Shown here: one piece after another, positions 1 through 64,000 of the stretch | Numbering within the stretch: position 1 is the first letter of the stretch | Layout of the letters: every line of letters begins with the position of its first letter | Translations under genes and position numbers: made by a program | The notes under the pieces: generated by a model | What the model was told of the DNA's origin: nothing | The model's database searches: none | Seen by the model: only the letters and a program-made list of their open reading frames with translations | Origin: Humibacillus sp. | GTDB lineage: Bacteria > Actinomycetota > Actinomycetes > Actinomycetales > Dermatophilaceae | DNA length: 64,000 nucleotides | NCBI GenBank assembly: GCA_030452985.1 | Contig: JAKDLG010000001.1 | Coordinates: forward strand, 40,613-104,612 | Direction: 5' to 3'

Positions 1-1056
1 ACGCAGGTCACGCGTGCCCGTGCACTTGTCGATGACCCCGACGGTGAGGAACAGGGTCGACTTGAACAGTCCGTGGGCGAGCACGAGCATGATCGCGGCT
101 AGCGCCGCGGTCTTCGTGCCGAGCCCGGCGATGGCCACGATGAACCCCAGCTGGCTGACGGTGCCGTAGGCCAGCAGCAGCTTGATGTCGTACTGGCGCA
201 GGGCCCGCCAGCCGCCCACGAGCATGGTGAACAGGCCGAGCCCGAGGGTGGTGGCGTGCCAGCCCGGGACGCCGGAGAACGCGGGGGCAAGGAGGGCCAC
301 GAGGTAGATGCCCGCCTTGACCATGGCCGCGGCGTGCAGATAGGCGCTGACCGGGGTCGGGGCCGCCATGGCGCCCGGCAACCAGAAGTGGAACGGTACG
401 AGCGCCGACTTCGACAGGGCCCCGACCAGCAGCAGCACCACCGCCGTGGTCGTCACGGCGTCGGGGGTGGGCGGGGTGGCCAGCAGCCCACTGATCGAGT
501 AGGTGTGGTGCACACCGAGCACGATGATGCCGATGAGCATGGCGAGGCCGCCGGCAGTCGTCACGATGAGGGCCTGCATGGCGGACCGGCGGTTGGTCGA
601 GCTCGCCGGGTTGTGCCCGATCAGCAGGTACGACAAGACCGTCGTCAGCTCCCAGAACACATAGAGCACGAGGAAGTTGTCGGTCAGTACGAGGCCGAAC
701 ATGGCCCCGGCGAAAGCGGTGAACACGGCCGAGAAGCGCCAGATCGTCGGGTCGTCGTCGCGGAAGTACCACCGGCAGTAGACCAGCACGAGCGCACCCA
801 CACCGGTCACCAGCAGGCCGAGCAGCCACGAGAGCGTCGTCAGTCGGAAGTCGAGGCTGAGCCCCAGCCCGGGCACCCACGAGAAGCTCTGGGTGGGCAG
901 GCGACCGTCGCGCACGTCGGTTGCCACCGAGACGAGCCAGCCGAACCCGACGGCCGGGGCGAGCGCGAGCACCAGGAAGGCCCGGGCCCGCAGCGCCCTG
1001 GCCAGCGCAGGGGCGAACATGGCGGCCACGAGGTGCAGCAACAGCAGTTGCGCCAC
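1..1056 (-). CDS. mrpA: Na+/H+ antiporter subunit A (MrpA/MnhA, NuoL-like), N-terminal part. The gene runs off the left edge of the window.
   Basis: This frame is not in the ORF track because it is open at the window edge. Manual translation of the minus strand from GTG at 1056 gives VAQLLLLHLVAAMF...LVLYVFWELTTVLSYLLIGH...LSKSALVPFHFWLPGAMAAPTPVSAYLHAAAMVKAGIYL, typical of NuoL/MrpA-type subunits. The listed ORFs 8..1084(-) and 256..1110(+) are Arg/Gly-rich off-frame artefacts. Confidence 0.8.
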   Translation of the reverse strand, partial: MAQLLLLHLVAAMFAPALARALRARAFLVLALAPAVGFGWLVSVATDVRDGRLPTQSFSWVPGLGLSLDFRLTTLSWLLGLLVTGVGALVLVYCRWYFRDDDPTIWRFSAVFTAFAGAMFGLVLTDNFLVLYVFWELTTVLSYLLIGHNPASSTNRRSAMQALIVTTAGGLAMLIGIIVLGVHHTYSISGLLATPPTPDAVTTTAVVLLLVGALSKSALVPFHFWLPGAMAAPTPVSAYLHAAAMVKAGIYLVALLAPAFSGVPGWHATTLGLGLFTMLVGGWRALRQYDIKLLLAYGTVSQLGFIVAIAGLGTKTAALAAIMLVLAHGLFKSTLFLTVGVIDKCTGTRDLR

Positions 1057-1124
1057 GGCGGCCCCTCGGTCGTCGGCGGGTCACGGCCCCGGTGCCGGGG
1101 CCGTTGGTGATTCTACGGTTTCGC

Positions 1125-1847
1125 TCAGTAGGTTGCGTAGGTCTCTCGGGCGATGAACAACGCGTGCTTGGCGCTCTTGTCGATGCAGGTCATGCCGACC
1201 GACTCGCTGAGGCAGGAGAACGGCGTGCCGGAGGGGCTCCAGCGTTTGCCGTAGGCCAGCTTCGGCGCGCCCGGGACGCGGATGGTGTCGGAGTTGCAGA
1301 TGGGCTTGGCGCCAGCAGCCGTCAGCTCGACGCGGCCCACGTCGGTCGCGCCGCCGCCGCCGGGGCACGGTGCCGACGCCGGCGCCTTGGCCCGTCCCTT
1401 GGTGACCTCACACCCCACGCCCGCGCCGTCGTCGATGATGCTGCAGAAGATGTTGCCGCTCGGGCTGACGACCGAGGTGGCTGCGGCATCCGCAGCCGGT
1501 GCCTTCGAAACGCGTGCACTCGCCTCCGCGAAGTCGGCGGGCGCGCCGCGAAGGGGGCCGACCCGCAGTGTCGGGATGGTGGTGGTCGACGGGCTCGGGG
1601 CCTGCGACGACGCGGCCACGGTCGGCACCGACGACGGCCCGGCGGGGGGCGTCGCCGAACCAGTGGCCCCGGACTCGGATGGGGTCACGGTGGTGCCGTC
1701 GGGGTAGACGGTCACGGTGGTCGCGGGCGGTGCCGGCGACGCCGAGCCACAGCCGGTGAGCAGGGCCAGGGCTGCCAGCCCCACCGTCGCGCGGAGGGTC
1801 GTTCTGAGACAGGTGCGGGTCCGAGCGAGCGAGACACGGTCGATCAT
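1125..1847 (-). CDS. Secreted lipoprotein, function unknown (Cys-rich C-terminal domain).
   Basis: From the internal Met the sequence reads MIDRVSLARTRTCLRTTLRATVGLAALALLTGC, a signal peptide with an LTGC lipobox. A Pro/Ser/Thr-rich linker and a Cys-containing domain follow. The start was chosen at the Met nearest the signal peptide. Confidence 0.6.
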   Translation of the reverse strand: MIDRVSLARTRTCLRTTLRATVGLAALALLTGCGSASPAPPATTVTVYPDGTTVTPSESGATGSATPPAGPSSVPTVAASSQAPSPSTTTIPTLRVGPLRGAPADFAEASARVSKAPAADAAATSVVSPSGNIFCSIIDDGAGVGCEVTKGRAKAPASAPCPGGGGATDVGRVELTAAGAKPICNSDTIRVPGAPKLAYGKRWSPSGTPFSCLSESVGMTCIDKSAKHALFIARETYATY

Positions 1848-1983
1848 GGGCGTCGAGTCTGGCACGGATGGGTGGGCGCCGGACGCTTGCGCGGGACTCT
1901 GACGGCTCTCGGTGGCCCTGGACCGAGCTACATCTGCTGGGCGCCGGGTCGGGAGCTCCTTGCGGGTGACCTACCCTGAAGGG

Positions 1984-2751
1984 GTGCTGCGTGCCCTGTT
2001 GACCCCTCGGTGGCTGGGTTTTCTGGGTCTGGCCCTCCTGGCGGCCGCAGTCTGTGTTCTCCTCGGCCTCTGGCAGCTGGGGGTGGCGCGCGATGAGGGC
2101 CTCAAGGATGCTGTCGCTGCAGCCGGTACCAGCGCTCGGGCGCCGCTGCCCGACGTGCTTTCGCCGCACTCTCCCTTCGGTGCCGACCTGTCGAACCGGC
2201 CGGTCTCCGCCACCGGGAAGTACGGCGCCGAGCGCGGCTTCGTCGTCGTCGACCGTCGGCTGGGCGGGCAGGCCGGATGCTGGGTCGTCGCACCCCTCGT
2301 CACCGCCGAGGGAACGGTGGCCGTACTGCGGGGTTTCGTGCCCGGCAGCCCGACGTCGTCGCCGCAGCCCCCGGCCGGCGTGGTCACCGTCGACGGCACC
2401 CTCGGGCCGGGAGAGTCGCCTCGGGCCGGGGGAACTTTGCCGGGTGACCAGCGGCAGTCGATCGATCTGTCCGCACTCGTCAACGAGTGGCCGGGCGAGC
2501 TGTACAACGCCGTGATCTTCGCGAGCGACGAGCGGGTGGGCGGCGCTGTGGTGGACGCCGCCGGTGAGTCGAAGCTCGAGCGGGTGCCCCCGCCGAGCGT
2601 CGATGCTCCCCTCAATCTCAGGAACGCGGCGTATGCAGTGCAGTGGTGGGTCTTCGGCCTCTTCGCGATGTGGATGTGGTGGAAGATGTTTAGAGCAGAG
2701 AATCAGGGGGAGACTGCCGCGGCAGCCCCCCGGGAAGAGGTCACAGCGTGA
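1984..2751 (+). CDS. SURF1-family protein (cytochrome oxidase assembly).
   Basis: The N-terminus LLTPRWLGFLGLALLAAAVCVLLGLWQLGVAR and a C-terminal TM segment with WW motifs (YAVQWWVFGLFAMWMWW) match the SURF1 pattern. The start is uncertain; GTG at 1966 or 1984 are candidates. Confidence 0.7.
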   Translation: MLRALLTPRWLGFLGLALLAAAVCVLLGLWQLGVARDEGLKDAVAAAGTSARAPLPDVLSPHSPFGADLSNRPVSATGKYGAERGFVVVDRRLGGQAGCWVVAPLVTAEGTVAVLRGFVPGSPTSSPQPPAGVVTVDGTLGPGESPRAGGTLPGDQRQSIDLSALVNEWPGELYNAVIFASDERVGGAVVDAAGESKLERVPPPSVDAPLNLRNAAYAVQWWVFGLFAMWMWWKMFRAENQGETAAAAPREEVTA

Positions 2752-3146
2752 GCACAACCCCGCCCCGCCCGGCCGGCGCGAAACAGATCCGTTCGGCGCT
2801 GAGGATCTACCGGGTGCTCGCTGTCGTCGCCGGTATCGCCCTGTTCGTGCTGCTGCTCGAGATGCTGATGAAGTACGTGTTCGAGCAGACGAACGTGCTG
2901 ACCGAGTACTGGAGCCCGATCCACGGCCTGATCTACATGGGCTACGTGGCATCCGTGGCGAACCTGGGCATCAAAGCGTCCTGGGGGATGGGCCGCATCG
3001 TGCGCAACATGCTCGCCGGCTTCGTGCCGGTGTTGCCGTGGGTCCTTGAGCGGCGCAACGCCGTCGACACCGAGGCGCTGCTGGAGCGGGCCCACTTCTC
3101 CGGCGGTCCCGAGGCCTCCCGCGGGGCAGCCCCCACCACCAGCTGA
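2748..3146 (+). CDS. DUF3817-like small integral membrane protein.
   Basis: A 132-aa ORF with hydrophobic helices (YRVLAVVAGIALFVLLLEMLMKYV, WSPIHGLIYMGYVASV). Its GTG start overlaps the SURF1 stop (GTGA). This type of gene commonly sits next to guaA in actinobacteria. Confidence 0.6.
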   Translation: MSTTPPRPAGAKQIRSALRIYRVLAVVAGIALFVLLLEMLMKYVFEQTNVLTEYWSPIHGLIYMGYVASVANLGIKASWGMGRIVRNMLAGFVPVLPWVLERRNAVDTEALLERAHFSGGPEASRGAAPTTS

Positions 3147-3324
3147 GTCGGGGCCACGGCCGGCTCAGGTCGCCGCTCGCGGCGTCGCACCGCACAGATC
3201 GGACCGTGGCGGGGGTGCGTGGGTCGGCAGCCGCGTGCCGGCTGCGGTCGTGTCGGGAGTGGTGCGAACGGAGGCACGTCCGACCGTGCCGAACGGCATC
3301 CGACCCGGCCGATAGGCTGACCGG

Positions 3325-4914
3325 GTGAGCGACCCGCACCCGACCGACCTGCAGAGCCATCCCGTCCTCGTCGTCGATTTCGGCGCTCAGTACGCCCAGC
3401 TGATCGCCCGCCGCGTGCGGGAGGCCCGGGTCTACAGCGAGGTCGTTGCGCACTCGACTCCGGTAGCCGAGCTGCTGGCCCGCAACCCGGCCGCGATCAT
3501 CCTGTCGGGTGGCCCGAGCTCGGTCTACGCCGACGGTGCCCCCGGGCTCGACCCGGCGCTGTTCGAGGCCGGGGTGCCGGTGTTCGGTATGTGCTACGGC
3601 TTCCAGGCCATGGCCCAGGCCCTCGGAGGCACGGTCGAGCAGACGGGTTCGCGCGAGTACGGCAACACGAGCGCCGCCATCAGCGGCATCGACTCGACCC
3701 TCTTCTCGGGCCAGCCGACCACCCAGGCGGTCTGGATGTCGCACGGCGACTCGGTGACGCACGCACCGGCCGGTGCCACGGTCACGGCGTCGACGGCCGG
3801 CGCACCCGTGGCCGCGATCGAAGACGACGCTCGCCGCCTCTACGGCGTGCAGTGGCACCCGGAGGTGCTGCACAGCGAGCAGGGTCAGCGGGTGCTCGAG
3901 AACTTCCTCTGGAAAGGCGCCGGCATCGCGCCCGACTGGACGGCATCCAACGTCGTCGACGACCTCGTCACGGGCGTGCGCGAGCAGGTCGGCGACGACC
4001 GCGTCCTCTGTGCGCTGTCGGGTGGGGTCGACTCGTCGGTCGCCGCCGCCCTGGTGCAGCGGGCGGTCGGTGACCAGCTGACCTGCGTGTTCGTCGACCA
4101 CGGCTTGTTGCGCGAAGGTGAGGCGGCGCAGGTCGAGAACGACTTCGTCGCGGCCACCGGCGTCGACCTCGTGGTCGTCGATGCTCGTGAGCAGTTCCTC
4201 ACCGCCCTGGCCGACGTCACCGACCCCGAGCAGAAGCGCAAGATCATCGGCGCCCAGTTCATCCGGGTGTTCGAGCAGGCGGCGCGCGACATCGTGGCCG
4301 ACCGCGGTGACGAGCAGCATCCGGTCAAGTGGCTGGTGCAGGGCACCCTCTACCCCGACGTGGTCGAGTCGGGTGGCGGCGATGGCGCGGCCAACATCAA
4401 GAGTCACCACAATGTCGGCGGGCTCCCCGATGACCTGCAGTTCCGGCTCATCGAGCCCCTTCGCACCCTGTTCAAGGACGAGGTTCGCCAGGTCGGGCTC
4501 GAGCTCGGCGTGCCCGAGGTCATCGTCTGGCGCCAGCCCTTCCCCGGGCCTGGGCTCGGCATCCGCATCATCGGTGCGGTCACGGCCGAGCGTCTCGACC
4601 TGCTGCGGCGGGCCGATGCGATCGCCCGTGACGAGCTGACCAAGGCCGGGCTCGACCGCGACATCTGGCAGTGCCCCGTCGTGCTGCTGGCCGACGTGCG
4701 CTCCGTGGGGGTGCAGGGTGACGGCCGCACCTACGGCCACCCCGTCGTGCTGCGCCCCGTCGCGTCGGAGGACGCCATGACCGCCGACTGGGCCCGGGTG
4801 CCCTACGACGTGCTGGCCGCGATCTCGACCCGCATCACCAACGAGGTCGAAGAGGTCAACCGCGTCGTGCTCGACGTGACCAGCAAGCCGCCCGGCACCA
4901 TCGAATGGGAGTGA
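3325..4914 (+). CDS. guaA: GMP synthase (glutamine-hydrolysing).
   Basis: A 529-aa ORF. It has the GATase domain ([30 protein letters not shown]), the ATP-PPase P-loop ([10 protein letters not shown]) and the C-terminal dimerisation motif ending KPPGTIEWE. Confidence 0.97.
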
Positions 4915-6065
4915 TGATGAGCACGAACCTGTTGAAGGTCGGAGTCATGGCCACGTCGTCCAAGCCCGACGAGCGGCGCATCGCGCTGCACCCGGATCAC
5001 CTGCGGCGCATCCCCGACGAGGCACTCGCCTCGCTCTATCTCGAGACCGGGTTCGCCTCCGACTTCGGCATGACCGACGACGGACTGCGTGAGGTGGTGG
5101 CCGGTGTGCTGAGTCGCGCCGACCTCATCGAGCAGTGCGACGTCATCGTGCAACCGAAGCCCGTGCTGAGCGAGGTGTCGCAGCTGCGCGACGGCCAGGT
5201 GCTGTGGGGCTGGCCGCACTGCGTGCAGGACACCGCCATGACCCAGGTGGCCATCGACAAGAAGCTGACGCTGATCGCCTTCGAGGCGATGAACCACTGG
5301 AGCAGCGACGACGCCTTCCAGCTGCACGTCTTCCACAAGAACAACGAGCTGGCCGGCTACTCCTCGGTGTTGCACGCCACGGCGCTCGCCGGCTCCACCG
5401 GCACCTACGGCCGACGGCTGCGCGCCGCCGTGATCGGCTTCGGCGCAACCGCCCGAGGCGCCGTCACCGCCCTGAACGCGATCGGCGTCCATGACGTCGA
5501 CGTGCTCACGCACCGAGACGTGGCGGCCGTGGCCGCGCCGATCCACTCCGCGACCATCGTCAACTTCGGGGCCTCCGACACGCGCACCAGCGTGAGCCAT
5601 GCTGCCACCGAGGAGGGCGAGGTGCCGCTGGCCGAGTTCCTCGCCGACCACGACATCATCGTCAACTGCGTGCTGCAAGACCCTGAGCACCCGCTGATGT
5701 TCATCCTGAACGACGACCTGGCGCTGGTGAACCCCGGCACCATCATCATCGACGTCTCGTGCGACGAGGGGATGGGTTTCGAGTGGGCCAAGCCCACGAG
5801 CTTTCGTCGCCCCACCTTCGTGGTGGGCGACAACGTGCTCTACTACGCGGTCGACCACAGCCCGTCCTACTTCTGGAACTCGGCCACCTGGGAGAACAGT
5901 GAGGCGTTGCTCCCGTTCCTCGAGACGGTGATGGGTGGGCACGAGACATGGGAGGCTGACCCGACGATCCGACACGCCATCGAGATCCGGGACGGGGTCA
6001 TTCAGAACCCGGCGATCCTCTCCTTCCAGCACCGCAGCGGCGACTACCCCCACCCTGTGGTCTGA
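4905..6065 (+). CDS. Alanine dehydrogenase/PNT-family enzyme, N5-(carboxyethyl)ornithine synthase-like.
   Basis: A 386-aa ORF with the N-terminal motif [12 protein letters not shown] and a Rossmann-type segment [21 protein letters not shown]. The start lies among ATG/GTG codons at 4905-4917, overlapping the guaA stop. Confidence 0.55.
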
Positions 6066-6170
6066 ACCGTCCCCACGCCCTCGTTCCCCCGGGCGCGGCG
6101 GGCGGCGACGGCGTCGGTCCGTCATCGGGGTGCCGGGTGGCCACGGCGACCCGCCACTAGGCTGGGTCGC

Positions 6171-7991
6171 ATGTGTGGGATCGCCGGCTTTCGCGGAGTC
6201 GAGGCCGACGAGGGGCTGGCGGAACGGCTCGGGCGTTGCCCGTTCCACCCGTCGGCAAAGGTGTTCCAAGGGGAGCGGTTCGGGCTGGCCGGCGCGATCG
6301 CCGGTCGGGTTGCGGGGCGGTTCGAGATCGCGCTCGACGGAGAGGTCTACAACCGGGTCGTGCTGCGCAGCCGGCTCACGCAGCTCGGGCACACGTTCAC
6401 GACCGCTGCCGACTGGGAGGTGGTGCTGGCCGCCTTCGTCGAATGGGGCGCAGCAGGGTTCGACCGTCTGAACGGCCCGTTCGCCGTCGCCGTGCGTGAC
6501 GGCGCGACCTCCTCGATCACGCTGGCCCGCGACCACTTCGGCATCCGCTCGCTCTACCTCACGCCGTCGGGAGAGGGCTGGCTCTTCGCCACGTCGATCG
6601 GGCCCATCATCGGTAGCGGCTACCACGACCGAAGACCCAACGAACGCACCATCTACCGCTACCTGCGCTTCGGGGTGCACGAAGACGGTCCCCAGACCTT
6701 CTTCGACGGTGTCGAACGCGTCGGGGCGGGTGAGGCGGTCACCATAACGGATGCCGGTGTCGAGCGACGACCGTTCACGGCGATCCGCGCCGAGCTGAGC
6801 GAGGCCGCGACGCAGCCACGAGCGTACGACGCCTCGGTGGTGCGCGAGTTTCGCTCGCGTCTCACCGAGGCGGTGCGACTACGCCTGCGCACGCCCGGAC
6901 CGGTGGCCACCGCCCTCTCGGGAGGGATTGACTCTGCAGCCCTCACCGCAGTGGTCGACACCCTGGCGGCAACCGACAACGTGGTGACCAAAGCCATTGG
7001 GGCACAGCTGAACACGGTTTCAGCCCTCTACCCTTCGTCGCCCCACGACGAACGGGTGCACGTCGACGCCGTCACGTCCTCACGCGACTTCCCCGTCTCT
7101 GCGCACTCGGTATGCCCAACCGCCAACGATTTCCAGAGCGACCTTGCCGACTTCGTGCGCACCCAGGAGGAGCCGCTCGTCTCGTCTGGGCCCTATACGC
7201 AGTACCGCGTGCTGCGTGAGGCGGCCGCCGTCGGGGTGCCTGCGGTGCTCGAGGGGCTGGGCGGAGACGAGACCCTGGCCGGGGCGGAGGCCCATCACCT
7301 CGTGCACGTGCGCCAGGTGCGCCAAACGAGCTCGCTCGGAGCCGTGACCGAGCTGGCCCGGTCGGTCGACGTCCTGGCCCGCCGAGGACGCCCCCGTCTT
7401 CGTGACCGCCTGCGCGGACACAAGGAAGGTCCGGTCACTCCGTTGCTGGGCGAGCGTTTTACCGCCCGCCATCATCACGAGACCTACTCCGCCACCCCAG
7501 ACGACCTGCGCGAGCGACTGCTCGATGACATCTTCATCGGTTCCCTGCCGGCCAGGCTGCGCTACGACGACCGCAACGCGCGTCGTTTCGGGGTCGCCAC
7601 ACGAATGCCGTTGCTCGACAAAGACCTCGTGCGCTTCGAGTTCGGGCTGAACAGCGAGGCGCTGATCAAGGACGGCACCAGCAAACGGGTGCTTCGCGAC
7701 GCGGTGAGCGACGTGTTGCCTGCCTCGGTCGTACGACGTCGCGACAAGGTCGGACTCACGACGCCGCAGGCCGAGTGGTTGCTGAGCCTGCAGAACGATA
7801 TCCGCGACGTGTTCGTCTCCGACACCTTCGCGAAGCGCCCGTACTTCAACCAGGGCGAGGTGCTGCGCACGTTCGAGGGGTGGGTCAAGGGCGGCGGCTC
7901 GGCAGACGCCCACACCATCTGGCGCCTGCTCAACCTCGAGCTGTGGCTACGCGAGTTCTTCGACCGTCACCCGAACCCCGCCCCGGTCTAG
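6171..7991 (+). CDS. Asparagine synthase (glutamine-hydrolysing) family amidotransferase.
   Basis: A 606-aa ORF starting MCGIAGF (Ntn Cys2 nucleophile). The synthetase domain has the PP-loop-like ALSGGIDSAA. Confidence 0.85.
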   Translation: MCGIAGFRGVEADEGLAERLGRCPFHPSAKVFQGERFGLAGAIAGRVAGRFEIALDGEVYNRVVLRSRLTQLGHTFTTAADWEVVLAAFVEWGAAGFDRLNGPFAVAVRDGATSSITLARDHFGIRSLYLTPSGEGWLFATSIGPIIGSGYHDRRPNERTIYRYLRFGVHEDGPQTFFDGVERVGAGEAVTITDAGVERRPFTAIRAELSEAATQPRAYDASVVREFRSRLTEAVRLRLRTPGPVATALSGGIDSAALTAVVDTLAATDNVVTKAIGAQLNTVSALYPSSPHDERVHVDAVTSSRDFPVSAHSVCPTANDFQSDLADFVRTQEEPLVSSGPYTQYRVLREAAAVGVPAVLEGLGGDETLAGAEAHHLVHVRQVRQTSSLGAVTELARSVDVLARRGRPRLRDRLRGHKEGPVTPLLGERFTARHHHETYSATPDDLRERLLDDIFIGSLPARLRYDDRNARRFGVATRMPLLDKDLVRFEFGLNSEALIKDGTSKRVLRDAVSDVLPASVVRRRDKVGLTTPQAEWLLSLQNDIRDVFVSDTFAKRPYFNQGEVLRTFEGWVKGGGSADAHTIWRLLNLELWLREFFDRHPNPAPV

Positions 7992-8070
7992 CGGCCACGT
8001 CCTGACGGTCGAGCGGCCACGCCCTGACGGTCGAGCGGCCACGCCTTGAAGGCTGATCGGCCACGGTCGA
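7991..8070. repeat. Tandem intergenic repeat, period about 22 bp, 3.5 units (GCGGCCACGYCCTGACGGTCGA).
   Basis: Read directly from the sequence. Units are at 7991-8012, 8013-8034 and 8035-8057, with a partial unit at 8058-8070. The array starts inside the TAG stop of the asnB-like gene. It shares the TCGAGYGGCCAC core with the repeats at 27.7, 46.2 and 48.1 kb. Confidence 0.85.
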
Positions 8071-8104
8071 GGGCGGACCCCATCGTCATGGGTGACGGAC
8101 GGCA

Positions 8105-8935
8105 TCAGGGGAGGCCGTGGAAGATGTCGTGGCGGATCGGGTCGTCGGGCCCGGCAGCCGGGTCGATGAACCACTCCCGGCCGAACACGAGGTCGTAGAG
8201 CGGCCTCGGGATGCGAAGGAAGGCGGCGAGCGTGCGGTCGGCGCCGCCGTCGGCGCTCGCCTGGGAGGCGTGGGCGAGCATCGAGGCGCGTTTCGCGGCG
8301 ATGTGCCGAGTGACGTTGATGCGGTGGGTGATCTCTGTGCGGGCCGAGAAGGCCCGGTCGAAGCTCGACCGGTCGAACTCCGGCGGAAAGTGGTACAACC
8401 GGGCCGCGAGGTCGATGGCGCGACAGATGGTGTCACGCGGAACCGTGGCCTCGAGCAGCATTGGTGTTTCTGCGATCTCGGCCGCCCGCCTGCCTACGGC
8501 GTGCACCTTCTTGTGGTCCTGGTGGCCGTACCCGCCGTTGCGCTCGTAGCTGAGCAGCACGTCGGCCTGCTCCTCGCGCAGGATGGCGGCCAGCCGCTGG
8601 GCCGCCACCTCGGTGTCGACCCGCACGAAGCGGGTGCGGCCGGGCGGGTCGGGCTCGAGAGCAGGGCTGAGCCCGCTGTCGGCGTAGCCGAGGTGCTCGA
8701 CCCGGGCGACCCCGAGGGCCTCGGCGCTGCGGTGCAGCTCGTCCATCCGCCGACTGCCGAGCGTGCCATCGCCGGCGTACTCCTGCGACGCGAGACCGAG
8801 CTCGCCGTCGGTGGCGACGACGACCACGACGCGGTGGCCCTCGGCGGCAGCGCGCGCCATGGTGCCCGAGGTGAGCAGCGCCTCGTCGTCGGGGTGGGCG
8901 TGGAAGGCGAGCAGAGTGTGGGTCATCACCGCCAT
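8105..8935 (-). CDS. PIG-L/LmbE-family N-acetylglucosaminyl deacetylase.
   Basis: The N-terminal motif LLAFHAHPDDEAL and a later HQDH segment are typical of the PIG-L (LmbE/MshB-like) family. Confidence 0.8.
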   Translation of the reverse strand: MAVMTHTLLAFHAHPDDEALLTSGTMARAAAEGHRVVVVVATDGELGLASQEYAGDGTLGSRRMDELHRSAEALGVARVEHLGYADSGLSPALEPDPPGRTRFVRVDTEVAAQRLAAILREEQADVLLSYERNGGYGHQDHKKVHAVGRRAAEIAETPMLLEATVPRDTICRAIDLAARLYHFPPEFDRSSFDRAFSARTEITHRINVTRHIAAKRASMLAHASQASADGGADRTLAAFLRIPRPLYDLVFGREWFIDPAAGPDDPIRHDIFHGLP

Positions 8936-8960
8936 CCTGTCGCATGACAGAGTGATCCTC

Positions 8961-10085
8961 GTGAAGGTGGCGCTGATCTCCGACTGTTACCTGCCCCGGT
9001 TGGGCGGCATCGAGGTGCAGACGCACGATCTGGCTCGCCGGCTCATCGCTCTGGGCCACGAGGTCGAGGTGTTCACGGCCACGCGGGGATCGGCGGGGGA
9101 GATGCACGGCGCTGTCACCGTGGTCGACGACGTTCCGGTTCACCGGCTGGCCGCCCGGATGCCGTGGGAGCTGCCGGTGAACCCCTTCGCCCCCAGAGAG
9201 CTGCGTCGCCGGCTGGCGAGCGGGGGGTTCGACGTTGCCCACGTGCAGACCGGCGTGGTGTCGCCCTTCGCCTGGGACGCCACCCGCGTGACGGTGGGGA
9301 TGCGGTTACCGACCGCGATGACGTGGCACTGCATGCTCGCCGGAGTGACCCCGGTCTTCGACGCGGCCCGGTTCGTGCACCGGTGGGCAGGGCGGGGAGT
9401 GGCGATGTCGGCCGTGTCCGACGTCGCTGCGAGCCCACTGCGGCGGCTCGTCGGGCCGGCCGCGACGGTGGGGGTGCTGCCGAACGGCATCGACGTGGCC
9501 AGGTGGTCGGTGGGCTCCCTGGTGCGAGAGCCGGGGCCTCTTCGGCTCGTCACCGCCATGCGCCTCGCTGCACGCAAGCGGCCCGGCGCGCTGGTGAACC
9601 TGGTGGCCGCGGCGGAGCGACGAGCCGGCCCCGGGTCGCTGAGGCTCACGATCCTGGGGGAGGGGCCGGACCGGGCCAAGGTGGAGGCCATGGTGCGAGA
9701 CCAGGGGCTCGACTGGGTGAAGCTGCCGGGGCGGGTCACCCGCGACGAGCTGCGTGAGCGGTACACCGGCTCTGATGTCTACCTCTCGCCGGCCCGGCTC
9801 GAGTCGTTCGGCATCGCTGCCCTCGAAGCCCGCACGGTGGGGCTACCGGTGATCGGCCGATCGGGTTCTGGGGTGGGCGAGTTCATCACTGACGGTGTCA
9901 ACGGGCTGGTGGTCGACGGTGACCCGTCCATGACCTCCGCGATTGCCCACCTTGCCGGTCATCCTGACGACGTCTCCCGGATGCGCGCGTTCAACGTCGA
10001 CAACCCTCCTGCCCAACGCTGGGAGGCGGTGGCGGCCATCGCCGTCGGCGAGTACGAGCGAGCCATCACCCTGGCGCGCCGATGA
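8961..10085 (+). CDS. Glycosyltransferase family 4.
   Basis: Translation from the in-frame GTG at 8961 gives VKVALISDCYLPRLGGIEVQTHDLARRL, a typical GT4 N-terminus. The C-terminal segment ESFGIAALEARTVGLPVIG contains the EX7E-type motif. The part of the track ORF upstream of 8961 overlaps the divergent PIG-L gene. Confidence 0.8.
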   Translation: MKVALISDCYLPRLGGIEVQTHDLARRLIALGHEVEVFTATRGSAGEMHGAVTVVDDVPVHRLAARMPWELPVNPFAPRELRRRLASGGFDVAHVQTGVVSPFAWDATRVTVGMRLPTAMTWHCMLAGVTPVFDAARFVHRWAGRGVAMSAVSDVAASPLRRLVGPAATVGVLPNGIDVARWSVGSLVREPGPLRLVTAMRLAARKRPGALVNLVAAAERRAGPGSLRLTILGEGPDRAKVEAMVRDQGLDWVKLPGRVTRDELRERYTGSDVYLSPARLESFGIAALEARTVGLPVIGRSGSGVGEFITDGVNGLVVDGDPSMTSAIAHLAGHPDDVSRMRAFNVDNPPAQRWEAVAAIAVGEYERAITLARR

Positions 10086-10792
10086 GAACCAACGTGGCAG
10101 CCGGCATCCGGGTGCTGGCGCTCTCGCCTGCGGGTGACCGGGTCGTGACCGCCGGCCTGGGCCATGGCGAGCACCCCGAGGTCGTGATCGGGCGGTTCGG
10201 CTGGTCGGTGCTTGCCCCCCGGAGTGCTGAGCTCGGGCCGGACGGCGCCCTCGAGCTGACGTATGCCGTGAGCCCGCTGACCGGGCCGCCCCCCGCCGCA
10301 CGGGGGGCCACCCGCCGCGACGCCGACGTCACCCCGGAGGAGGTGGGTGAGCCGCACCAGCGAGTGGGCGCCTACGCCGTCGTGCATGGGGTGTCGGGAG
10401 TGCTGCTGACCCAGTTCAACTCGCAGACCGCCATCCCGGGAAACTGGGGCCTGCCCGGTGGAGGCCTCGACGAGCTGGAGCCACCGGTAGAGGGTGTGCA
10501 CCGCGAGGTGTGGGAGGAGACCGGTCAGCGCATCGTGCTCGGCCGATTGGTCACCGTGCAGTCGCAGCACTGGGTGGGTCGTGCGCCGACGGGTGTGGTC
10601 GAGGACTTTCACGCCATCCGGATCGTCTATGAGGCCACCTGCCCGGTGCCGACGGAGATCGTGATCCACGACGTCGGTGGCACGACATCGGCCGCCCGCT
10701 GGGTGTCGCCGGACGAGCTCGGCGAGCTGTCGATGACGGCATCGTGGCGAGACCTGGCCGAGCTGTACCGCTCAGCACGCCCGCCGGGCTGA
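10082..10792 (+). CDS. NUDIX hydrolase.
   Basis: The Nudix box is visible as GNWGLPGGGLDELEPPVEGVHREVWEETG. The ATGA overlap with the glycosyltransferase stop suggests translational coupling. Confidence 0.8.
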   Translation: MRTNVAAGIRVLALSPAGDRVVTAGLGHGEHPEVVIGRFGWSVLAPRSAELGPDGALELTYAVSPLTGPPPAARGATRRDADVTPEEVGEPHQRVGAYAVVHGVSGVLLTQFNSQTAIPGNWGLPGGGLDELEPPVEGVHREVWEETGQRIVLGRLVTVQSQHWVGRAPTGVVEDFHAIRIVYEATCPVPTEIVIHDVGGTTSAARWVSPDELGELSMTASWRDLAELYRSARPPG

Positions 10793-10821
10793 GCGCAACC
10801 CGCCCCCTCTAGGGTGGCGGC

Positions 10822-11175
10822 ATGGACTTCGGCTACCAGCTGCTCGTGGCTGCGCACCTCCTCGGCATGGCTGCGGTGGTGGGCGGCTGGATCGCCCTTC
10901 GCTCGGGTCGCACGGTCACGGCGCCGGTGGTGTGGGGGGCCCGGGCCCAGCTCGTCACCGGGCTGGCTCTCGTCGGGCTGGCCTCGGCCGACTCGAGCGG
11001 TGACCACGCCGTCAACCACGCGAAGATCGCCGTCAAGCTCGTCATCGCGCTCGCCGTGCTCGCCACCGCCGAGATCGGCGTCGCCCGGGCCCGACGCGGG
11101 CAGGACACCCAGGCGCTGCTCGACGTCGCTGGGGGTGGCGCCGTCGTGAACACGCTCGTCGCCGCCCTCTGGTGA
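10822..11175 (+). CDS. Hypothetical integral membrane protein.
   Basis: A 117-aa ORF with 3-4 hydrophobic helices and coding-like composition. I recognise no family. Confidence 0.45.
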   Translation: MDFGYQLLVAAHLLGMAAVVGGWIALRSGRTVTAPVVWGARAQLVTGLALVGLASADSSGDHAVNHAKIAVKLVIALAVLATAEIGVARARRGQDTQALLDVAGGGAVVNTLVAALW

Positions 11176-11190
11176 GAGGACGCTGACGAG

Positions 11191-11406
11191 ATGCGCTGGA
11201 ACAATGGGGTGTTCGCTGGTCTGCTGATAGGGGTGGTGTGGCTGGTCGCCGGCGGCGTGCTGGTCGTCTCGGGCCGACGTCGTCGCGCGACGTCGACCCG
11301 CGAAGGAGCCGGCAGCGCTGCGGTGATCGGCATCTTCCTGCTGGTCGTCGGAGCCCTGACCCTTTTCGCGACCCTGTTGCTCGCTGTCGTCCCGGGGCCG
11401 CCGTGA
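11191..11406 (+). CDS. Hypothetical small membrane protein (two TM helices).
   Basis: A 71-aa ORF reading GLLIGVVWLVAGGVLVV...IGIFLLVVGALTLFATLLLAVV. It lies directly after the previous membrane ORF. Confidence 0.4.
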   Translation: MRWNNGVFAGLLIGVVWLVAGGVLVVSGRRRRATSTREGAGSAAVIGIFLLVVGALTLFATLLLAVVPGPP

Positions 11407-11463
11407 GCAGCCCAGAGCGGCGAGTCGAAGGGCCAACCGCGGGTGGCGCGCTACCGAACACGC

Positions 11464-12378
11464 TCAGCTCGCTGGGCCGCCTGCTGGTTTGGCCGTTCGA
11501 CGCGACGTTTGAGGGGCTGACCCGGTCTGGCCGACCGCCCGCAGCAGCACCGACCTCACCCAGCCCGGCTCGAACATCACCTGGTCCCAGGTGAAACGGA
11601 GCACTCGCCACCCGGCCAGCACCAGCTCGTCGTAGCGCCAGCAGTCGGTCACCAGCTGGCGGCGGCTGGTGTGGAAGGTGTAGCTGTCGGCCTCGACCAC
11701 CAAACCGGCCTCAAGGTCGACGAGGTCGGGAACGATACGAACGCCGGCCACCAGCACTCCCCGCTGGGGCACGAGTCGCAATCCCGGCACGTCGAGGCTG
11801 ATCGCGCGAAGCACCGACTCGAAGGGGTTGGCGGCCTTGGGGGAGGCGTGTTCGGCCACTCGGGCAGCCTGCCGCCGACCGGGCCCCCGCAGCTTCGAGA
11901 CTGCCTGTCTCAGCTGCGCGGCTCTCACGTCGCGGCTGCGCAGGGCCGAGTCGGCGACGGCCAGCGCCTCGTCGAACGGCAGGGTGCGCGCGCAGTCGAT
12001 CACCGTGCGCAGCGGGTCGGTCATGCCGTCGACCACGTCACGGGGTGACAGGTCGGCCCAGTGCACGGAGGCCGCCCGGCGACCGGGGGCCCCCACCTTG
12101 CGGTTACGGGGAACCGTCACCTCAGGCCTGGTCGGCGCGTGCTTCAAGGCCCAGCCGTGGGCCACCGCCGCTGATCGGTGAGAGACCGTCGCCGTCATCT
12201 CGTGGGCGATCCGCCGCGTGTCGTCGCCCAGGGGCAGGCAGTAACGACCGCGTCGTCGCCGGAGCACCGAGCCGACGACCACCGCCTGGCGGATGCGGCG
12301 CTCGCTGGCCACCAGACGCAGCTCGCCGAAGGTTGCGACCCCACCCCGGCGGGTCAGCTCGTCGACGACTCGGTCCAT
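11464..12378 (-). CDS. DUF559 (Vsr-like endonuclease fold) domain protein with an AbiEi-like N-terminal domain.
   Basis: The C-terminal part PDLVDLEAGLVVEADSYTFHTSRRQLVTDCWRYDELVLAGWRVLRFTWDQV is the typical DUF559 signature. The N-terminus (GVATFGELRLVASERRIRQAV) is AbiEi/winged-helix-like. The last ~20 aa are encoded by a repeat copy and are probably not native. Confidence 0.7.
   Translation of the reverse strand: MDRVVDELTRRGGVATFGELRLVASERRIRQAVVVGSVLRRRRGRYCLPLGDDTRRIAHEMTATVSHRSAAVAHGWALKHAPTRPEVTVPRNRKVGAPGRRAASVHWADLSPRDVVDGMTDPLRTVIDCARTLPFDEALAVADSALRSRDVRAAQLRQAVSKLRGPGRRQAARVAEHASPKAANPFESVLRAISLDVPGLRLVPQRGVLVAGVRIVPDLVDLEAGLVVEADSYTFHTSRRQLVTDCWRYDELVLAGWRVLRFTWDQVMFEPGWVRSVLLRAVGQTGSAPQTSRRTAKPAGGPAS
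11486..11506. repeat. Left inverted repeat bounding the DUF559 gene (reverse complement reads GTCGCGTCGAACGGCCAAACC).
   Basis: Read directly. The reverse complement of 11486-11506 matches 12428-12447 with a single 1-nt indel. A related direct copy, GTCGAAGGGCCAACCG, lies at 11424-11439. Confidence 0.8.
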
Positions 12379-12427
12379 TCCGGCAGTGTCTGAGAAAGTG
12401 AGCCGCCACCGCCGGCGTCATCCACAG

Positions 12428-12447
12428 GTCGCGTCGAACGGCCAACC
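12428..12447. repeat. Right inverted repeat bounding the DUF559 gene (GTCGCGTCGAACGGCCAACC).
   Basis: Read directly. It is the partner of 11486-11506. Confidence 0.8.
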
Positions 12448-12524
12448 GAGGCAGGATGCCGCTGGGCTCGGTCTGGGCTGACCGGCATCCACCCCGTTTA
12501 GCCGTTCGGACCGTCGCTGTCGGG

Positions 12525-13718
12525 CTATCCCATGCTGAGGGCGTAGCTGAGCACCGGCGGCACCGCCGGATCGGCCTTGAGCAGGAAGGTCCGGCCGACC
12601 TGCCCGGTCTCGGTGTGCCAGGCCAGCAGCCAGACGCCTTCAGCCGTGATGTTCGTGTACATCAGTGTGCGTTTGTCGAAGAAGCCCGCCACCTGGCAGC
12701 AGCCCTTCTGCCGCATCGGTGACTCTCCCATGACCAGCAGCTTCCTGGCCGTGGCGTCGTAGATTGGCACCGAGAGAATGCCCTGGTACGCCGGCTTCCC
12801 ACCCACCTGGTCGAAGCCGTCCTCGAGGTAGACCCCGGTGGCGGCGATGAGGTTCGTCGACCGGGTGCTGCCCGAGGTGCCGGTGGCCGGTGCGGAGACG
12901 CCGACCGACGTCTTCTGGAGGCCGTCGAGCTTCCACGTCGTGACTGACGTGCCCTTCTGCGGGTCGACCGTGATCACGTCGTTGGCGCCCGCGTAGCCCT
13001 TGGGCAAGGGGGTCGTGCTGGGGGTCAGTGCCTCCACGTCGATCGACCAGGCTCCTTGGTCTCCGCTGGCGACCACCGCGTTCGTGCCGTTCCACCGCAC
13101 CTGCTCTATCGACATCGAGGGCACCGCGACGGTATGCACCTTTCCGCTTCGCAGGTTCATCAGCACCACCTTCCCCGGCTGGGGAAAGGCAGCCCACCCG
13201 GCGAACGTCACCGTGTCGGGCGACAGCGGGACCGACCGGTTGCCCGAGCTGTCGCTCACCCAGCCCAGCTCGAGACCGCTGTTGACCAAGCTTTCGTCGT
13301 CGAGCACGAAGACCGGTTGGAACGAGGTGGCGTCGGCGTAGGCGACACCGTCGACGGCTTCGAGGAACACCGCTGCCACCACCGGGTTGGGCTTCGTGGC
13401 GCCCTGGCCGAACACGTCAGCAGCCTTCTGCCTGGGTACGGTCGGGTCGACCGTCTCGAGCTCGGGCGGGCCCGACCGGGGCAGAGTCGACTCGGTGCCG
13501 AGGGCCGGGGCGACGGCGTACTCGATGCCGTCGCTGGAGACCTTTCAGGTGCCCGTCGTAGTACTGGTGGTGCTGGGCGCCGGGTCGGCCGGGGCGCGCT
13601 CGGCATCGTTCTTGGCGTCACAGGCTCCCATCGTCAACGCCAGCAGGGCGACGGTCGCCCAACCCGCCACTCGGCGGCGTGGGCGGGCCCGGCTACTCAG
13701 GCCGAAGTTCGGTGTCAT
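12525..13718 (-). pseudogene. Lipoprotein paralogue of the anti-sigma ectodomain, interrupted by one in-frame TGA (13545-13547).
   Basis: ATG at 13718 has the Shine-Dalgarno sequence AAGGAGTATGGAGG upstream. It encodes MTPNFGLSSRARPRRRVAGWATVALLALTMGAC (signal peptide plus lipobox), then ...TTGT*KVSSDGIEYAVAPALGTESTLPR. This is in frame (303 nt) with the 296-aa track ORF 12525..13415. The stop aligns with Trp in the neighbouring paralogue (NGAWKTAPDGTLYAIAPPLGTESTLPR). Confidence 0.6.
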
Positions 13719-13972
13719 GTGGTGCCTCCATACTCCTTCAACGCCGCAGACCCCTGCTCAGATTGGGGCCCGCGGCGGAAAATCTGATCATCGTAGGGGC
13801 TCATACCGCCCGGACCGCGACGGGTGCGCCGATGTCAGCTGCCGCCGTACCGAGAGTCGAGGGCGATGGTCGGTGGAACCTTCGGGTTCGCCTCCAGCAA
13901 CGACCACTGCCAGGTCTGACCGATGTCCGGCTTCCAGATGAGCAGTCGCAGACCGTCGTCGGTGGCGCTGGT

Positions 13973-15121
13973 CTAGATCACACCGTCGTTGCCAATGAGC
14001 CCGGCGACGGTGCAGCAGCCCGTCGGGCGTTTCGGGGTCTCGCCCAACACCAGCAGTCGTCGCGCTCCGAGGTCGTGGAGCGGCACGGTGAGAATGCCCT
14101 GGGAAGCGGGCGCTCCCGAGACCGCGCCTAGCGTGCCGTCGAGAACGACGGCCGACGCCGCCACGTACCGCTGGGTGATCGTCGGCCCGTACGTCGAACG
14201 CACCGGCGCGGTGACGGTATCGACCCTGTTCCAGGTACCGTCGAGCCGCCATTCGGTGACGATGGGGCCCTTGGCCGAGTCGACCGAGATGGTGTTGGTG
14301 CCACCGTCGTAGCCCGCAGCCACGGCCACTGCCTTCGGCGAGCTCTGGGTGAGGTCGAGCGACCAGCCGCCGTCGTCACCGCTGACGACGAGGGAGTCGG
14401 TGTCGCTCCATCGCACCGAGGTGAGCAGCTCCGACGGCACCGGATAGGTCGTGGCCGAGCCGTCACGCAGGTCGACGAGGACGACGCCGCCCGGCTGGGG
14501 GAAGGCCACCCGGTCAGACCTCGAGAAGGCCCCGGGCGCGAGGGAAAGCGCGCGATTGCCAGCGCGGTCGTTGACCCACGTCAGCTCGACGTCGGAGCCG
14601 ACGAGCACCCCGCTGCGGCGCACGAAGACCGGGCGGAACCGGCCAGCGTCGGCCCAGGCGGCGGCATCCACGGCTTCGAGGTAGACCGCGGTCGGGGGCG
14701 CGTCAGGGTCGATCCCCTTCTCGAGGTCGCGCTTCTCGACCTCGCGGTAGTTCGCGAAGGTGCGTTTGCCGGCGCTCGGATCGATGACCTGAGGTACGAC
14801 CCCCTCCGCGCGGGGGAGGGTGGATTCGGTGCCGAGAGGTGGGGCGATGGCGTAGAGAGTGCCATCTGGCGCGGTCTTCCAGGCGCCGTTGGTCACGGTC
14901 TGGGTGACGCTGGGCCGCGGGTTGCTGGGCGGTGGCGCGTTGCGGGTGCCGAGCTGGTACGTCCCGAACCCGACCGCGATGACCGCAGCGGCGGCGATGC
15001 CCGCGGCGGCCTGCCGGCGCGAGCGCCGACGGTGAGCGCCGGCCCAGGCTCGTTCGGCGAAGTCGACCTCGTGCACGTCGGCGCTGGCCGCCTCGAGCAG
15101 CTCGTTGACGTCGGGGTTCAT
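13973..15121 (-). CDS. Anti-sigma factor: N-terminal cytoplasmic segment, single TM helix and a large extracytoplasmic domain. It ends at an amber codon, with 45 further homologous codons downstream in frame.
   Basis: The ATGA overlap with the ECF sigma stop suggests coupling. The N-terminus MNPDVNELLEAASADVHEVDFAERAWAGA...AAGIAAAAVIAVGFGTY is anti-sigma-like with one TM helix. The ectodomain is homologous to ORF 12525..13415. After TAG (13973-13975) the frame continues TSATDDGLRLLIWKPDIGQTWQWSLLEANPKVPPTIALDSRYGGS to TGA at 13835-13837. Confidence 0.65.
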   Translation of the reverse strand: MNPDVNELLEAASADVHEVDFAERAWAGAHRRRSRRQAAAGIAAAAVIAVGFGTYQLGTRNAPPPSNPRPSVTQTVTNGAWKTAPDGTLYAIAPPLGTESTLPRAEGVVPQVIDPSAGKRTFANYREVEKRDLEKGIDPDAPPTAVYLEAVDAAAWADAGRFRPVFVRRSGVLVGSDVELTWVNDRAGNRALSLAPGAFSRSDRVAFPQPGGVVLVDLRDGSATTYPVPSELLTSVRWSDTDSLVVSGDDGGWSLDLTQSSPKAVAVAAGYDGGTNTISVDSAKGPIVTEWRLDGTWNRVDTVTAPVRSTYGPTITQRYVAASAVVLDGTLGAVSGAPASQGILTVPLHDLGARRLLVLGETPKRPTGCCTVAGLIGNDGVI

Positions 15122-15645
15122 GACGGGTCCTCCTGACGAAGCGCAGGGGCGAGGTGGGGTACCAGCTCGCGCAGGTTGGCCAACGCGGTGTGCGTCTGGC
15201 TCTTGACGGTGCCGACGGTCACGCCGAGAACGTCGGCGGTGTCGGCCTCGCTGCGGTCCTCGAAGAACCGCAGCACGAGCACGGCCCGTTGCTTTCGGGT
15301 CAGGCGGGCCAGGGGGGCGTCGAGGTCGACGCGGTCACCGACCCGATCGCCCAGGCTGTCGTGCCCGCCGGGGTGAGCGGCATCCGGCTCGGGTGGCACG
15401 GCGCGGAGGTGCTCGCGGCGGGTGCGCCGCCACGACGAGACGGCGTCGCGGTAGAGGATGCGGCGCACGTACGCGTCGGGGGCGCCGTGCTTGACGGTGT
15501 CCCACCGCAGGGCCAGCTTCTCCAGGGCCTGCTGGAGCAGGTCTTCGGCTCGGTGGGCGTCACCGCACACCAGGTAGGCCGCTCGGAGCAGCCGGTGCTG
15601 TCGGGCTTGCACGTAGTCGGCGAAATCCGTATCGATCGGTCTCAT
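15118..15645 (-). CDS. ECF (group 4) RNA polymerase sigma-70 factor.
   Basis: A 175-aa ORF. The region 2 motif is RAEDLLQQALEKLALRW...DAYVRRILY. The region 4 HTH is LTRKQRAVLVLRFFEDRSEADTADVLGVTVGTVKSQTHTALANLR. Confidence 0.9.
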   Translation of the reverse strand: MRPIDTDFADYVQARQHRLLRAAYLVCGDAHRAEDLLQQALEKLALRWDTVKHGAPDAYVRRILYRDAVSSWRRTRREHLRAVPPEPDAAHPGGHDSLGDRVGDRVDLDAPLARLTRKQRAVLVLRFFEDRSEADTADVLGVTVGTVKSQTHTALANLRELVPHLAPALRQEDPS

Positions 15646-15736
15646 GCGTGCACCTCCCTTGTCACCCTCTGAACGCGACAGACCCCCTGGGGGGTTGGGG
15701 GCATCGTCGAGAAACGAGAAGAACAGGTGGGGCGGG

Positions 15737-17290
15737 TCAGCGGGTGAAGACGACCTCGCCGCCGATCATGGTCTGCAGCACCTGGGTGTCGCGCAGGTCG
15801 GTGGGGTCGACCGACCACAGGTCTCGGTCGAGGCAGATGAGGTCGGCAAGCTGCCCCGGGGCCAAGCGGCCGACCTCGGTGCGCCCCACCGCCTCGTGGG
15901 CGCCGACGGTGTGTGCGTGCATCGCCTCGTCGAGCGTGACTCGCTCACTGGGCCGCCACCCGCCCGAGGGCACTCCGGCCTCCCGCTGCCGGGTGACAGC
16001 AGCGTGGATGCCGTGGAAGGGGTTTGGCTCCTCGACGGGGGCATCAGACCCGAAGGCCAGTCGCACCCCCGCGTCGAGCAGGGTGCGGAATGCGTACGAG
16101 AGCAACGGCCGCTCACCGATGAGTCGGTCGACCATCTCGAAGTCAGCGGTGCAGTGACTCGGCTGCACCGACGCGATGACGTCGAGCGAGCGGAACCGGG
16201 CCACGTCGGCCGGCCGCAGGTGCTGGGCGTGCTCGATGCGCAGGATGCCGGTGTGCCCCTCGTCGCGCATCACGGCGAAGGCATCGAGCACGCTGCGGTT
16301 CGCCTCGTCGCCGATGGCGTGGGTGCACACATCGAGCCCTGCCTCGAGGGCCAGCCGAGTACGTTGCAACAGAACGGGATACGGCATAGCGGCGATGCCG
16401 CAGCCCTCGTGCCCGACGAAGGGAGCCGTCATGTGGGCCGTCTGCGAGCCGAGTGCGCCGTCACTGAAGAACTTCACCGGACCCACGCGGAAGCGGGCGT
16501 CTCCCTGCCCCGAGCGTCGCCCCTGCTCGATCGCGAGCTCGAGGTCGTCGTTGCGGGTGCACTTGGTGACGCGCAGACGCAACCGGTCTTCCGCGTGCAT
16601 GGCGGCGTAGGCCGCTCGACCCTCCTCGCCGTCGATGTCGGTGATGCTCGTCAGCCCCAGCGACAGGAGCCAGTCGTGGCAGCGTTCGAGCCACGGCTGT
16701 AGTGGTTCGACCGGCCGTGGCACGGCGTCGAGCAGCTCCTGTGCCGACTCTCGCAGGATGCCGGTGGGTTCGCCATCGACGTCGCGCGCGATCTCGCCGC
16801 CAACCGGGTCGGGCGTGTTCCGGTCGATGCCGGCGCGTTGCAGGGCAAAGGAGTTGGCCCATACGGTGTGCCCGTCGACGCTCACCAGGGCAGCGCCCCG
16901 GTCGGGGACCACGCTGTCGAGGGAGTACCGGTCGGGCTGCGTCGCGATGTCCCACCGGTTGTGGTTCCATCGACCGCTGGTCACCCACGCGGCCTCGGGC
17001 AGGGTGGTGGCGTGGGCGCGCACCATCTCGAGGCACTCCGCGAGCGAGGTGGCTTCACGCAGGTCGACCGAGGCGAGGGCGCGCGACTGCCATTCGGTGT
17101 GGATGTGGGCGTCGTGCAGCCCCGGCGTGACGACCTCGCCGGGGAGGTCGAACGTGGTCGGCGCCCCCGCGTCCCTCGCCTCGTCTCCGATGGCGACGAC
17201 GACGCCATCGTCAACGAGCAACGTGTCGGTCCAGGGCTGTTCGGCCGAACCGGTCCAGATCTTGGGGTGTCGCAGCAGGGCCCGAGTCAT
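15737..17290 (-). CDS. Metal-dependent amidohydrolase (YtcJ-like amidohydrolase_3 family).
   Basis: Translation from the internal Met gives MTRALLRHPKIWTG...PGLHDAHIHT (HxH metal motif)...FGSDAPVEEPNP. The start at 17290 makes an ATGA overlap with the qor stop. The part of the track ORF upstream of it is Arg-rich and overlaps qor. Confidence 0.8.
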   Translation of the reverse strand: MTRALLRHPKIWTGSAEQPWTDTLLVDDGVVVAIGDEARDAGAPTTFDLPGEVVTPGLHDAHIHTEWQSRALASVDLREATSLAECLEMVRAHATTLPEAAWVTSGRWNHNRWDIATQPDRYSLDSVVPDRGAALVSVDGHTVWANSFALQRAGIDRNTPDPVGGEIARDVDGEPTGILRESAQELLDAVPRPVEPLQPWLERCHDWLLSLGLTSITDIDGEEGRAAYAAMHAEDRLRLRVTKCTRNDDLELAIEQGRRSGQGDARFRVGPVKFFSDGALGSQTAHMTAPFVGHEGCGIAAMPYPVLLQRTRLALEAGLDVCTHAIGDEANRSVLDAFAVMRDEGHTGILRIEHAQHLRPADVARFRSLDVIASVQPSHCTADFEMVDRLIGERPLLSYAFRTLLDAGVRLAFGSDAPVEEPNPFHGIHAAVTRQREAGVPSGGWRPSERVTLDEAMHAHTVGAHEAVGRTEVGRLAPGQLADLICLDRDLWSVDPTDLRDTQVLQTMIGGEVVFTR

Positions 17291-18279
17291 GCGTTCGGTA
17301 CCAGGATCAGCTTGCCGGTGGTGTGACGGCCTTCCATGGCCTCGTAGGCAGCGGCCGCGTCGACAAGGGCGTACCGCCCGCCGATGTCGATCTTGAGCGA
17401 GCCGTCGGCGACGGACCCGAGAACCTCGCCGGCCCGCCACTCGTACTCTTTTCGGTCAGCGACGTAGTGCACCAGCGTCGGCCGCGTCACGAACAGCGAC
17501 CCCCCGGAGTTGAGCCGCTGGAGGTCGAACGGCGGTACCTGACCACTCGCGCCGCCGAAGAGCACCATCATGCCTCTCGGTCGCAGCGACGCCAACGAGG
17601 CGTCGAAGGTCGACCTGCCGACGCCGTCGTAGACCACGTCGACTCCTTGGGGGGCGACCGTCCGCACCGCCGCCGCGAGGTCGCCGACGTCGGTGTAGTC
17701 GATGAGGTGCTGGGCGCCGAGCTGCCCTGCGATCTCGAGCTTCTCGGGCGATCCCGCGGTGGCCACGACGGTGCCGCCCTTGGCGGTGATCATCTGCACG
17801 AGCAGCTGCCCGACCCCGCCCGCTGCAGCGTGGACCAGGGCGATATCACCGGGCTCGACGGCGTACGTGCTGTTGACCAGATAGTGCGCCGTCAGCCCCT
17901 GCAGCATCACGGCAGCGGCGACCTCCAGGTCGAGCCCGTCGGGCACCGGAACCAGCGCGCCAGCCGGCTTGTTGACGACCGTCGACTGGCTGCCGGATGA
18001 CTGGCACCACGCCACGCGGTCTCCGGCCTGGATGCCGCTCACACCTGGCCCGACAGACACGACGGTGCCGGCGCCCTCCTCACCGAGCACGAAGGGAGTC
18101 GGCACCGGGTAGACGCCCTGCCGCTTGTAGACGTCGATGAAGTTCACCCCTGCTGCCGCGACCTCGATCTGCACTTCGCCGGTAACCGGCTCGGGCAGGT
18201 CGTGGGTCTGCAGGGCCAGCACGCTGCCGTCGCCGGGCTCGGTCACGAACACACTCGTCGCAGTGGTCATGTCCGCCAC
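17287..18279 (-). CDS. qor: NADPH:quinone oxidoreductase (zinc-type ADH superfamily, zeta-crystallin-like).
   Basis: A 330-aa ORF with GVNFIDVYKRQGVYP and the cofactor motif AAAGGVGQLLVQ, typical of Qor. Confidence 0.85.
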   Translation of the reverse strand: MADMTTATSVFVTEPGDGSVLALQTHDLPEPVTGEVQIEVAAAGVNFIDVYKRQGVYPVPTPFVLGEEGAGTVVSVGPGVSGIQAGDRVAWCQSSGSQSTVVNKPAGALVPVPDGLDLEVAAAVMLQGLTAHYLVNSTYAVEPGDIALVHAAAGGVGQLLVQMITAKGGTVVATAGSPEKLEIAGQLGAQHLIDYTDVGDLAAAVRTVAPQGVDVVYDGVGRSTFDASLASLRPRGMMVLFGGASGQVPPFDLQRLNSGGSLFVTRPTLVHYVADRKEYEWRAGEVLGSVADGSLKIDIGGRYALVDAAAAYEAMEGRHTTGKLILVPNA

Positions 18280-18291
18280 CCTATGACTGTC

Positions 18292-18792
18292 TCAGGCCTC
18301 TCCAGCCAGCCGGTCGAGCGCCTCGCCGTCGAGCCGGAAGGTCGTCCACTCGCTCTGGGGGCGGGCGCCCCGAGAACGGTAGAAGTCGATCGACGGGGTG
18401 TTCCAGTCGAGCACGGTCCACTCGAACCGCGGGTACCCCCGCTCGACACAGATCTGCGCCAGACGCCCGAGCAAAGCCCGGCCGATGCCCGAGCCACGCT
18501 GTTCGGGTTCGACGAAGAGGTCCTCCAGCCACATGCCCTGTTGCCCGGTCCACGTCGAGAAGGTGGCGAACCACAGGGCCATCGCCACCACGTGTCCGGG
18601 ACGATCGGCGTGCTCGACGACGAGGCAGGATGCCGCCGGGCTGCCCGTCGTGGGGAACAGCGCGTGGTCGAACTGGTCGGTCGTCGCGACGGCCGAGGCC
18701 GGGTCCTTCTCGTACGCAGCCAGGGCCTGAACGAGGCGGATCAGGTCGGGAAGGTCGTCACGCCGGGCATCGCGGATCTCGAAGTCGGTCAT
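18292..18792 (-). CDS. GNAT-family N-acetyltransferase.
   Basis: The C-terminal 166 aa of track ORF 18292..21033 read MTDFEIRDARRDDLPDLIRL...LFVEPEQRGSGIGRALLGRL (acetyl-CoA motif A). The rest of that 913-aa ORF is antisense to pcrA and is rejected. Confidence 0.85.
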   Translation of the reverse strand: MTDFEIRDARRDDLPDLIRLVQALAAYEKDPASAVATTDQFDHALFPTTGSPAASCLVVEHADRPGHVVAMALWFATFSTWTGQQGMWLEDLFVEPEQRGSGIGRALLGRLAQICVERGYPRFEWTVLDWNTPSIDFYRSRGARPQSEWTTFRLDGEALDRLAGEA

Positions 18793-18978
18793 CCGATCAT
18801 TGTCTTCGTGGCCATGCGCGCCGCGACACGCGCCCGGCCCGATGTGGCCCCACGGGGGTGAGGCGTCGGCCCGTCGGTCGTGAGGAAGTGGCCACTCGAC
18901 TGAGTTCTTGGCCCCGTGACCCCGGGTGTGCGTGGCTGGCCGGGCGGGTGGGTGGCGAGACGTAGGCTGGAGGCCATC

Positions 18979-21486
18979 ATGAGCACGCTCTTCGACGACC
19001 TTCCGATCTCCGGGCCCCCGGGTCCCGACCACCCCACCGCGGGTGGGTCGAGTGGACTCGATGCTTCGAGGGGGGTCAGGCAGGATGTGACCGAGCAGGG
19101 CGTTCCCACCTGGGCCGAGGCGGCCGCGGCCGGGGGAGTGGGCGCGGCAGGGCGGCATCCAAGCCTCGACCCGGCGCAGCTGCTCGAAGGGCTCAACCCC
19201 AGCCAACGGGCTGCCGTCGTGCACGAGGGGGCCCCGCTGCTCATCGTCGCGGGGGCAGGGTCGGGCAAGACGCGCGTGCTCACCCACCGCATCGCCTGGC
19301 TGCTCGGAGAACGGGGGGTCCAACCCGGGCAGGTGCTGGCCATCACCTTCACCAACAAGGCGGCGGCCGAGATGCGCGAGCGGGTCGCGAACCTCGTCGG
19401 GCCTCGGGCTCGGGCCATGTGGGTGATGACCTTCCACTCCGCGTGCGTGCGCATCCTGCGTCGTGAGGCGGCCAAGGTGGGCATGAAGTCGACGTTCTCG
19501 ATCTACGACGCCGCCGACAGCCAGCGGCTCATGGCGCTGGTGCTGCGTGATCTCGACCTCGACCCCAAGCGCTACCCGGCCCGCGGCTTCACCCACCAGG
19601 TGAGCAACCTCAAGAACGAGCTCATCGACGAGGAGACCTACACCTCGCGAGTCGCCGAGGGTGACCACTACGAGCGCACGGTCGCGCAGGCCTACACGCA
19701 GTACCAACGCCGGCTGCGCCAGGCCAACGCGCTCGACTTCGACGACATCATCATGATGACCGTCAACATCCTGCAGGCCTTTCCCGACGTGGCCGAGTAC
19801 TATCGCCGCCGGTTCCGGCACGTACTCGTCGACGAGTACCAGGACACCAACCAGGCGCAGTACCAGCTGATCCGCGAGCTGGTCGGGGCGGTCAAGGGAG
19901 GGGCGGGCTCCTACGCCGTGCCCCCGGCCGAGCTGTGCGTGGTCGGTGACTCCGACCAGTCGATCTATGCCTTCCGCGGCGCGAGCATCCGCAACATCCT
20001 CGAGTTCGAGAACGACTACCCCGACGCCAAGACGATCCTGCTCGAGCAGAACTACCGCTCGACCCAGCGCATCCTCAAGGCGGCCAACTCGGTCATCAGC
20101 CGCAACGAGGGTAGGCGGGCCAAGAGCCTCTGGACCGACTCGGGTGACGGCGCGCTGATCACCGGATACGTGGGTGACAATGAGCACGACGAGGCCGCGT
20201 TCGTGGCCAAGGAGATCGACGACCTGGCCGAACACGGTGTCAAGCCCGGAGATGTCGCCGTCTTCTACCGCACCAACGCCCAGAGCCGCGCGGTCGAGGA
20301 GGTGCTCGTGCGCGTCGGCCTGCCCTACAAGGTGGTCGGTGGCACTCGCTTCTACGAACGCCGCGAGGTCAAGGACGCTCTCGCTTACCTGCGGGTGATC
20401 TCCAACCCGACCGACACCGTCAACCTGCGCCGCATCCTCAACACCCCCAAGCGGGGCATCGGTGACCGCGCCCAGGCGTGCGTCGCCGCCCTGGCCGATC
20501 GCGAGCGCATCCCGTTCGTCGCCGCGCTCGGCCGCGCCGAGGACGCCCCCGGCATCGCCACTCGATCCGTCGTGGCGATCAAGGGCTTCACCGAGCTGCT
20601 CGAGAAGATCCGGGTGATCTACGAAACCGACGACTCCATCGCTGCCCTGCTCGAGGCCACCCTCGAGCACAGCGGCTACCTGGGCGAGCTGCGCTCCAGC
20701 CACGACCCGCAGGACGAGACCCGTATCGAGAACCTCGCCGAGCTCGTCGCGGTCGCCCAGGAGTACGACGAGCGGCGCGCCACCGAGCTCGAGGAGTCGG
20801 GCGGCGAACTGCCGCCGGGGGTGGAACCTGAAGACGTCGGCCCGGCCGGCGCGCTCGAGGAGTTTCTCGAGCAGGTCTCGCTCGTGGCCGACGCCGACGA
20901 GATCCCTGACTCGCCCGAGGGGGAAGCGGCGGCCCAACAGGGCGTCGTCACGCTGATGACGCTGCACACGGCCAAGGGCCTCGAGTTCCCCGTCGTGTTC
21001 CTCACCGGGCTCGAGGACGGCACCTTTCCGCACCTGCGCTCTCTCGGAGACCCGAAGGAGCTCGAGGAGGAACGGCGCCTGGCCTACGTCGGCATCACCC
21101 GCGCCCGCGAGCGGCTCTACCTCTCTCGCGCCTCGGTGCGTTCGGCGTGGGGTGCTCCGCAGTACAACCCGCCCTCACGCTTCCTCGACGAGATTCCGGG
21201 CGAGCTCATCGAGTGGCAGCGACTCGGCCCGTCGTTCAGCGGGGCCCGCGGCGCCGGTCAGCCGGCGGTGGCCACGCTTGCCGCCCGCCCGGGGGTGCGC
21301 AGCCCGGGTAGGCGACCGATTCTGTCGTTGAGTTCCGGCGACAAGGTCAGCCACGACACCTTCGGTCTCGGAACGGTCGTGCGGGTCGAGGGCGAGGGCG
21401 AGAAGTCGATGGCGCATGTCGACTTCGGTGCCGACACCGGCACCAAGCGACTGCTGCTGCGCTACGCACCACTCGTCAAGCTCTGA
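18979..21486 (+). CDS. pcrA: ATP-dependent DNA helicase PcrA (UvrD/Rep superfamily 1).
   Basis: Walker A is VAGAGSGKTRVLTHRIAWL. Other motifs seen are HVLVDEYQDTNQAQY, YRSTQRIL and TLHTAKGLEFPVVF, with the C-terminal Tudor-like tail. The start was chosen at ATG 18979 (MSTLFDDLP). Confidence 0.95.
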   Translation: MSTLFDDLPISGPPGPDHPTAGGSSGLDASRGVRQDVTEQGVPTWAEAAAAGGVGAAGRHPSLDPAQLLEGLNPSQRAAVVHEGAPLLIVAGAGSGKTRVLTHRIAWLLGERGVQPGQVLAITFTNKAAAEMRERVANLVGPRARAMWVMTFHSACVRILRREAAKVGMKSTFSIYDAADSQRLMALVLRDLDLDPKRYPARGFTHQVSNLKNELIDEETYTSRVAEGDHYERTVAQAYTQYQRRLRQANALDFDDIIMMTVNILQAFPDVAEYYRRRFRHVLVDEYQDTNQAQYQLIRELVGAVKGGAGSYAVPPAELCVVGDSDQSIYAFRGASIRNILEFENDYPDAKTILLEQNYRSTQRILKAANSVISRNEGRRAKSLWTDSGDGALITGYVGDNEHDEAAFVAKEIDDLAEHGVKPGDVAVFYRTNAQSRAVEEVLVRVGLPYKVVGGTRFYERREVKDALAYLRVISNPTDTVNLRRILNTPKRGIGDRAQACVAALADRERIPFVAALGRAEDAPGIATRSVVAIKGFTELLEKIRVIYETDDSIAALLEATLEHSGYLGELRSSHDPQDETRIENLAELVAVAQEYDERRATELEESGGELPPGVEPEDVGPAGALEEFLEQVSLVADADEIPDSPEGEAAAQQGVVTLMTLHTAKGLEFPVVFLTGLEDGTFPHLRSLGDPKELEEERRLAYVGITRARERLYLSRASVRSAWGAPQYNPPSRFLDEIPGELIEWQRLGPSFSGARGAGQPAVATLAARPGVRSPGRRPILSLSSGDKVSHDTFGLGTVVRVEGEGEKSMAHVDFGADTGTKRLLLRYAPLVKL

Positions 21487-21535
21487 GCCCTCGTCAAGCT
21501 CTGAGGCAGACCGCGCCGGCGGATGCCGCCAAGCG

Positions 21536-21567
21536 GGGACACGTGCGGCTGAGACGGCTCGTGTCCC
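21536..21567 (+). terminator. Candidate intrinsic terminator hairpin downstream of pcrA (8-bp stem GGGACACG/CGTGTCCC).
   Basis: The stem arms at 21536-21543 and 21560-21567 were read directly. There is no U-tract, which is common in high-GC actinobacteria. Confidence 0.4.
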
Positions 21568-21743
21568 GGCCTGCCAGCCGTCGGGTCTCGTCGTCGGTCA
21601 AGTCGTGGTCAGTGTCGTGATGGCGACCTCAACGACGACATGACCCACGACCTGGCCGGCAGAGGCCACTTGGCACGCCCGACGACACGGCTAGAGCTCG
21701 CGCCCCAGGCATCCTCACCGCCCGCAGGATGCGTTGAGCGAGG

Positions 21744-22577
21744 TCAGAGGCGGATGCCGTGGCCGGCCAGCCACGGCATCGGGGGGACGGCGTCGCCGCC
21801 ACCGGGGTGGATCTCGAGGTGAACGTGCGGGCCGGTCGAGTGGCCGGTGTTGCCGCTGTAGGCAACGAGCTGCCCCGGCGCCACCGTCTCGCCGGCCGAG
21901 ACGACCAGGCGGCTGTTGTGGGCCATGAACGACACGGTGCCGTCCCAGTACTGGATGCGGACGAGGTTGCCGTAGCCGGTGCTGTCCCAGCCGGCGGACA
22001 CGACGGTGCCGCTGGAGAGCGAGTGCACCTGGCTACCCACCGACGTGGCGAGGTCTTGAGCCGGGTGCAGCTTGCCCCAGCGAAAGCCGTACCCGGAGGT
22101 CAGGGTGTAGCTCGCCAGCGGGGAGACCCACCGGTGGGCAGCGGCCAGAGCATTGGCCTTGTCTGCTTTGACTTTGGCCGCCCTGTCGGCCTTCGCCCTG
22201 GCTACTTTCGCCGCTCTGTCGGTGGCGGCCTTGGACCTCTGGTCGGCGAGGGCTTTGGCCGCCGCGGCCTCCACCGCCGACGGCGTGGCGCCGGTCAGCG
22301 CTTGACGACTGCTGTCACGCGAGGTCCCGCTGCCGGCGCGGTCTGCGGTTGCCGCCGAGACCGCGCCCGGATCGGCCGGGGCGCCGAAGGCGTCCACCGA
22401 GCTCGGCGCGTTCAGCATGGTGGCAGCACCAACTCCGAGCTCGCCGGCGTTCGCCTCGCGGATCACGAGACCACCTGCCACCGTGGCGCAGAGCAGAGCA
22501 ACGGGGACGACATAACGTCGACCCCGTGGTGTCTTGGCTGCCGGCCGATGTCGACCGGTGTAAGTGGCGTTTCGCAC
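21744..22577 (-). CDS. Secreted M23-family metallopeptidase (peptidoglycan endopeptidase-like).
   Basis: The C-terminal M23 motifs are HPAQDLATSVGSQVHS and SGNTGHSTGPHVHLEIH. An N-terminal TM/signal segment (VVPVALLCATVAGGLVI) and an Ala/Lys-rich coiled linker precede them. The start is proposed at GTG 22577. Confidence 0.85.
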   Translation of the reverse strand: MRNATYTGRHRPAAKTPRGRRYVVPVALLCATVAGGLVIREANAGELGVGAATMLNAPSSVDAFGAPADPGAVSAATADRAGSGTSRDSSRQALTGATPSAVEAAAAKALADQRSKAATDRAAKVARAKADRAAKVKADKANALAAAHRWVSPLASYTLTSGYGFRWGKLHPAQDLATSVGSQVHSLSSGTVVSAGWDSTGYGNLVRIQYWDGTVSFMAHNSRLVVSAGETVAPGQLVAYSGNTGHSTGPHVHLEIHPGGGDAVPPMPWLAGHGIRL

Positions 22578-22823
22578 GAAGTGGGTACCTATCTGGGTTC
22601 GAGGGCAGGGTTTTGACGATACCGTGATCGTTTCGTTATGTAAAAACGCGCCATGAGGCACCGCATCGACATACGGCAGGTCAAGGTCACGCAGCGGACG
22701 GCATCCGGACGGCATCCGGACGGTCTGCGGTCACTGGGACGACGTCAGCTGGTCGTGTCTCTCACCGTAGGTGAGCCGGGGACGGTCCTCATCCCCGCGT
22801 CCACAGGCGCCGGGACGGGCCTG

Positions 22824-23783
22824 TCACGAAGCGGTCGACGCGCGCCCCGTCGGCCGACGACGGGTGTTCAGCGCGCTCACGCCGGGCGTGACGGTGGCAC
22901 CGGATGCGTCGACGTGGGCCAGCGCCGCCGAGATTCCGTGTACCACGGTGCTGGTGATCGGCAGGCTCATGTGTCCTACGCCGTGCAACGTGATGTTGTG
23001 CACGTTGAGACTCTCGTGCCGTAGGGCGGCGTTGCTCCCCGGAACGACGACCTGGTCCAGATCGGAGCTGTAGGCGATGAAACGGGTCTTGCAGTCCCGC
23101 ACCGGGGCGGCCAGCTCGGCGTACAGCGCACTGCCGGGCCGCAGCTGCCGGGTCAGGGAGTTGTTCCAGAGATAGGCGAGGTAGCTGCCCTGGTGCGGCG
23201 TGCCCAAGGTGACGAGCGTGTGCACGTGCTCGTCGCCACCGAGCCGAGTCACGTAGTACCGGGCGATGAGCCCGCCCATGGAGTGGCCGATCACGTGGAT
23301 GCGTTCGTAGCCGGTCTCCTCGACGAGACGTTCGACCTCCTCGCTGAGCTGCGCGGCCGCGACGCGGATGTCGCCGGTGAAGATCGAGTAGTTGATCGTC
23401 TCGATGCGACCGAACCCGCGCTTCTTCAACCCGCGCCTCAGCACGGTGAAGATCGAGCGGTTGTCGACCATGCCGTGTACGAGCAGGATCGGCGTGTGCG
23501 CCGCTTCGACATCATGGATCGCCAGGCCACGCTGAGAAGGCGACAGGTGGCCGAGGGCGTACCCGTCGCGGTGGTCTCGCGCTCGGGAGCCGAGCAGACC
23601 CAGCGGATAGAGACCCAGGTGCAAACCTATCCACGTGGCCTCGAGGGCCGCACCGGCCAGACCGGTGGGGGTGAGCAGGGCTTTTGCGGTTTCTCCCACG
23701 ATGCCCAGCAGCCCTCGACCCGAGCCGTCGTCAGCCTCGGGTGGGGGATTCTGGAGCGGCATCGTTGCCGCTCGTGCTGCCAT
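22824..23783 (-). CDS. Alpha/beta-hydrolase, lipase/esterase-like (PGAP1/LipA-type).
   Basis: The nucleophile elbow HVIGHSMGGLIARYY and TLGTPHQGS are present. The start is uncertain; Met at 23783 or 23762 are candidates. Confidence 0.75.
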   Translation of the reverse strand: MAARAATMPLQNPPPEADDGSGRGLLGIVGETAKALLTPTGLAGAALEATWIGLHLGLYPLGLLGSRARDHRDGYALGHLSPSQRGLAIHDVEAAHTPILLVHGMVDNRSIFTVLRRGLKKRGFGRIETINYSIFTGDIRVAAAQLSEEVERLVEETGYERIHVIGHSMGGLIARYYVTRLGGDEHVHTLVTLGTPHQGSYLAYLWNNSLTRQLRPGSALYAELAAPVRDCKTRFIAYSSDLDQVVVPGSNAALRHESLNVHNITLHGVGHMSLPITSTVVHGISAALAHVDASGATVTPGVSALNTRRRPTGRASTAS

Positions 23784-24052
23784 GACCACCTGTGGACCGT
23801 ACCCCGACAGCCGGCCCTGAGGTGGGTCAACGCGGGCTGCGTGTCGCGACCGTGACCCAGCTGGGCGGCAGTCCCGGTGGCATCGCGGGCGGGCGGGGGC
23901 ACTAGAGTCCGTTTGACAGTCTGTTCGACCGCGCCATCGCCTGCGAAACGGCTGGGACCGACCGCTCCGGAGCACTCTGCGCCCGGGCGGGGGCCCGGGT
24001 CAGCGCCTCGGCGTGGTCGAAAACCACCTTCCGACGATGAGGACGGACCCCC

Positions 24053-25252
24053 GTGGATCTCTTCGAGTACCAAGCGCGCGACATGTTCGAGGCGCACGGC
24101 GTGCCGGTTCTGGCCGGCGCCATCGCCACCACCCCGGAACAGGCCCGTGCGGCGGCCGAGAAGATCGGGGCCGGCTCTGGCGGCGTCACGGTCGTCAAGG
24201 CGCAGGTCAAGGTGGGCGGACGCGGCAAAGCGGGCGGCGTCAAGGTCACCAAGAGCCCCGACGAGGCCGAGAAGGCTGCGGCCGGCATCCTCGGAATGGA
24301 CATCAAGGGCCACACCGTCGGCACCGTGATGATCGCCCAGGGCGCTCGCATCGCCGAGGAGTACTACTTCTCCATCCTGCTCGACCGCGCGAACCGCAGC
24401 TACCTCTCCATGTGCTCGAAGGAGGGCGGCGTCGAGATCGAGCAACTTGCTGTCGAGCGGCCCGAGGCCCTCGCCCGCATCGTCATCGACCCGAACACCG
24501 GGGTCGATGACGCCAAGGCGAAGGAGATCGCCGACGCGGCCGGGTTCGACGAGGCCGACAAGCCCGCTCTCATCGAGGCCTTCAAGGCGCTGTGGACCGT
24601 CTACCGCGACGAGGACGCGACGCTCGTCGAGGTGAACCCCCTGGTCAAGACCGAGGACGGTGAGATCATCGCCCTCGACGGCAAGGTCACCCTCGATGCG
24701 AACGCCGACTTCCGTCACGCCGACCACGAAGCCCTCGAGGACACGGCCGCGGCCGACCCGCTCGAGGCCGCAGCCAAGGCGAAGGGCCTCAACTACGTCA
24801 AGCTCGACGGTTCGGTGGGCATCATCGGCAACGGAGCAGGCCTGGTGATGAGCACCCTTGACGTCGTGGCCTACGCCGGGGAGGAACTCAGCGGGTCGGA
24901 GGGCGGTTTCGTCGCGAAGCCCGCGAACTTCCTCGACATCGGCGGCGGTGCCAGCGCGGAGGTGATGGCCAACGGCCTGCAGATCATCCTCGGCGACGAA
25001 CAGGTCAAGAGCGTGTTCGTCAACGTCTTCGGGGGCATCACCTCCTGCGACGCCGTGGCCAACGGCATCGTGGGCGCGCTCGACGCCCTCGGTGACGAGG
25101 CCACCAAACCTCTCGTCGTGCGCCTCGACGGCAACAACGTCGAGGAGGGCCGCCGCATCCTCGCCGAGCGAGCCCACCCGCTCGTCACCATCGAGGCCAC
25201 CATGGACGGCGCTGCGCGCCGCGCCGCCGAGCTCGCCGCCGCGGCGAACTGA
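24053..25252 (+). CDS. sucC: Succinyl-CoA synthetase beta subunit.
   Basis: The ORF starts [19 protein letters not shown] and has the ATP-grasp and ligase-CoA domains. It is followed directly by sucD. Confidence 0.97.
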
Positions 25253-25279
25253 CCCGAGCAACAGGAGAACTGAGACACC

Positions 25280-26176
25280 ATGGCAATCTTTCTCAACGCC
25301 GACTCCAAGGTCATCGTGCAGGGCATGACCGGCTCGGAAGGCATGAAGCACACGCAGCGGATGCTGAAGTCGGGCACCGCCATCGTCGGCGGGGTCAACC
25401 CCCGCAAGGCCGGCACCACCGTCGAGTTCGAGGACGCGGTGTCGGTGCCCGTCTACGGCACCGTCGAAGAGGCGATCAAGGCGACCGGCGCCAACGTCTC
25501 GGTCATCTTCGTGCCCGCTGCGTTCACGAAGTCGGCCGTGGTCGAGGCGATCGACGCCGAGATCCCGCTCGCAGTCGTGATCACCGAGGGCGTCGCGGTC
25601 AAGGACAGCGCTGAGTTCTACGCCTACGCCACCGACAAGGGAACGACCCGTATCGTCGGGCCCAACTGCCCCGGCCTGATCACCCCGGGCGTCTCGAACG
25701 CCGGCATCATCCCGGCCACCATCGCCGGGAGCGGCCGCGTCGGGCTGGTCTCGAAGTCGGGCACGCTCACCTACCAGATGATGTACGAGCTGCGTGACTT
25801 CGGTTTCAGCACCGCGGTCGGCATCGGCGGTGACCCCATCATCGGCACCACGCACATCGACTGCCTCGAGGCCTTCCAGAACGACCCCGACACCGACGCG
25901 ATCGTGATGATCGGTGAGATCGGCGGCGACGCCGAGGAGCGCGCTGCGGCCTACATCAAGGAGCACGTGACCAAGCCGGTCGTCGGGTACGTCGCCGGTT
26001 TCACCGCCCCCGAGGGCAAGACGATGGGCCACGCCGGCGCCATCGTGTCGGGCTCCTCGGGTACGGCGCAGGCGAAGAAGGAAGCCCTTGAGGCCGCGGG
26101 CGTCAAGGTCGGCAAGACGCCGTCCGCGACAGCCGAGCTCATGCGCGAGATCATGCAGGGGCTCTCGGCCGGCTGA
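25280..26176 (+). CDS. sucD: Succinyl-CoA synthetase alpha subunit.
   Basis: The ORF starts [21 protein letters not shown], followed by SKSGTLTYQ and the phosphohistidine loop GHAGAIVSG. Confidence 0.97.
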
Positions 26177-26334
26177 GCGTTGTCCCTGTACCGGATGTCG
26201 TGTGCTGCGGCATCCGGTACAGCGGTGCCCTCGGGTGTCGGGCGGCAGGGCCACGAGGGCCGACCCGCCAAACTCGGTGACCCGGCTGCGGCGTGGGTGC
26301 TCGCCCAACGGGCTCCCAGTTGTGACCATGGGGT

Positions 26335-27615
26335 GTGCCTACCTCCACGACTGCAGCCTCGGGAGCGAAGTCCACGCCCAGGCGAGTGCTTTCAGCGCCT
26401 GCTCGGCCGGCCACCCTGCGCGCCGCACTGCGGGTCGGTGCGCTCGCAGCGGTGGCCACCTGGGCGCTCGTCGTCCTCCCGTCTCTCATCGGCTGGATCG
26501 CCGCCCCCGAAAGCTCGCTGGGGTGGTTCTCGGCCGTCTCGGTGGGCAGCGCCCTCTGGTTCCTCGGCCACGCCCAGTCGATCGGCGCCGGTGGCTTGTC
26601 GGTCTCGCTGACCCCGATTCTGCTGCTGCTCCTGAACGTCTACATCGGTGCTCGGTTCCTCCGTCGCCTGGTGGCCATCGAGCGGGTGGGGCTCACCACC
26701 GGCGAATGGAGCCGGGCCGTCGCACGGTCGGTGGTTCCCGGCTTCGTCGGGGGCTACCTGGCCATCGCGGCGCTGGTGGCCCTGCTCACCCTGGCGGGGC
26801 CTGCGAGCCCTGGTTTCATGGCGATCGCCGGCGTCCTGATCGTGCCGCTGGCCGCTCTCGGCTTCACGTTCCTGCGCCCCGAGGATGATGCGGCTCCGGC
26901 CTTCGTGCGGGCCTGGTTCCGGCGCGGGCCGAGCTGGCTGCCTGCCGTGTGGCACGTCGGTTGGCGCGGAGCCGGCCTGCTGCTGCTCGTGGGCCTCGCA
27001 GTGATGCTTGCTCGCGTGCTCGTCTCGTTCGGCGCCATCGTCGCGATGCAAGGCCAGTACGGCATCAATCTCGTGGCGGGCCTCGTCGTGGTCGTGGGTC
27101 AGCTGCTGATGATGGGCAACGCCGCCACCTGGGCACTGTCGTTCGTGGCGGGGCCGGGCTTCGGTGTCGCGGTCGGCGCTGCGATCAGTCCGGCCGCGGC
27201 CCATCCCGGGCTGATGCCGCTCATCCCCGCGCTCGCGGCCCTGCCCGACGAGGCCACTTACCCTCGCGCTCTCTACGCCGTCGTTCTGCTGCCGATCGCC
27301 GCAGGAGCCTTCATCGCCCGTTGGGTCGATCGTGACCTCGAGTTCTTCGGCAACGCCCGAGCCCGCTTCGCGGCGGTCAGCACCGCAGCCTTCATCGCCG
27401 TGGCCGTCATCGCCGTGCTGACCGCGCTCGGCAACGGTTCGCTGGGCGTCGACCGGCTCTCGCACATCGGCCCGGCCGTGCTCCCGTTCGCTGCGGCGCT
27501 GCTCGTGGAGGTTGCCGGTGGGGCCGCGCTGTGGGTGGCTTGGCGGCTGTGGCGTGAGCGTGAGGTGTCGAGCGACCGCGTCGAGGCCGCTGAGGTCGCC
27601 CCGACCGACGACTGA
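26335..27615 (+). CDS. Polytopic membrane protein, PerM-like (DUF6350-type).
   Basis: A 426-aa ORF with about 10 hydrophobic helices. Its position between sucCD and purNH matches the mycobacterial sucCD-perM-purNH arrangement. The start is uncertain. Confidence 0.6.
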   Translation: MPTSTTAASGAKSTPRRVLSAPARPATLRAALRVGALAAVATWALVVLPSLIGWIAAPESSLGWFSAVSVGSALWFLGHAQSIGAGGLSVSLTPILLLLLNVYIGARFLRRLVAIERVGLTTGEWSRAVARSVVPGFVGGYLAIAALVALLTLAGPASPGFMAIAGVLIVPLAALGFTFLRPEDDAAPAFVRAWFRRGPSWLPAVWHVGWRGAGLLLLVGLAVMLARVLVSFGAIVAMQGQYGINLVAGLVVVVGQLLMMGNAATWALSFVAGPGFGVAVGAAISPAAAHPGLMPLIPALAALPDEATYPRALYAVVLLPIAAGAFIARWVDRDLEFFGNARARFAAVSTAAFIAVAVIAVLTALGNGSLGVDRLSHIGPAVLPFAAALLVEVAGGAALWVAWRLWREREVSSDRVEAAEVAPTDD

Positions 27616-27684
27616 CCGATCTGGCAGCACGGCCGGGGCTGGCGCTCGTCCGGGGCGCCGTGGCAGTGACGATGACCTTTTGCT

Positions 27685-27780
27685 GGTCGAGTGGCCAGTT
27701 CCGTGCGAGCAGGCGTGGACGAAAGTGGCCACTCGAACTGGGTTTGCGTGGACGAAAGTGGCCACTCGAACTGGGTGGGT
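27685..27780. repeat. Intergenic repeat array: two 33-bp tandem units (CGTGGACGAAAGTGGCCACTCGAACTGGGT..) plus one inverted partial copy.
   Basis: Units at 27714-27746 and 27747-27780 were read directly. The inverted core TCGAGTGGCCA at 27687-27697 is complementary to TGGCCACTCGA at 27726-27736. The array ends on the stop codon (27780-27782) of the minus-strand gene. Confidence 0.85.
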
Positions 27781-28178
27781 CAGCGCAGGTGCAGCACGTC
27801 GCCCAGCACCACGGAGTCGCGCAGGCTCTCGCAGTCAGCCCTGGCCTCAGCGGTCTGGGCGCCGTCGATGCACTGCTCGTAAGCCTGGACCTTCGAGTAG
27901 AACGCTCCTTGCACGATCAGCGAGGCGAGCAGCATCCCCACGATGCCGAGCGTCATGGCCGGCCAGATCTTCTCGCGCCCACGCCGGCTCGAGAGGAACC
28001 GCAGCAGCCGAACGCTCAGGCCGACCGCCAACAGGAGGGGCACCACCGCGATGAACCGCTTCGGCAGCGGCAGGTACATCGCGACCACCGCCAACAGCAC
28101 ACAGACCAGGACCGGCAGGGTGAGACGCGCCTTGTCGCGGGCGAAGGCGATCGACCGCTCCTTCTCCTGGCTGCTCAT
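27780..28178 (-). CDS. Hypothetical membrane protein (3 TM helices plus a C-terminal Cys-containing tail).
   Basis: The ORF reads MSSQEKERSIAFARDKARLTLPVLVCVLLAVVAMYL.... Composition is coding-like. I recognise no family. Confidence 0.5.
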   Translation of the reverse strand: MSSQEKERSIAFARDKARLTLPVLVCVLLAVVAMYLPLPKRFIAVVPLLLAVGLSVRLLRFLSSRRGREKIWPAMTLGIVGMLLASLIVQGAFYSKVQAYEQCIDGAQTAEARADCESLRDSVVLGDVLHLR

Positions 28179-28288
28179 GCGACCCATCCTCACTCATCGT
28201 GCCCACCGTGGTGAATTCGCACCCCGCCGCCACAGCGTCACCGACGAGGTGCCATCCGCCCAAATAGTCAGCCGATACACTCCCGCTC

Positions 28289-28918
28289 GTGACGATCGAC
28301 GCAAAACCGGGTCCCGACGGCGTCGACATCGTGGTGCTGGTATCCGGTTCGGGGACCCTGCTCCAGGCCCTCATCGACGCCTGCACCGACCCGGGCTACG
28401 GCGTGCGCATCGTGGCCGTGGGTGCCGACCGTGCGTGTGCCGGCATCGAACGCGCCGAACGGGCCGGCATCCCGACGTTCGTCTGTCGGTTGTCGGACTT
28501 CGAGACCCGGCAGGAGTGGGATGCGGCTCTCGCGTCCCACCTGGACGCGGCTCGCCCTCAACTGGTCGTCACGGCGGGGTTCATGAGGCTGCTGGGCGTG
28601 CGTTCGCTCGGCGAGCGAACCGTCGTCAACACCCACCCGGCCCTGCTGCCGAGCTTTCCCGGTGCCCACGGGGTGCGCGACGCCCTGGCCTACGGGGTCA
28701 AGGTGACCGGCTCGACCTGCCACCTCGTCGACGGGGGCATCGACACGGGGCCGATCATCGAGCAGCGCACCCTGGCCGTGGCAGTGGATGACACCGAGCA
28801 GAGTCTGCACGAGCGCATCAAGGTGCTCGAGCGGCAGATGCTCGTCGACAACGTCGGTCGGATGGCCCGTGACGGGTTCACGGTCGAGGGCCGAGCCGTT
28901 CGGCTCGGCCACCCCTGA
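28289..28918 (+). CDS. purN: Phosphoribosylglycinamide formyltransferase.
   Basis: Motifs [29 protein letters not shown] and [17 protein letters not shown] are present. It lies directly upstream of purH. Confidence 0.93.
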
Positions 28919-29042
28919 TTGCTACTCTGGCTGCACACGACTGGCGCAGGTGGGCAACCACCGGGGAGTGACGTCGGGAGCATCGAACGCCTGGGTGCCC
29001 CCGGTCGCAGGCTCGTCCCCAGACCCCGTCACAGGAGTGAAC

Positions 29043-30698
29043 ATGGCTGCCCCCTTACGCACCTCGGCCGAACCGACCATGGCCGACCACGCCAGAGCGG
29101 ATGAGGGTCGCCGCCCCATCCGGCGAGCACTGGTCTCGGTCTACGACAAAACTGGTCTGGTCGAGCTCGCGGGTGTGCTCGGGGCCGCTGGCGTGACCAT
29201 CGTCTCGACCGGGTCGACGGCGAAGACCATTGCGGCGGCAGGGGTTGCGGTCACGCAGGTCGAAGAGCTCACGGGGTTTCCGGAGTGCCTCGACGGCCGC
29301 GTCAAGACGCTGCACCCGAAGGTGCACGCCGGCATCCTCGCCGACACCCGCAACGCAGACCACCTGCAGCAGCTCGACGACCTCGGGATCGAGCCGTTCG
29401 ACCTCGTCGTCGTCAACCTGTACCCGTTTGCCGAGACCGTGGCCTCGGGGGCCAGCCCTGACGAGTGTGTCGAGCAGATCGACATCGGCGGGCCGTCGAT
29501 GGTGCGGGCGGCCGCCAAGAACCACGCGAGCGTGGCCGTCGTCACCAGCCCAACGGCCTACGACCAGGTCGTCGAGGCCGTGGCGGCCGGTGGCTTCGCC
29601 CTCGAACAGCGCCGTCGTCTCGCGGCGGAGGCGTTCGTGCACACCGCGGGCTATGACGTAGCGGTGGCGAGCTGGATGGGTAACGTCGTGATTGACACGA
29701 GCGACGGCACCGGCTTCCCCAACTGGCTCGGGGCCACGTGGGAGCGCGCCGACGTGCTGCGCTACGGCGAGAACCCGCACCAACGCGCCGGCCTCTACCG
29801 GCACGCGCGGCCGGGAGTCGCCAGCGCAGAGCAGCTGCACGGCAAGGCGATGTCGTACAACAACTACGTCGACACGGATGCCGCTGTGCGCGCCGCTCAC
29901 GACCACGGTGACCAGCCGACGGTGGCCGTCGTCAAACACGCCAACCCCTGCGGCATCGCCATCGGCGACACGATCGAGGCCGCTTACGAGCGGGCCCACG
30001 CCACCGACCCGGTGAGCGCCTACGGCGGCATCATCGCGGCCAACCGCACCGTGACGGCCGCGATGGCCCGGGCCGCCAAGCCGGTGTTCACCGAGGTCAT
30101 CATTGCCCCCGACTTCGAGCCGGAGGCGCTCGAGATCCTCACGGCGAAGAAGAACCTGCGCGTGCTGCGACTCCCGGCCGGGATGGCGACGGCCGTCGAC
30201 GCGGTCGAGACCCGCGCCGTCAGCGGCGGGCTGCTCCTGCAGACCGTCGACCGGGTCGACGCGGTCGTGCGCGACGATGACGGCGCGATCACGGGGGGCG
30301 ATGACGCCGTGAACTGGCGTCTGGTGGCCGGCGAGGCCGCTGACGAGGCGACCGTGGCCGACCTCCAGTTCGCCTGGCGTGCCATTCGCGCGGTCAAGAG
30401 CAACGCGATCCTGCTCGCTCACGACGGCGCGGCGGTCGGCGTCGGGATGGGGCAGGTCAACCGGGTCGACGCGTGCTGGCTGGCGGTGCGCAGGGCGGGG
30501 GAGGAGCGGGCTCGGGGCTCGGTCGCGGCATCCGACGCCTTCTTCCCGTTCGCCGACGGTCTCCAGATTCTGCTGGATGCCGGTGTGCGCGCGGTCGTGG
30601 CCCCCGGCGGGTCGATCCGCGACGAGGAGGTCGTCGCCGCGGCCGAGGCGGCGGGCGTGACGATGTACTTCACCGGCACCCGCCACTTCGCCCACTGA
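29043..30698 (+). CDS. purH: Bifunctional AICAR transformylase / IMP cyclohydrolase.
   Basis: Motifs [48 protein letters not shown] and the C-terminal RHFAH are present. The start is at ATG 29043 or a later Met. The upstream part of the track ORF overlaps purN. Confidence 0.95.
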
Positions 30699-30728
30699 CG
30701 GACGCCCGGTCCGCGCCGCCACTTTCCT

Positions 30729-30780
30729 GGCTCTCTCGCTCCCGGCTCTCGCGCTCCCGGCTCTCGCGCTCCCGGGCTTC
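30729..30780. repeat. 15-bp tandem repeat, about 3.5 copies (GGCTCTCGCGCTCCC).
   Basis: Units at 30729-30743, 30744-30758 and 30759-30773, plus a partial unit, were read directly. The array abuts the palindromic hairpin at 30778. Confidence 0.85.
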
Positions 30781-30830
30781 ACCGTCGAAAGGACGTTTCG
30801 TGTCGCACGAAACGTCCTTTCGACGGTGAA
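30778..30830. terminator. Perfect 25-bp-stem palindromic hairpin (family B copy 1). Candidate terminator or REP-like element downstream of purH.
   Basis: The sequence TTCACCGTCGAAAGGACGTTTCGTG-TCG-CACGAAACGTCCTTTCGACGGTGAA was read directly. There is no U-tract. Confidence 0.6.
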
Positions 30831-30931
30831 TGCGGGTCGAGAGGGCAATGTCGGGCCCTCGTCGCGGCCCGATCCGGCGCTGGACCGACCCAGGCTTCGG
30901 CCGGCGCACCCCTGGGTGGCAGGCTGCCACG

Positions 30932-31891
30932 GTGACCGAAACCCGCGCCCTCCGTACCGCGCCCGCCGATCTCACCTGGCTGGTGGCGGTGGCGGCCTCG
31001 CTGTGGGGGCTTTCAGCCCTGTGGCGCGAACCCCTGGCGAAAGAGTATCCGGCCCTGACGGTCGTGTTCTGGGAGCACCTCGTGCTGACCCTTCTCGTCA
31101 GCCCGTGGCTGGTGCCCGCCGTGCGCCGCCTATTGGCCTCGAGCACCCGTACCAAGGTCAGCGTGCTCGTGATTGGCGCGGGCAGCTCGGCGATCGCGAC
31201 GACGCTCTTCACCGCCGCCTTTCGACTGGGTGACCCGATCACGCCGCAGGTGCTGCAGAAGCTGCAGCCGCTCATCGCCGTGGCGCTCGCGGCCCTGCTG
31301 CTCGGCGAACGAGTGCGCGCCAGTTACGCGCTGTTCGCTGTTCCAGCGCTCGTGGGCGCCTGGCTGCTGGCGTTTCCCGACCCTCTGGGAGTCAGCGTGT
31401 CGAGCGCCGAGGCAGCGTTGCTCGCGGTGGGAGCTGCTGCCCTCTGGGCAGCCGGGACCGTACTCGGACGCGCTGCCAGCGCCGAGCTGAAGTTCGCCGA
31501 CATCACGGCCCTGCGCTTCGGCGTCGGGCTGCTGACGCTGCTGGCCTTAAGTGGTGCAACCCGCACCCCGCTCGCCATCGGTGTCGAGGCGGTACCGAAC
31601 CTGCTGCTGCTGGCGGTCGTTCCCGGTCTGCTTGCCCTGCTGCTCTACTACCGGGCTCTCGGGCGCACCCCTGCCTCACGCGCCACCCTCGCCGAGCTGG
31701 CGTTCCCCCTCACCGCAGCCGTCGTCGGGGTCACCGCCCTCGGCGCCACCCTCGCCGGCTCGCAGTGGCTGGGCTTGGTCGTGGTGCTCCTGTCGGTGGT
31801 GGGGCTTGCCGTGCACGAGCAGCGCTCCCGCCGTCCTTCGGTGCCAGTGCCCGACCGCGCTGCTGAGGCCCTCCCCGTCACGGCGCGCTAG
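30932..31891 (+). CDS. EamA/DMT-superfamily transporter.
   Basis: About ten hydrophobic helices in two EamA-like halves (LVAVAASLWGLSALW..., LLLLAVVPGLLALLLYYRAL). The start is proposed at GTG 30932. The track ORF start at 30830 lies inside the hairpin element. Confidence 0.7.
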   Translation: MTETRALRTAPADLTWLVAVAASLWGLSALWREPLAKEYPALTVVFWEHLVLTLLVSPWLVPAVRRLLASSTRTKVSVLVIGAGSSAIATTLFTAAFRLGDPITPQVLQKLQPLIAVALAALLLGERVRASYALFAVPALVGAWLLAFPDPLGVSVSSAEAALLAVGAAALWAAGTVLGRAASAELKFADITALRFGVGLLTLLALSGATRTPLAIGVEAVPNLLLLAVVPGLLALLLYYRALGRTPASRATLAELAFPLTAAVVGVTALGATLAGSQWLGLVVVLLSVVGLAVHEQRSRRPSVPVPDRAAEALPVTAR

Positions 31892-31919
31892 AACACCAAC
31901 TGCCCTCTCGACCCCCTTC

Positions 31920-31968
31920 CACCGTCGAAAGGACAGTTCGTGCGACACGAACTGTCCTCTCGACGGTG
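31920..31968. terminator. Palindromic hairpin with a 23-bp stem and one mismatch (family B copy 2). Candidate bidirectional terminator between the convergent genes.
   Basis: The sequence CACCGTCGAAAGGACAGTTCGTG-CGA-CACGAACTGTCCTCTCGACGGTG was read directly. It is nearly identical to copy 1, and the differences are paired on both arms. Confidence 0.6.
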
Positions 31969-31978
31969 AAAGCGGGGG

Positions 31979-33115
31979 TCAGGGGCGCCAGGCGTAGCCG
32001 GTCGGTTCGCCCGCACCGAGGTCGACGATGGCCGCGACCGGGCCACCGCCGTCGGGCCCCTGGTGTGCCGCCGACACCGAAACGAAGCAGGCGGGGTCAC
32101 CGGTCACGGATGCCGTGACGCCGCCGACGCAGGCCTTGATCTGCCGGTGCCAGTGCACGTCGGAGTCGTCGAGCATGGCGTTGCGCCGACCGTGCACCTG
32201 CCCGTTGGCGCTCACCTCGCACTTGAGGAACACGTTGACGAGCCGTCCGGCGATGTCGCTCGGGTGGGCCCGCTCGGGCAGGTCCAGGCCGGCGTCGCGG
32301 ATCGCGTCCCAGATGCCGTCGGCGTCGAGGGCGTCACGCATCACGGAGTGGCCGATGCGGTAGCGCCCGCCGATGCCGCGCACGTTGCCGACCACGACCA
32401 CCTGAGCCTGGTCGAGCTCGACACCCGAGCTGCACGAGGCGACCGACGAGAACAACGACCGGTCACGCATGATGTCGGCGTCGGTGGGCATCTCGATCTC
32501 GCCGAGCGCCACGGCGACACCGAGACCGGTGGTGCCGTTGGAGAGGTCCATCGACTCGTGGGTGTGCTCGGTCCAGACCTGGTGGCCGCGCGCCTTGGCG
32601 TCACGGATCGTGTGGATGGTGAGCAGCGGGGTCTTCGTCTGCACGTAGTGCACGTCGGCGGGGTCGGTGATGCCGGCTCGCCCCATCGCGACCTTCACGG
32701 CATCCGCCACCTTCGTCACCATGGCCACGTAGCCGATCTCCTCCGGCAGGAGGGGCTCGCTCATGGCGAACCCGACCGTCAGCCGGGGCTCGTCGCTCGG
32801 CTCGGCCTGCCCGGCGGGCACGGTCGCGAAGATCGTGGCGTGCGGGCTGATCACCCCGTCGGTGCCGCCCGACCAGACGATCGGCACCTGCCTGACCTGC
32901 TCGGCCGGGGCGCCCTTGGCGATCAACACCTCGCGGAAGGCGCGGTCGGCGATGATGCGCGTGTAGTCGTTGACGCCGCCGTTGCCCTCGGTCTTGCCGA
33001 TGACGGCGACGACGCGGGAGGCTTCCATCACTCCGTCGTCGATGAGCCGGGCCAGGCCCGACGCGTCGCTGACGGAGTCGAGCACAACCTTGCGGACCTC
33101 GATGGCTTCGGGCAC
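31979..33115 (-). CDS. Ring-opening amidohydrolase (barbiturase / cyanuric acid amidohydrolase family).
   Basis: Translation from GTG 33115 (Shine-Dalgarno AAGGTGA upstream) gives [53 protein letters not shown]..., about 378 aa. The KTEGNG motif and the size fit the AtzD/TrzD/barbiturase family. Confidence 0.75.
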
Positions 33116-33119
33116 GGGA

Positions 33120-34109
33120 TCACCTTTCGTGGGAGGGAAGAGCGGGGGCTGACGGGCTGGGCTGTCGGGGTTGAGCCCGGCCTTCGATGACCGTGCCCAC
33201 CTCACCGTCGATGGCCACAGCGATCTGGGCGAGAGAGGTAATGACCGACCACGATCCGCCGGCCCGCACGAATCGCATCGCCGCCTCGACCTTGGGGCCC
33301 ATCGAACCCGACGCGAACTGGCCCGCAGCCGCATACGCCTGCGCCTGTTCGAGACTGACCCGCCCGATCGGCGCGGCCGTCGGGGTGCCCCAGTGGATGA
33401 CGGCGTTCGGCACGTCAGTGGCGATCACCAGCACGTCGGCCTCCACGGCTCGGGCGAGCAGGGCAGCGGTGAGGTCCTTGTCGATGACGGCCTCGACGCC
33501 GTGCAGAGCGCCGTTTGCCGAGCGGGCCACCGGGATGCCGCCACCTCCCGCCGCGACCACGACGTAGCCCGCGTCTAGCAGAGTGAGCAGCGTATGCGTC
33601 TCGAGCACCTCGACCGGATCGGGGGAGGCGACCACCCGACGCCAGCCGTGTTCGCCGCGGTCCTCCCACTGCTCGCCGTGGTCGACCAGGGCCTGGGCCT
33701 GCTCGCGGGGCAGGTAGCGCCCGATCGGCTTGGTCGGGTGGGCGAAACCGGGGTCGTCGGCGCTCACGAGGGTGCGGGTCACGATCGCGGCGACGGGCGT
33801 GGCCAGGCCCCGCTCGGCGAGGGCGGCTTCCAGGGTGTCGAGGATGGTGAACCCGATCGTGGCCTGGGTCTGGGCGCCGCACCAGTCGAGCGGCACCGGT
33901 GGCACCACGGCGGCCGCCAGTTCGTTCTTCACCAGTATGTTGCCCACCTGGGGGCCGTTGCCATGGGTGAGCACGACCTCGTGGCCCGCCGCGACGAGGT
34001 CGGCCACGGGTGCCATCGCGGCTGAGATCGCGTCGTTCTGGGCCTGGGGTGTCGCACTCCCGTCGGGCCCGATCATGGCGTTGCCGCCGAGCGCCACCAC
34101 CACTCTCAC
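33120..34109 (-). CDS. arcC: Carbamate kinase.
   Basis: The ORF starts [12 protein letters not shown]...[13 protein letters not shown] and continues ...GGGGIPV...VIDKDL, which are classic carbamate kinase motifs. Confidence 0.9.
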
Positions 34110-34257
34110 GTCGCACTCACCATCGTCGGCCGGGTGTGGGCTCGCTCGTCATGGCGTGAGCATAAGCAGTAAGGCATTGTCTCCGCGATGTCACGTTGTG
34201 CCCAAACCCATCCGTCCGTGGGGGCGGCGTCGCCCTGAACGTTGCACCGGATGCCGT

Positions 34258-36240
34258 TCACAGCCAGTCGACCTCGGCCGACGTCTGGCCGCCCGAGAGC
34301 GTCGCGTAGCCGGGCCCGCGGTCGAAGAATGGCTGGTGCGCGGGTCGGGCCGCTCGCAGCTCGGCTCGCAGGGCGTCGGAGGCGACCTGGTCGATGACGG
34401 GGTGGTCCCGGTCTCCGGCGGCGATCACGCCGTAGTCTCGGCGGGCACCGTCCCGGCTGACCTTGCCCCAGCGAAGGTCGCGCTCGACCTCCTCGTAGGG
34501 CCGCTCGAGCGGGTCGCCCCAGCCGCCCCCGCCGGTGGTGCGGATGCGGATGACCTGACCGGCCAGTACCGGCTCTGCGTCAGCCAGAGCGTCGACGACG
34601 CGCTCGTCAGAGCCGCCGGGGTCGATCGTGACCTCGAAGGAGGCCCCGGCCCGACCGCCTCGGACCCCCCAGCAGGCGAGGATCGACCGGTCGGCGATCG
34701 ACATGAGGTGTGCGTCGCGCAGCATCCGGATCTGCTTCTCGTAGCCGAGGCCCCCCCGATGTCGCCCGGGGCCTCCGGAATCGACGGCGAGCCCGAGACG
34801 TTCGACCAGGAAGGGGAAGCGGCTCTCGGTGAACTCCGTGGGCAAATTGCGGCTGTCGGGCACCACGTGGATGGTGTCCTCACCGTCGGCGTAGGGGCGG
34901 CCACCGGAGCCGCCCCCGAGCACCTCCCGCATGAGGTAGTCGTTGTCGTCTCTGTCCTTGCCGTAGACGCCGGTGTAGCGGATCGTCTCCTGGTCGGCCG
35001 GCATCTGCCCGTCGACCGCCTTGGCGACGACGCCGGTCAGCACCCCCAGCAGCCGCAGGATGACGAAGGTGCGCGCGTTGGTGGGAGCCGGGTAGATCGG
35101 GGTGAGCAACGTGCCCTTCTCGGGGAACCGCATCTCGATCAGGGGCACGACCCCCTCGTTGACGTCGAGCTGCGCCATCCGCTCCGGCGTGTCGGCGAGG
35201 TTGCGCAGGATGGGGGCGAGCCACTTCTTGAGAAAGTTGCCGCCGACGTAGTCGCCGCAGTGGTTGATCGGGCCTTTCGCCTGTGCCGACGTGCCGGTGA
35301 AGTCGATGATGATCCTCGGTCCGCCGTCGGGATAGCGGTCGGGGTGGCCGGGGCCTCCCGTCGAGGTCTTGGTCAGGGTGATTCGCTGGGCGTGCAGCCG
35401 CGGCTCGTCGACGCCGTCGTGCTCGGCGTAGTCCTCCCAGACGTACGTGCCGTCGGGGATCTTCGAGAGGATCTCGCGGCGATAGGTCTCGGTCGTTCGA
35501 TCGAGGATCTCGTCGAACGCGGCCTCGACGGCGGGGCGGCCGTAGCGCTCGAATAGCTCGGCGAGCCGCCGTGCCCCCATCAGACAGGCCGAGCACTCCG
35601 CGTCGAGGTCGGCCGCCAGGCTCTCCGGCATCCGGCTGTTTCGCGTCATGATCCGTAGGGCGGCGCGGTTGGGAACCCCCTTGTCCCACAACTTGATCGG
35701 CGGGACCATCAGGCCCTCCTCGTAGACCGAGCGGGCGTGGCTGGGCATCGAGCCGGGCACGGCGCCGCCGATGTCGTCGTGGTGGCCGAAAGCCTGCACG
35801 AAGGCGACGACTGCACCGTCGCAGAAGACGGGAACCGTGACGCAGAGGTCGGGCAGGTGGCCGATGCCGCCTTCCGACTCGTAGACGTCGTTGTGGAAGA
35901 AGATGTCGCCATCGGCCATCTCGGCGAGGGGGAAGTCACGCGCGACCGGGTGCACGAGGGCGCTGTAGGAGCGCCCCGTCAGCTTGCGCAGCTGACGGTC
36001 GTGGATGCCGGCGCGAAAGTCATGGGCGTCGCGGATCATCGGCGAGCGTGACGTGCGCCCGATGGCGGTCTCCACCTCCAGCTCGACGCTCGCCAGGGTG
36101 CCCTCGACGATCTCGACGAGGATGGGGTCGACCGCGGTGCCCTCGGGGGTGAGCCGGTTGCCATGCTCGTAGGCGGTCGGCAGCCCCGCCGGGTTGACGG
36201 GGGAGCTCGAGCCGCCACGGGCCTCATTGACCGGTTCCAT
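34258..36240 (-). CDS. Hydantoinase B / oxoprolinase family protein (HyuB-like).
   Basis: Motifs DPILVEIVEGTLASVE...MIRDAHDFRAGI...ESEGGIGHLPD and the C-terminal GGGGWGDPLERP are present. The start is at Met 36240, overlapping the hyuA-like gene by 17 nt. Confidence 0.85.
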   Translation of the reverse strand: MEPVNEARGGSSSPVNPAGLPTAYEHGNRLTPEGTAVDPILVEIVEGTLASVELEVETAIGRTSRSPMIRDAHDFRAGIHDRQLRKLTGRSYSALVHPVARDFPLAEMADGDIFFHNDVYESEGGIGHLPDLCVTVPVFCDGAVVAFVQAFGHHDDIGGAVPGSMPSHARSVYEEGLMVPPIKLWDKGVPNRAALRIMTRNSRMPESLAADLDAECSACLMGARRLAELFERYGRPAVEAAFDEILDRTTETYRREILSKIPDGTYVWEDYAEHDGVDEPRLHAQRITLTKTSTGGPGHPDRYPDGGPRIIIDFTGTSAQAKGPINHCGDYVGGNFLKKWLAPILRNLADTPERMAQLDVNEGVVPLIEMRFPEKGTLLTPIYPAPTNARTFVILRLLGVLTGVVAKAVDGQMPADQETIRYTGVYGKDRDDNDYLMREVLGGGSGGRPYADGEDTIHVVPDSRNLPTEFTESRFPFLVERLGLAVDSGGPGRHRGGLGYEKQIRMLRDAHLMSIADRSILACWGVRGGRAGASFEVTIDPGGSDERVVDALADAEPVLAGQVIRIRTTGGGGWGDPLERPYEEVERDLRWGKVSRDGARRDYGVIAAGDRDHPVIDQVASDALRAELRAARPAHQPFFDRGPGYATLSGGQTSAEVDWL

Positions 36241-38395
36241 GGCCGACCTCCTTGGTGATGACGAGGTTGCCGAGGTCGTCGACCCGGATCGCGAAGCCGG
36301 GGTGCACCGGCACCGTCGAGCCGAACTCCTCAACAATGGCCGGTCCCACTACCCTGTCACCGGACAGCAGAGCCGGACGCCACCACACGCCGGTGTCCAG
36401 ATAACCCGCGTCGGCGTCGAAACAGACCGGTCGGACGCTGCGGTGAGCGCGCTCACGCACGGTGACACCGTCACCTGATCCGGACCGGTCGATCGGCCGT
36501 GGCTCCGGTCGGCTGATCGGCCCCACTCCGGAGACGCGGAGGTTGACCCACTCGACCTGCTGCGTGGGGTCAGACCGGAAGTCGTAGCCGTAGAGGGCGC
36601 GGTGCTCCTCGTGGAAGCGCAGGGCGATGACGTCGGCGTAATCCACGTCGACGTCGCCGTCGGGAGCGGCGACGGGCACCTCGTAGGCCTGCCCGAAGTA
36701 GCGCAGGTCGACCGTACGCGCGAATCGCTGCACCGACCGCGGGAACCCTTCAGCGTCAAGGGCCTTCGTGGCCCGGGCGGTGAGGTCGTCGAACGACCTC
36801 TGCACCGCCGCGTGGTCGAGCGCGTGGTGACGGGCGACCGACGTCTGCACGTAGTCGTTCTTGACGTCGACGGTGAGCAGCCCGAACGCCGACACGTTGC
36901 CGGGGTTCTGGGGTACGAGTACGCCGGCAAGGCCGAGGATGTCGACCAGGCGACAGGCCAGGAGCGAACCGGAGCCGCCGAAGGTGGTGAGCATGAAGTC
37001 GCGCACGTCGAGGCCGCGTTTGACGCTCACCTGGCGCAGGGCGTTGGCCTGGTTCCAGGCCGAGATCTCGAGGATGCCGGCCGCGCACTGCGCCAGCCCG
37101 AGGCCGAGGCGCCCCGCCAGCTGCTGGATGCCGGCCCGCGCGGCCTCGACGTCGATCGGGATCTCGCCACCGAGCAGGTGCCCCGGGATACGGCCGAGCA
37201 CCAGGTGGGCATCGGTGATCGTCGGGTCGCTCCCACCCTTGCCGTAGCAGAGGGGCCCCGGCTCGGCCCCGGCCGACTGCGGACCGACCTTGAGCGAGCC
37301 CTGGGGAGAGACCCACGCGATCGACCCTCCGCCGGCGCCGACGGTGACGACGTCGATCATCGGGATCTTGCTGGGGTAGGCCCCGATCGACCCCTCGGTC
37401 GTCAGGGTCGGTTCGCCGGCGAGCACGACGGAGACGTCGGTCGAGGTGCCGCCGCCGTCGCAGGTCAGCACTCGGTCGAACCCGGCCCGGCTGGCGATGA
37501 GGCCGGCGCCGAGAGCGCCCGCCGCCGGTCCGGACAGCACGGTGGTGATCGGCTGGTGCACGACCTCGTCGGCCGACAGCACGCCGCCGTTGGACTTCAT
37601 GATGTGAAACGGCACATGCGCGCTCAGGGTCGCGGCAGTCGGTTGCGCGGGCGTGTGCTCTACCGGCTCGGGCTCTTCGGCGGTTAGCGCCGACAACCGC
37701 TCGGCGATGGTGGCGACGTAGCGCGACACGGTGGGCTTCACCGCGGCGTCGAGCAGGGTCGTCATGGAGCGCTCGTACTCGCGGTACTCGCGCAGCACCT
37801 CGGAGCTGATCGAGACGACCGCCTCGGGGTGCTCGCGGCTCAACACCTCCCGCATCGCGATCTCGTGGCGGTCGTCGGCGTAGGAGTGCAGCAGGCAGAC
37901 ACCGATCGTCGTGATATCTCGCTCGCGAAACCATCGCGCCGCTGCGACGGCGCTGGCCTCGTCGAACGGACGGACCTCGCGACCCTCGAAGTCGAGACGG
38001 CCGCCCACGGTTCTGACGTGGTCGGCCGCGACAATGCGGGGCGGCTTGACCCAGAAGTAGGAGTTGCCGTAGCCGTCGGGCACCGACTGCCGGGCGATCT
38101 CGAGGATGAACTTGTAGCCCTCCGTTGTGATGAAGCCGAGCGACCCGGTCTTGCCTTCGAGCAGCTGGTTCGTGGCGACGGTCGTTCCGTGCGAGACAGA
38201 CGTGACGTCGTGGCTCTCGGCCCCCATGATGCCGAGCACCTTGTGAATCCCGGCCATGAAGCCGTCGGCCGGGTTGCCCGGCGTCGACGGTGTCTTGGTG
38301 GTCACCATCTCCCCTGAGTCTTCGTCGAGCGCCACGACGTCGGTGAAGGTGCCGCCGGTGTCGATCCCGATACGGATGCGGCTCACCGAGCTCAC
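36224..38395 (-). CDS. Hydantoinase A / oxoprolinase family protein (HyuA-like).
   Basis: The N-terminus IRIGIDTGGTFTDVV, with later DGGGTSTDV and GAGGGSIAWV, shows ASKHA-fold ATPase motifs. The start is ambiguous among GTG 38386, GTG 38395 and TTG 38404, inside a 9-bp duplication. Confidence 0.85.
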   Translation of the reverse strand: MSSVSRIRIGIDTGGTFTDVVALDEDSGEMVTTKTPSTPGNPADGFMAGIHKVLGIMGAESHDVTSVSHGTTVATNQLLEGKTGSLGFITTEGYKFILEIARQSVPDGYGNSYFWVKPPRIVAADHVRTVGGRLDFEGREVRPFDEASAVAAARWFRERDITTIGVCLLHSYADDRHEIAMREVLSREHPEAVVSISSEVLREYREYERSMTTLLDAAVKPTVSRYVATIAERLSALTAEEPEPVEHTPAQPTAATLSAHVPFHIMKSNGGVLSADEVVHQPITTVLSGPAAGALGAGLIASRAGFDRVLTCDGGGTSTDVSVVLAGEPTLTTEGSIGAYPSKIPMIDVVTVGAGGGSIAWVSPQGSLKVGPQSAGAEPGPLCYGKGGSDPTITDAHLVLGRIPGHLLGGEIPIDVEAARAGIQQLAGRLGLGLAQCAAGILEISAWNQANALRQVSVKRGLDVRDFMLTTFGGSGSLLACRLVDILGLAGVLVPQNPGNVSAFGLLTVDVKNDYVQTSVARHHALDHAAVQRSFDDLTARATKALDAEGFPRSVQRFARTVDLRYFGQAYEVPVAAPDGDVDVDYADVIALRFHEEHRALYGYDFRSDPTQQVEWVNLRVSGVGPISRPEPRPIDRSGSGDGVTVRERAHRSVRPVCFDADAGYLDTGVWWRPALLSGDRVVGPAIVEEFGSTVPVHPGFAIRVDDLGNLVITKEVGHGTGQ

Positions 38396-38513
38396 CGAGC
38401 TCAACGCGGGGGAGCGGAGGAAGCGATCATGACCCGATTCAACCCGGCACCCTCGACCAGAGCGCTGGCACAACCTGCCAACCCGGGCGGGGCGCTCGGT
38501 CAACCCTCGCCGG

Positions 38514-39161
38514 TCACGACCCGCGGATGCTGCAGTCGACCCGTCCTGATGCGCTGGCCGCCTTCACCACGCGGTTGCCGTTGAGCAGGCGGCAGCCCAG
38601 CGTGGACCCCGGTGTGCGGGCTGTTGCCGTGACCCGGACGGTCTGGACAGCTGCCGCCACGTCACTGGATGCCGGGAGGCTGCCCCGGTACGGCAACGAG
38701 ACCTGCACCGTCTCGACACCGAGGGCGGAGCCCATGACGAGGTCGGCCTGGCCCGAGCCGTCGACCTCGATGATCAGGTTGGTGAGGGAGTCAGGTGCCC
38801 CGGCCTGGCCCTGGCCAGCGGCAGGAACGTTGGCCTCGGCTCGCTCGGCTGCCACGACCTGCTCGCCGACCCCGGGCCGCTGAGGAGGCGTCTCACCGAT
38901 GGCAGACCGGCCCGAGACGCCGATGACCAGCGCGCCGAGCACGGCCACGGCCGTGACTGCGGCCGCCAGCCTCAGGGGGGCGGGGGTGCCTCGCCGCTGG
39001 GCGGCGTCACGGTCGAGATCGTGGTCCGGGACCAGGGGTGGCACCTCAGCGCCAGGTGGCAGACCCGGTGGCAGTCCCGTGCGCGAGGTCGCGGGGCGGT
39101 TCGCCGGTCGAGCGGCATCCGGAGTGCGGCGAGCGCGGGTGTGCTGGTCAAGGTCGCTCAT
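38514..39161 (-). CDS. Membrane-anchored hypothetical protein, MmpS-like C-terminal domain suspected.
   Basis: It has a Pro/Arg-rich N-terminus and one TM helix (LRLAAAVTAVAVLGALVIGV). The C-terminal domain ends LGCRLLNGNRVVKAASASGRVDCSI, a two-Cys pattern reminiscent of MmpS. Confidence 0.4.
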   Translation of the reverse strand: MSDLDQHTRARRTPDAARPANRPATSRTGLPPGLPPGAEVPPLVPDHDLDRDAAQRRGTPAPLRLAAAVTAVAVLGALVIGVSGRSAIGETPPQRPGVGEQVVAAERAEANVPAAGQGQAGAPDSLTNLIIEVDGSGQADLVMGSALGVETVQVSLPYRGSLPASSDVAAAVQTVRVTATARTPGSTLGCRLLNGNRVVKAASASGRVDCSIRGS

Positions 39162-39224
39162 CGGATCCCTCGTCTCATACGGCTGTGTCCAGACAGTACG
39201 TCACCGTGGTCCACCGCCCGTGAC

Positions 39225-39551
39225 CTACCCGGCCTCGTCGCGTCGGGGATGAGCCTGGAGTACGAGGTCCCAGTCGCTCCTCGTCATGACGATCGCAGCC
39301 CTTGCTCCCTTCGGAAAGGGCATTGCGGCCGCCACGGCGATGTCCTCGTCGTCAGCCACGGTGGGCAGGGTGCCGGCCGTGGCCTCGCCCAGGCAGTTCG
39401 ACCAGAAGTCGTGAGAGTCCCCGAGGATCAGGGGCTGCCCGCTGTCCGTGCGCAGCTCGTCACCTCGAACGCGTACCGTGAACTGCCCAGATGTCAGCTC
39501 CGGCACCTCGGTCAGCTCTCGCCCGAACAGGTCGAGCCACAGCACGGGCAC
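39225..39551 (-). CDS. Hypothetical cytoplasmic protein (108 aa), no recognised family.
   Basis: The GTG start is preceded by GGAGG 6 nt upstream. Composition is acidic and coding-like (DLFGRELTEVPELTSGQFTVRVRGDELRTDSGQPLILGDSHDFW). Confidence 0.45.
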   Translation of the reverse strand: MPVLWLDLFGRELTEVPELTSGQFTVRVRGDELRTDSGQPLILGDSHDFWSNCLGEATAGTLPTVADDEDIAVAAAMPFPKGARAAIVMTRSDWDLVLQAHPRRDEAG

Positions 39552-39812
39552 CTTGACCTCCGCGCCATAACGGTGCTGTGCCTCCCGGCGCGGTGCTGCG
39601 CCCTGACGCAGCCGGGATCGCAGCGCGCCACGGCCCGGAGCACCGGGCCCGGTTCCTGCACCACCCGGCCACGGTCACCACCCGCCGAGCGGACACGTCT
39701 CTCGGCGTCACGATGGTCGTGCTCTTGCGGGGTACCGAGAAGGCACGGTGCTCAGTCGGCTTCGCCGTGATGGATGAGTGCGCGCGTGAAGGAGGTCGGG
39801 GCGACGAGCACG

Positions 39813-40487
39813 TCAGGCTCGCCCTCGCAGCCGCCAGCCGAGGGCGACTCCGACCAGGGCGACGGCCGCACCGGTGACCACCCCCATCGCAAAGTCGAGG
39901 GCGGCCCGGGAGTCGTGCGCGGTCGTGCGGGAGGCCGCTGGGCGCGCAGCCGCCGGGCCGGCCGCGCCCAGCGGCACGGGCTGTCCACCCGCCACCCCTG
40001 CGGTCTGGGCCTCGTCGGTCGGGTTCACAACTACCTCTGCCGAGCGCTCGCCCGTCAGGTCGGCGTCGACCGCGCTGAAGAACTGGCCGGCCAGCTTGCG
40101 GGTCACGCCCGACAGCATCCGTTGGCCGACCCCGCCGATCGCGCCGCCGACGGAGGCGTCGGCGTCGTAGACGAGGTCGGTGCCTCCGCACGGGGTGGGT
40201 GAGAGCCGCACGACAACAGTGGCGTCGACGGTACCCGGTGCGCCCGACCCCGACGCCTTCAGGGTGAACGAGTCGGGTCGCTGCGGTTCTCGCAGGGCAA
40301 CTTCTCCGTCGTAGGTGCCCCTGATGGCGGCGACGCCAGCGGTGACGGTCATCGCGTAGTGATCGGGCGACACCTCGCTCAGCTGCTCGCACCCGGGCAG
40401 GCACCGGGCCAGCACGGCGGGGTCATGGAAGGCGTCCCACACCTGGCCCGGATCGGCGGTGAGGGTGGCAGTGCCGGTGATCTTCAT
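39813..40487 (-). CDS. coxG: CoxG-like SRPBCC protein with a C-terminal membrane anchor.
   Basis: The ORF starts MKITGTATLTADPGQVWDAFHDPAVLARCLPGCEQL (CoxG/SRPBCC signature). A C-terminal hydrophobic helix GVVTGAAVALVGVALGW is present. Confidence 0.8.
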   Translation of the reverse strand: MKITGTATLTADPGQVWDAFHDPAVLARCLPGCEQLSEVSPDHYAMTVTAGVAAIRGTYDGEVALREPQRPDSFTLKASGSGAPGTVDATVVVRLSPTPCGGTDLVYDADASVGGAIGGVGQRMLSGVTRKLAGQFFSAVDADLTGERSAEVVVNPTDEAQTAGVAGGQPVPLGAAGPAAARPAASRTTAHDSRAALDFAMGVVTGAAVALVGVALGWRLRGRA

Positions 40488-40497
40488 CGCGGGCTCC

Positions 40498-42941
40498 TCA
40501 TGGCGTGGGCTCCTCGGCTCGGTCGGCAGGCTCTGACCGGGGGCTCGCACGGCGCAGCGGTGTGATCTCGCCAGCAGCGTACCGACGACGAAGCCCCCAC
40601 AGCTCGGAGGGGGAGATCGGCATCCGGGTGATCGCGAAGCCCTCGGCGTCTTCGATAGCGGAGGCGATGACGGCCGAGACGGGGATGCAGCCCGCCTCGC
40701 CGGCACCCTTGATGCCCAGAGGATTCAGAGGGGACGGGGTCTCGAGGTGGTCGGTCTCGATGGTCGGTACCTCTGACGCGTAGGGCATCAGGAAATCCAT
40801 GAAGGACGCGTTGAGCAGCTGGCCCGACTCGTCGTAAACCATCCGCTCGTAGAGCGCGCCACCGACGCCCTGGGCCACGCCACCGTGCACCTGGCCCTCG
40901 ACGATCAACGGGTTGATCATCGGGCCGCAGTCATGCACGACGCAGTAGCGCAGGATGCGGATTTCGGCTGTGACCGGGTCGGTCTCGACGATCGCGGCGT
41001 GCATCCCGTTGGCGAAGGTGGCCTGCGTAGGTGAGTAGAAGTCCTTACCTTCGAGCCCGGGCTCGTCGCCCGCGGCGACCGGTGGGCGGTCGGGGTCGAA
41101 GGTGCCCGCGAACTGGGTTGCGGCCTGGGCCGCCTCGTCGAAGGCGTAGCGCAGGGGGTTGCTCAGCACCGACACCGTGCCCAGCGTCATCGAAGCCGAC
41201 GGGGCACCCTTGACCTGTACCGTGCCGTCGACGATCTCGAGGTCGTCGGCGGAGACCTCGAGGGCATCGGCCGCGATGCGCAGCGCCTTGGCCCGCACCT
41301 GACGGGCGGCCAAAGCGACGGCGCTGCCGCTCATCACCGCGGCCCGCGAGGCGAAGGTGCCCACGGCATAACCCATCTTGCGCGTGTCGCCGGTGGTCAC
41401 GAACACGTCTTCCATACGAACCCCCAGCTCGTCGGCAACGATCTGGGCGAACACCGTCTCGTGACCCTGGCCCTGTGAGGTCAGCCCGATCGACACATTC
41501 ACGCGGCCGCTCGTCTCGACCTGAACGTGGCTGCCCTCGTAGGGCCCGACCCCGGTTCCCTCGACGTAGCAACCGATCCCGAGACCGATCTTGCGGCCCT
41601 GGGCCGTCGCGGCCGCACGTTCGGTCGCGAAGTCGTCCCAGCCCACGAGCGCCTTGAGCTTCGACAAGGTGGCGGGGAAGTCACCGGAGTCGTACCTCAA
41701 CGGGCGTCCGTCCTGGAAGAGCAGCCCGTGGTCGTAGGGCATCTCGCTCGGCAGAATGAAGTTGCGGGCCCGCACCTCTGCCCGGTCGAGGCCGAGCCGG
41801 TCGGCGATGGCGTCCATCGTGCGCTCCATCGCGAAGCACCCCTGCGGTCGGCCCGCTCCCCGATAGGGCGTGACCAGAACGGTGTTGGTGTAGAGCGACC
41901 AGAACTTGACCCGGTAGGCGCCCGGCTTGTAGGGCCCGAGCAGCTGGGTCGAGGTGATGATCGGCACGATGATGCCGTAGGGGGTGTATGCGCCGTTGTC
42001 GTGCCAGAACTTCACGTCGAGCCCGAGCAGGTGACCGTCGTCGTCGAAGCCGACCGTCACGGTGTGCAGCTGACCTCGCTCGTGAGCGGCCGCGACGAAG
42101 TGCTCGCGCCGGTCCTCGGTCCACTTGACCGGGTGACCCAACCGCCGCGCAGCCCACGGCACGAGCACCTCCTCCGGCCATGGGTGCATGATCTTCACGC
42201 CGAAGCCGCCGCCGACATCAGGCGCTATGCACTCGACCTTCGCCAGCGGCAGGTCGAGCTTGGCCGCCACGGCAGCACGCACACCCGTCGAGGTCTGGGT
42301 GGAGGAGTACATCCGCAGCTCGTCGCGCTCGTCGTCCCACCGGGCGTAGACGCCCCGTCCCTCCAGGGGCGTCGAGGCGCTGCGTTCGATGTCGAGCTCA
42401 AGGGTGAGGGTGTGCGGCGCGCTCGCCAGAGCTGCGTCGACGTCGCCGACAACCTGGGTGAGGTGAGCGGCCACGTTGCCGGGAACGTCGGAGTGCACGC
42501 GCGCTGCCCCGTCACGGGCCGTCTCGATACCGACGACCACCGGCAGCGGTTCGTAGCGCACGCGGATGCGTTGACAAGCGTCCTCGGCGACATAGCGGTC
42601 GGTGGCCACGACCATCACGACCGGTTCGCCGACGTGGTTGACCTCGTCGCGGGCCAAGGCGTATCCGGTGCGCCCGTGGGTGAGGGCCGGGTGCGGGATC
42701 AGCAGCGGGAGCGGCTCACCCACCTTGCCCGGCAGGTCGTCGTGGGCGTAGATGCCGAGCACCCCGTCGAGCTCGAAGGCGTCGTCGGCGTCGATGTCGA
42801 CGACCCGGGCGTGGGCGTGCGGGCTGCGCACGAAAGCCGCCGCGAGGGCGCCGTGACCGAGGTCGTCGAGGTAGCGGCCTCCACCCGTGACGAGTCGGGG
42901 GTCCTCCTTGCGTTTGATCGGGGCGCCGAACAGCCTCGTGC

Positions 42942-42945
<4 letters not shown>
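40498..42945 (-). CDS. Molybdopterin-binding large subunit of a xanthine-dehydrogenase-family hydroxylase (CoxL form II-like).
   Basis: An 815-aa ORF starting STRLFGAPIKRKEDPRLVTGGGRYLDD. The active-site loop is PYRGAGRPQG, not the AYXCSFR loop of true CO dehydrogenases. Confidence 0.9.
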
Positions 42946-43516
<571 letters not shown>

Positions 43517-43520
<4 letters not shown>

Positions 43521-44473
43521 CGACGTCCACCCCCCAGCCCCTCGAACGCCGCGTTCGTTCTCGAACTCACCGTTGCAACAGCGCTTTCGTGCACGAACGC
43601 TGCGTTCGATCGGCTGATGGCGATTGGGAGAGCGCGGCGGGTGAGTTCGGCGACGAGCATCCGGCGGTAGTCGGCGCTCGCGTGGATGTCGGTCTCGGGG
43701 GCTACGTGTTCCCGCACGGCCTCGGCCGCCTGGTCGAGCGCGCTGCCGAACCCTGCGTCGGCCAGCTCTCGGCCGCCCAGTGCCGGCGTGAGGTCGAGCA
43801 CGCTGGGTACGTCGGTGACCGACACGAACGAGGCGGCGGCGGCCGAGACCACCCCGTCGCTCACCGTCACCCGCACGGCGACGCCGGCGAGCGCGTAGTC
43901 ACCGCTGCGCCGCGCCGACTCGGCGAACGCGGTGCCGGTGCCGGGGGGCATCCGGTTGAACCGGGTTGCGACTGCGAGCTCGTCGGGTGCGAGCACGGTC
44001 TCGAGGGCGCCGAGGAAGAAGTGCTGCCAACCGACCTCACGGATGCCGTGAGGCCCGACCACCTCGACGGTGCCGTCGCAGAGCGCCAGCACCGCCGGCA
44101 TCTCGCCCGCTGCGTCGGCATGCGCGATCGACCCCACGGTGGTGCCCCGGTTGCGGATGGCCGGGTGGGCGACGTTGACGACTGCCTGTCGCAGCAGGGG
44201 AAGCGCCGCATGCGTCGAGTCTGACCGCTCCAGACCCGAGTGGCGCACCAGGGCGCCGACGCGCACGGAGTCCGAAGTGATCTCGATGTCGTCGAGCCCT
44301 GTGACGTGGTTGATGTCGATGAGGTGGCCCGGTGACGCGAGGCGCATGTTGAGGATCGGGATGAGGCTTTGCCCGCCGGCCAGCACCTTGCCGTCGTGGC
44401 CGACCTCGGCGAGAACGGCGACGGCCTCCTCGACCGAGCGGGGCGCGTGGTACTCGAACGGAGCGGGCTTCAT
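43517..44473 (-). CDS. FAD-binding medium subunit (CoxM-like), with a C-terminal tail encoded by a palindromic repeat element.
   Basis: The ORF starts MKPAPFEYHAPRSVEEAVAVL...LAGGQSLIPILNMRL. The last ~35 aa (AISRSNAAFVHESAVATVSSRTNAAFEGLGGGRR) are translated from the palindrome-rich segment 43530-43620. Confidence 0.85.
43543..43609. repeat. Two copies of the 15-bp palindrome CGAACGCNGCGTTCG plus the 12-bp palindrome TTCGTGCACGAA (diverged family B element).
   Basis: Read directly: 43543-43557, 43595-43609 and 43587-43598. Confidence 0.8.
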
Positions 44474-44505
44474 CTGATGATCCTGCCTCCCGGGATGACC
44501 AGGAT

Positions 44506-45987
44506 CTAGGGGCGCCGTCGATCGGGTTCGTCGCGGTGGCCGGCCGCTCGGTCATGAGTGCCGGGGCTGTCGTCCTCGTGGTCGATGCCGGCCGGCCCGA
44601 CGATGATGAGGGCTCCGTCGGCGCGCGCCCGCAGGTCGGCGGGCGCGAGAGCACGCGCGAGGTGGTAGGCGCCGATGGCCACGATGGTGCCCAGGGCGAT
44701 ACCGCCGAGCTCGAAGTTCTTTGAGAACACCAGGCTCACGTTGCCGATGCCGATGACGATGCCGGCCGCGACGGGAACGAGGTTGATCGGGTTGGCGAAG
44801 TCGACGCCGTTCTCCTTCCAGATCTTGGCGCCGAGCAGGCCGATCATGCCGTAGAGCACGACGGTGATGCCGCCGAGAACGCCGCCCGGGGTGGCCGCGA
44901 CCAGGGCGCCGAACTTGGGCGAGAGCCCGAAGATGATCGCGACGACGGCGGCAACGTAGTAGGCCGCGGTGGAGTAGACGCGGGTGGCAGCCATGACGCC
45001 GATGTTCTCGGCGTAGGTCGTCGTCGGCGAGCCACCCACGGCGGAGGCGAGCATGGTGCCGACGCCGTCGGCTCCGATCGCCCGGCCCATGTAGGGGTCG
45101 AGGTCGGTCTTGGTCATCTCGGCGACCGCCTTGACGTGGCCGGTGTTCTCGGCGATCAGGGCGATGACGGCGGGCAGCACGAGCAGGATCGCCGCGACCG
45201 AGAAGCTCGGCAGGTGGGCGCCGACGATCTCCTTGCCGTCAGGGCCGATGCTGCTCACAGGCGGGAGACCGAACCAGGACGCCGAGTTGAACCCGTCGAG
45301 GTTGACCCTGAAGTGGTCGGTGATCTTGCCGGTTCCGTCGGAGGAGGTGATCATGCCGAAGACCTCGTCGAAGACCCACGAGAGCACGAACCCGAACACG
45401 AGAGCGAGGAAGATCGCGATGCGCCCGACGAACCCGCGGAAGGCGACGGCGAACACGATGGCGAACGTCATGACGCACAACGCGACCCACTGGTCCTGTG
45501 GCCAGTAGACGTTGGCCACCACCGGAGCGAGGTTGAACCCGATCAGCATCACGACGGCGCCGGTGACGACCGGCGGCAGCACCTGGTGCAGCAGTCTCGA
45601 GCCCAGGTAGTGGATCGCGACGCCGACGAGGGCGAGCACGAAGCCGGCGACCAGGATGGCGCCCGTCACGGTGGCCGACGTCGCACCTTCCTGACTGCGG
45701 ATGGCCGCGGCCGCTCCGACGAACGCCGCTGAGGTGCCAAGGTAGCTGGGCACCTTGCCGTTCACGATGAGCAGGAAGCAGATCGTGGCGATGCCGCTCA
45801 TCATGATTGCCAGCTGCGCGTTGAGGCCCATCAGGAGCGGGAACACGAACGTCGCGCCGAACATCGCGACGACGTGCTGCGCCCCCAGCCCGACGGTCCT
45901 GCCCCACGAGAGCCGCTCGTCGGGGGCCACGACCTCATCGGGCCCGAGTGTCTTGCCGTCGCCGTGCAGCTTCCAGCCCAGTGCCAT
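44506..45987 (-). CDS. NCS2-family nucleobase:cation symporter, RutG-like pyrimidine permease.
   Basis: Translation from Met 45987 gives MALGWKLHGDGKTLGPDEVVAPDERLSWGRTVGLGAQHVVAMFGATFVFPLLMG...VPSYLGTSAAFVG...PPVVTGAVVMLIGFNLAP. This closely follows the E. coli RutG pattern as I recall it. Confidence 0.85.
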   Translation of the reverse strand: MALGWKLHGDGKTLGPDEVVAPDERLSWGRTVGLGAQHVVAMFGATFVFPLLMGLNAQLAIMMSGIATICFLLIVNGKVPSYLGTSAAFVGAAAAIRSQEGATSATVTGAILVAGFVLALVGVAIHYLGSRLLHQVLPPVVTGAVVMLIGFNLAPVVANVYWPQDQWVALCVMTFAIVFAVAFRGFVGRIAIFLALVFGFVLSWVFDEVFGMITSSDGTGKITDHFRVNLDGFNSASWFGLPPVSSIGPDGKEIVGAHLPSFSVAAILLVLPAVIALIAENTGHVKAVAEMTKTDLDPYMGRAIGADGVGTMLASAVGGSPTTTYAENIGVMAATRVYSTAAYYVAAVVAIIFGLSPKFGALVAATPGGVLGGITVVLYGMIGLLGAKIWKENGVDFANPINLVPVAAGIVIGIGNVSLVFSKNFELGGIALGTIVAIGAYHLARALAPADLRARADGALIIVGPAGIDHEDDSPGTHDRAAGHRDEPDRRRP

Positions 45988-46175
45988 GTACGACTCCCAT
46001 CGGAAAGCGCCGGTTCGTCCCGCGCGGTCGGTGCCGGCACCCACGCTGCGGGCGCCTTGGGCCGAAAACTACTCCGAGACAGGGGGGTCGCGGTGGGCAA
46101 TTGCTGCTGACGCGCCGAAGTCGGTCTGGCAGGACCTGCCCTTCAGCCCCGCCCTCCCGGTCGAGAGCCCAAGAC

Positions 46176-46243
46176 CACCCAGTCGAGTGGCCACTTTCGA
46201 ACGCTCGGGGGGTCAACCCCACCCAGTCGAGTGGCCACTTTCG
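46176..46243. repeat. Two identical 24-bp cores (CACCCAGTCGAGTGGCCACTTTCG) spaced 44 bp apart (repeat family A).
   Basis: Copies at 46176-46199 and 46220-46243 were read directly. They are in inverse orientation relative to the 27.7 and 48.1 kb arrays. Confidence 0.85.
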
Positions 46244-46297
46244 TACGGTCGGGTGACCGTGCCCCCACCAGGGCGGCCGGGGTGAGCGGCATCCGGC

Positions 46298-46978
46298 TCA
46301 CGCCTGCAGGCCGCGACGGATGAGCGCGACCACCTCGGCGGCAGGTCGAACGTCGCCGTACGAGCGGTACACGACGTGCAGGGTCGCGTTGTGCTCTCGA
46401 TCGGTGTTGACGGCGCAACCGTCCGCCACGAGCACGACGCGGTAGTCGAGCGTACTGGCGTCGCGAACGCTGGCCTCGACGCAGACGTTGGTGACCGTGC
46501 CCGTCAAGATGACGGTGTCGATGCCCTGCTCGGCCAGTAGCTCGGGCAGGTCGCTACGGCCGGGGAAGAAGGCGCTGCTGGCCGTCTTCTCGGCCACGAG
46601 GTCGCCAGGCTCGACCTCCAGGCCGGCCCAGAGCCGTTCGACAGGCCGGCCGGAGCCGCCTGAACGCGCGTACCCCTGCGCAACCTCGTCGCCGTAGAAC
46701 TCCCGAGCTCTCGCCGAGGGCACGACGGGTCCGGGCACGACCCAGGCGACCGTTCCCCCGGCCCGGCGCAGCTCGTGGGCGAGCAGATTGACGGTCGGCA
46801 CGATGGCGCGGCAGCGAAGCGACTGCTCGACGAAGAACGGGACGAGGTCGACCACCACCAAGGCGGTACGGAGCGGGTCGATGCGTTCGAACGCGTGCCG
46901 GCGCCCGCGCCTCTCCTCGTGGCGGCGGTACTCCCGTTCGTCGATCGACCAGTGGAGCGCCGCCGAGTCATCGTTCAC
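46298..46978 (-). CDS. Isochorismatase-family cysteine hydrolase (the fold of RutB, BiuH and NicF).
   Basis: Motifs ALVVVDLVPFF and the catalytic Cys region LTGTVTNVCVEASVRDA are present. The GTG start makes a GTGA overlap with the monooxygenase stop. Confidence 0.8.
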   Translation of the reverse strand: MNDDSAALHWSIDEREYRRHEERRGRRHAFERIDPLRTALVVVDLVPFFVEQSLRCRAIVPTVNLLAHELRRAGGTVAWVVPGPVVPSARAREFYGDEVAQGYARSGGSGRPVERLWAGLEVEPGDLVAEKTASSAFFPGRSDLPELLAEQGIDTVILTGTVTNVCVEASVRDASTLDYRVVLVADGCAVNTDREHNATLHVVYRSYGDVRPAAEVVALIRRGLQA

Positions 46979-48069
46979 GGCGACGGCTCGAGGATGGTCG
47001 CGAACTGCCTCAGGAGTGCTCGAGCAGGCGTGGCTCTAGCCAGGGCATCGCGCAGGCTTGCCGTCAGCGGGTTGCCGGCCTGGGCCACCCGTCCGGCCAG
47101 CCGAGAGCGCGAGACCACGTACTCAGCGCGAGATCTGCGGTGGAGCTCATAGGCAGCCAACGCCTCGGGAACCGGGGCTGAGCCGAGCTCGTCGAGCAGT
47201 GCGGCGACGTCTTCGAGGGCTTGGGCGGCCCCTTGGCCCAGGTTCGGGGTCATCGCATGGGCGGCATCGCCGACCAGAGCCGTCGAGCGGCCGTCGTGCC
47301 AAGCGTTCAGGGCGGGGAGGTCCTGCAGCGCGAGCACGGGCGTGCTGCCCACCTGCCGCGCCTCGAGGGCATCGACGACCGGATGGTGCCAGCCGGCGAA
47401 GGTCTCGAGCGGATGCTCGGCGGCGGCCCGAGTTCGGGTGGCCGCGAACCAGTAGATCAGCTCGTCGCGCAACGGCACCAGCCCGAACCGCAACCCTCGA
47501 CCCCAATACTCGGTGGTCACCGCTGGCGTCATCGACCCGGTCCGGGCCACTCCGCGGGCGGCGAACTGACCCGTCTGCCGGGGGTGCACCACCCCTGTCA
47601 CCACCTCGCGTACCGACGAGTCGATTCCATCGGCCCCGACGATGAGCGTCCCGGAAACGGCTCGCCCGTCGACCAGGAGCTTCCCGGAGGCAACGGCCAT
47701 GGTCGAGCCGTAACGAATCGGTTCCGAGAGGTGCTCGCTGAGGGTGCGGGTCAGCTCGGCGCGGTGGACCGCGATCATGGGCCCGTAACGGGCCGTGAGC
47801 TCGGCGATCGGCAGCTGGGTGATCTCCCGGCCTCGAGCGCTGCGAATCGTCGCGCGGCTTGCCGGCATCCCGATGCTGCGGACCGCCGCGGCGGCACCGA
47901 TCGCGTCGAGGGCTCGCATCGCGTTAGGCCACAGCGTCAGGCCGGCGCCGTCCTCGCGCGGGGCGGATGCGCGTTCGAGCACGGTGACCTCCCAGCCGAG
48001 CCGCTCCAGCCCGATGGCGGTCGCAAGGCCGGCCACCCCGGCACCGACGACGGTGGCAGTCGGGCTCAT
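46975..48069 (-). CDS. FAD-dependent aromatic/heterocycle monooxygenase (UbiH/salicylate hydroxylase/HpxO-like).
   Basis: The N-terminus is TVVGAGVAGLATAIGLERLGWEVTVLER (GxGxxG). Later motifs are LVGDAAHAMTPNLGQGAAQALED. Confidence 0.85.
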   Translation of the reverse strand: MSPTATVVGAGVAGLATAIGLERLGWEVTVLERASAPREDGAGLTLWPNAMRALDAIGAAAAVRSIGMPASRATIRSARGREITQLPIAELTARYGPMIAVHRAELTRTLSEHLSEPIRYGSTMAVASGKLLVDGRAVSGTLIVGADGIDSSVREVVTGVVHPRQTGQFAARGVARTGSMTPAVTTEYWGRGLRFGLVPLRDELIYWFAATRTRAAAEHPLETFAGWHHPVVDALEARQVGSTPVLALQDLPALNAWHDGRSTALVGDAAHAMTPNLGQGAAQALEDVAALLDELGSAPVPEALAAYELHRRSRAEYVVSRSRLAGRVAQAGNPLTASLRDALARATPARALLRQFATILEPSP

Positions 48070-48132
48070 GGGGTCAACTCTCCCTCAGTTCGATCACAGC
48101 GGCGACGCTGTCGCCCGCCCAGCGGCATCCGC

Positions 48133-48208
48133 CGACTGTATGAAGGTGGCCATTCGACTGTACGGAAGTGGCCATTCGACTGTACGGAAGTGGCCACTCG
48201 ACTGGGGG
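48133..48208. repeat. 22-bp tandem repeat, 3.5 units (CGACTGTACGGAAGTGGCCAYT; repeat family A).
   Basis: Units at 48133-48154, 48155-48176 and 48177-48198, plus a partial unit at 48199-48208, were read directly. The array ends 4 nt from the PucR stop codon. Confidence 0.85.
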
Positions 48209-48212
48209 CGGG

Positions 48213-49925
48213 TCAGAGGCCGCGCATCCGGTGCACCTTGAGGGCGAGGGCCAGCGCGAGCCGCAGCTCGGGGTCTGTCGTGAACGGGCCGAGCATCCTC
48301 TCCAGCTTGCCGATGCGGTAGCGCAGCGTGTTGTAGTGGAAGAAGAGGCGCCGGGCCGTCTCGGCGACGTTGAGGTTCGTGTCGATGAGCAGGCCGAGCG
48401 TCTGGCGCAGGTCGGCGTACTCGGCCTGGTCGTCGGTGGCGAGCGGGCCCAGCGTGTCAGTCACGAAACGCCGCAGGTCGGCGCCGTCGGGCACGAGCGC
48501 GAGAAGCCGGTAGATGCCGAGACCGTCGACATGGGTCAGCGCGCCGTGGCCGTGCAGCTGACGGCCGACGGTGACCGCCGACTGCGCCTCGTCGTAGGCC
48601 TGGGGCAGGTCTGCGGGCGACGTGATCAGGCGAGACACCCCGGCCGAGAAGCTGCGGCGGCCACCGCCACCGTCTCCGCGCACCACGCGCACGAGATCGT
48701 GGACCGAGCGCAGGACGCGGTCGGTGTCGGCCTCGGCCGGCACGCCCACCAGAGCGACGACCTCGCGGCTGAAACCCATGACCGGAGAGCGGCTCTCCCG
48801 GACTGCCATCGCGTGGGTCCACGCCCGGGTGAACCGCTCCTGAAGGAAACGCACCTCCTCCGCGCCGCGGCTCGACCGCTCGTCGTCCTCGTCGGTCTCG
48901 GCCACGACGACCACCATCGGGCGGTCGATGTCCCACCCGAGCGACTGCGCGTGCGCAACGGCGTCAGCCACCGACCCGGCCCGGCCGGCGAGGGCGTCGC
49001 GCAGAAACTCGGCCCGGTACTTGCTCTCCACCGCCGCCACGGCCTGGTCCTTGGTGATGGCCAGGGCCGCTACCGTGGCCGCGCGCTCGAGCAGGTGCAC
49101 GTCATCGACCGTGAGGGGGCGCCGGCTGCAGAAGGCGACGAGCAGGCCGTGGTCGAAGTGACCGGCGGCGATGCGGACCGCGGCGCGGCCGGCGGTGGGG
49201 CCGTCGGGGCGGGCGCCGATCGGCTCCGACTCCGTCAGCAGCCGCCCCGACCGGTCGAAACAGGGCAGGGATGCCGCGTGCTCGCGTTCGGGTACCGAGC
49301 CCGCCGCGGCGATGACCCGCCCGTCGGTGGTGGTCACCATCGCCGCCCCGCCGATGAAGCCGACCACCCGTTCGCACAGGTCATCGAGCGAACCACCGGC
49401 CAGGACGATCCGCACGAGAGCGCGATCGGCATCGTCGAGCCGGCGCAGCAGCGACGTCTGGTGCTCGAGGATGGCCTCGAGCACCTCGGTGGTGAACCGA
49501 GGCAGGCGCTCGTCGGGGAGCTCGATGAGCGGCAGGGTGCTGGCGTGCTCTGCGGGCCTCATGAAGGGTTCGGCCCGGTCGGCCGAGGCGGTGCCCACCA
49601 CGAGACCGGCCGCGCCGGCCCGGGCCAACCGGCCCATCAGACACTCTCGACCTGAGGCGGTGGGCCCGGCTGCGCTCAGCAGCGTCGTTTCGTCGGTGAT
49701 GACGAGCCGGTGGAGCAGGTCGATCTGCTCGCTGTGGACGGGGAGCACCGTGCTGACGCGGTCGACCGCGACATCGAGGTCGCCGACGCAGACGTGCATG
49801 ACGCCACCTCGACTCGCCGCCAGACCTGCGATGCGACGCAAGGGGATGCCGGACACGTCGGAATCGGTGACGGAAGCTGGCAAAAATGCAGCACGGGGAG
49901 GGGCATCGTTGGCAACATTGGCCAT
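48213..49925 (-). CDS. PucR-family transcriptional regulator (purine catabolism regulator-like).
   Basis: The C-terminal PucR HTH reads NVAETARRLFFHYNTLRYRIGKLERMLG. The large N-terminal sensor region is typical of the family. Confidence 0.85.
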   Translation of the reverse strand: MANVANDAPPRAAFLPASVTDSDVSGIPLRRIAGLAASRGGVMHVCVGDLDVAVDRVSTVLPVHSEQIDLLHRLVITDETTLLSAAGPTASGRECLMGRLARAGAAGLVVGTASADRAEPFMRPAEHASTLPLIELPDERLPRFTTEVLEAILEHQTSLLRRLDDADRALVRIVLAGGSLDDLCERVVGFIGGAAMVTTTDGRVIAAAGSVPEREHAASLPCFDRSGRLLTESEPIGARPDGPTAGRAAVRIAAGHFDHGLLVAFCSRRPLTVDDVHLLERAATVAALAITKDQAVAAVESKYRAEFLRDALAGRAGSVADAVAHAQSLGWDIDRPMVVVVAETDEDDERSSRGAEEVRFLQERFTRAWTHAMAVRESRSPVMGFSREVVALVGVPAEADTDRVLRSVHDLVRVVRGDGGGGRRSFSAGVSRLITSPADLPQAYDEAQSAVTVGRQLHGHGALTHVDGLGIYRLLALVPDGADLRRFVTDTLGPLATDDQAEYADLRQTLGLLIDTNLNVAETARRLFFHYNTLRYRIGKLERMLGPFTTDPELRLALALALKVHRMRGL

Positions 49926-50137
49926 GCGCGGACTGTACCCGGCCTCGGTAGCGTCGGCTCACGATGCGGGTCAGGTCGGCCCCGATCAGACGGGAGCGCC
50001 GCGTGAGCACACGGGTCGAGACACCGACCGTCGTGTCGTGGCCGGCCGCTGTCTCGCCGCTCGTCGCACCGACGCCGGTGACCTCATGACCTTTGGCGCC
50101 GGCGGGGTGCGGCTGCCCGGACACGCGGAGGCCATCG

Positions 50138-53100
50138 ATGGTTGACCATGTCGAGCTCAGACCGGGCGGCTACCACGACTCCGTGAGCCTGATGCAGGTC
50201 TCTCGGGCGGTAGCGACGGCGCCCGGGGTGGAGGCGGCGCAGGTCGCGATGGCGACCGACCTCAACCTCGAGGTGATCGCCTCCATGGGCTTCACGGTGC
50301 CCCCGGGCGCGGGGCTCAATGACCTCGTCGTCGTGCTGCGTGGTGACGCCGCCGCCGTTGACGCCGGCCTGGAGGCGCTGGAGTCTGCCTTCGCCGCGCT
50401 CCACTCCGCGGCGGCACGGTCGACCGGATTCGGCGAGCCACCGCAGCCCCGCACCCTCGGCGGCGCGGTCGCCCTGTCGCAGGCCAACCTCGCCCTCGTG
50501 TCGGTTCCCGGCCCCCACGCCGCAGTCGAGGCGCTCGACGCGATCCGGGCCGGCGTCAGCGTCATGGTGTTCTCCGACAACGTGCCCGTCGAGCAGGAGG
50601 TGCAGCTCAAGGCCACCGCCGCTGAGCGGGGCGTGCTCGTCATGGGCCCCGACTGCGGCACCGCGGTGGTCGGCGGGGTGGCTCTCGGGTTCGCCAATGT
50701 CGTGCGGGAGGGGTCGGTGGGCATCGTGGCGGCCTCCGGCACCGGGGCCCAGCAGGTCATGTGCCTGCTCGATGCGGCCGGCGTCGGTATCAGCCACTGC
50801 CTCGGCGTCGGTGGACGCGACCTGACCGGAGAGGTGGGTGGTCGTTCGACCCGGCAGGCGCTGGCGGTTCTCGCCACGGACCCGCTCACCACCTCGATCA
50901 TCGTGGTCTCCAAGCCACCGGCCCCACGGGTCCTCGCCGCGATCGAGGCGGATGCCGTCGGGCTGGGCAAGCCGGTCAGCTGGGCGATCCTGGGGCCGGG
51001 GCGGCCCGACCTGACCAGCGTGGTCGAGTCGGTGCTTGCCGATACGGGGACCGGGCCAACCGGCTGGCCGAACCGCAAGGTCGAGTGGCCCACCGGGCAG
51101 GGGGAGTGGCCAGCGGCCCTGCCCGGCTCGCTGCGGGGACTGTTCTGCGGGGGCACGCTGGCCGACGAGGCGATGCTGATCGCCACCGAGTACGTGGGCG
51201 GCATCCGGTCGAACATCGCGCTGTCGCCCGACCTGGCCCTCGGGCCCGACCTGCGCCACGAGGGCCATCTCGTCATCGACTTCGGCGACGACGCGCTGAC
51301 GCGGGGGAGGGCGCACCCCATGATCGACCCCTCTCTCCGGCTGGCACGCATCGCCACCGAGGCAGCCGACCCCACCTGCGGAGTGTTGCTGCTCGACCTG
51401 GTGCTGGGTCACGGCGCCCACCCCGACCCGGCACCTGACCTGGCCGCAGCCATCGCGTCGGCCCGCCGGGTGGCGGCCGACGGCGGGCGCGAGCTGCCCG
51501 TGGTCGTCTCGCTCATCGGCACCGGCGCCGACCCCCAGGGCTGGGCGCGCTCGGCCGACCTGCTCGCTGCCGCCGGGGCCGCTGTGCTGCTCTCCAACGC
51601 CGAAGCCACCCGGTACGCCCTGAACCTGCTGGGCCACCGAACGCGGCCGCATCAGGTGCCCCCGTCGCAGCCTGAGGCCGGTCAGCGCCCTGTCGCCGCT
51701 GTGGAGACTGTCTTCCCGGGCACGACAGGCGTGCAGATGCCGCTCGAAGGCGAGGTCACGGTGGCCACGGCAGGCGCGGCTGCCCTGACGGATGCCCTTC
51801 GTGAACAAGGGATCTCTGTCACGCAGGCGAGCTGGCAGCCGCCGGTTACTGGCGCCGAGAGCGACCTCTGGGCAGTGTCGACCGACATCCGGCGCGACAC
51901 CGCCAACGCCCAGGCGCTGGCCCGCATGACGGCAGCCGGCGCCGAACTCGTCGACGTGCGGCCCGCGAGTGAAGCCCTCGGTCTCGGGCGCGGCACCTTT
52001 CTGCACGCCGGTCCGCCCATCACCTTCGCGCGGGCATCGGGGCCGTTGCGGGGGGCGCTCATCGGGGCCATGCTGCTCGAGGGGCTGGCTGACACCGCGG
52101 AGGAGGCCGAGACCGCCTTGACCCGCGGCGAGGGCATCGTGCTCGAACCGTGCCACCACCGCGGCGCGGTGGGCCCGATGGCCGGGGTCATCTCACCGTC
52201 GATGTGGGTCTACGAGCTGCGCGACGAGGTGCACGGCAACACCTCCTGGTGCTCGCTCAACGAGGGCCTCGGCAAGGTGCTGCGCTACGGAGCCTACGGC
52301 CCGGAGGTCATCGACCGGCTGCGCTGGATGGGCGCGGTGCTCGGGCCGATCCTGCAGCAGGCGGTGCGGGCGCGGCTGCACCAACAGGGACCGATCGACG
52401 TCAAGGCGATCATCGCTGCGATGCTGCAGATGGGCGACGAGGGGCACAACCGCAACCGGGCCGGGTCGTTGTTGCTGCTGCGCGAGCTGCTGCCCACGAT
52501 GATCACCGCCGACGCGCCCAGCAGCGACATCGCCGAGGCGGTCCGCTTCTCGGGGGCCAACGAGCACTTCTTCCTCAACCTCGGGATGCCGGCCTGCAAG
52601 CTGGCGACCGTGGCGGCCCACGGCATCCCGGGCTGCACGGTCGTCACGACGATGGCCCGCAACGGCACCGACTTCGGCATCCGGGTCTCCGGCACGGGCG
52701 ATGCCTGGTTCACTGCTCCCGCGGGCACCCCCGAGGGGCTCTTCCTGGGTGACTACGGCCCGGCTGACGCCAACCCCGACATCGGCGACTCGGCGATCAC
52801 CGAGACCGCCGGAATCGGTGGGTTCGCCATGGCAGCGGCGCCCGCCATCGTGCGCTTCGTCGGGGGCGACGTGGCGTTCGCCCTGCGCACCACTGCGACG
52901 ATGTACGAGATCACGGTGGGTGAGCACCCGGCCTACCAGGTACCGATTCTCGAGTTCCGGGGCACCCCGACCGGCATCGACGTCGTCGCGGTGGCCCGCA
53001 CCGGCATCCTGCCGCAGATCAACACGGGGATGGCAGGGCGAGTCGCCGGTACCGGTCAGGTCGGAGCGGGTCTGGTGACACCGCCCGCCGCCTGCTTCAC

Positions 53101-53149
53101 CCAGGCCCTCGCGGCGCTGGCCGCCCTGACCGAGCGGCCCCACCTCTGA
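50138..53149 (+). CDS. Fusion protein: FdrA-like (succinyl-CoA-synthetase-alpha-like) N-terminal half plus a DUF1116 (YlbE-like) C-terminal half.
   Basis: The N-terminus MVDHVELRPGGYHDSVSLMQVSR resembles E. coli FdrA. The C-terminal half carries LHAGPPI, EPCHHRGAVGPMAG, LNEGLGKVLRYGAYG and GDSAITETAGIGGFAMAAAP, matching my recollection of YlbE/DUF1116. A GGAGG lies 8 nt upstream of ATG 50138. Confidence 0.75.
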   Translation: MVDHVELRPGGYHDSVSLMQVSRAVATAPGVEAAQVAMATDLNLEVIASMGFTVPPGAGLNDLVVVLRGDAAAVDAGLEALESAFAALHSAAARSTGFGEPPQPRTLGGAVALSQANLALVSVPGPHAAVEALDAIRAGVSVMVFSDNVPVEQEVQLKATAAERGVLVMGPDCGTAVVGGVALGFANVVREGSVGIVAASGTGAQQVMCLLDAAGVGISHCLGVGGRDLTGEVGGRSTRQALAVLATDPLTTSIIVVSKPPAPRVLAAIEADAVGLGKPVSWAILGPGRPDLTSVVESVLADTGTGPTGWPNRKVEWPTGQGEWPAALPGSLRGLFCGGTLADEAMLIATEYVGGIRSNIALSPDLALGPDLRHEGHLVIDFGDDALTRGRAHPMIDPSLRLARIATEAADPTCGVLLLDLVLGHGAHPDPAPDLAAAIASARRVAADGGRELPVVVSLIGTGADPQGWARSADLLAAAGAAVLLSNAEATRYALNLLGHRTRPHQVPPSQPEAGQRPVAAVETVFPGTTGVQMPLEGEVTVATAGAAALTDALREQGISVTQASWQPPVTGAESDLWAVSTDIRRDTANAQALARMTAAGAELVDVRPASEALGLGRGTFLHAGPPITFARASGPLRGALIGAMLLEGLADTAEEAETALTRGEGIVLEPCHHRGAVGPMAGVISPSMWVYELRDEVHGNTSWCSLNEGLGKVLRYGAYGPEVIDRLRWMGAVLGPILQQAVRARLHQQGPIDVKAIIAAMLQMGDEGHNRNRAGSLLLLRELLPTMITADAPSSDIAEAVRFSGANEHFFLNLGMPACKLATVAAHGIPGCTVVTTMARNGTDFGIRVSGTGDAWFTAPAGTPEGLFLGDYGPADANPDIGDSAITETAGIGGFAMAAAPAIVRFVGGDVAFALRTTATMYEITVGEHPAYQVPILEFRGTPTGIDVVAVARTGILPQINTGMAGRVAGTGQVGAGLVTPPAACFTQALAALAALTERPHL

Positions 53150-53527
53150 TCGCGCTGCGACGACGCACTCCCCGGCGGTGCCTTCTCGAGAGCGTCGCCA
53201 CGGTCGACGAGATCGGAAGGTTGCGACAACCCGGAGACTCACGGTGCGCTGCCACCGGGTCGACCTCGTCCCGACCGGCTGCGAGCTCGCGTCAGATGTG
53301 GCCCCCTCATCCTGCGCACCCGCGGCTGGGACGGTCGGCCCCGTCGGTGCGGCCAGGGCTGCCTCTCGGTCGGGGGGCCGGCAGCCTGACACCCCGCGAT
53401 AGCCCGTCTGTGGAGGGTCGGCAGCGGCTGGCGGGGGTGATCCTCCACGTCCCGGATCGCGGGGCATGGCGGGTCGGAGAAAAACAGATTGGGGAGTGTC
53501 GGTCGTCCCGCTTACTCTGGATCAGCC

Positions 53528-55456
53528 ATGCGAGACTTCCCGCCCGATATCCGGGCCTACACCGAAACCGGGCGTGCGGGCGACGAGCCAGACACGCGAA
53601 GCCCGCGCACCTTCCTGCGTTGGATGGTCGTTCAGCAGGGCGGCCTCTTCTGGTTCGGTCTCTTCGTCGCGCTGATCTGGATGGTGCCGCAGACCCTCGG
53701 ACCGTGGATCGTCGGCCGGGCCATCGACACCGGCATCGTGGCCGGCGACTCCACAGCCACGATCAAGTGGGTGGTGGTGCTCGCCGTCGTCACCGTCGCC
53801 GGCGCCCTGAGCGGCATCGTGTTCCACACCGTCATCGTGCGCGAGTGGCTGATCGCCCTCTACGGCACGACGATGCTCGTGACGCGTAAGGCGTTGCGGC
53901 TCGGCCACGTGCTGACCCGGCGTACCCCCACCGGGGAGGTGCTGTCGGTCTCGGGCAGTGACGGCGACCAGTTCGGTGCCCTGATGGAGATCACCACCCG
54001 GGCCTTCTCACAGCTCGCCGCCTACCTCGTGGTGGCCGCCATCGTGCTGACCACCTCGGTGCGCATGGGCCTGCTCGTGCTCGTGTCGGCGCCGCTGCTG
54101 GTGCTCCTCGGCGCACCCCTGCTGCGGCCGATGCAGCGCTGGCAAGGCGTCGAGAGGTCGCGCAACTCCGAGCTGACGTCGATGGCGACCGACATCGTGG
54201 CCGGGCTGCGCATCCTGCGGGGCATCGGTGGCGAGGAGACGTTCGGCGGAAACTATGCCGCACAGTCGCAGCGGGTGCGCCAGTCGGGGGTGGCGGCCGG
54301 TCGCTGGCTCTCGGCCGTCGAGTCGGTCGGGGTACTGCTCTCCGGCGGCTTCGTGGTCGCGTTGCTGTGGCTCGGCACTCGTGAGCTCGCCGTGGGCCGC
54401 CTCACCGTGGGGCAGTTCGTCAGCTTCCTCGGCTACGGGCTGTTCCTGGTACAGCCGATGCGCACGTTCGTCGAGTTCGCCCAGAAGTGGACCCGCTCGG
54501 TCGTCTCCGCTCGCAAGGCGATCGCGGTCTACGAGCAGCGCTCGCCGTGGCACCGCCCGGCGCAAGGACGCGAGCTGCCGTCGGACGCGACCATCATCGA
54601 CGAGGTCTCCGGAGTCACGATCTCGCCGGGTCGCCTGACCATGGTCGTATCGGCGGTTCCCGACGACACCGCGGCTCTGGCCGACCGGCTCGGTCGCTAC
54701 CTGCCGAACGACGAGGAAGCACTCGTCAGCGAGGAGATCCCCGAAGAGCTCAAGGGCCGTGCGGCCCGACGCGAGCGTTCGAGGCGAGCAGCCGCGCGTG
54801 CTGCCCAGGCCGACCGCGACGACGAGCGCGCGGGCCGGCCCTGGGGTGTCACCGTCGGCGGTGTCGACCTGTTCGAAATTCCCCTTGAGGTCGTGCGCGA
54901 AGGCATCCTCGTCAGCGACACCACGCCTCAGGTCTTCGCCGGCACCCTGCGCAGCGCCGTCGACCCGCTCGGTCGCCTGACCAGAGAGCAGGCCGAGCGG
55001 GCCCTCTACACGGCCGCCGCCGACGACGTCTTCGACGCCCTTCCCGGCGGCTGGCAGGGCGAGCTCGACGAACGGGGTCGCGGGCTCTCCGGCGGTCAGC
55101 GCCAACGCCTGGTGCTCATGCGCGCACTCGCAGCCGACCCCGAGGTGCTCGTGCTCGTCGAGCCCACGTCGGCGGTCGACGCCCACACCGAGGCCGCCAT
55201 CGCAGCCCGCCTGGGGGAGCACCGGGCCGGGCGAACCACCGTGGTCATGACCGCCTCCCCGCTCCTGCTGCACCACGCCGATGAGGTCGTGCTCCTCGTC
55301 GGTGGGCGGGTCAGCGAACGGGGGAGGCACTCCGACCTGCTGGCCGGCTCAGCCACGTATCGCGCCGTCGTCGTTCGGGGCGACCTGGAACCTGATGACG
55401 CACGTGACTCCACGAGCTCTGACGTGCTCGCCTCCACAGGGGAGAGTGCCCGATGA
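53528..55456 (+). CDS. ABC exporter subunit (fused TMD-NBD) with a degenerate, non-catalytic NBD.
   Basis: There are six TM helices and then an NBD. In the NBD, Walker A is replaced by MVVSAVPDDTAALADRLG and Walker B is VLVLVEPTSAVD (no catalytic Glu). The signature LSGGQRQRL is intact. Confidence 0.85.
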   Translation: MRDFPPDIRAYTETGRAGDEPDTRSPRTFLRWMVVQQGGLFWFGLFVALIWMVPQTLGPWIVGRAIDTGIVAGDSTATIKWVVVLAVVTVAGALSGIVFHTVIVREWLIALYGTTMLVTRKALRLGHVLTRRTPTGEVLSVSGSDGDQFGALMEITTRAFSQLAAYLVVAAIVLTTSVRMGLLVLVSAPLLVLLGAPLLRPMQRWQGVERSRNSELTSMATDIVAGLRILRGIGGEETFGGNYAAQSQRVRQSGVAAGRWLSAVESVGVLLSGGFVVALLWLGTRELAVGRLTVGQFVSFLGYGLFLVQPMRTFVEFAQKWTRSVVSARKAIAVYEQRSPWHRPAQGRELPSDATIIDEVSGVTISPGRLTMVVSAVPDDTAALADRLGRYLPNDEEALVSEEIPEELKGRAARRERSRRAAARAAQADRDDERAGRPWGVTVGGVDLFEIPLEVVREGILVSDTTPQVFAGTLRSAVDPLGRLTREQAERALYTAAADDVFDALPGGWQGELDERGRGLSGGQRQRLVLMRALAADPEVLVLVEPTSAVDAHTEAAIAARLGEHRAGRTTVVMTASPLLLHHADEVVLLVGGRVSERGRHSDLLAGSATYRAVVVRGDLEPDDARDSTSSDVLASTGESAR

Positions 55457-57426
55457 GCTCCGCTGCGGGCACCCAGCTGGCCCCGCTGAGGCCGGAGCTG
55501 GCCACGGAGTCGCGGCGCACCTGGGATGCGGCCATCGACCTGCCCCCGGTTCCCGATGAACTGCGGCCACCCGTTGAGGCGTCGCCGACCGAGCGGGCCG
55601 GCGCGATGCGTCGCCGCCACCTGCTGCGTGAGCGTCGCGCGCAGGAGTTCGTGGCCGACACGATGAAAGCGCGCTCCGGCCTGCCCATTGCCGACACCCG
55701 CAGCGTCGTCAGCTTCGTCGGAGGGCTGCTCCGCGACCAGCGGCTGCTGGTGGTCGCGGTGGTGGGCTTCAACGCCCTGGCTGCGATCGCGGGCCTGCTC
55801 GTGCCCCGGCTGCTCGGCCAGCTCGTCGACTCGACCGTGGCCGACGTGCAGGCCGGTCGGGTGGATGCCGCCCTCGCGGGAGCGAACGCCACCGCGCTGG
55901 TCGTCGCCGGTCTCGTCGTGGTGCAGGGCGTCGTGACGTTCGCGGCCAAGCTGTCGGCGACCGTGCTCGGCCAGGGCATCCTCGCCTCGGCCCGCGAGTA
56001 CGTGGTGCGCGCCATCCTGCGTCTGCCGCTCTCGCGCGTCGAGAGCGCCAGCTCGGGAGACCTCGTGACCCGGGTCACCCGCGACGTCGGCACGATGAGT
56101 GAGAGCGTCCGTTGGGCCCTGCCCGAGTCGATCGTCGCGAGCATCACGGTCGTACTGACCCTGGTGGCGATGGTGAGCAACTCGGTGCCCCTCTCGCTGC
56201 CCTCCATCGTGCTGATGGCTCTCGCCATGATCCAGGTGCGGCGCTACCTGGCCCGGGCGCCCAAGGGCTACCTGACCGAGGGCGGCAGCTACTCGCGCAT
56301 CAACACCACGCTCACCGAGACGGTCGAGGGCGCCCGCACGGTGGAGGCGCTCGGCCTGGCCGGTCGCCGACTCGAGCGGGGCGACGACGACATTGCAGTG
56401 TCGGCGCAGGCGGAGCGGTACACGATGACCCTGCGCAACCTGCTCTTCATCGTCATGGACTTCGCGTTCAGCCTCCCGCGGGTGCTGGTGCTGCTGTTCG
56501 GCGCGGTCGGCTACACCCAGGGCTGGGCCTCGCTGGGACAGATCACGGCGGCCATCCTCTACACCGAGGCGTTATGGGGGCCCTTCGACATGTTGGTGTC
56601 GACGGTCGACCGGGTGCAGGTGGGCATGGCTTCGACCACGCGTCTTCTCGGCATCGCGACCGTGCCACCCGATCGCGAGGCCGGTGAACACCGGCCCGTC
56701 GGGCGCGAGCTGGTGGGCACCGACCTGCGCTACGCCTACCGCGAGGGCCACGACGTGCTGCACGGCATCGAGCTCGACCTGCGCACCGGCGAACGGCTCG
56801 CCATCGTGGGGCCTAGTGGTTCCGGCAAGTCGACGCTGGGTCGGTTGCTGTCGGGCATTCACGGTCCGCGAACCGGGTCGGTCGCCGTCGGAGGGGCCCC
56901 GCTCACGGGGCTGCCGCTCGAGGTGCTGCGATCCGAGGTGGCGCTCGTGACCCAGGAGCATCACGTCTTCATCGGCACGCTGCGCGACAACGTGGTGCTG
57001 GCTCGAGAGGGGTCAAGTGACGATGAGGTACGAGCCGCGCTCGGCGCCGTCGACGCCCTGCTCTGGGTCGACCGGCTCCCCGACGGGCTCGACACGCGGC
57101 TGGGCTCCGGGCAGCTGGTACTGACTCCGGGGCGGGCCCAGCAGGTGGCCCTGGCCCGACTGATCCTCGCCGACCCGCACACCATCGTGCTCGACGAGGC
57201 CACCTCGCTCATCGACCCGCGCACGGCCCGGCATCTCGAGGGGTCGATGAACGCGCTGCTCGCGGGGCGAACAGTCGTGGCCATCGCCCACCGGCTGCAC
57301 ACGGCCCACGACGCCGACCGCATTGCCGTCGTCATCGACGGGCGCATCGCCGAGCTGGGCAGCCACGACGAGCTGGTCGATCTGGGAGGGGAGTACGCCG
57401 CCCTCTGGGGCGCCTGGACGTCGTGA
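55453..57426 (+). CDS. ABC exporter subunit (fused TMD-NBD) with a canonical Walker A/B and a degenerate signature motif.
   Basis: Canonical GPSGSGKST and TIVLDEATS are present, while the signature is LTPGRAQQVALAR. The ATGA overlap with the upstream subunit indicates a heterodimer. Confidence 0.9.
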   Translation: MSSAAGTQLAPLRPELATESRRTWDAAIDLPPVPDELRPPVEASPTERAGAMRRRHLLRERRAQEFVADTMKARSGLPIADTRSVVSFVGGLLRDQRLLVVAVVGFNALAAIAGLLVPRLLGQLVDSTVADVQAGRVDAALAGANATALVVAGLVVVQGVVTFAAKLSATVLGQGILASAREYVVRAILRLPLSRVESASSGDLVTRVTRDVGTMSESVRWALPESIVASITVVLTLVAMVSNSVPLSLPSIVLMALAMIQVRRYLARAPKGYLTEGGSYSRINTTLTETVEGARTVEALGLAGRRLERGDDDIAVSAQAERYTMTLRNLLFIVMDFAFSLPRVLVLLFGAVGYTQGWASLGQITAAILYTEALWGPFDMLVSTVDRVQVGMASTTRLLGIATVPPDREAGEHRPVGRELVGTDLRYAYREGHDVLHGIELDLRTGERLAIVGPSGSGKSTLGRLLSGIHGPRTGSVAVGGAPLTGLPLEVLRSEVALVTQEHHVFIGTLRDNVVLAREGSSDDEVRAALGAVDALLWVDRLPDGLDTRLGSGQLVLTPGRAQQVALARLILADPHTIVLDEATSLIDPRTARHLEGSMNALLAGRTVVAIAHRLHTAHDADRIAVVIDGRIAELGSHDELVDLGGEYAALWGAWTS

Positions 57427-57526
57427 CGCCCTGCCGGATGCCGTTCACCCCGGCGCTCGGGCGAGGGGGAGCAATGCGAAGGGCCGGGTCCAGGCCGCGA
57501 GCTGTCCCGGGGACGCGTTCAGCGGG

Positions 57527-58081
57527 TTAGTACATCGACAGGGCGGTCGCACCGACGGCGGCGAACAGCGCCACGGCTCCGAGGGTGGCCGACACCGCGC
57601 CGACGCGCAGCGCCCGCTCCACCCGCCGCTCCGACTCGTCGATCTCGTTCTCCAGGGTGCGCACCTGAGTGTGCAGCTCCAGTCGGTGATCTTCCGTCAG
57701 CACGTCCGTCCCGGGCCGCCCCTCCGGCACCCGCGCGCGCTCCACCCGCGGGCCCGTGTCGCGGGTGTCGAGGTGGCGGCGCACCGAGTCGAGTCGGGCC
57801 AGGGACACCCGTGAGTCGAGCCGGCTCGAGTGAACGCGGTAGGTGGCAACCATGGCGACCAGCCACGCCACCAGGCCGAGCAGGAGCGTGGCCGCCACCG
57901 CAGCATCGGCAAGCAGGGTCGTTCCGCGCATCACCGTCATGGTGACCAGCACGAGCACCAGGGCGACGGAGAGCCAGCGCGCGACTCGGCGAGCCGAGCG
58001 GAGCCGATCGAGGCGACGTTGCTGGAGGTATACCCTCAGCACCGCTGACGGCGCGGCGCCGTACGGGACAGCCGTGGGCAT
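57527..58081 (-). CDS. Hypothetical membrane protein with a coiled-coil segment.
   Basis: A 184-aa ORF with two central TM helices, a charged helical region (LELHTQVRTLENEIDESERRVERAL) and a C-terminal TM helix. Confidence 0.5.
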   Translation of the reverse strand: MPTAVPYGAAPSAVLRVYLQQRRLDRLRSARRVARWLSVALVLVLVTMTVMRGTTLLADAAVAATLLLGLVAWLVAMVATYRVHSSRLDSRVSLARLDSVRRHLDTRDTGPRVERARVPEGRPGTDVLTEDHRLELHTQVRTLENEIDESERRVERALRVGAVSATLGAVALFAAVGATALSMY

Positions 58082-58339
58082 CGGGCCTCCTGCCGTTCGA
58101 CGGATGGGCTATTCGTCCGTTATGCGGGGATCCTACGCCCAGAATACCGCTCTGCGCGAGTTGGCGGTGGCTTCGACCTGGGCCAGTTCTTCCACCGACC
58201 CATTTCCGAACCGAGCTGTCACGAATCAGGATCCGACCGGCGGTCGTCTCGCCCGCCGACCCGAGGTCGGGCGGCGGTTGCCGCAGCCGGTGTGTGACGA
58301 CCCCTCGACGGCATCCGCGCGACATGTGATGGTGGGACC

Positions 58340-59617
58340 ATGAGCGCAGAAGAGTCACGAGCCACCTACCTCCTCGTCGGCGGCGGCCTTGCCGTGTCGC
58401 GTGCCGTCGAGGGCATCCGAAGCCTCGACCAGAGCGGCAGCATCGTGCTGGTGACGGAGGAGGAGCGACTGCCCTACGAGCGACCGCCGCTGTCGAAGGC
58501 GGCGCTCAAGGGCGACGACCCCGTCGAGTCGGCCTTCACCCACGAGGAGAGCTGGTACACGGCCAACCATGTCGACGTCAGGCTCGGTGACCCCGCGACT
58601 TCGCTCGATGCGGCAACGAGCGCCGTCACGCTGCACGATGGCGCCGTGGTCGGCTACGACAAGCTGCTGATCGCCACCGGCTCGTCGGCGCGGGCCCTCG
58701 AGGTGCCGGGGGCCGACCTCGAGGGCGTGCTCTACCTACGTCGGATGCCCGAGTCGACGGCTCTGCGAGCGCGCTTCGCCTCCGGACATCGCCTGGTGAT
58801 CGTCGGAGCCGGCTGGATCGGTCTCGAGGTGGCCGCAGCGGCCGTCGACGCGGGCTGTCAGGTGACGGTGGTCGAGCCCCAGCCGTCGCCCCTCTTCGGT
58901 GTGCTGGGCCCGCAGATCGGAGGCTGGTTCGCCGAGCTGCACCGCTCGCACGGTGTGCAGTTCCAGTTCGGTGAGGGCGTCGAGCGACTGGCCGGCGAGG
59001 GGCAGGTGACCGGCGTGGTGACCAAAAGCGGACAGACGCTGGCCGCCGACACCGTCGTCGTGGGGGTGGGGATCAGCCCGAACACGGGTCTGGCCGAGGT
59101 AGCGGGGCTGGCGGTCGACAACGGCATCGTCACCGACAGCTCCTTGCGCAGCTCCGACCGTCAGGTATGGGCCGCCGGTGACGTCGCGAGCTGGCTGAGC
59201 CCCACGCTGGAGACCCACGTGCGCGTGGAGCACTGGGCCAACGCCAACGACGGTGGGTACGCCGCTGGGCGAATCATGGCCGGAAGCAACGAGGTCTACG
59301 ACCCCATCCCGTTCTTCTTCTCCGACCAGTACGACGTCGGGCTCGAGTACGCCGGGTACGTGCCCCGCGGCACTGACACCGAGCTCGTCGTTCGCGGTGA
59401 CCTGGCGAGCAACGAGTTCATGGCCTTCTGGGTCGTCCCTGCCGATGGTTCAGCCGATGGGTCAGCCACGGGTGCCGGTGAGGTGCGGGTGCTCGCGGGC
59501 ATGCACGTGAACGTCTGGGACACCATCGATGCCGTGCAGCAGCTGGTACGCGATCGTACGACCGTCAAGCGCAACAAGCTGGCTGACCCCGACGTGGCCC
59601 TGACCGACCTCACCTGA
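58340..59617 (+). CDS. NAD(P)/FAD-dependent oxidoreductase (ferredoxin reductase-like pyridine nucleotide-disulfide oxidoreductase family).
   Basis: Motifs YLLVGGGLAVSRAVEG, YERPPLSK, VIVGAGWIGLEVAA and AAGDVA are present. Confidence 0.8.
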   Translation: MSAEESRATYLLVGGGLAVSRAVEGIRSLDQSGSIVLVTEEERLPYERPPLSKAALKGDDPVESAFTHEESWYTANHVDVRLGDPATSLDAATSAVTLHDGAVVGYDKLLIATGSSARALEVPGADLEGVLYLRRMPESTALRARFASGHRLVIVGAGWIGLEVAAAAVDAGCQVTVVEPQPSPLFGVLGPQIGGWFAELHRSHGVQFQFGEGVERLAGEGQVTGVVTKSGQTLAADTVVVGVGISPNTGLAEVAGLAVDNGIVTDSSLRSSDRQVWAAGDVASWLSPTLETHVRVEHWANANDGGYAAGRIMAGSNEVYDPIPFFFSDQYDVGLEYAGYVPRGTDTELVVRGDLASNEFMAFWVVPADGSADGSATGAGEVRVLAGMHVNVWDTIDAVQQLVRDRTTVKRNKLADPDVALTDLT

Positions 59618-59707
59618 ACAAGCGGTCACCGCCCGAGGACTTCGGGTACCGATGGTGGCCCACCCACCTGCCGTCCCCATGCTTCGCTCAGCGGCTCGGG
59701 TGGCAGG

Positions 59708-60577
59708 ATGGGGCGCGTGACAGCACGCATCCTCGACGGCAAGGCCACCCTGCGATCGATGAAGCGTGAGCTGGGGGCCCGGGTCGCCCGGCTGGCAGAG
59801 CGTGGCGTGGTGCCGGGCCTGGGCACCGTGCTCGTGGGCGATGACCCCGGCAGCCTGTGGTACGTCGCGGCCAAGCACCGCGACTGCGCCGAGCTGGGAA
59901 TCACCAGCCTCCGCCGGGACCTGCCTGCCAGTGCGACGCAGGCGCAGGTGGAGGCCGTCATCGACGAGCTCAACGCTGATCCGCGGTGCACCGGCTTTCT
60001 CGTGCAGCAGCCCACCGGCCTCGACGAGATGGCACTGCTCTCGCGGGTGCACCCCGACAAGGACGTCGACGGCCTGCACCCGATGAACCTGGGGTGGCTC
60101 GTGCTCGGTCGACCCGCACCGCTTCCCTGCACCCCGATGGGGTGCATCGAGCTGCTGCGCCGCCACGACGTTCCGATCGCGGGTGCCGACGTGGTGGTGG
60201 TGGGTCGTGGCCTCACGGTCGGTCGTCCGCTCGGCCTGATCCTCACCCGCAAGAGTGAGAACGCGACCGTGACCCTGTGCCACACGGGTACCAGGGACCT
60301 TGCGGCACAGGTGCGGCATGCCGACATCGTCATCGCGGCGGCAGGAGTGCCGGGCATCATCACGAAGGACATGGTCAGGCCGGGCGCCGCCGTGCTCGAC
60401 GTCGGGGTGAGCCGGGTCGAGGGCAAGATCGCCGGCGACGTGGCTGCCGGCGTGGGCGAGGTGGCGGACTGGATCAGCCCGAACCCCGGTGGGGTCGGCC
60501 CGATGACACGAGCGATGCTCTTGACCAATGTCGTCAACGCGGCCGAAGCCGCCGTCACCGTTCCCGCGACCCGATGA
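59708..60577 (+). CDS. folD: Bifunctional methylenetetrahydrofolate dehydrogenase / methenyl-THF cyclohydrolase.
   Basis: Motifs [36 protein letters not shown] and [10 protein letters not shown] are present. The start is ATG 59708 or GTG 59717. Confidence 0.95.
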
Positions 60578-60587
60578 CCTCGCACCG

Positions 60588-60905
60588 ATGAAGCTGCGGG
60601 GCAGCGGGTTCGCTGTGCTTGGGGTCTGGTGGCCGGTCGGGGTGCTGACTGCGGCCGGGGTGCTCACGATCGGCGCCGGCCAGATCAGGCTCGGAGGGCA
60701 GATCATCGGAGCGGCCCTCATCGTGGGCGCCGTCGTTCGTCTGCTCGCCCAGCCCGCCCGACGGGCAGGCGGTCTCGTGGTGCGTTCCCGCGGCCTCGAC
60801 GTGGTGGTGCTGCTCGCGCTCGCGATCGGCGTGATCATCGCCTCGGCCACGGTCAACCTCGATCCGTCGGCCGACCGACCGCCACCCCGCTCTGTCACGC
60901 GCTGA
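60588..60905 (+). CDS. DUF3017-like small membrane protein.
   Basis: Translation from Met 60588 gives [31 protein letters not shown]... with three TM helices. This small gene is commonly found after folD in actinobacteria. Confidence 0.55.
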
Positions 60906-60967
60906 CGTCGTCGCGATCAGTGGTCGCTGCTACCGACCTCACTGACCCCGCCGGACGCTTGCGGCAG

Positions 60968-61008
60968 CGACGAACGCCGGAGACCTTCAGGGTGGCCGGC
61001 GTTCGTCG
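60968..61008. terminator. Hairpin with a perfect 13-bp stem (CGACGAACGCCGG / CCGGCGTTCGTCG) between convergent genes.
   Basis: Arms at 60968-60980 and 60996-61008 were read directly, with a 15-nt loop. Confidence 0.5.
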
Positions 61009-61047
61009 ATGGCAGGGGATGCTGCCCGGCTCGTTCCAGAGTGACGC

Positions 61048-62049
61048 TCAGATGAGCCCGAGCCCCTTCACCGCGTCTCGCTCACCCTCGAGCCGGGCGA
61101 CGGAGGCCTGGATGCGCTCCTTGGAGAAGTCGGAGAGCTCGATACCCTGCACGATCTCGTACTTACCGTTCTTCACCGTGCAGGGGAAAGAGGAGACGAT
61201 TCCCTCGGTGACACCGTACGACCCGTCGGAGGGGACCGACATCGACACCCAGTCGTCGGTGCCGTTCACCCAGTCGCGCATGTGGTCGATGGTGGCGTTC
61301 GCCGCCGAGGCCGCGGACGAGCTTCCTCGGGCGGCGATGATCGCGCCGCCGCGCTTGGCCACTGTCGGGATGAACTCGCCCGTGATCCAAGCTTCGTCAA
61401 CCAGATCGGCAGCGACCTTGTCGCCGACCATCGTGTTGTAGAGGTCGGGATACATCGAGTCGTCGTGGTTCCCCCAGACGGCCAGCCTGCTGATCTCGCT
61501 GACCGACACCCCGAGCTTCTTGGCCAGCTGCGACTTCGCTCGGTTGTGGTCGAGCCGCGTCAGCGCGTTGAACTGCTCGTTGGGGATGTCGGGCGCGTTG
61601 GTCATCGCGATGAGGGCGTTGGTGTTGGCCGGGTTGCCGGTGACGAGCACCTTGACGTCGTCGGCCGCGCTGTCGCCCAGGGCCTTGCCCTGACCCGTGA
61701 AGATCTTGCCGTTGGCCGAGAGCAGGTCGGCGCGGTCCATACCCTCCTTGCGAGGCATGGCCCCGACGAGCATGGCGAGGTTGACCCCGTCGAAGACCTT
61801 CGTGGCGTCATCTCCGATCTCGACCTTCGCCAGAGTCGGAAAGGCGCAGTCGTCAAGCTCCATCACCACACCCTCGAGCGACTTCAGAGCCGGGGTGATT
61901 TCGAGCAGACGGAGCTCGACGGGAGTGTCAGGGCCCAGCAGCGCGCCGCTGGCGATGCGGAAGAGGAGGCTGTAGCAGATCTGGCCGGCGGCGCCGGTGA
62001 CGGCGACCTTGACCGGCTGGCGGCTGGCAACAGTGGGAGTTGTGCTCAC
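61048..62049 (-). CDS. mdh: Malate dehydrogenase.
   Basis: The N-terminus reads [23 protein letters not shown]. Later motifs include [13 protein letters not shown] and the catalytic His region [10 protein letters not shown]. Confidence 0.95.
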
Positions 62050-62126
62050 GGTGGGCCCTTCACGGTTGTGTGGTGGTGGGACGACTCGACGCTATCAGTG
62101 GCGCGAGACGACCCCCACACACCCGG

Positions 62127-62963
62127 TCAGCGGGCCACGGCGAGGCTGGCGAGCGCGAGCAGCCAGCTGACGAAGCTGCCGACGAGGAAGTACTCGGTGA
62201 CGTCGTCAATTCCGACAGGCCCGGTTCGGGTGCCCGTGGTGGTGCCGCCCGGCAGTGCCGGGTTGGCTGAACCGGCTGTGCTGCCGGCCCCCGGCGGCGA
62301 CGCGCTGCCGCGGGCCGATGCCTGGATCTCGGGAAATCGGAGTAGCCCCTTGGCGGCGATGACGAGCCCTGCCGCGCCGAACTGACCGGCGAGCCCGAGG
62401 CCGAGGATGACGAGGCGCTCCATCGGACCGAGCAGTCGGCCCCCCTTGAGCCGGTCGGCGGCCTGGGGTTGCTGAGAGGCGGTCAACTGGTCGGGCCGGA
62501 GTGCCCCGATGGCGAGCAGCACCAGGCGCACGACGATGTTTGCGGTCGCAATGTTGAACAGGGCCAGCCCGGTGAGCAGCAGCACCCGCCCGCTGTCGGC
62601 TTCGCCCATGCCAGGCAGGTCGGCCCAGCCGAGCCACGACTCCAGGGGCCCGTTCGGGCTGGTCGCGGCGCCCGAGAAGGCAAGCAGGCCCACCAGCGTG
62701 CCCCCCAGCGTGGTGAGCGCCCAGATCGCCTGCCGGCCTGTGGTCTGGGCTCGGTCGGACAGCTCGGTCCACAGTGTGCACCCGCCGAGCGCCAGCAACA
62801 GCGCGACGCCGTCAGGCCATCGAGACACTCCCGAGAGCAGGGCGACCACCAGCACGACGAGCGGGCCCACCAGATGGGCCGCGAGCCGACGCCGGCGCGA
62901 CAACGAGGTGCGCACGAGGTCGGCCACCCCGACCCCGATGAGCACGATCGAAACCCAGGTCAC
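62127..62963 (-). CDS. Polytopic membrane protein, DUF3307-like partner of SatD.
   Basis: A 278-aa hydrophobic ORF with a 4-nt overlap with the upstream SatD-like gene. The family assignment comes from memory of the SatD/DUF3307 gene pairing. Confidence 0.5.
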   Translation of the reverse strand: MTWVSIVLIGVGVADLVRTSLSRRRRLAAHLVGPLVVLVVALLSGVSRWPDGVALLLALGGCTLWTELSDRAQTTGRQAIWALTTLGGTLVGLLAFSGAATSPNGPLESWLGWADLPGMGEADSGRVLLLTGLALFNIATANIVVRLVLLAIGALRPDQLTASQQPQAADRLKGGRLLGPMERLVILGLGLAGQFGAAGLVIAAKGLLRFPEIQASARGSASPPGAGSTAGSANPALPGGTTTGTRTGPVGIDDVTEYFLVGSFVSWLLALASLAVAR

Positions 62964-63610
62964 GGCTGCGATCCCAAGGTCGTCATGGTGTCGAGGGCGA
63001 CGCCGAGGCCGTCGCGGCGGAGGCGCTGCGACACGGCAGAGGGGCTGATGCCGGCTCGCTCGGCGATCTCGAGCTGGGTGTGTCCGTTCATGAGTCCTTC
63101 GAGGATGGCGTGGGAGCTGCTCGAGAGAGAGCCAACCATGAAGTCCAGACAGTCGAGGGTGGCCTGAACCGCGGCGACCAGGTGGGGAAGGTCGTCAGGG
63201 GAGTGGAAGCCGGTGCGCGAGGTGCGAGTGCGGGCCCGACCGGCCCGGGACTCGACCACCTCTATCGCATCGCGGGCCCGCCAGAACGCTGAACCGTCGA
63301 GGATGCCGCGGGTGGTGTCGAGGGTGCGCACCTCGCCGCGTCCGACCCCGAACCGCACATCGCCGAGCGGAGACAACGAGATTCGGATCCAGAAGCTGGC
63401 CGTGAGCGCGTCGCCGAGGCTGCGGTAAACACCCTGGAACTCGTCGCCGACGGTGATGACAGCCGGCTCGATGGGGTCGAGACGACGGTTGACCACATCG
63501 AGCACGTCGTCGAGCATGGTGTGCAGGGCCTGACGATCGGGGGACTTCCGGGAGTCGACCAGATCACCGATGAGTGCGACGACCGACACCATCGCCTTCT
63601 TTTCCGACAT
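62960..63610 (-). CDS. SatD-family protein with a C-terminal HTH.
   Basis: The N-terminus reads VVALIGDLVDSRKSPDRQALHTMLDDVLDVVN...VGDEFQGVY. The C-terminal LuxR/sigma-like HTH reads GHTQLEIAERAGISPSAVSQRL. Confidence 0.6.
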   Translation of the reverse strand: MSEKKAMVSVVALIGDLVDSRKSPDRQALHTMLDDVLDVVNRRLDPIEPAVITVGDEFQGVYRSLGDALTASFWIRISLSPLGDVRFGVGRGEVRTLDTTRGILDGSAFWRARDAIEVVESRAGRARTRTSRTGFHSPDDLPHLVAAVQATLDCLDFMVGSLSSSSHAILEGLMNGHTQLEIAERAGISPSAVSQRLRRDGLGVALDTMTTLGSQP

Positions 63611-63616
63611 GTGAAG

Positions 63617-63622
63617 ATCATA
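63617..63622 (-). promoter_or_regulatory. Candidate -10 hexamer (TATGAT), positioned for a leaderless satD-like transcript.
   Basis: The minus strand reads ...GAAGCTATGATCTTCACATG. The hexamer ends 6 nt before the ATG, in a locally AT-richer stretch. Confidence 0.35.
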
Positions 63623-63715
63623 GCTTCATACTTGGGGAATGAATCTCCGAACCCTCTTGAGTCGAACGGGCGACTGGGACGTGTCCCGTCCGGTCGGTCG
63701 CCGTTCGGCGTCTGG

Positions 63716-64000
63716 TCAGCGTGCGAGGTGCCGGGCCAGGCCGGAGCGCCAGTCGCCGATCGGGGATATCCCGGCGGCGAGCAGCGAGTCGTGCGAGAGC
63801 ACGCTGTAGGCCGGCCGTGGCGCCGGCCGAACGTAGGCCGCGCTCGTCGTGGGTTTGACCCGGGCGGACGCCAGGCCCTGCTCCTCGAAGATCGCCCCAG
63901 CCAGCCCGTACCACGTCGTCTCACCGGTGGAGGTGCCGTGGTAGACGCCGGTCGGCGCATCGGCGGCCAGCATCCGCACGAGAAGATCGGACAGGTCGTG
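63716..64000 (-). CDS. rmlD: dTDP-4-dehydrorhamnose reductase, C-terminal part. The gene runs off the right edge of the window.
   Basis: The sequence GVYHGTSTGETTWYGLAGAIFEEQG...AYVRPAPRPAYSVLSHD is the typical RmlD C-terminus. The frame stays open up to position 64000. Confidence 0.8.
   Translation of the reverse strand, partial: HDLSDLLVRMLAADAPTGVYHGTSTGETTWYGLAGAIFEEQGLASARVKPTTSAAYVRPAPRPAYSVLSHDSLLAAGISPIGDWRSGLARHLAR

What the first reader, a model, noticed from the sequence alone, without database searches (positions are those of the whole stretch)
31979..53149. 21-kb N-heterocycle catabolic island: candidate oxidative pyrimidine pathway with an unusual, possibly ATP-yielding lower branch
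Fourteen co-directional minus-strand genes plus one divergent gene form this block.

Gene content:
- a ring-opening amidohydrolase of the barbiturase/cyanuric-acid-hydrolase family (31979-33115)
- carbamate kinase
- hydantoinase A/B
- two orphan ORFs
- CoxM-S-L-G (the large subunit has the non-CO loop PYRGAGR)
- a RutG-like pyrimidine permease
- an isochorismatase-family hydrolase
- an FAD monooxygenase
- a PucR regulator
- a divergent FdrA-DUF1116 gene

Established knowledge:
- The oxidative pyrimidine route runs uracil -> barbiturate (a Mo/FAD/FeS uracil dehydrogenase) -> ureidomalonate (barbiturase) -> urea + malonate.
- In E. coli, FdrA/YlbE/YlbF together with a carbamate kinase have been linked to phosphorolysis of oxalurate, an N-acylurea, giving carbamoyl phosphate and ATP.

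Inference: ureidomalonate is also an N-acylurea. This island could therefore couple uracil/thymine hydroxylation and ring opening to carbamoyl-phosphate formation and substrate-level ATP synthesis, instead of simple hydrolysis. I do not know of this combination being described.

GTGA/ATGA start-stop overlaps (coxM/S, coxS/L, monooxygenase/isochorismatase) argue for tight operons.

Alternatives are cyanuric acid/biuret degradation (BiuH is an isochorismatase-fold enzyme), purine degradation, or pyridine-type degradation (NicAB/NicC/NicF-like logic).
Basis: partly seen in the sequence, partly recalled or inferred. Interest (0 to 1): 0.75.

Follow-up and report, generated by a model that had tools for sequence, protein, structure and literature searches.

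The report
Actinobacterial uracil-to-barbiturate breakdown gene cluster
This is one trimmed and remodelled copy of a gene cluster found widely in actinobacteria that most likely breaks down uracil/thymine through barbiturate, and it suggests genes for steps of that old pathway that had none, possibly including a urea-free step that makes carbamoyl phosphate.

Summary
The described genes are all present: 14 minus-strand genes plus a divergent FdrA(AllF)-AllG fusion.

**What supports an oxidative pyrimidine cluster**
- The amidohydrolase is a true barbiturase: 82% identical to the solved Rhodococcus erythropolis enzyme, with all five barbiturase signature residues.
- The CoxMSLG enzyme lacks the CO-dehydrogenase loop. 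It is closest to N-heterocycle hydroxylases, not xanthine dehydrogenases.
- The same cluster recurs in 80 actinobacterial loci: allH-allF-allG | pucR-permease-coxMSLG-(amidase)-hydAB-...-arcC-bar.
- It also occurs in the R. erythropolis group, where uracil -> barbiturate -> ureidomalonate was shown biochemically.

**The proposed lower branch**
- The idea is ureidomalonate + Pi -> malonamate + carbamoyl-P -> ATP.
- For it: arcC abuts bar in 14 of 17 neighbourhoods. allFG is present in 45 of 52 loci. Rhodococcus instead has an amidase beside bar and no allFGH/arcC nearby.
- It remains unproven.

**How this window differs**
- allH is deleted, leaving a 28-codon scar.
- The usual amidase and the malonate-CoA genes are absent.
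- The isochorismatase and FAD monooxygenase are a lineage-specific insertion flanked by dispersed repeats.

**Open points**
- The universally linked ATP-dependent hydantoinase A/B has no role in the known pathway and undercuts the "ATP-yielding" claim.
- I found no description of this cluster in the searchable literature.

The parts
31979..33115 (-). Barbiturase (barbiturate -> ureidomalonate, also called N-malonylurea)
   Evidence: PF09663 full length. Scores 652 bits to solved R. erythropolis barbiturase 5HWE against at most 314 bits to any cyanuric acid hydrolase. 82% identity. Barbiturase signature N/H/K/V/S fully conserved (signature from PMC3758960).
33120..34109 (-). Carbamate kinase (ArcC/AllK type), 4 nt upstream of bar
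   Evidence: TIGR00746 341 bits. PRK12352 314 bits, above its cut-off of 266. 41% identical to E. coli AllK. arcC sits directly beside bar in 14 of 17 bar neighbourhoods.
34258..36240 (-). Hydantoinase B / oxoprolinase subunit (ATP-dependent lactamase family); substrate unknown
   Evidence: PF02538 full length. 75-89% identical in related loci. Start codon overlaps the hydA stop.
36224..38380 (-). Hydantoinase A subunit; substrate unknown
   Evidence: PF05378, PF01968 and PF19278. Nearest solved structure is N-methylhydantoinase 7HK5, E 1.6e-135. Follows coxMSLG in 46 of 53 loci and in Rhodococcus.
38514..39161 (-). Lineage-specific ORF (215 aa, predicted membrane anchor). It occupies the slot where relatives carry a CN-hydrolase or amidase.
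   Evidence: No Pfam hit. 78% identical in MAG L087 only. Absent from the 80 loci. Unrelated to AllH.
39225..39551 (-). Lineage-specific ORF (108 aa), function unknown
   Evidence: No Pfam hit. 82% identical in L087 only. GC3 0.83.
39813..40487 (-). CoxG-like subunit
   Evidence: PF06240. Present in 53 of 53 loci.
40498..42945 (-). Molybdopterin large subunit; candidate uracil/thymine dehydrogenase (uracil -> barbiturate)
   Evidence: Three Mo-cofactor-binding domains. Loop is PYRGAGR, not AYRCSFR. Fails TIGR02416 (450 bits vs cut-off 991) and all XDH models. Nearest solved structures are 6-hydroxypseudooxynicotine dehydrogenase and quinoline 2-oxidoreductase. 63% identical to the CoxL encoded beside bar in Rhodococcus.
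42942..43520 (-). [2Fe-2S] small subunit
   Evidence: PF01799 and PF00111. GTGA overlaps on both sides.
43517..44473 (-). FAD-binding medium subunit
   Evidence: PF00941 and PF03450.
44506..45987 (-). NCS2 nucleobase permease, pyrimidine-type
   Evidence: PF00860. Best NCBIfam hit is RutG at 358 bits, then uracil permease at 252 and xanthine permease at 155; all are below their cut-offs. 68-71% identical to two Rhodococcus cluster permeases.
46180..46245 (+). Two copies of the 22-bp dispersed repeat CAGTCGAGTGGCCACTT(T/C)CG(T/A)A, downstream of the isochorismatase gene
   Evidence: None expected by chance.
46298..46978 (-). Isochorismatase-family cysteine hydrolase. Lineage-specific insert. 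Possible stand-in amidase (malonamate or ureidomalonate); inference only.
   Evidence: PF00857. Only weak hits to BiuH, RutB and others, far below cut-offs. Nearest solved structure is 4L07 at 3e-14. Found in 0 of 53 related loci.
46975..48069 (-). FAD monooxygenase (PRK06753/HpxO-like, below cut-offs). Lineage-specific insert; role unknown.
   Evidence: PF01494. NCBIfam. Found in 0 of 53 related loci. Its closest metagenomic relatives (66-67% identical) are not next to any cluster gene.
48139..48204 (-). Three tandem copies of the same 22-bp repeat, upstream of the monooxygenase and inverted relative to 46180-46245
   Evidence: Public assemblies of the same genome break at this repeat.
48213..49925 (-). 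PucR-family transcriptional regulator
   Evidence: PF13556 and PF17853. Present in 40 of 52 loci.
50003..50089 (+). Remnant (28 codons) of a deleted allH gene
   Evidence: Encodes ...WPAAVSPL..., as at the N-terminus of AllH in relatives. About 850 nt are missing relative to Terrabacter and Pedococcus. The fdrA-pucR gap is 212 nt here against 746-1669 nt elsewhere.
50138..53149 (+). AllF(FdrA)-AllG fusion; homologue of two of the three subunits of oxamate carbamoyltransferase; proposed ureidomalonate:phosphate carbamoyltransferase
   Evidence: PF06545 AllG, PF00549 and PF27530 AllF_N. 37% and 47% identical to E. coli AllF and AllG. allFG present in 45 of 52 loci.

Best explanation
The block is the Intrasporangiaceae (Terracoccus-like) copy of a widespread actinobacterial cluster for oxidative catabolism of uracil (and probably thymine), controlled by a PucR regulator.

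Proposed steps:
1. The RutG-like NCS2 permease imports the base.
2. The CoxMSLG-type Mo/FAD/FeS hydroxylase oxidises C6 to give barbiturate. Public annotation calls this enzyme a CO dehydrogenase. This step is inferred from context.
3. Barbiturase opens the ring to ureidomalonate (N-malonylurea). This step is well supported by sequence.
4. The AllF-AllG homologue transfers the carbamoyl group of this N-acylurea to phosphate, giving malonamate and carbamoyl phosphate. This is inferred by analogy with oxalurate phosphorolysis by E. coli AllFGH.
5. The carbamate kinase encoded directly upstream of bar converts carbamoyl phosphate + ADP to ATP + NH3 + CO2.
6. In relatives, malonamate is then hydrolysed by a CN-hydrolase or an amidase-signature enzyme. 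Malonate is activated and decarboxylated by a family-III CoA-transferase and an AccD/AccA-type carboxyltransferase.

The main benefit is probably nitrogen release without urea or urease, rather than net ATP gain.

The window carries a reduced version of this cluster:
- allH is deleted.
- The amidase and the malonate genes are absent.
- An inserted isochorismatase-family hydrolase may substitute as the amidase.

The ATP-dependent HydAB is a constant partner of the Mo enzyme and has no assigned step. My best guess is that it opens a second ring that barbiturase does not accept, such as 5-methylbarbiturate from thymine.
For: **Barbiturase identity:**

**Mo enzyme**
- It is not a form-I CO dehydrogenase and not a xanthine dehydrogenase.
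- Its nearest solved relatives are N-heterocycle hydroxylases.
- The permease is pyrimidine-type.

**Conserved synteny (80 loci)**
- Gene order: allH-allF-allG | pucR perm coxMSLG (CN-hydrolase or amidase) hydAB ... arcC bar.
- Counts: allFG 45/52, hydA 46/53, CN-hydrolase 40/53 plus 4 amidase-signature enzymes.
- AllH lies upstream of fdrA in 48/51.

**Link to established biochemistry**
- The orthologous cluster surrounds bar in the R. erythropolis group. That group includes strain JCM3132, used for the pathway biochemistry (PMC3758960).
- There an amidase overlaps the bar stop codon, and no allFGH or arcC lies within 10 kb.
- Elsewhere arcC abuts bar.

**Malonate end product**
- CoA_transf_3 plus a fused AccD/AccA carboxyltransferase sit in Knoellia and Rhodococcus.

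**No allantoin link**
- No allantoin or ureidoglycolate genes accompany allFGH here.

**Precedent**
- E. coli AllFGH + AllK carries out the analogous phosphorolysis of oxalurate (PMC11326118).
Against: - No enzyme here has been assayed. Ureidomalonate as an AllFG substrate is pure analogy.
- In this window allH is deleted. In E. coli, allFG without allH restores only about 7% of oxamate formation.
- Blastococcus (L166) and Streptomyces (L038) have arcC-bar but no allFG within 10 kb.
- The amidase after coxG in some allFGH-containing clusters falls in the same NCBIfam subfamily (PRK07486) as the Rhodococcus amidase beside bar. It could therefore be a plain ureidomalonase, which would make phosphorolysis unnecessary.
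- HydAB is unexplained. If it acts in the same linear route it cancels the ATP gain.
- The window lacks any recognised malonamidase or malonate-activating gene.
Confidence: 0.55

Rival explanations
1. Classic hydrolytic lower branch. Uracil -> barbiturate -> ureidomalonate -> urea + malonate, with a hydrolase acting as ureidomalonase: the isochorismatase here, and the CN-hydrolase or amidase in relatives. AllF-AllG and ArcC would then serve another N-acylurea such as oxalurate, or are decaying in this lineage.
For: - This is the biochemically documented route (PMC3758960).
- Rhodococcus has an amidase overlapping bar and no allFGH nearby.
- The amidase of L048-type clusters is in the same NCBIfam subfamily.
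- allH is deleted in the window.
- Some arcC-bar clusters lack nearby allFG.
Against: - arcC is glued to bar in 14 of 17 neighbourhoods. It has no role if urea is the product.
- No urease or urea carboxylase lies in any cluster examined.
- allHFG is syntenic in 45 of 52 loci across several actinobacterial orders, with no allantoin genes.
- The fused allF-allG ORF is intact, with GC3 of 0.90.
Confidence: 0.25
2. The conserved core (permease, CoxMSLG, HydAB, CN-hydrolase, AllFGH) degrades a different cyclic ureide, for example a hydantoin- or parabanate-type ring giving oxalurate. Barbiturase/ArcC would be one side branch only.
For: - HydAB is N-methylhydantoinase-like. With a CN-hydrolase it resembles a hydantoinase/carbamoylase pair.
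- Oxalurate is the only proven AllFGH substrate.
- HydAB has no role in the textbook uracil route.
Against: - Barbiturase, a pyrimidine-type permease and malonate-type CoA-transferase/carboxyltransferase genes co-occur in the same operons.
- UPRTase sits beside bar in Rhodococcus.
- No ureidoglycolate dehydrogenase or allantoinase was seen.
Confidence: 0.1
3. Purine (xanthine/urate) catabolic cluster.
For: PucR regulator and an NCS2 'xanthine/uracil' permease. The monooxygenase shows weak similarity to HpxO urate hydroxylase.
Against: - CoxL scores far below every XDH model cut-off. It matches solved XDHs only at about 1e-48, against 1e-137 for quinoline and nicotine-pathway hydroxylases.
- The permease is closer to RutG and uracil permease than to PbuX.
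- The monooxygenase is a lineage-specific insert.
- The amidohydrolase is a barbiturase.
Confidence: 0.04
4. Cyanuric acid/biuret degradation (AtzD-type hydrolase plus BiuH-like isochorismatase).
For: The NCBIfam cyanuric acid amidohydrolase equivalog NF052395 passes its cut-off (464 bits vs 360). BiuH is a weak hit for the isochorismatase.
Against: - 82% identical to barbiturase, with twice the bit score of any cyanuric acid hydrolase.
- All five specificity positions are barbiturase-type, not AtzD-type.
- The BiuH score is 49 bits against a cut-off of 370.
- The isochorismatase is not conserved in the cluster.
Confidence: 0.02
5. Aerobic CO dehydrogenase, as public annotation names the large subunit.
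For: NCBIfam NF040766 'CODH_aero_grp5' scores 1524 bits. Database names say the same.
Against: - There is no AYRCSFR Cu-binding loop.
- It fails TIGR02416.
- No coxDEF genes lie in the block.
- Its invariant operon partners are a nucleobase permease, HydAB and barbiturase.
Confidence: 0.02

Closest known systems
Oxidative pyrimidine pathway of Rhodococcus erythropolis JCM3132 (uracil/thymine dehydrogenase, barbiturase EC 3.5.2.1, ureidomalonase EC 3.5.1.95)
   Same: - The barbiturase is orthologous (82% identity, same specificity signature).
- Orthologous permease, CoxMSLG, HydAB, PucR, CoA-transferase and carboxyltransferase genes surround bar in the R. erythropolis group.
   Different: - Rhodococcus has an amidase-signature enzyme overlapping bar, an aminotransferase and UPRTase. 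It has no allFGH or arcC within 10 kb.
- The window has arcC abutting bar and a divergent allF-allG instead.
- As far as the searchable literature shows, only bar had been tied to a gene.
E. coli oxamate carbamoyltransferase AllFGH plus carbamate kinase AllK (anaerobic allantoin route; PMC11326118)
   Same: - Homologous AllF (37%), AllG (47%) and carbamate kinase (41%).
- The proposed chemistry is the same: phosphorolysis of an N-acylurea to an amide plus carbamoyl phosphate, then ATP.
   Different: - AllF and AllG are fused.
- AllH is deleted in this window, though present in 48 of 51 relatives.
- The kinase is not in the same operon; it sits next to barbiturase.
- There are no allantoin or ureidoglycolate genes.
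- The proposed substrate is N-malonylurea, one CH2 longer than oxalurate. This is untested.
Mo hydroxylases of N-heterocycle catabolism (quinoline 2-oxidoreductase 1T3Q; 6-hydroxypseudooxynicotine dehydrogenase 7DQX)
   Same: Same L/M/S architecture and the best structural-database matches. All hydroxylate an electrophilic ring carbon next to nitrogen.
   Different: The match is about E 1e-137, not orthology. Here the partners are a nucleobase permease and barbiturase, which implies uracil C6 as the target.
ATP-dependent lactamases of the HyuA/HyuB family (N-methylhydantoinase, 5-oxoprolinase, caprolactamase)
   Same: Both subunits are full length. The nearest solved structure is N-methylhydantoinase.
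   Different: It scores far below the caprolactamase and acetophenone carboxylase equivalog cut-offs. There is no creatinine or oxoproline context. The substrate is unknown.
Cyanuric acid pathway (AtzD/TrzD + BiuH)
   Same: Same Toblerone-fold hydrolase family. An isochorismatase-fold hydrolase lies nearby.
   Different: The specificity residues are barbiturase-type. The isochorismatase is a poor BiuH match and not a conserved cluster member.

Membership tests
Barbiturase (AtzD/Bar family, group VI of Peat et al. 2013) | Full-length Toblerone-fold ring-opening amidohydrolase domain | tested here: met
   PF09663 positions 1-358 of 358, 471 bits. TIGR02714 566 bits.
Barbiturase (AtzD/Bar family, group VI of Peat et al. 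2013) | Closer to characterised barbiturase than to any characterised cyanuric acid hydrolase | tested here: met
   652 bits and 82% identity to 5HWE, against at most 314 bits to cyanuric acid hydrolases.
Barbiturase (AtzD/Bar family, group VI of Peat et al. 2013) | Specificity signature Asn194, His324, Lys328, Val348, Ser/Ala349 (Bar numbering) | tested here: met
   The window protein has N193, H323, K327, V347 and S348. The signature is from PMC3758960.
Barbiturase (AtzD/Bar family, group VI of Peat et al. 2013) | Hydrolyses barbiturate and is inhibited by cyanurate | not testable with these tools
   Needs an enzyme assay.
Cyanuric acid hydrolase (AtzD/TrzD) | AtzD signature Arg195, Thr321, Arg325, Gly345, Gly346 | tested here: not met
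   The equivalent positions are N, H, K, V, S. Note that the NCBIfam equivalog NF052395 nevertheless passes its cut-off.
Oxamate carbamoyltransferase AllFGH | AllF (FdrA) subunit | tested here: met
   NF004760 403 bits (cut-off 433, just below). 37% identity to E. coli AllF over 531 aa. PF27530 AllF_N.
Oxamate carbamoyltransferase AllFGH | AllG (YlbE) subunit | tested here: met
   PF06545 315 bits. 47% identity to E. coli AllG over 404 aa.
Oxamate carbamoyltransferase AllFGH | AllH (YlbF, PF11392) subunit | tested here: not met
   No AllH anywhere in the 64 kb. A deletion scar lies at 50003-50089. 48 of 51 related loci keep it.
Oxamate carbamoyltransferase AllFGH | Genomic association with allantoin/ureidoglycolate (oxalurate-forming) genes, and operon with the carbamate kinase | tested here: not met
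   No such genes in the window or in the 80 loci. The kinase is 16 kb away on the other strand, beside bar.
Oxamate carbamoyltransferase AllFGH | Catalyses oxalurate + Pi <-> oxamate + carbamoyl phosphate | not testable with these tools
   Needs an enzyme assay that compares oxalurate with ureidomalonate.
Form I aerobic CO dehydrogenase (CoxL) | Active-site loop VAYRCSFR with the Cu-binding cysteine | tested here: not met
   The loop is TPYRGAGR.
Form I aerobic CO dehydrogenase (CoxL) | Passes the TIGR02416 equivalog; coxD/E/F accessory genes present | tested here: not met
   450 bits against a cut-off of 991. No accessory genes lie in the block.
Xanthine dehydrogenase | Passes an XDH equivalog model (XdhA, PucD, XdhB) | tested here: not met
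   271-406 bits against cut-offs of 780-916. Solved XDHs match only at about 1e-48.
Uracil/thymine dehydrogenase (EC 1.17.99.4) | Encoded with barbiturase in an organism that has the activity | tested here: met
   The 63%-identical CoxL and its M, S and G partners lie 5 kb from bar in the R. erythropolis group. This is association only.
Uracil/thymine dehydrogenase (EC 1.17.99.4) | Oxidises uracil/thymine to (5-methyl)barbiturate | not testable with these tools
   No sequence-defined reference enzyme was found in the searchable literature.
ATP-dependent hydantoinase/oxoprolinase (HyuA/HyuB) | Both subunits with complete Hydantoinase_A (plus N and C) and Hydantoinase_B domains | tested here: met
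   The nearest structure is N-methylhydantoinase.
ATP-dependent hydantoinase/oxoprolinase (HyuA/HyuB) | Membership of a substrate-defined subfamily (caprolactamase, acetophenone carboxylase) | tested here: not met
   475 and 196 bits against cut-offs of 1000.

The most novel reading that the evidence does not exclude
A widespread actinobacterial variant of the oxidative pyrimidine pathway never releases urea. An AllF/AllG(/AllH) enzyme acts as an N-malonylurea:phosphate carbamoyltransferase. The carbamate kinase fused in synteny to barbiturase then recovers ATP and ammonia.

The same cluster would at once give genes to the orphan uracil/thymine dehydrogenase, now mass-annotated as 'aerobic CO dehydrogenase'. 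It would also reveal an unrecognised ATP-dependent HydAB step, for example ring opening of 5-methylbarbiturate.
Probability: 0.4. Interest if true: 0.75.

Novelty: new variant of a known kind. Interest (0 to 1): 0.62.

Why it matters
**A pathway without genes.** The oxidative pyrimidine pathway has been known biochemically since the 1950s. In the literature I could search, only barbiturase is tied to a gene.

**What the cluster offers**
- It is present in thousands of actinobacterial genomes and metagenome contigs.
- It offers testable gene candidates for uracil/thymine dehydrogenase, for the fate of ureidomalonate and for malonate disposal.
- It proposes a second physiological substrate for the recently discovered AllFGH transcarbamylase class.

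**Annotation errors it exposes**
- Two systematic problems appear: 'CO dehydrogenase' for the Mo subunit and 'cyanuric acid amidohydrolase' for barbiturase.
- These distort metagenomic inferences about CO oxidation and s-triazine degradation.

**A natural control.** This window is a natural allH-deletion variant that also lacks the usual amidase. It could show which parts are dispensable.

Tried and rejected
1. **AllH in the window.** I searched with E. coli AllH and eight actinobacterial AllH sequences. Nothing turned up except antisense-pucR artefacts and the 28-codon scar.
2. **orf108 or orf215 as a divergent AllH.** hhalign gave a probability below 1%.
3. **Other cluster genes hidden elsewhere in the 64 kb.** No CN-hydrolase, amidase, CoA-transferase, carboxyltransferase, NmrA-like gene or deaminase is present.
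4. **The 22-bp repeats as a PucR operator linking the inserted pair to the cluster.** Rejected. The repeat also occurs upstream of pcrA and near purN, is absent from relatives' promoters, and breaks assemblies. It is a dispersed element.
5. **Context of the monooxygenase.** A metagenome scan found its 66-67% relatives next to no cluster gene and no isochorismatase.
6. **Literature.** Six searches on barbiturase, ureidomalonase, uracil dehydrogenase, FdrA + hydantoinase and related terms found no description of this cluster.
7. **Riboswitch.** The Rfam scan found only a ZTP riboswitch before purH, outside the block.
8. **Promoters and terminators.** The consensus scan gave nothing above the shuffled background.
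9. **A further conserved gene family in the 80 loci.** Apart from XdhC in three loci, none appeared. No allantoin genes and no urease.
10. **HydAB substrate.** It could not be resolved from sequence.

Full report
**Observation**

The window is about 70% G+C throughout, with no compositional break at the block. Fourteen co-directional minus-strand genes and one divergent gene are present exactly as described:
- barbiturase/AtzD-family hydrolase
- carbamate kinase
- hydantoinase B and A
- two ORFs without family hits
- CoxG, CoxL, CoxS, CoxM
- an NCS2 permease
- an isochorismatase-family hydrolase
- an FAD monooxygenase
- PucR
- an FdrA-DUF1116 fusion

Pfam now names DUF1116 'oxamate carbamoyltransferase subunit AllG'. 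The three GTGA overlaps, the 17-nt hydA/hydB overlap and the 4-nt arcC-bar spacing are real.

The flanks are housekeeping genes: guaA, pcrA, sucCD, purN, purH and ABC exporters. The bar-purH junction is shared with Knoellia, Intrasporangium and a close MAG. This is therefore an old chromosomal locus, not an acquired island.

**Individual genes**

Amidohydrolase:
- It scores 652 bits against the solved R. erythropolis barbiturase (5HWE). The best cyanuric acid hydrolase scores 314 bits.
- Identity to barbiturase is 82%.
- The five positions that Peat et al. proposed to separate barbiturase from AtzD (N194, H324, K328, V348, S349; PMC3758960) are all barbiturase-type.
- The NCBIfam 'cyanuric acid amidohydrolase' equivalog still passes its cut-off on this protein. 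This explains the conflicting public names.

CoxL:
- It carries TPYRGAGR instead of the CO-dehydrogenase AYRCSFR loop.
- It fails the form-I CODH model and every xanthine dehydrogenase model.
- It is nearest to 6-hydroxypseudooxynicotine dehydrogenase and quinoline 2-oxidoreductase (1e-137). Xanthine dehydrogenases match at 1e-48.
- NCBIfam NF040766 nonetheless names it 'aerobic CO dehydrogenase large subunit'.

Other genes:
- The permease resembles RutG and uracil permease more than xanthine permease.
- HydA is nearest to a solved N-methylhydantoinase.

**Comparative genomics**

A genome-collection scan with CoxL returned 80 actinobacterial loci at 72-88% identity. They come from Intrasporangiaceae, Nocardioidaceae, Streptomyces, Embleya, Jiangella, Actinomadura and others.

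tblastn maps show this conserved order: allH<-allF<-allG (divergent) | pucR, permease, coxM, coxS, coxL, coxG, a CN-hydrolase or amidase-signature enzyme, hydA, hydB, then variably an NmrA-like gene, a deaminase, a family-III CoA-transferase and an AccD/AccA-type carboxyltransferase, then arcC and bar.

Counts among loci with enough flank:

| Gene | Loci |
|---|---|
| allFG | 45/52 |
| hydA | 46/53 |
| CN-hydrolase (PF00795) | 40/53 |
| amidase-signature enzyme | 4 more |
| isochorismatase | 0/53 |
| monooxygenase | 0/53 |

A more sensitive search finds AllH (PF11392) immediately upstream of fdrA in 48 of 51 loci.

Knoellia shows the full downstream end: hydA hydB NmrA x deaminase CoA-transferase carboxyltransferase arcC bar | purH. 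The carboxyltransferase is of the acetyl-CoA/malonyl-CoA type. The CoA-transferase resembles dicarboxylate CoA-transferases. Both fit malonate as the carbon end product.

**Link to established biochemistry**

The protein 99% identical to the crystallised barbiturase occurs in Rhodococcus qingshengii/erythropolis. Its gene order is: XdhC, PucR, permease, <-carboxyltransferase, <-CoA-transferase, <-PucR, <-UPRTase | bar, amidase (overlapping the bar stop), aminotransferase, permease, coxM, coxS, coxL, coxG, hydA, hydB, NmrA.

Orthology to the window genes is clear:

| Gene | Identity |
|---|---|
| permease | 68-71% |
| CoxL | 63% |
| CoxS | 62% |
| HydA | 72% |
| Bar | 80% |

R. erythropolis JCM3132 is the strain in which barbiturase and ureidomalonase were characterised (pathway summarised in PMC3758960). 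This is the strongest evidence that the CoxMSLG enzyme is the long-orphan uracil/thymine dehydrogenase. It remains guilt by association.

**The lower branch**

E. coli AllFGH phosphorolyses the N-acylurea oxalurate to oxamate and carbamoyl phosphate. AllK then makes ATP (PMC11326118). Ureidomalonate is N-malonylurea, one methylene longer.

- arcC directly abuts bar in 14 of 17 independent bar neighbourhoods. One metagenomic ORF even reads through from arcC into bar.
- allHFG is syntenic with the operon across several orders.
- No allantoin or ureidoglycolate genes, urease or urea carboxylase accompany it.
- In Rhodococcus, where urea + malonate are the documented products, an amidase sits beside bar instead. 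No allFGH or arcC is within 10 kb.
- A CN-hydrolase whose nearest solved relatives include the omega-amidase Nit2, or an amidase-signature enzyme, could then hydrolyse malonamate.

Against:
- Nothing has been assayed.
- Blastococcus and one Streptomyces have arcC-bar without nearby allFG.
- The amidases of allFGH-containing clusters and of Rhodococcus share an NCBIfam subfamily. They might all be ureidomalonases.

**What is special, and weaker, in this window**

- Between pucR and fdrA there are only about 212 nt. They encode a 28-codon relic (…WPAAVSPL…) of AllH.
- Collinear blastn blocks show that about 850 nt present in Terrabacter and Pedococcus are missing. Every other locus has a gap of 746-1669 nt.
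- In E. coli, allFG without allH restored only about 7% of oxamate production, and a ΔallH mutant made 1.2 mM against 17.7 mM.
- The window also lacks the CN-hydrolase/amidase, CoA-transferase, carboxyltransferase, NmrA-like gene and deaminase.
- In the amidase slot sit two lineage-specific ORFs, conserved only in the nearest MAG.
- The isochorismatase-monooxygenase pair is an insertion between pucR and the permease. It is flanked by inverted arrays of a 22-bp dispersed repeat.
- The monooxygenase's nearest relatives elsewhere are not cluster-associated.
- The isochorismatase might serve as the missing amidase. Its best solved match is weak, 3e-14. This is conjecture.

**The unexplained part**

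HydAB is ATP-dependent by family. It accompanies the Mo enzyme almost everywhere, including Rhodococcus and the minimal Blastococcus cluster (hydA hydB NmrA … arcC bar perm coxMSLG). No step of the textbook pathway needs it.

I favour ring opening of a second substrate, such as 5-methylbarbiturate from thymine. My recollection that barbiturase does not take 5-methylbarbiturate is from memory, not tested here. If HydAB acts in the same linear route, the pathway is ATP-neutral. The pay-off would then be urease-independent ammonia release, as Kim and Kim argue for OXTCase in urease-negative enterics.

**Novelty and verdict**

Six full-text searches found no paper that describes this cluster, assigns genes to uracil dehydrogenase, or links AllFGH to barbiturate.

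- The identity as an oxidative pyrimidine cluster is about 80% secure.
- The phosphorolytic lower branch is about 50% for the cluster family. It is somewhat less for this allH-deleted copy.
- It is a new variant of a known pathway. It has real annotation consequences and makes clear, cheap experiments possible.

Noticed in passing
window 28927-29003 (+): ZMP/ZTP riboswitch (Rfam RF01750, 43.3 bits, above the gathering score) in front of purH. The mechanical purH ORF from 28788 therefore over-extends at its 5' end.
   Followed up: no
window 18881-18902, 27684-27772, 46180-46245, 48139-48204: A dispersed 22-bp repeat, CAGTCGAGTGGCCACTTCCGTA, with palindromic core AGTGGCCACT. It has nine copies at four intergenic sites in the 64 kb. 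It is absent from relatives. Public assemblies of the same genome end at it (L088, L089). It may be a REP/MITE-like element or the site of a global DNA-binding protein.
   Followed up: partly
window 40498-42945 and homologues (P0241-P0360): NCBIfam NF040766 ('CODH_aero_grp5') leads to mass annotation of this Mo subunit as aerobic CO dehydrogenase. The CuSMo loop is absent and the context is nucleobase catabolism. This could inflate metagenomic counts of CO oxidisers.
   Followed up: partly
window 31979-33115 and homologues (P0001-P0240): The NCBIfam equivalog for cyanuric acid amidohydrolase (NF052395) passes its cut-off on proteins that carry the full barbiturase signature. Many barbiturases are therefore publicly named cyanuric acid hydrolases.
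   Followed up: partly
protein P0208 (metagenomic, 490 aa): One ORF joins the C-terminal ~120 residues of a carbamate kinase in frame to a complete barbiturase. It is either a real arcC-bar fusion or a lost stop codon or miscalled start.
   Followed up: no
window 31892-31978: A long, near-perfect inverted repeat (…CACCGTCGAGAGGACAGTTCGTG…CACGAACTGTCCTTTCGACGGTG…) lies between the convergent bar and EamA genes. It is probably a bidirectional terminator, although the T-tract-based scan did not call it.
   Followed up: no
window 38514-39161 (-): orf215 has a Pro/Ala-rich N-terminus, one predicted membrane helix and a C-terminal ~90-residue domain with two cysteines. By eye it resembles MmpS-type proteins, but Pfam gives no hit. 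In Intrasporangium calvum an MMPL gene sits in the same cluster (L083).
   Followed up: no
L085/L086 (Rhodococcus), 12754-13977 in L085: A class-III (omega-) aminotransferase lies between the bar-adjacent amidase and the permease/cox genes in Rhodococcus only. This hints at an amino or semialdehyde intermediate (for example beta-alanine/malonate semialdehyde) that the textbook pathway does not include.
   Followed up: no

What the first reader, a model, noticed from the sequence alone, without database searches (positions are those of the whole stretch)
46176..48208. Family A repeats (core AGTGGCCACT) bracket the isochorismatase-monooxygenase gene pair inside the catabolic island
There are two identical 24-bp cores at 46176-46199 and 46220-46243, and a 3.5-unit 22-bp array at 48133-48208. 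Together they flank exactly the two-gene unit 46298-48069, and the two sides are in opposite orientation to each other.

The same core (TCGAGTGGCCACTTYCG) recurs at 27.7 kb, and in diverged form at 8.0 kb.

The tandem periods I measured are 22, 33, 44 and 22 bp. All are multiples of 11 bp, about one helical turn. That would place the 10-bp palindrome AGTGGCCACT on one face of the DNA, as expected for cooperative binding of a dimeric protein.

Possible roles:
- MIRU/REP-like elements
- insulators or terminators between transcription units
- operator arrays
- scars of module insertion
Basis: seen in the sequence. Interest (0 to 1): 0.6.

Follow-up and report, generated by a model that had tools for sequence, protein, structure and literature searches.

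The report
REP-like intergenic repeats hugging gene ends
The repeats on both sides of the two-gene unit are copies of a short palindrome-containing DNA element, scattered about 180 times between genes in this actinobacterium and its closest relatives, and they look like gene-end hairpin elements rather than marks of a mobile gene cassette.

Summary
AGTGGCCACT occurs 6 times in the window (0.06 expected) and 130 times in the genome.

It lies inside a near-invariant, asymmetric 21-nt unit, GTCGAGTGGCCACTT(T/C)CGTAC, with a C-rich 5' extension. There are 184 units in 89 clusters.

- **Location:** 171/184 units lie outside called genes. They sit a median of 22 nt from stop codons, in either orientation. 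They are enriched between convergent genes and depleted between divergent ones.
- **Folding:** Single units do not fold, but two or more units pair through the palindromic core, whether direct or inverted (47/52 multi-unit clusters have z < -2).
- **Distribution:** The family was found only in two genera of one family among the roughly 390 genomes sampled.
- **Conservation:** Units occupy orthologous sites with variable copy number, and are better conserved than their flanks (93.8% vs 73-87%).
- **Transposase:** No RAYT transposase was found in six genomes.
- **The gene pair:** One relative has lost the gene pair, leaving a 92-bp relic, yet keeps units on both sides. The bracket is therefore not an insertion scar.
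- **Spacing:** The 11-bp rule fails genome-wide.

One unexpected link emerged. Every assembled copy of a multi-copy DUF222-HNH (REP13E12-type) gene carries these units at its 5' boundary.

Verdict: a new RAYT-less REP-like family. Its function is inferred, not shown.

The parts
46176..46199 (+). Left repeat unit 1 (CACCCAGTCGAGTGGCCACTTTCG, then AAC instead of TAC). It lies between the isochorismatase stop (46298) and the permease start (46044).
   Evidence: weight-matrix hit 46179-46203, 41.1 bits. The CGAAC variant is shared with the orthologous unit in G019 and G088.
46220..46243 (+). Left repeat unit 2, identical 24-nt core, 44 bp after unit 1.
   Evidence: 46223-46247, 45.3 bits. Together with unit 1 it folds at -35 to -40 kcal/mol, z -2.9 and -3.7.
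48137..48205 (-). Right array of three units head to tail, period 22. Weight-matrix windows are 48137-48161, 48159-48183 and 48181-48205. The array starts 7 nt after the stop of the PucR-type regulator gene and lies 68 nt upstream of the monooxygenase start.
   Evidence: 48133-48204, period 22, 3.3 copies; 27.7, 35.7 and 43.2 bits.
46298..46978 (-). Isochorismatase-family gene (226 aa), first of the bracketed pair.
   Evidence: Pfam PF00857, E 6.6e-30. A 92-bp relic of it remains in G088.
46975..48069 (-). FAD-dependent monooxygenase gene (364 aa), second of the pair.
   Evidence: Pfam PF01494, E 6e-21.
48213..49925 (-). PucR-type regulator gene whose stop codon abuts the right array.
   Evidence: Pfam HTH_30 and GGDEF_2.
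44506..46044 (-). Xanthine/uracil permease gene downstream of the left repeat pair.
   Evidence: Pfam PF00860, E 4.9e-74.
27683..27773 (.). Cluster of three units ('+ - -', period 33 for the direct pair) between convergent genes (26386-27615 on +, 27780-28193 on -).
   Evidence: Fold -50.9 kcal/mol, z -2.96.
18879..18903 (-). Single unit, partly decayed (GTGAGG instead of GTACGA), upstream of the UvrD/PcrA-type helicase gene.
   Evidence: It is present but decayed differently in G088 and G139. About 105 nt including it are absent in G019.
7984..8065 (+). Degenerate 22-bp array (3.7 copies, core GAGCGGCCAC) starting at the stop of the asparagine-synthase-like gene.
   Evidence: Relatives have one decayed unit here plus about 730 bp more coding sequence.

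Best explanation
The repeats are members of a lineage-restricted family of REP-like (repetitive extragenic palindrome-like) elements.

The unit is a near-invariant, asymmetric 21-mer, GTCGAGTGGCCACTT(T/C)CGTAC, usually preceded by a C-rich stretch, giving about 30-32 nt in all. It contains the perfect 10-bp palindrome AGTGGCCACT.

Units sit in intergenic DNA a few to a few tens of bases from stop codons, in either orientation. They occur singly, as head-to-tail arrays, or as inverted doublets. Because the core is its own reverse complement, any two neighbouring units can pair, whether direct or inverted, and form a long G+C-rich hairpin in single-stranded DNA or RNA.

I infer that these hairpins act at the ends of transcription units, as U-tract-less terminators or insulators, or as 3'-end hairpins that protect mRNA. 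At the locus in question they would separate three co-directional units of a purine-catabolism cluster: the PucR-type regulator, the monooxygenase-isochorismatase pair, and the permease.

Arrays grow and shrink by slippage or unequal recombination between units. That process produces the variable periods and the copy-number differences between species.

Shown here: the family, its anatomy, its placement, its pairing potential, its restricted distribution, its orthologous persistence and its high conservation. Inferred: the terminator/insulator or stabiliser role, and how units spread.

The bracketing of the gene pair follows from units occupying two neighbouring intergenic spaces. It is not a sign that the pair is a cassette.
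For: **Family and consensus**
- AGTGGCCACT occurs 130 times in the 5.55-Mb genome.
- 120 of the 124 sites with full context share the oriented unit.
- The weight-matrix scan gives 184 units above 10 bits, against 12 for the reversed matrix. Above 18 bits it is 178 against 0.

**Placement**
- 171/184 units are outside called genes, although 87% of the genome is called coding.
- Of 49 clusters with both neighbours called, 19 are convergent, 25 co-directional and 5 divergent. Expected counts are 8.5-9.7, 25-28 and 11-15.5 (p = 0.002 by number of intergenic regions, 4e-5 by length).
- 44/49 have at least one adjacent 3' end.
- Median distance to adjacent stop codons is 22 nt (46/83 within 30 nt). 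For start codons it is 122 nt (4/55 within 30 nt).
- Orientation at stops is 29 forward to 29 reverse.

**Structure**
- One-unit clusters: median z -0.15, with 4/37 below -2.
- Two-unit clusters: median z -4.62, with 26/29 below -2.
- Clusters of three or more units: median z -4.48, with 21/23 below -2.
- The two loci of the finding were folded.

**Evolution**
- Of 30 unit loci from other genomes that map uniquely to G000, 28 have units in G000 and 14 have the same number.
- Over 13 orthologous sites, unit positions are 93.8% identical (591/630). Spacers are 72.9%, near flanks 79.1% and far, mostly coding, flanks 86.6%.
- At one convergent site where a genome of the second genus has two units, G000 has an ordinary hairpin instead.

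**Distribution**
- 8/151 genomes of the family have the unit: all 4 of the own genus and both of one other genus carry 39-169 copies, and two further genomes have a single hit each.
- 0/236 genomes of 23 other families of the order have it.

**REP-like side traits**
- In-frame intragenic arrays with periods of 27, 39 and 42 bp were found, one of them in a DNA polymerase III alpha-type gene.
- The abstract of PMC3733652 reports intragenic REPs, many of them in replication and repair genes (listing, passages).
Against: - No transcript data exist. No RNA run was listed, so termination or stabilisation is untested.
- The consensus scan finds no hairpin-plus-U-tract terminator at the repeats. At most UUU follows the core, and only in one orientation.
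- 37 of 89 clusters are single units that do not fold better than shuffles. Many of these lie at contig ends and may be truncated arrays; 38/89 clusters are within 300 nt of a contig end.
- The minus-strand RNA of the right array, which is the sense strand there, folds no better than shuffles (z -0.39).
- Conservation higher than in coding flanks could equally reflect a sequence-specific protein partner or gene conversion.
- The conservation measurement is biased. The loci were picked because the other genome holds an exact 21-mer.
- No mobilising enzyme was identified. PF01797 was not found in six genomes, and no clean filled-versus-empty site was found.
Confidence: 0.6

Rival explanations
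1. The units are the terminal or recognition sequence of a mobile DUF222-HNH (REP13E12-type) nuclease element. The element carries units at its 5' end, its HNH nuclease recognises the palindrome or the cruciform it forms, and the roughly 80 solo clusters are non-autonomous derivatives or footprints. This would be an HNH-based analogue of the REP-RAYT relationship.
For: **G000**
- A multi-copy gene has about 8-9 copies. The full copy is 625 aa at C56:18466-16589. A 600-aa stretch of it was scanned against Pfam: DUF222 E 5.6e-30, HNH 21.0 bits against a 21.4 cut-off.
- All 8 assembled 5' ends are preceded by units in the same orientation. The order is: host stop codon, C-rich stretch, 1-2 canonical units, an optional 111-nt module, a G-variant unit, a promoter, then ATG.

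**G088, a well-assembled same-genus genome**
- 11 of the 12 copies with a recovered leader have canonical units at the boundary. The twelfth has a decayed one.

**Other genomes**
- The same arrangement is seen in 11 of the 80 loci fetched, all 11 from three records other than the Intrasporangium-labelled MAGs.
- In the second unit-bearing genus, one DUF222 gene has three G-variant units just upstream of its promoter.

**Sites without the element**
- At 3 of 3 sites where G088 has the element and G000 does not, G000 has no units either.

**Earlier notes**
- Earlier scan notes report DUF222-HNH genes among REP-like hairpin repeats in two other lineages (unchecked leads).
Against: - About 79 of 89 clusters in G000 have no HNH gene. 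They also lack the 111-nt module and the leader.
- No unit lies at the 3' end of the element in any of the 9 copies examined.
- The same HNH subfamily occurs without units in a genus that lacks the family (G108).
- DUF222 is present in 55 of 61 genomes of the family, while units occur in two genera only.
- In a comparator with 7 paralogous copies (G008), the 5' boundary motif occurs only at those copies and is not dispersed.
- 7 of the 8 DUF222 upstream regions examined in G066 have no units.
- The three HNH-less sites differ from G088 by more than the element itself, so they are not clean empty sites.
- The earlier notes concluded that the gene landed among the repeats rather than carrying them.
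Confidence: 0.2
2. The units are binding sites of a sequence-specific dimeric DNA-binding protein, either a regulator or a nucleoid-associated protein. Tandem sites would be placed on one face of the helix for cooperative binding.
For: - The core is a perfect 10-bp palindrome.
- All 21 positions are near-invariant.
- Units are more conserved than coding flanks.
- Direct-repeat spacings cluster at 22, 31-33 and 42-46 bp rather than being uniform.
- REP/BIME elements of enterobacteria are described as binding sites for several proteins (abstract of PMC2817692, seen in the listing).
Against: - 19 of 49 assignable clusters lie between convergent genes, and only 5 lie in divergent promoter regions.
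- Units lie a median of 22 nt from stops but 122 nt from starts.
- The conserved unit is asymmetric, with a TT insertion on one side and a GTAC tail. This fits copies of one ancestor better than selection by a symmetric dimer.
- Periods of 23, 24, 27, 35-39, 50 and 60 bp occur. Apart from 22, only 4/20 (G000) and 5/45 (others) are multiples of 11.
- The preferred inverted pairs have core-to-core distances of about 34 and 29 bp (spacings of 33 and 30, plus my offset arithmetic).
- In-frame copies are tolerated inside genes.
- No candidate protein was identified.
Confidence: 0.12
3. The two repeat blocks are the ends or scars of a mobile two-gene module: a cassette bounded by inverted repeats that was inserted here.
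For: - The blocks flank exactly the two genes and are mutually inverted.
- Five of ten close cluster pairs in the genome show the same '+ ... -' arrangement around one or two minus-strand genes.
- The gene pair is absent from G088 and replaced by another gene in G066.
Against: - G088 retains a 92-bp internal fragment of the isochorismatase gene. It therefore lost the pair by deletion, and the deletion ends lie outside the units.
- Units remain on both sides in G088 and in G019, with different copy numbers.
- G066 has no units at this site.
- By my reckoning, 5 of 10 '+ ... -' pairs against 2.5 expected by chance is not significant.
- The pair was not found elsewhere with these ends. The joints are other repeat loci, plus a G088-like form in run X4.
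Confidence: 0.03

Closest known systems
REP / BIME / REPIN elements of Proteobacteria (repetitive extragenic palindromes; RAYT-associated)
   Same: - Short unit of 20-40 bp.
- More than 100 copies per genome.
- Extragenic, concentrated at gene 3' ends.
- Occur singly, in arrays and as inverted doublets with a preferred spacer.
- Hairpin-forming.
- Lineage-restricted and vertically persistent.
- Occasional in-frame copies inside genes.
- A conserved tetranucleotide at one end (here GTAC).
   Different: - No RAYT/Y1 transposase (PF01797) was found in any of six unit-bearing genomes.
- The tag is GTAC at one end and GTCG at the other, not GTAG or CGTC.
- The core is a perfect palindrome with no loop, so a single unit does not fold. 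Pairing occurs between units, including direct repeats.
- Head-to-tail arrays are the commonest arrangement: 56 direct against 39 inverted adjacent pairs.
- The host is an actinobacterium. PMC3733652 does not contain the word Actinobacteria.
CGTC-tagged REPs (Di Nocera et al. 2013, PMC3733652; abstract and passages read)
   Same: A REP-type family with no dedicated transposase gene flanked by the repeats.
   Different: The terminal tetranucleotide and the sequence differ, and the phylum differs. Here a multi-copy HNH gene, not a Y1 transposase, is the only gene consistently flanked by units, and on one side only.
REP13E12 / 13E12-repeat (DUF222-HNH) elements of Mycobacterium
   Same: - The multi-copy gene that carries the units at its 5' boundary has DUF222 plus an HNH motif.
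- It has a promoter fitting the RecA-NDp pattern, TGTC[AG]GTG-N8-TAnnnT, with ATG 6-7 nt after it.
- Passages of PMC3381160 state that the 13E12 family is DNA-damage induced, carries RecA_NDp and is largely LexA-bound.
- The motif letters themselves are recalled, not taken from a paper I read.
   Different: - REP13E12 is a repeat of about 1.4 kb that contains a gene. The finding is a 21-32-nt unit, mostly found without that gene.
- No short dispersed unit is described for REP13E12 in the passages I read.
- One comparator genus here (G008) has none.
MIRU / VNTR loci of mycobacteria
   Same: Tandem intergenic arrays whose copy number differs between related genomes. For example, one locus has 13 units in another genome and 2 in G000.
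   Different: As I recall, MIRU units are 40-100 bp and lie within operons. The units here are 22-44 bp, also occur singly and inverted, and share a palindromic core.
U-tract-less ('I-shaped') hairpin terminators proposed for Actinobacteria (recalled; no paper read here)
   Same: G+C-rich hairpins right after stop codons, enriched between convergent genes, with no U tract.
   Different: Ordinary terminators are locus-specific sequences. Here one sequence is reused at 89 loci, and the hairpin needs two units.

Membership tests
REP / REPIN-RAYT systems | Short (20-40 bp) repeated unit present in about 100 or more copies per genome | tested here: met
   The conserved unit is 21 nt, or about 30-32 nt with its C-rich extension. 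G000 has 184 units. Five other genomes have 39-169 matches to the 21-mer with up to one mismatch.
REP / REPIN-RAYT systems | Extragenic location, typically at 3' ends of genes | tested here: met
   171/184 units lie outside called genes. Convergent regions are enriched and divergent ones depleted. Median distance to stop codons is 22 nt.
REP / REPIN-RAYT systems | Each unit is an imperfect palindrome able to form its own stem-loop | tested here: inconclusive
   The unit holds a perfect 10-bp palindrome flanked by CGA...(TT)TCG. Single-unit clusters nevertheless fold no better than shuffles (median z -0.15, 4/37 below -2). Only clusters with two or more units fold well (47/52 below -2).
REP / REPIN-RAYT systems | Inverted doublets or alternating arrays (REPIN, BIME) | tested here: met
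   39 of 95 adjacent pairs are inverted. Preferred start-to-start spacings are 33 for '+-' and 30 for '-+', in G000 and in the other genomes. Direct arrays are more common, however.
REP / REPIN-RAYT systems | Conserved GTAG (or CGTC) tetranucleotide at one end | tested here: not met
   The ends are GTAC and GTCG/CGAC. The criterion is taken from the abstract and passages of PMC3733652.
REP / REPIN-RAYT systems | A cognate RAYT (Y1/HUH transposase, PF01797) in the genome, flanked by the repeats | tested here: not met
   PF01797 gave 0 matches in G000 (94% complete). It also gave 0 of 5 in G088, G019, G066, G139 and G120 (completeness 58-100%). The control search rang in 6 of 14 known genomes.
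CRISPR arrays | Repeats of 24-48 bp separated by unique spacers of similar length | tested here: not met
   The commonest period equals the unit length, so there is no spacer. Longer periods repeat the same spacer sequence. Clusters hold 1-8 units at 89 loci. Cas genes were not searched for.
MIRU-type VNTR | Tandem units of about 40-100 bp in intergenic regions of operons (recalled definition) | tested here: not met
   Units are 22-44 bp and also occur singly and inverted. 19/49 clusters lie between convergent genes.
Intrinsic (Rho-independent) terminators | G+C-rich hairpin followed by a U tract | tested here: not met
   Hairpins are present where there are two or more units. The consensus scan finds no hairpin-plus-T-run site at either repeat block.
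REP13E12 / DUF222-HNH elements (applies to the multi-copy gene linked to the units, not to the units themselves) | DUF222 domain with a C-terminal HNH motif, several copies per genome | tested here: met
   PF02720 E 5.6e-30. PF01844 scores 21.0 bits against a 21.4 cut-off, so just under. G000 has about 8-9 copies, and G088 has at least 12 with leaders.

The most novel reading that the evidence does not exclude
The 21-nt units are the DNA signal of the DUF222-HNH (REP13E12-type) elements. The damage-inducible HNH nuclease would recognise the palindrome or the cruciform formed by paired units, the element would carry units at its 5' end, and solo units and arrays would be its non-autonomous offspring. 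That would be a second, RAYT-independent way of making REP-like families. It would also be the first handle on how the long-unexplained 13E12-type repeats of Actinobacteria move.
Probability: 0.2. Interest if true: 0.7.

Novelty: new variant of a known kind. Interest (0 to 1): 0.42.

Why it matters
REP-type elements have been studied almost entirely in Proteobacteria, where a dedicated RAYT transposase explains how they persist. This is a comparable family in Actinobacteria, with about 180 copies, held at orthologous sites across species and conserved better than neighbouring coding DNA. It has no RAYT, and its architecture is unusual: a loop-less palindromic core that makes direct repeats pair with each other.

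If these units terminate or insulate transcription, they offer a compact, portable and orientation-independent part for high-G+C hosts. They would also explain how tightly packed co-directional operons, such as this purine-catabolism cluster, are kept apart.

The strict association with the 5' boundary of a damage-inducible DUF222-HNH gene makes a long-standing question directly testable: how REP13E12-type repeats spread.

On the practical side, the family fragments short-read assemblies. 38 of 89 clusters lie within 300 nt of a contig end. It also gives VNTR-like markers for the genus.

Tried and rejected
- **Rfam:** A gathering-threshold scan of the window and an E-value scan of four HNH-leader loci found nothing on the units or on the 111-nt module. 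They found only a ZMP/ZTP riboswitch and a fluoride riboswitch elsewhere.
- **Expression:** No RNA holder was listed for window 44400-50200, so nothing can be said about transcripts.
- **Laying DNA contigs of four runs:** Contigs break at both repeat blocks. The many 'joints' between the blocks are other repeat loci. One run (X4) holds both a form with the gene pair and a G088-like form without it. No copy-number variant of the arrays could be read from the contigs.
- **Literature:**
  - A search for AGTGGCCACT found 31 papers. The 20 listed are unrelated by their titles.
  - Searches on REP, RAYT and Actinobacteria, on extragenic palindromes, intergenic repeats and stem-loops in actinomycetes, and on Intrasporangiaceae genera with repeat terms found no description of this family.
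  - The search on DUF222, REP13E12 and 13E12 found no paper whose title or abstract start, as listed, links them to short dispersed repeats. Passages were read in only two of those papers.
  - These searches cover only the held library.
- **Clean filled-versus-empty sites:**
  - The apparent empty site at C65 is a collapsed hybrid palindrome.
  - C246 carries an unrelated hairpin.
  - The G019 gap at the 18.9-kb unit is a 105-nt indel, not a unit-sized one.
- **Co-variation test for the HNH link:** In G008 the 5' boundary motif of seven paralogous DUF222-HNH copies occurs only at those copies (8 hits). No analogous dispersed family exists there.
- **G066 copies closest to the G000 subfamily:** These end at contig ends, so their 5' sides could not be read.
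- **Orientation rule relative to the adjacent gene:** Rejected, at 29 to 29.
- **8.0-kb variant core GAGCGGCCAC:** It does not form a separate genome-wide subfamily (3 hits).
- **Earlier findings of this scan:** Nothing for this genome or this sequence.
Full report
**1. The observation**

Reading window 46000-48400 confirms the description.
- Positions 46176-46199 and 46220-46243 are the same 24-mer, CACCCAGTCGAGTGGCCACTTTCG, 44 bp apart.
- Tandem Repeats Finder reports 48133-48204 as 3.3 copies of a 22-bp unit with 92% matches.
- The two minus-strand ORFs 46298-46978 and 46975-48069 fill the space between the blocks. Pfam calls them isochorismatase and a FAD_binding_3 monooxygenase.
- The neighbours are a xanthine/uracil permease (44506-46044), a PucR-type regulator (48213-49925), a xanthine-dehydrogenase-type FAD subunit and an AllG/CoA-ligase fusion. 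This is a purine-catabolism neighbourhood.
- The core AGTGGCCACT occurs 6 times in the window, against 0.06 expected.

**2. A genome-wide family**

The window is part of a 5.55-Mb, 358-contig, 69.2% G+C draft genome. The core occurs 130 times.

Of the 124 sites with full context, 120 share one oriented, asymmetric unit: a C-rich stretch followed by (C)CAGTCGAGTGGCCACTT(T/C)CGTAC(A/G). Twenty-one positions are almost invariant.

A weight matrix built from these sites finds 184 non-overlapping units above 10 bits. The reversed matrix finds 12. Above 18 bits the counts are 178 and 0.

The units form 89 clusters: 37 with one unit, 29 with two, 14 with three, and 9 with four to eight units. 38 clusters lie within 300 nt of a contig end, so arrays break the assembly and the counts are lower bounds.

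**3. Where the units sit**

I called genes with a codon-usage model trained on the genome itself. It gave 4934 genes and 87% coding. Stop codons from this caller are exact; start codons are approximate.
- 171 of 184 units do not overlap a called gene by more than 12 nt.
- For the 49 clusters with a called gene on both sides, the flanks are convergent in 19, co-directional in 25 and divergent in 5.
- Expected counts from intergenic regions of 20 nt or more are 9.7, 28.2 and 11.1 by number (p = 0.002). By length they are 8.5, 25.0 and 15.5 (p = 4e-5).
- 44 of the 49 have at least one adjacent 3' end.
- The median distance to an adjacent stop codon is 22 nt (46 of 83 within 30 nt). For an adjacent start codon it is 122 nt (4 of 55 within 30 nt).
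- At stops within 60 nt, the nearest unit points either way equally often, 29 to 29.

The elements therefore belong to gene ends, not to promoters, and they are orientation-independent.

Some of the 13 'genic' units are artefacts of my caller at contig ends. Three arrays, however, are real in-frame insertions, with periods of 27, 39 and 42 bp. They lie in a DNA polymerase III alpha-type gene, a Methyltransf_28 gene and the tail of a CobB-like gene.

**4. Structure**

A single unit cannot form a good hairpin, because its palindrome has no loop. One-unit clusters fold no better than dinucleotide shuffles (median z -0.15; 4 of 37 below -2).

Because the core is self-complementary, two units pair with each other whether they are direct or inverted. 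Two-unit clusters have a median z of -4.62 (26 of 29 below -2). Clusters of three or more have a median z of -4.48 (21 of 23 below -2).

At the finding itself:
- The left pair folds at -35.3 kcal/mol on the plus strand (z -2.9) and -39.5 on the minus strand (z -3.7).
- The right array folds at -40.7 on the plus strand (z -3.1).
- As minus-strand RNA, which is the sense strand of the surrounding genes, the right array reaches only -25.3 (z -0.4).

No hairpin-plus-T-run terminator is detected at either block.

**5. Spacing**

Periods of direct repeats were counted once per array.
- In G000 (33 array-periods): 22 (13), 23 (2), 24, 27 (2), 30, 31, 32 (2), 33, 39, 42 (2), 44 (3), 50, 52 (2) and 60.
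- In the 80 loci from other genomes (58 array-periods): 22 (13), 31 (5), 32 (9), 33 (3) and a spread from 21 to 62.
- Leaving out 22, which is simply units abutting, 4 of 20 and 5 of 45 periods are multiples of 11.
- The second mode, 31-33, is the unit plus its C-rich extension, as in the 32-bp array of contig C358.
- Inverted pairs strongly prefer start-to-start spacings of 33 ('+-') and 30 ('-+') in both data sets. By my offset arithmetic these correspond to core-to-core distances of about 34 and 29 bp, which are not one helical phase.

The spacings are therefore not random, but they are explained by unit anatomy and doublet geometry rather than by an 11-bp rule. Note that loci in related genomes are not independent.

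**6. Distribution and age**

The exact 21-mer is found in public records labelled Humibacillus, Intrasporangium, Terracoccus, Terrabacter and 'Actinomycetales bacterium'.

In a sample of 151 genomes from 73 genera of the family:
- All four genomes of the own genus carry 67-142 matches.
- Both genomes of one other genus carry 39 and 169 matches.
- Two further genomes have one match each.
- The reversed-pattern control gave 0 in all 151 genomes.

None of 236 genomes from 23 other families of the order has a match.

Of the 80 foreign loci:
- 30 map with both flanks uniquely to one G000 contig. Of these, 28 have units at the same place in G000 and 14 have the same number.
- 13 more map to the ends of two different G000 contigs.
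- Copy number varies widely, for example 13 against 2, or 2 against 7.

Over 13 orthologous sites, unit positions are 93.8% identical (591/630). Spacers are 72.9% (221/303), the nearest 40 nt of flank 79.1% and farther, mostly coding, flank 86.6%. There is a caveat: the foreign loci were chosen because they hold a perfect 21-mer, and only alignments spanning the whole cluster were kept.

The units are maintained either by selection or by conversion among copies. Some solo units do decay. The 18.9-kb unit carries different lesions in G000/G139 and in G088.

**7. The bracketed gene pair**

I compared window 44400-50200 with relatives.
- G019 (same genus, 84% identity) has the pair with units on both sides: two on the left, 23 bp apart, and one decayed unit on the right.
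- G088 (same genus) lacks the pair. It keeps one left unit, a 92-bp fragment matching window 46372-46463 (inside the isochorismatase gene), and two right units. The pair was therefore deleted there, and the deletion ends are not in the repeats.
- G066 (the other unit-bearing genus) has a different 312-aa ORF and no units at this site.
- A wastewater run (X4) holds contigs of both forms.

The units belong to the two intergenic spaces. The right array starts 7 nt after the regulator's stop. The left pair lies 50 nt after the isochorismatase stop. The inverted arrangement is one of the chance outcomes of orientation-free placement: 5 of 10 close cluster pairs look like this.

**8. No RAYT, but an HNH gene**

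The Y1 transposase family PF01797 was not found in G000, nor in five other unit-bearing genomes of 58-100% completeness.

While mapping foreign loci I saw that many share several hundred bases next to the units. This is the 5' end of a multi-copy gene.
- G000 has eight 5' ends and nine 3' ends, most of them at contig ends.
- The full copy is 625 aa, at C56:18466-16589 on the minus strand.
- A 600-aa stretch of it scores DUF222 at E 5.6e-30 and HNH at 21.0 bits, just under the 21.4 cut-off.

All eight 5' ends have the same layout: a host stop codon (or, in G088, once a tRNA gene), a C-rich stretch, one or two canonical units, an optional 111-nt module, a G-variant unit (AGTGGCCAGT), about 60 nt, then ATG.

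The leader contains TGTC[AG]GTG-N8-TAGNGT with the ATG 7 nt behind it. This fits the RecA-NDp promoter pattern as I recall it. The letters come from memory. Passages of PMC6789036 and PMC3381160 confirm only that PafBC acts through RecA-NDp, and that the mycobacterial 13E12 family is damage-induced and carries it.

Further observations on this gene:
- In G088, 12 copies with leaders were recovered. Eleven have canonical units at the boundary and one has a decayed unit.
- There is no unit at the 3' end of any of the 9 copies in G000.
- The 111-nt module occurs only with this gene.
- The three other DUF222 genes of G000 sit on contigs with no unit cluster.

**9. Does the gene carry the units, or land on them?**

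For carrying:
- The orientation is fixed.
- At three sites where G088 has the element and G000 does not (C60, C249, C11), G000 has no units either. These sites differ by more than the element, so they are not clean.

Against a general dependence:
- About 79 of 89 clusters have no such gene.
- DUF222 is in 55 of 61 genomes of the family, whereas units are in two genera.
- The same HNH subfamily sits directly behind a host stop codon, without units, in G108.
- In G066, only 1 of 8 DUF222 upstream regions has units: three G-variant units with a 35-bp period.
- In G008, seven paralogous copies share a boundary motif that is found nowhere else in that genome.

Earlier notes of this scan describe DUF222-HNH genes among REP-like hairpin repeats in two other lineages, and concluded that the gene had landed among them. 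These are unchecked leads. I leave this question open and give the functional link a probability of 0.2.

**10. Comparison with known systems**

The family has the size, copy number, extragenic placement, doublets, lineage restriction and intragenic exceptions of REP elements. It fails two defining tests of the classical REP-RAYT system: the terminal tag (GTAC/GTCG rather than GTAG or CGTC) and the RAYT gene.

REP families without a dedicated transposase are on record: the CGTC REPs of PMC3733652 (abstract and passages read). That paper's text does not mention Actinobacteria.

My literature searches found no description of this family, nor of a link between DUF222-HNH genes and short dispersed repeats. 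They cover only the held library.

**11. Verdict**

Phased operator arrays and insertion scars do not.

What is new is an actinobacterial, RAYT-less REP-like family with inter-unit pairing, and its strict association with the 5' boundary of a damage-type HNH gene.

The functional role is inferred from placement and folding only. No transcript data were available.

Noticed in passing
G000:C56:16589-18570 (full copy); further copies on C10, C39, C120, C133, C166, C219, C227, C249, C288, C308, C326 and others: A multi-copy (about 8-9) DUF222-HNH (REP13E12-type) gene with a RecA-NDp-like promoter and an ATG 6-7 nt after the -10 element. Every assembled 5' end is preceded by the repeat units, and the copies sit directly behind host stop codons. 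The copy on C133 appears interrupted by about 1.5 kb.
   Followed up: yes
G000:C168:27392-31489 (-), C248:10206-11324 (+), C223:37-1512 (-): In-frame arrays of the unit inside genes. Two units with a 27-bp period lie in the stretched PHP domain of a DNA polymerase III alpha-type gene. Three units with a 39-bp period lie in a Methyltransf_28 gene. Three units with a 42-bp period lie in the C-terminal tail of a CobB-like gene.
   Followed up: partly
window 28927-29003 (+): ZMP/ZTP riboswitch aptamer (Rfam RF01750, 43.3 bits against a gathering score of 39), just upstream of the ORF 28950-30698.
   Followed up: no
L089 5583-5657 (+), about G000:C56:20082-20156: Fluoride riboswitch aptamer (RF01734, 38.6 bits, E 5.4e-8).
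   Followed up: no
window 6171-8065: The asparagine-synthase-like gene ends at 7991 in G000. In G088, G019 and G139 the homologous interval is about 730 bp longer, and in G088 (seen also in G019's sequence) the ORF runs on for roughly 290 more residues. The G000 deletion abuts the degenerate 22-bp array.
   Followed up: partly
G000:C65, around 2400-2450: A collapsed hybrid unit, GTACGAAACTGGCCACTTTCGTAC, sits where a related genome has an inverted doublet. It looks like a deletion between the two palindromic cores.
   Followed up: partly
G000:C288:346-456 and 5 further places (C39, C138, C166, C227, C234): A 111-nt module with two internal inverted repeats (ttggcacct...aggtgcc), found only between units upstream of the DUF222-HNH gene. 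It has no Rfam match.
   Followed up: partly
L083 (G066:C99) 3303-4241 (-): In the other unit-bearing genus, the place of the isochorismatase-monooxygenase pair is taken by an unrelated 312-aa ORF. The space between permease and regulator is therefore a variable spot.
   Followed up: no
L137-L143 (G008): Seven paralogous DUF222-HNH copies in a 2.6-Mb genome of another genus share a leader of about 190 nt that starts with GGGTGGGTTGTCCACAGG. Its boundary motif is confined to these copies.
   Followed up: partly
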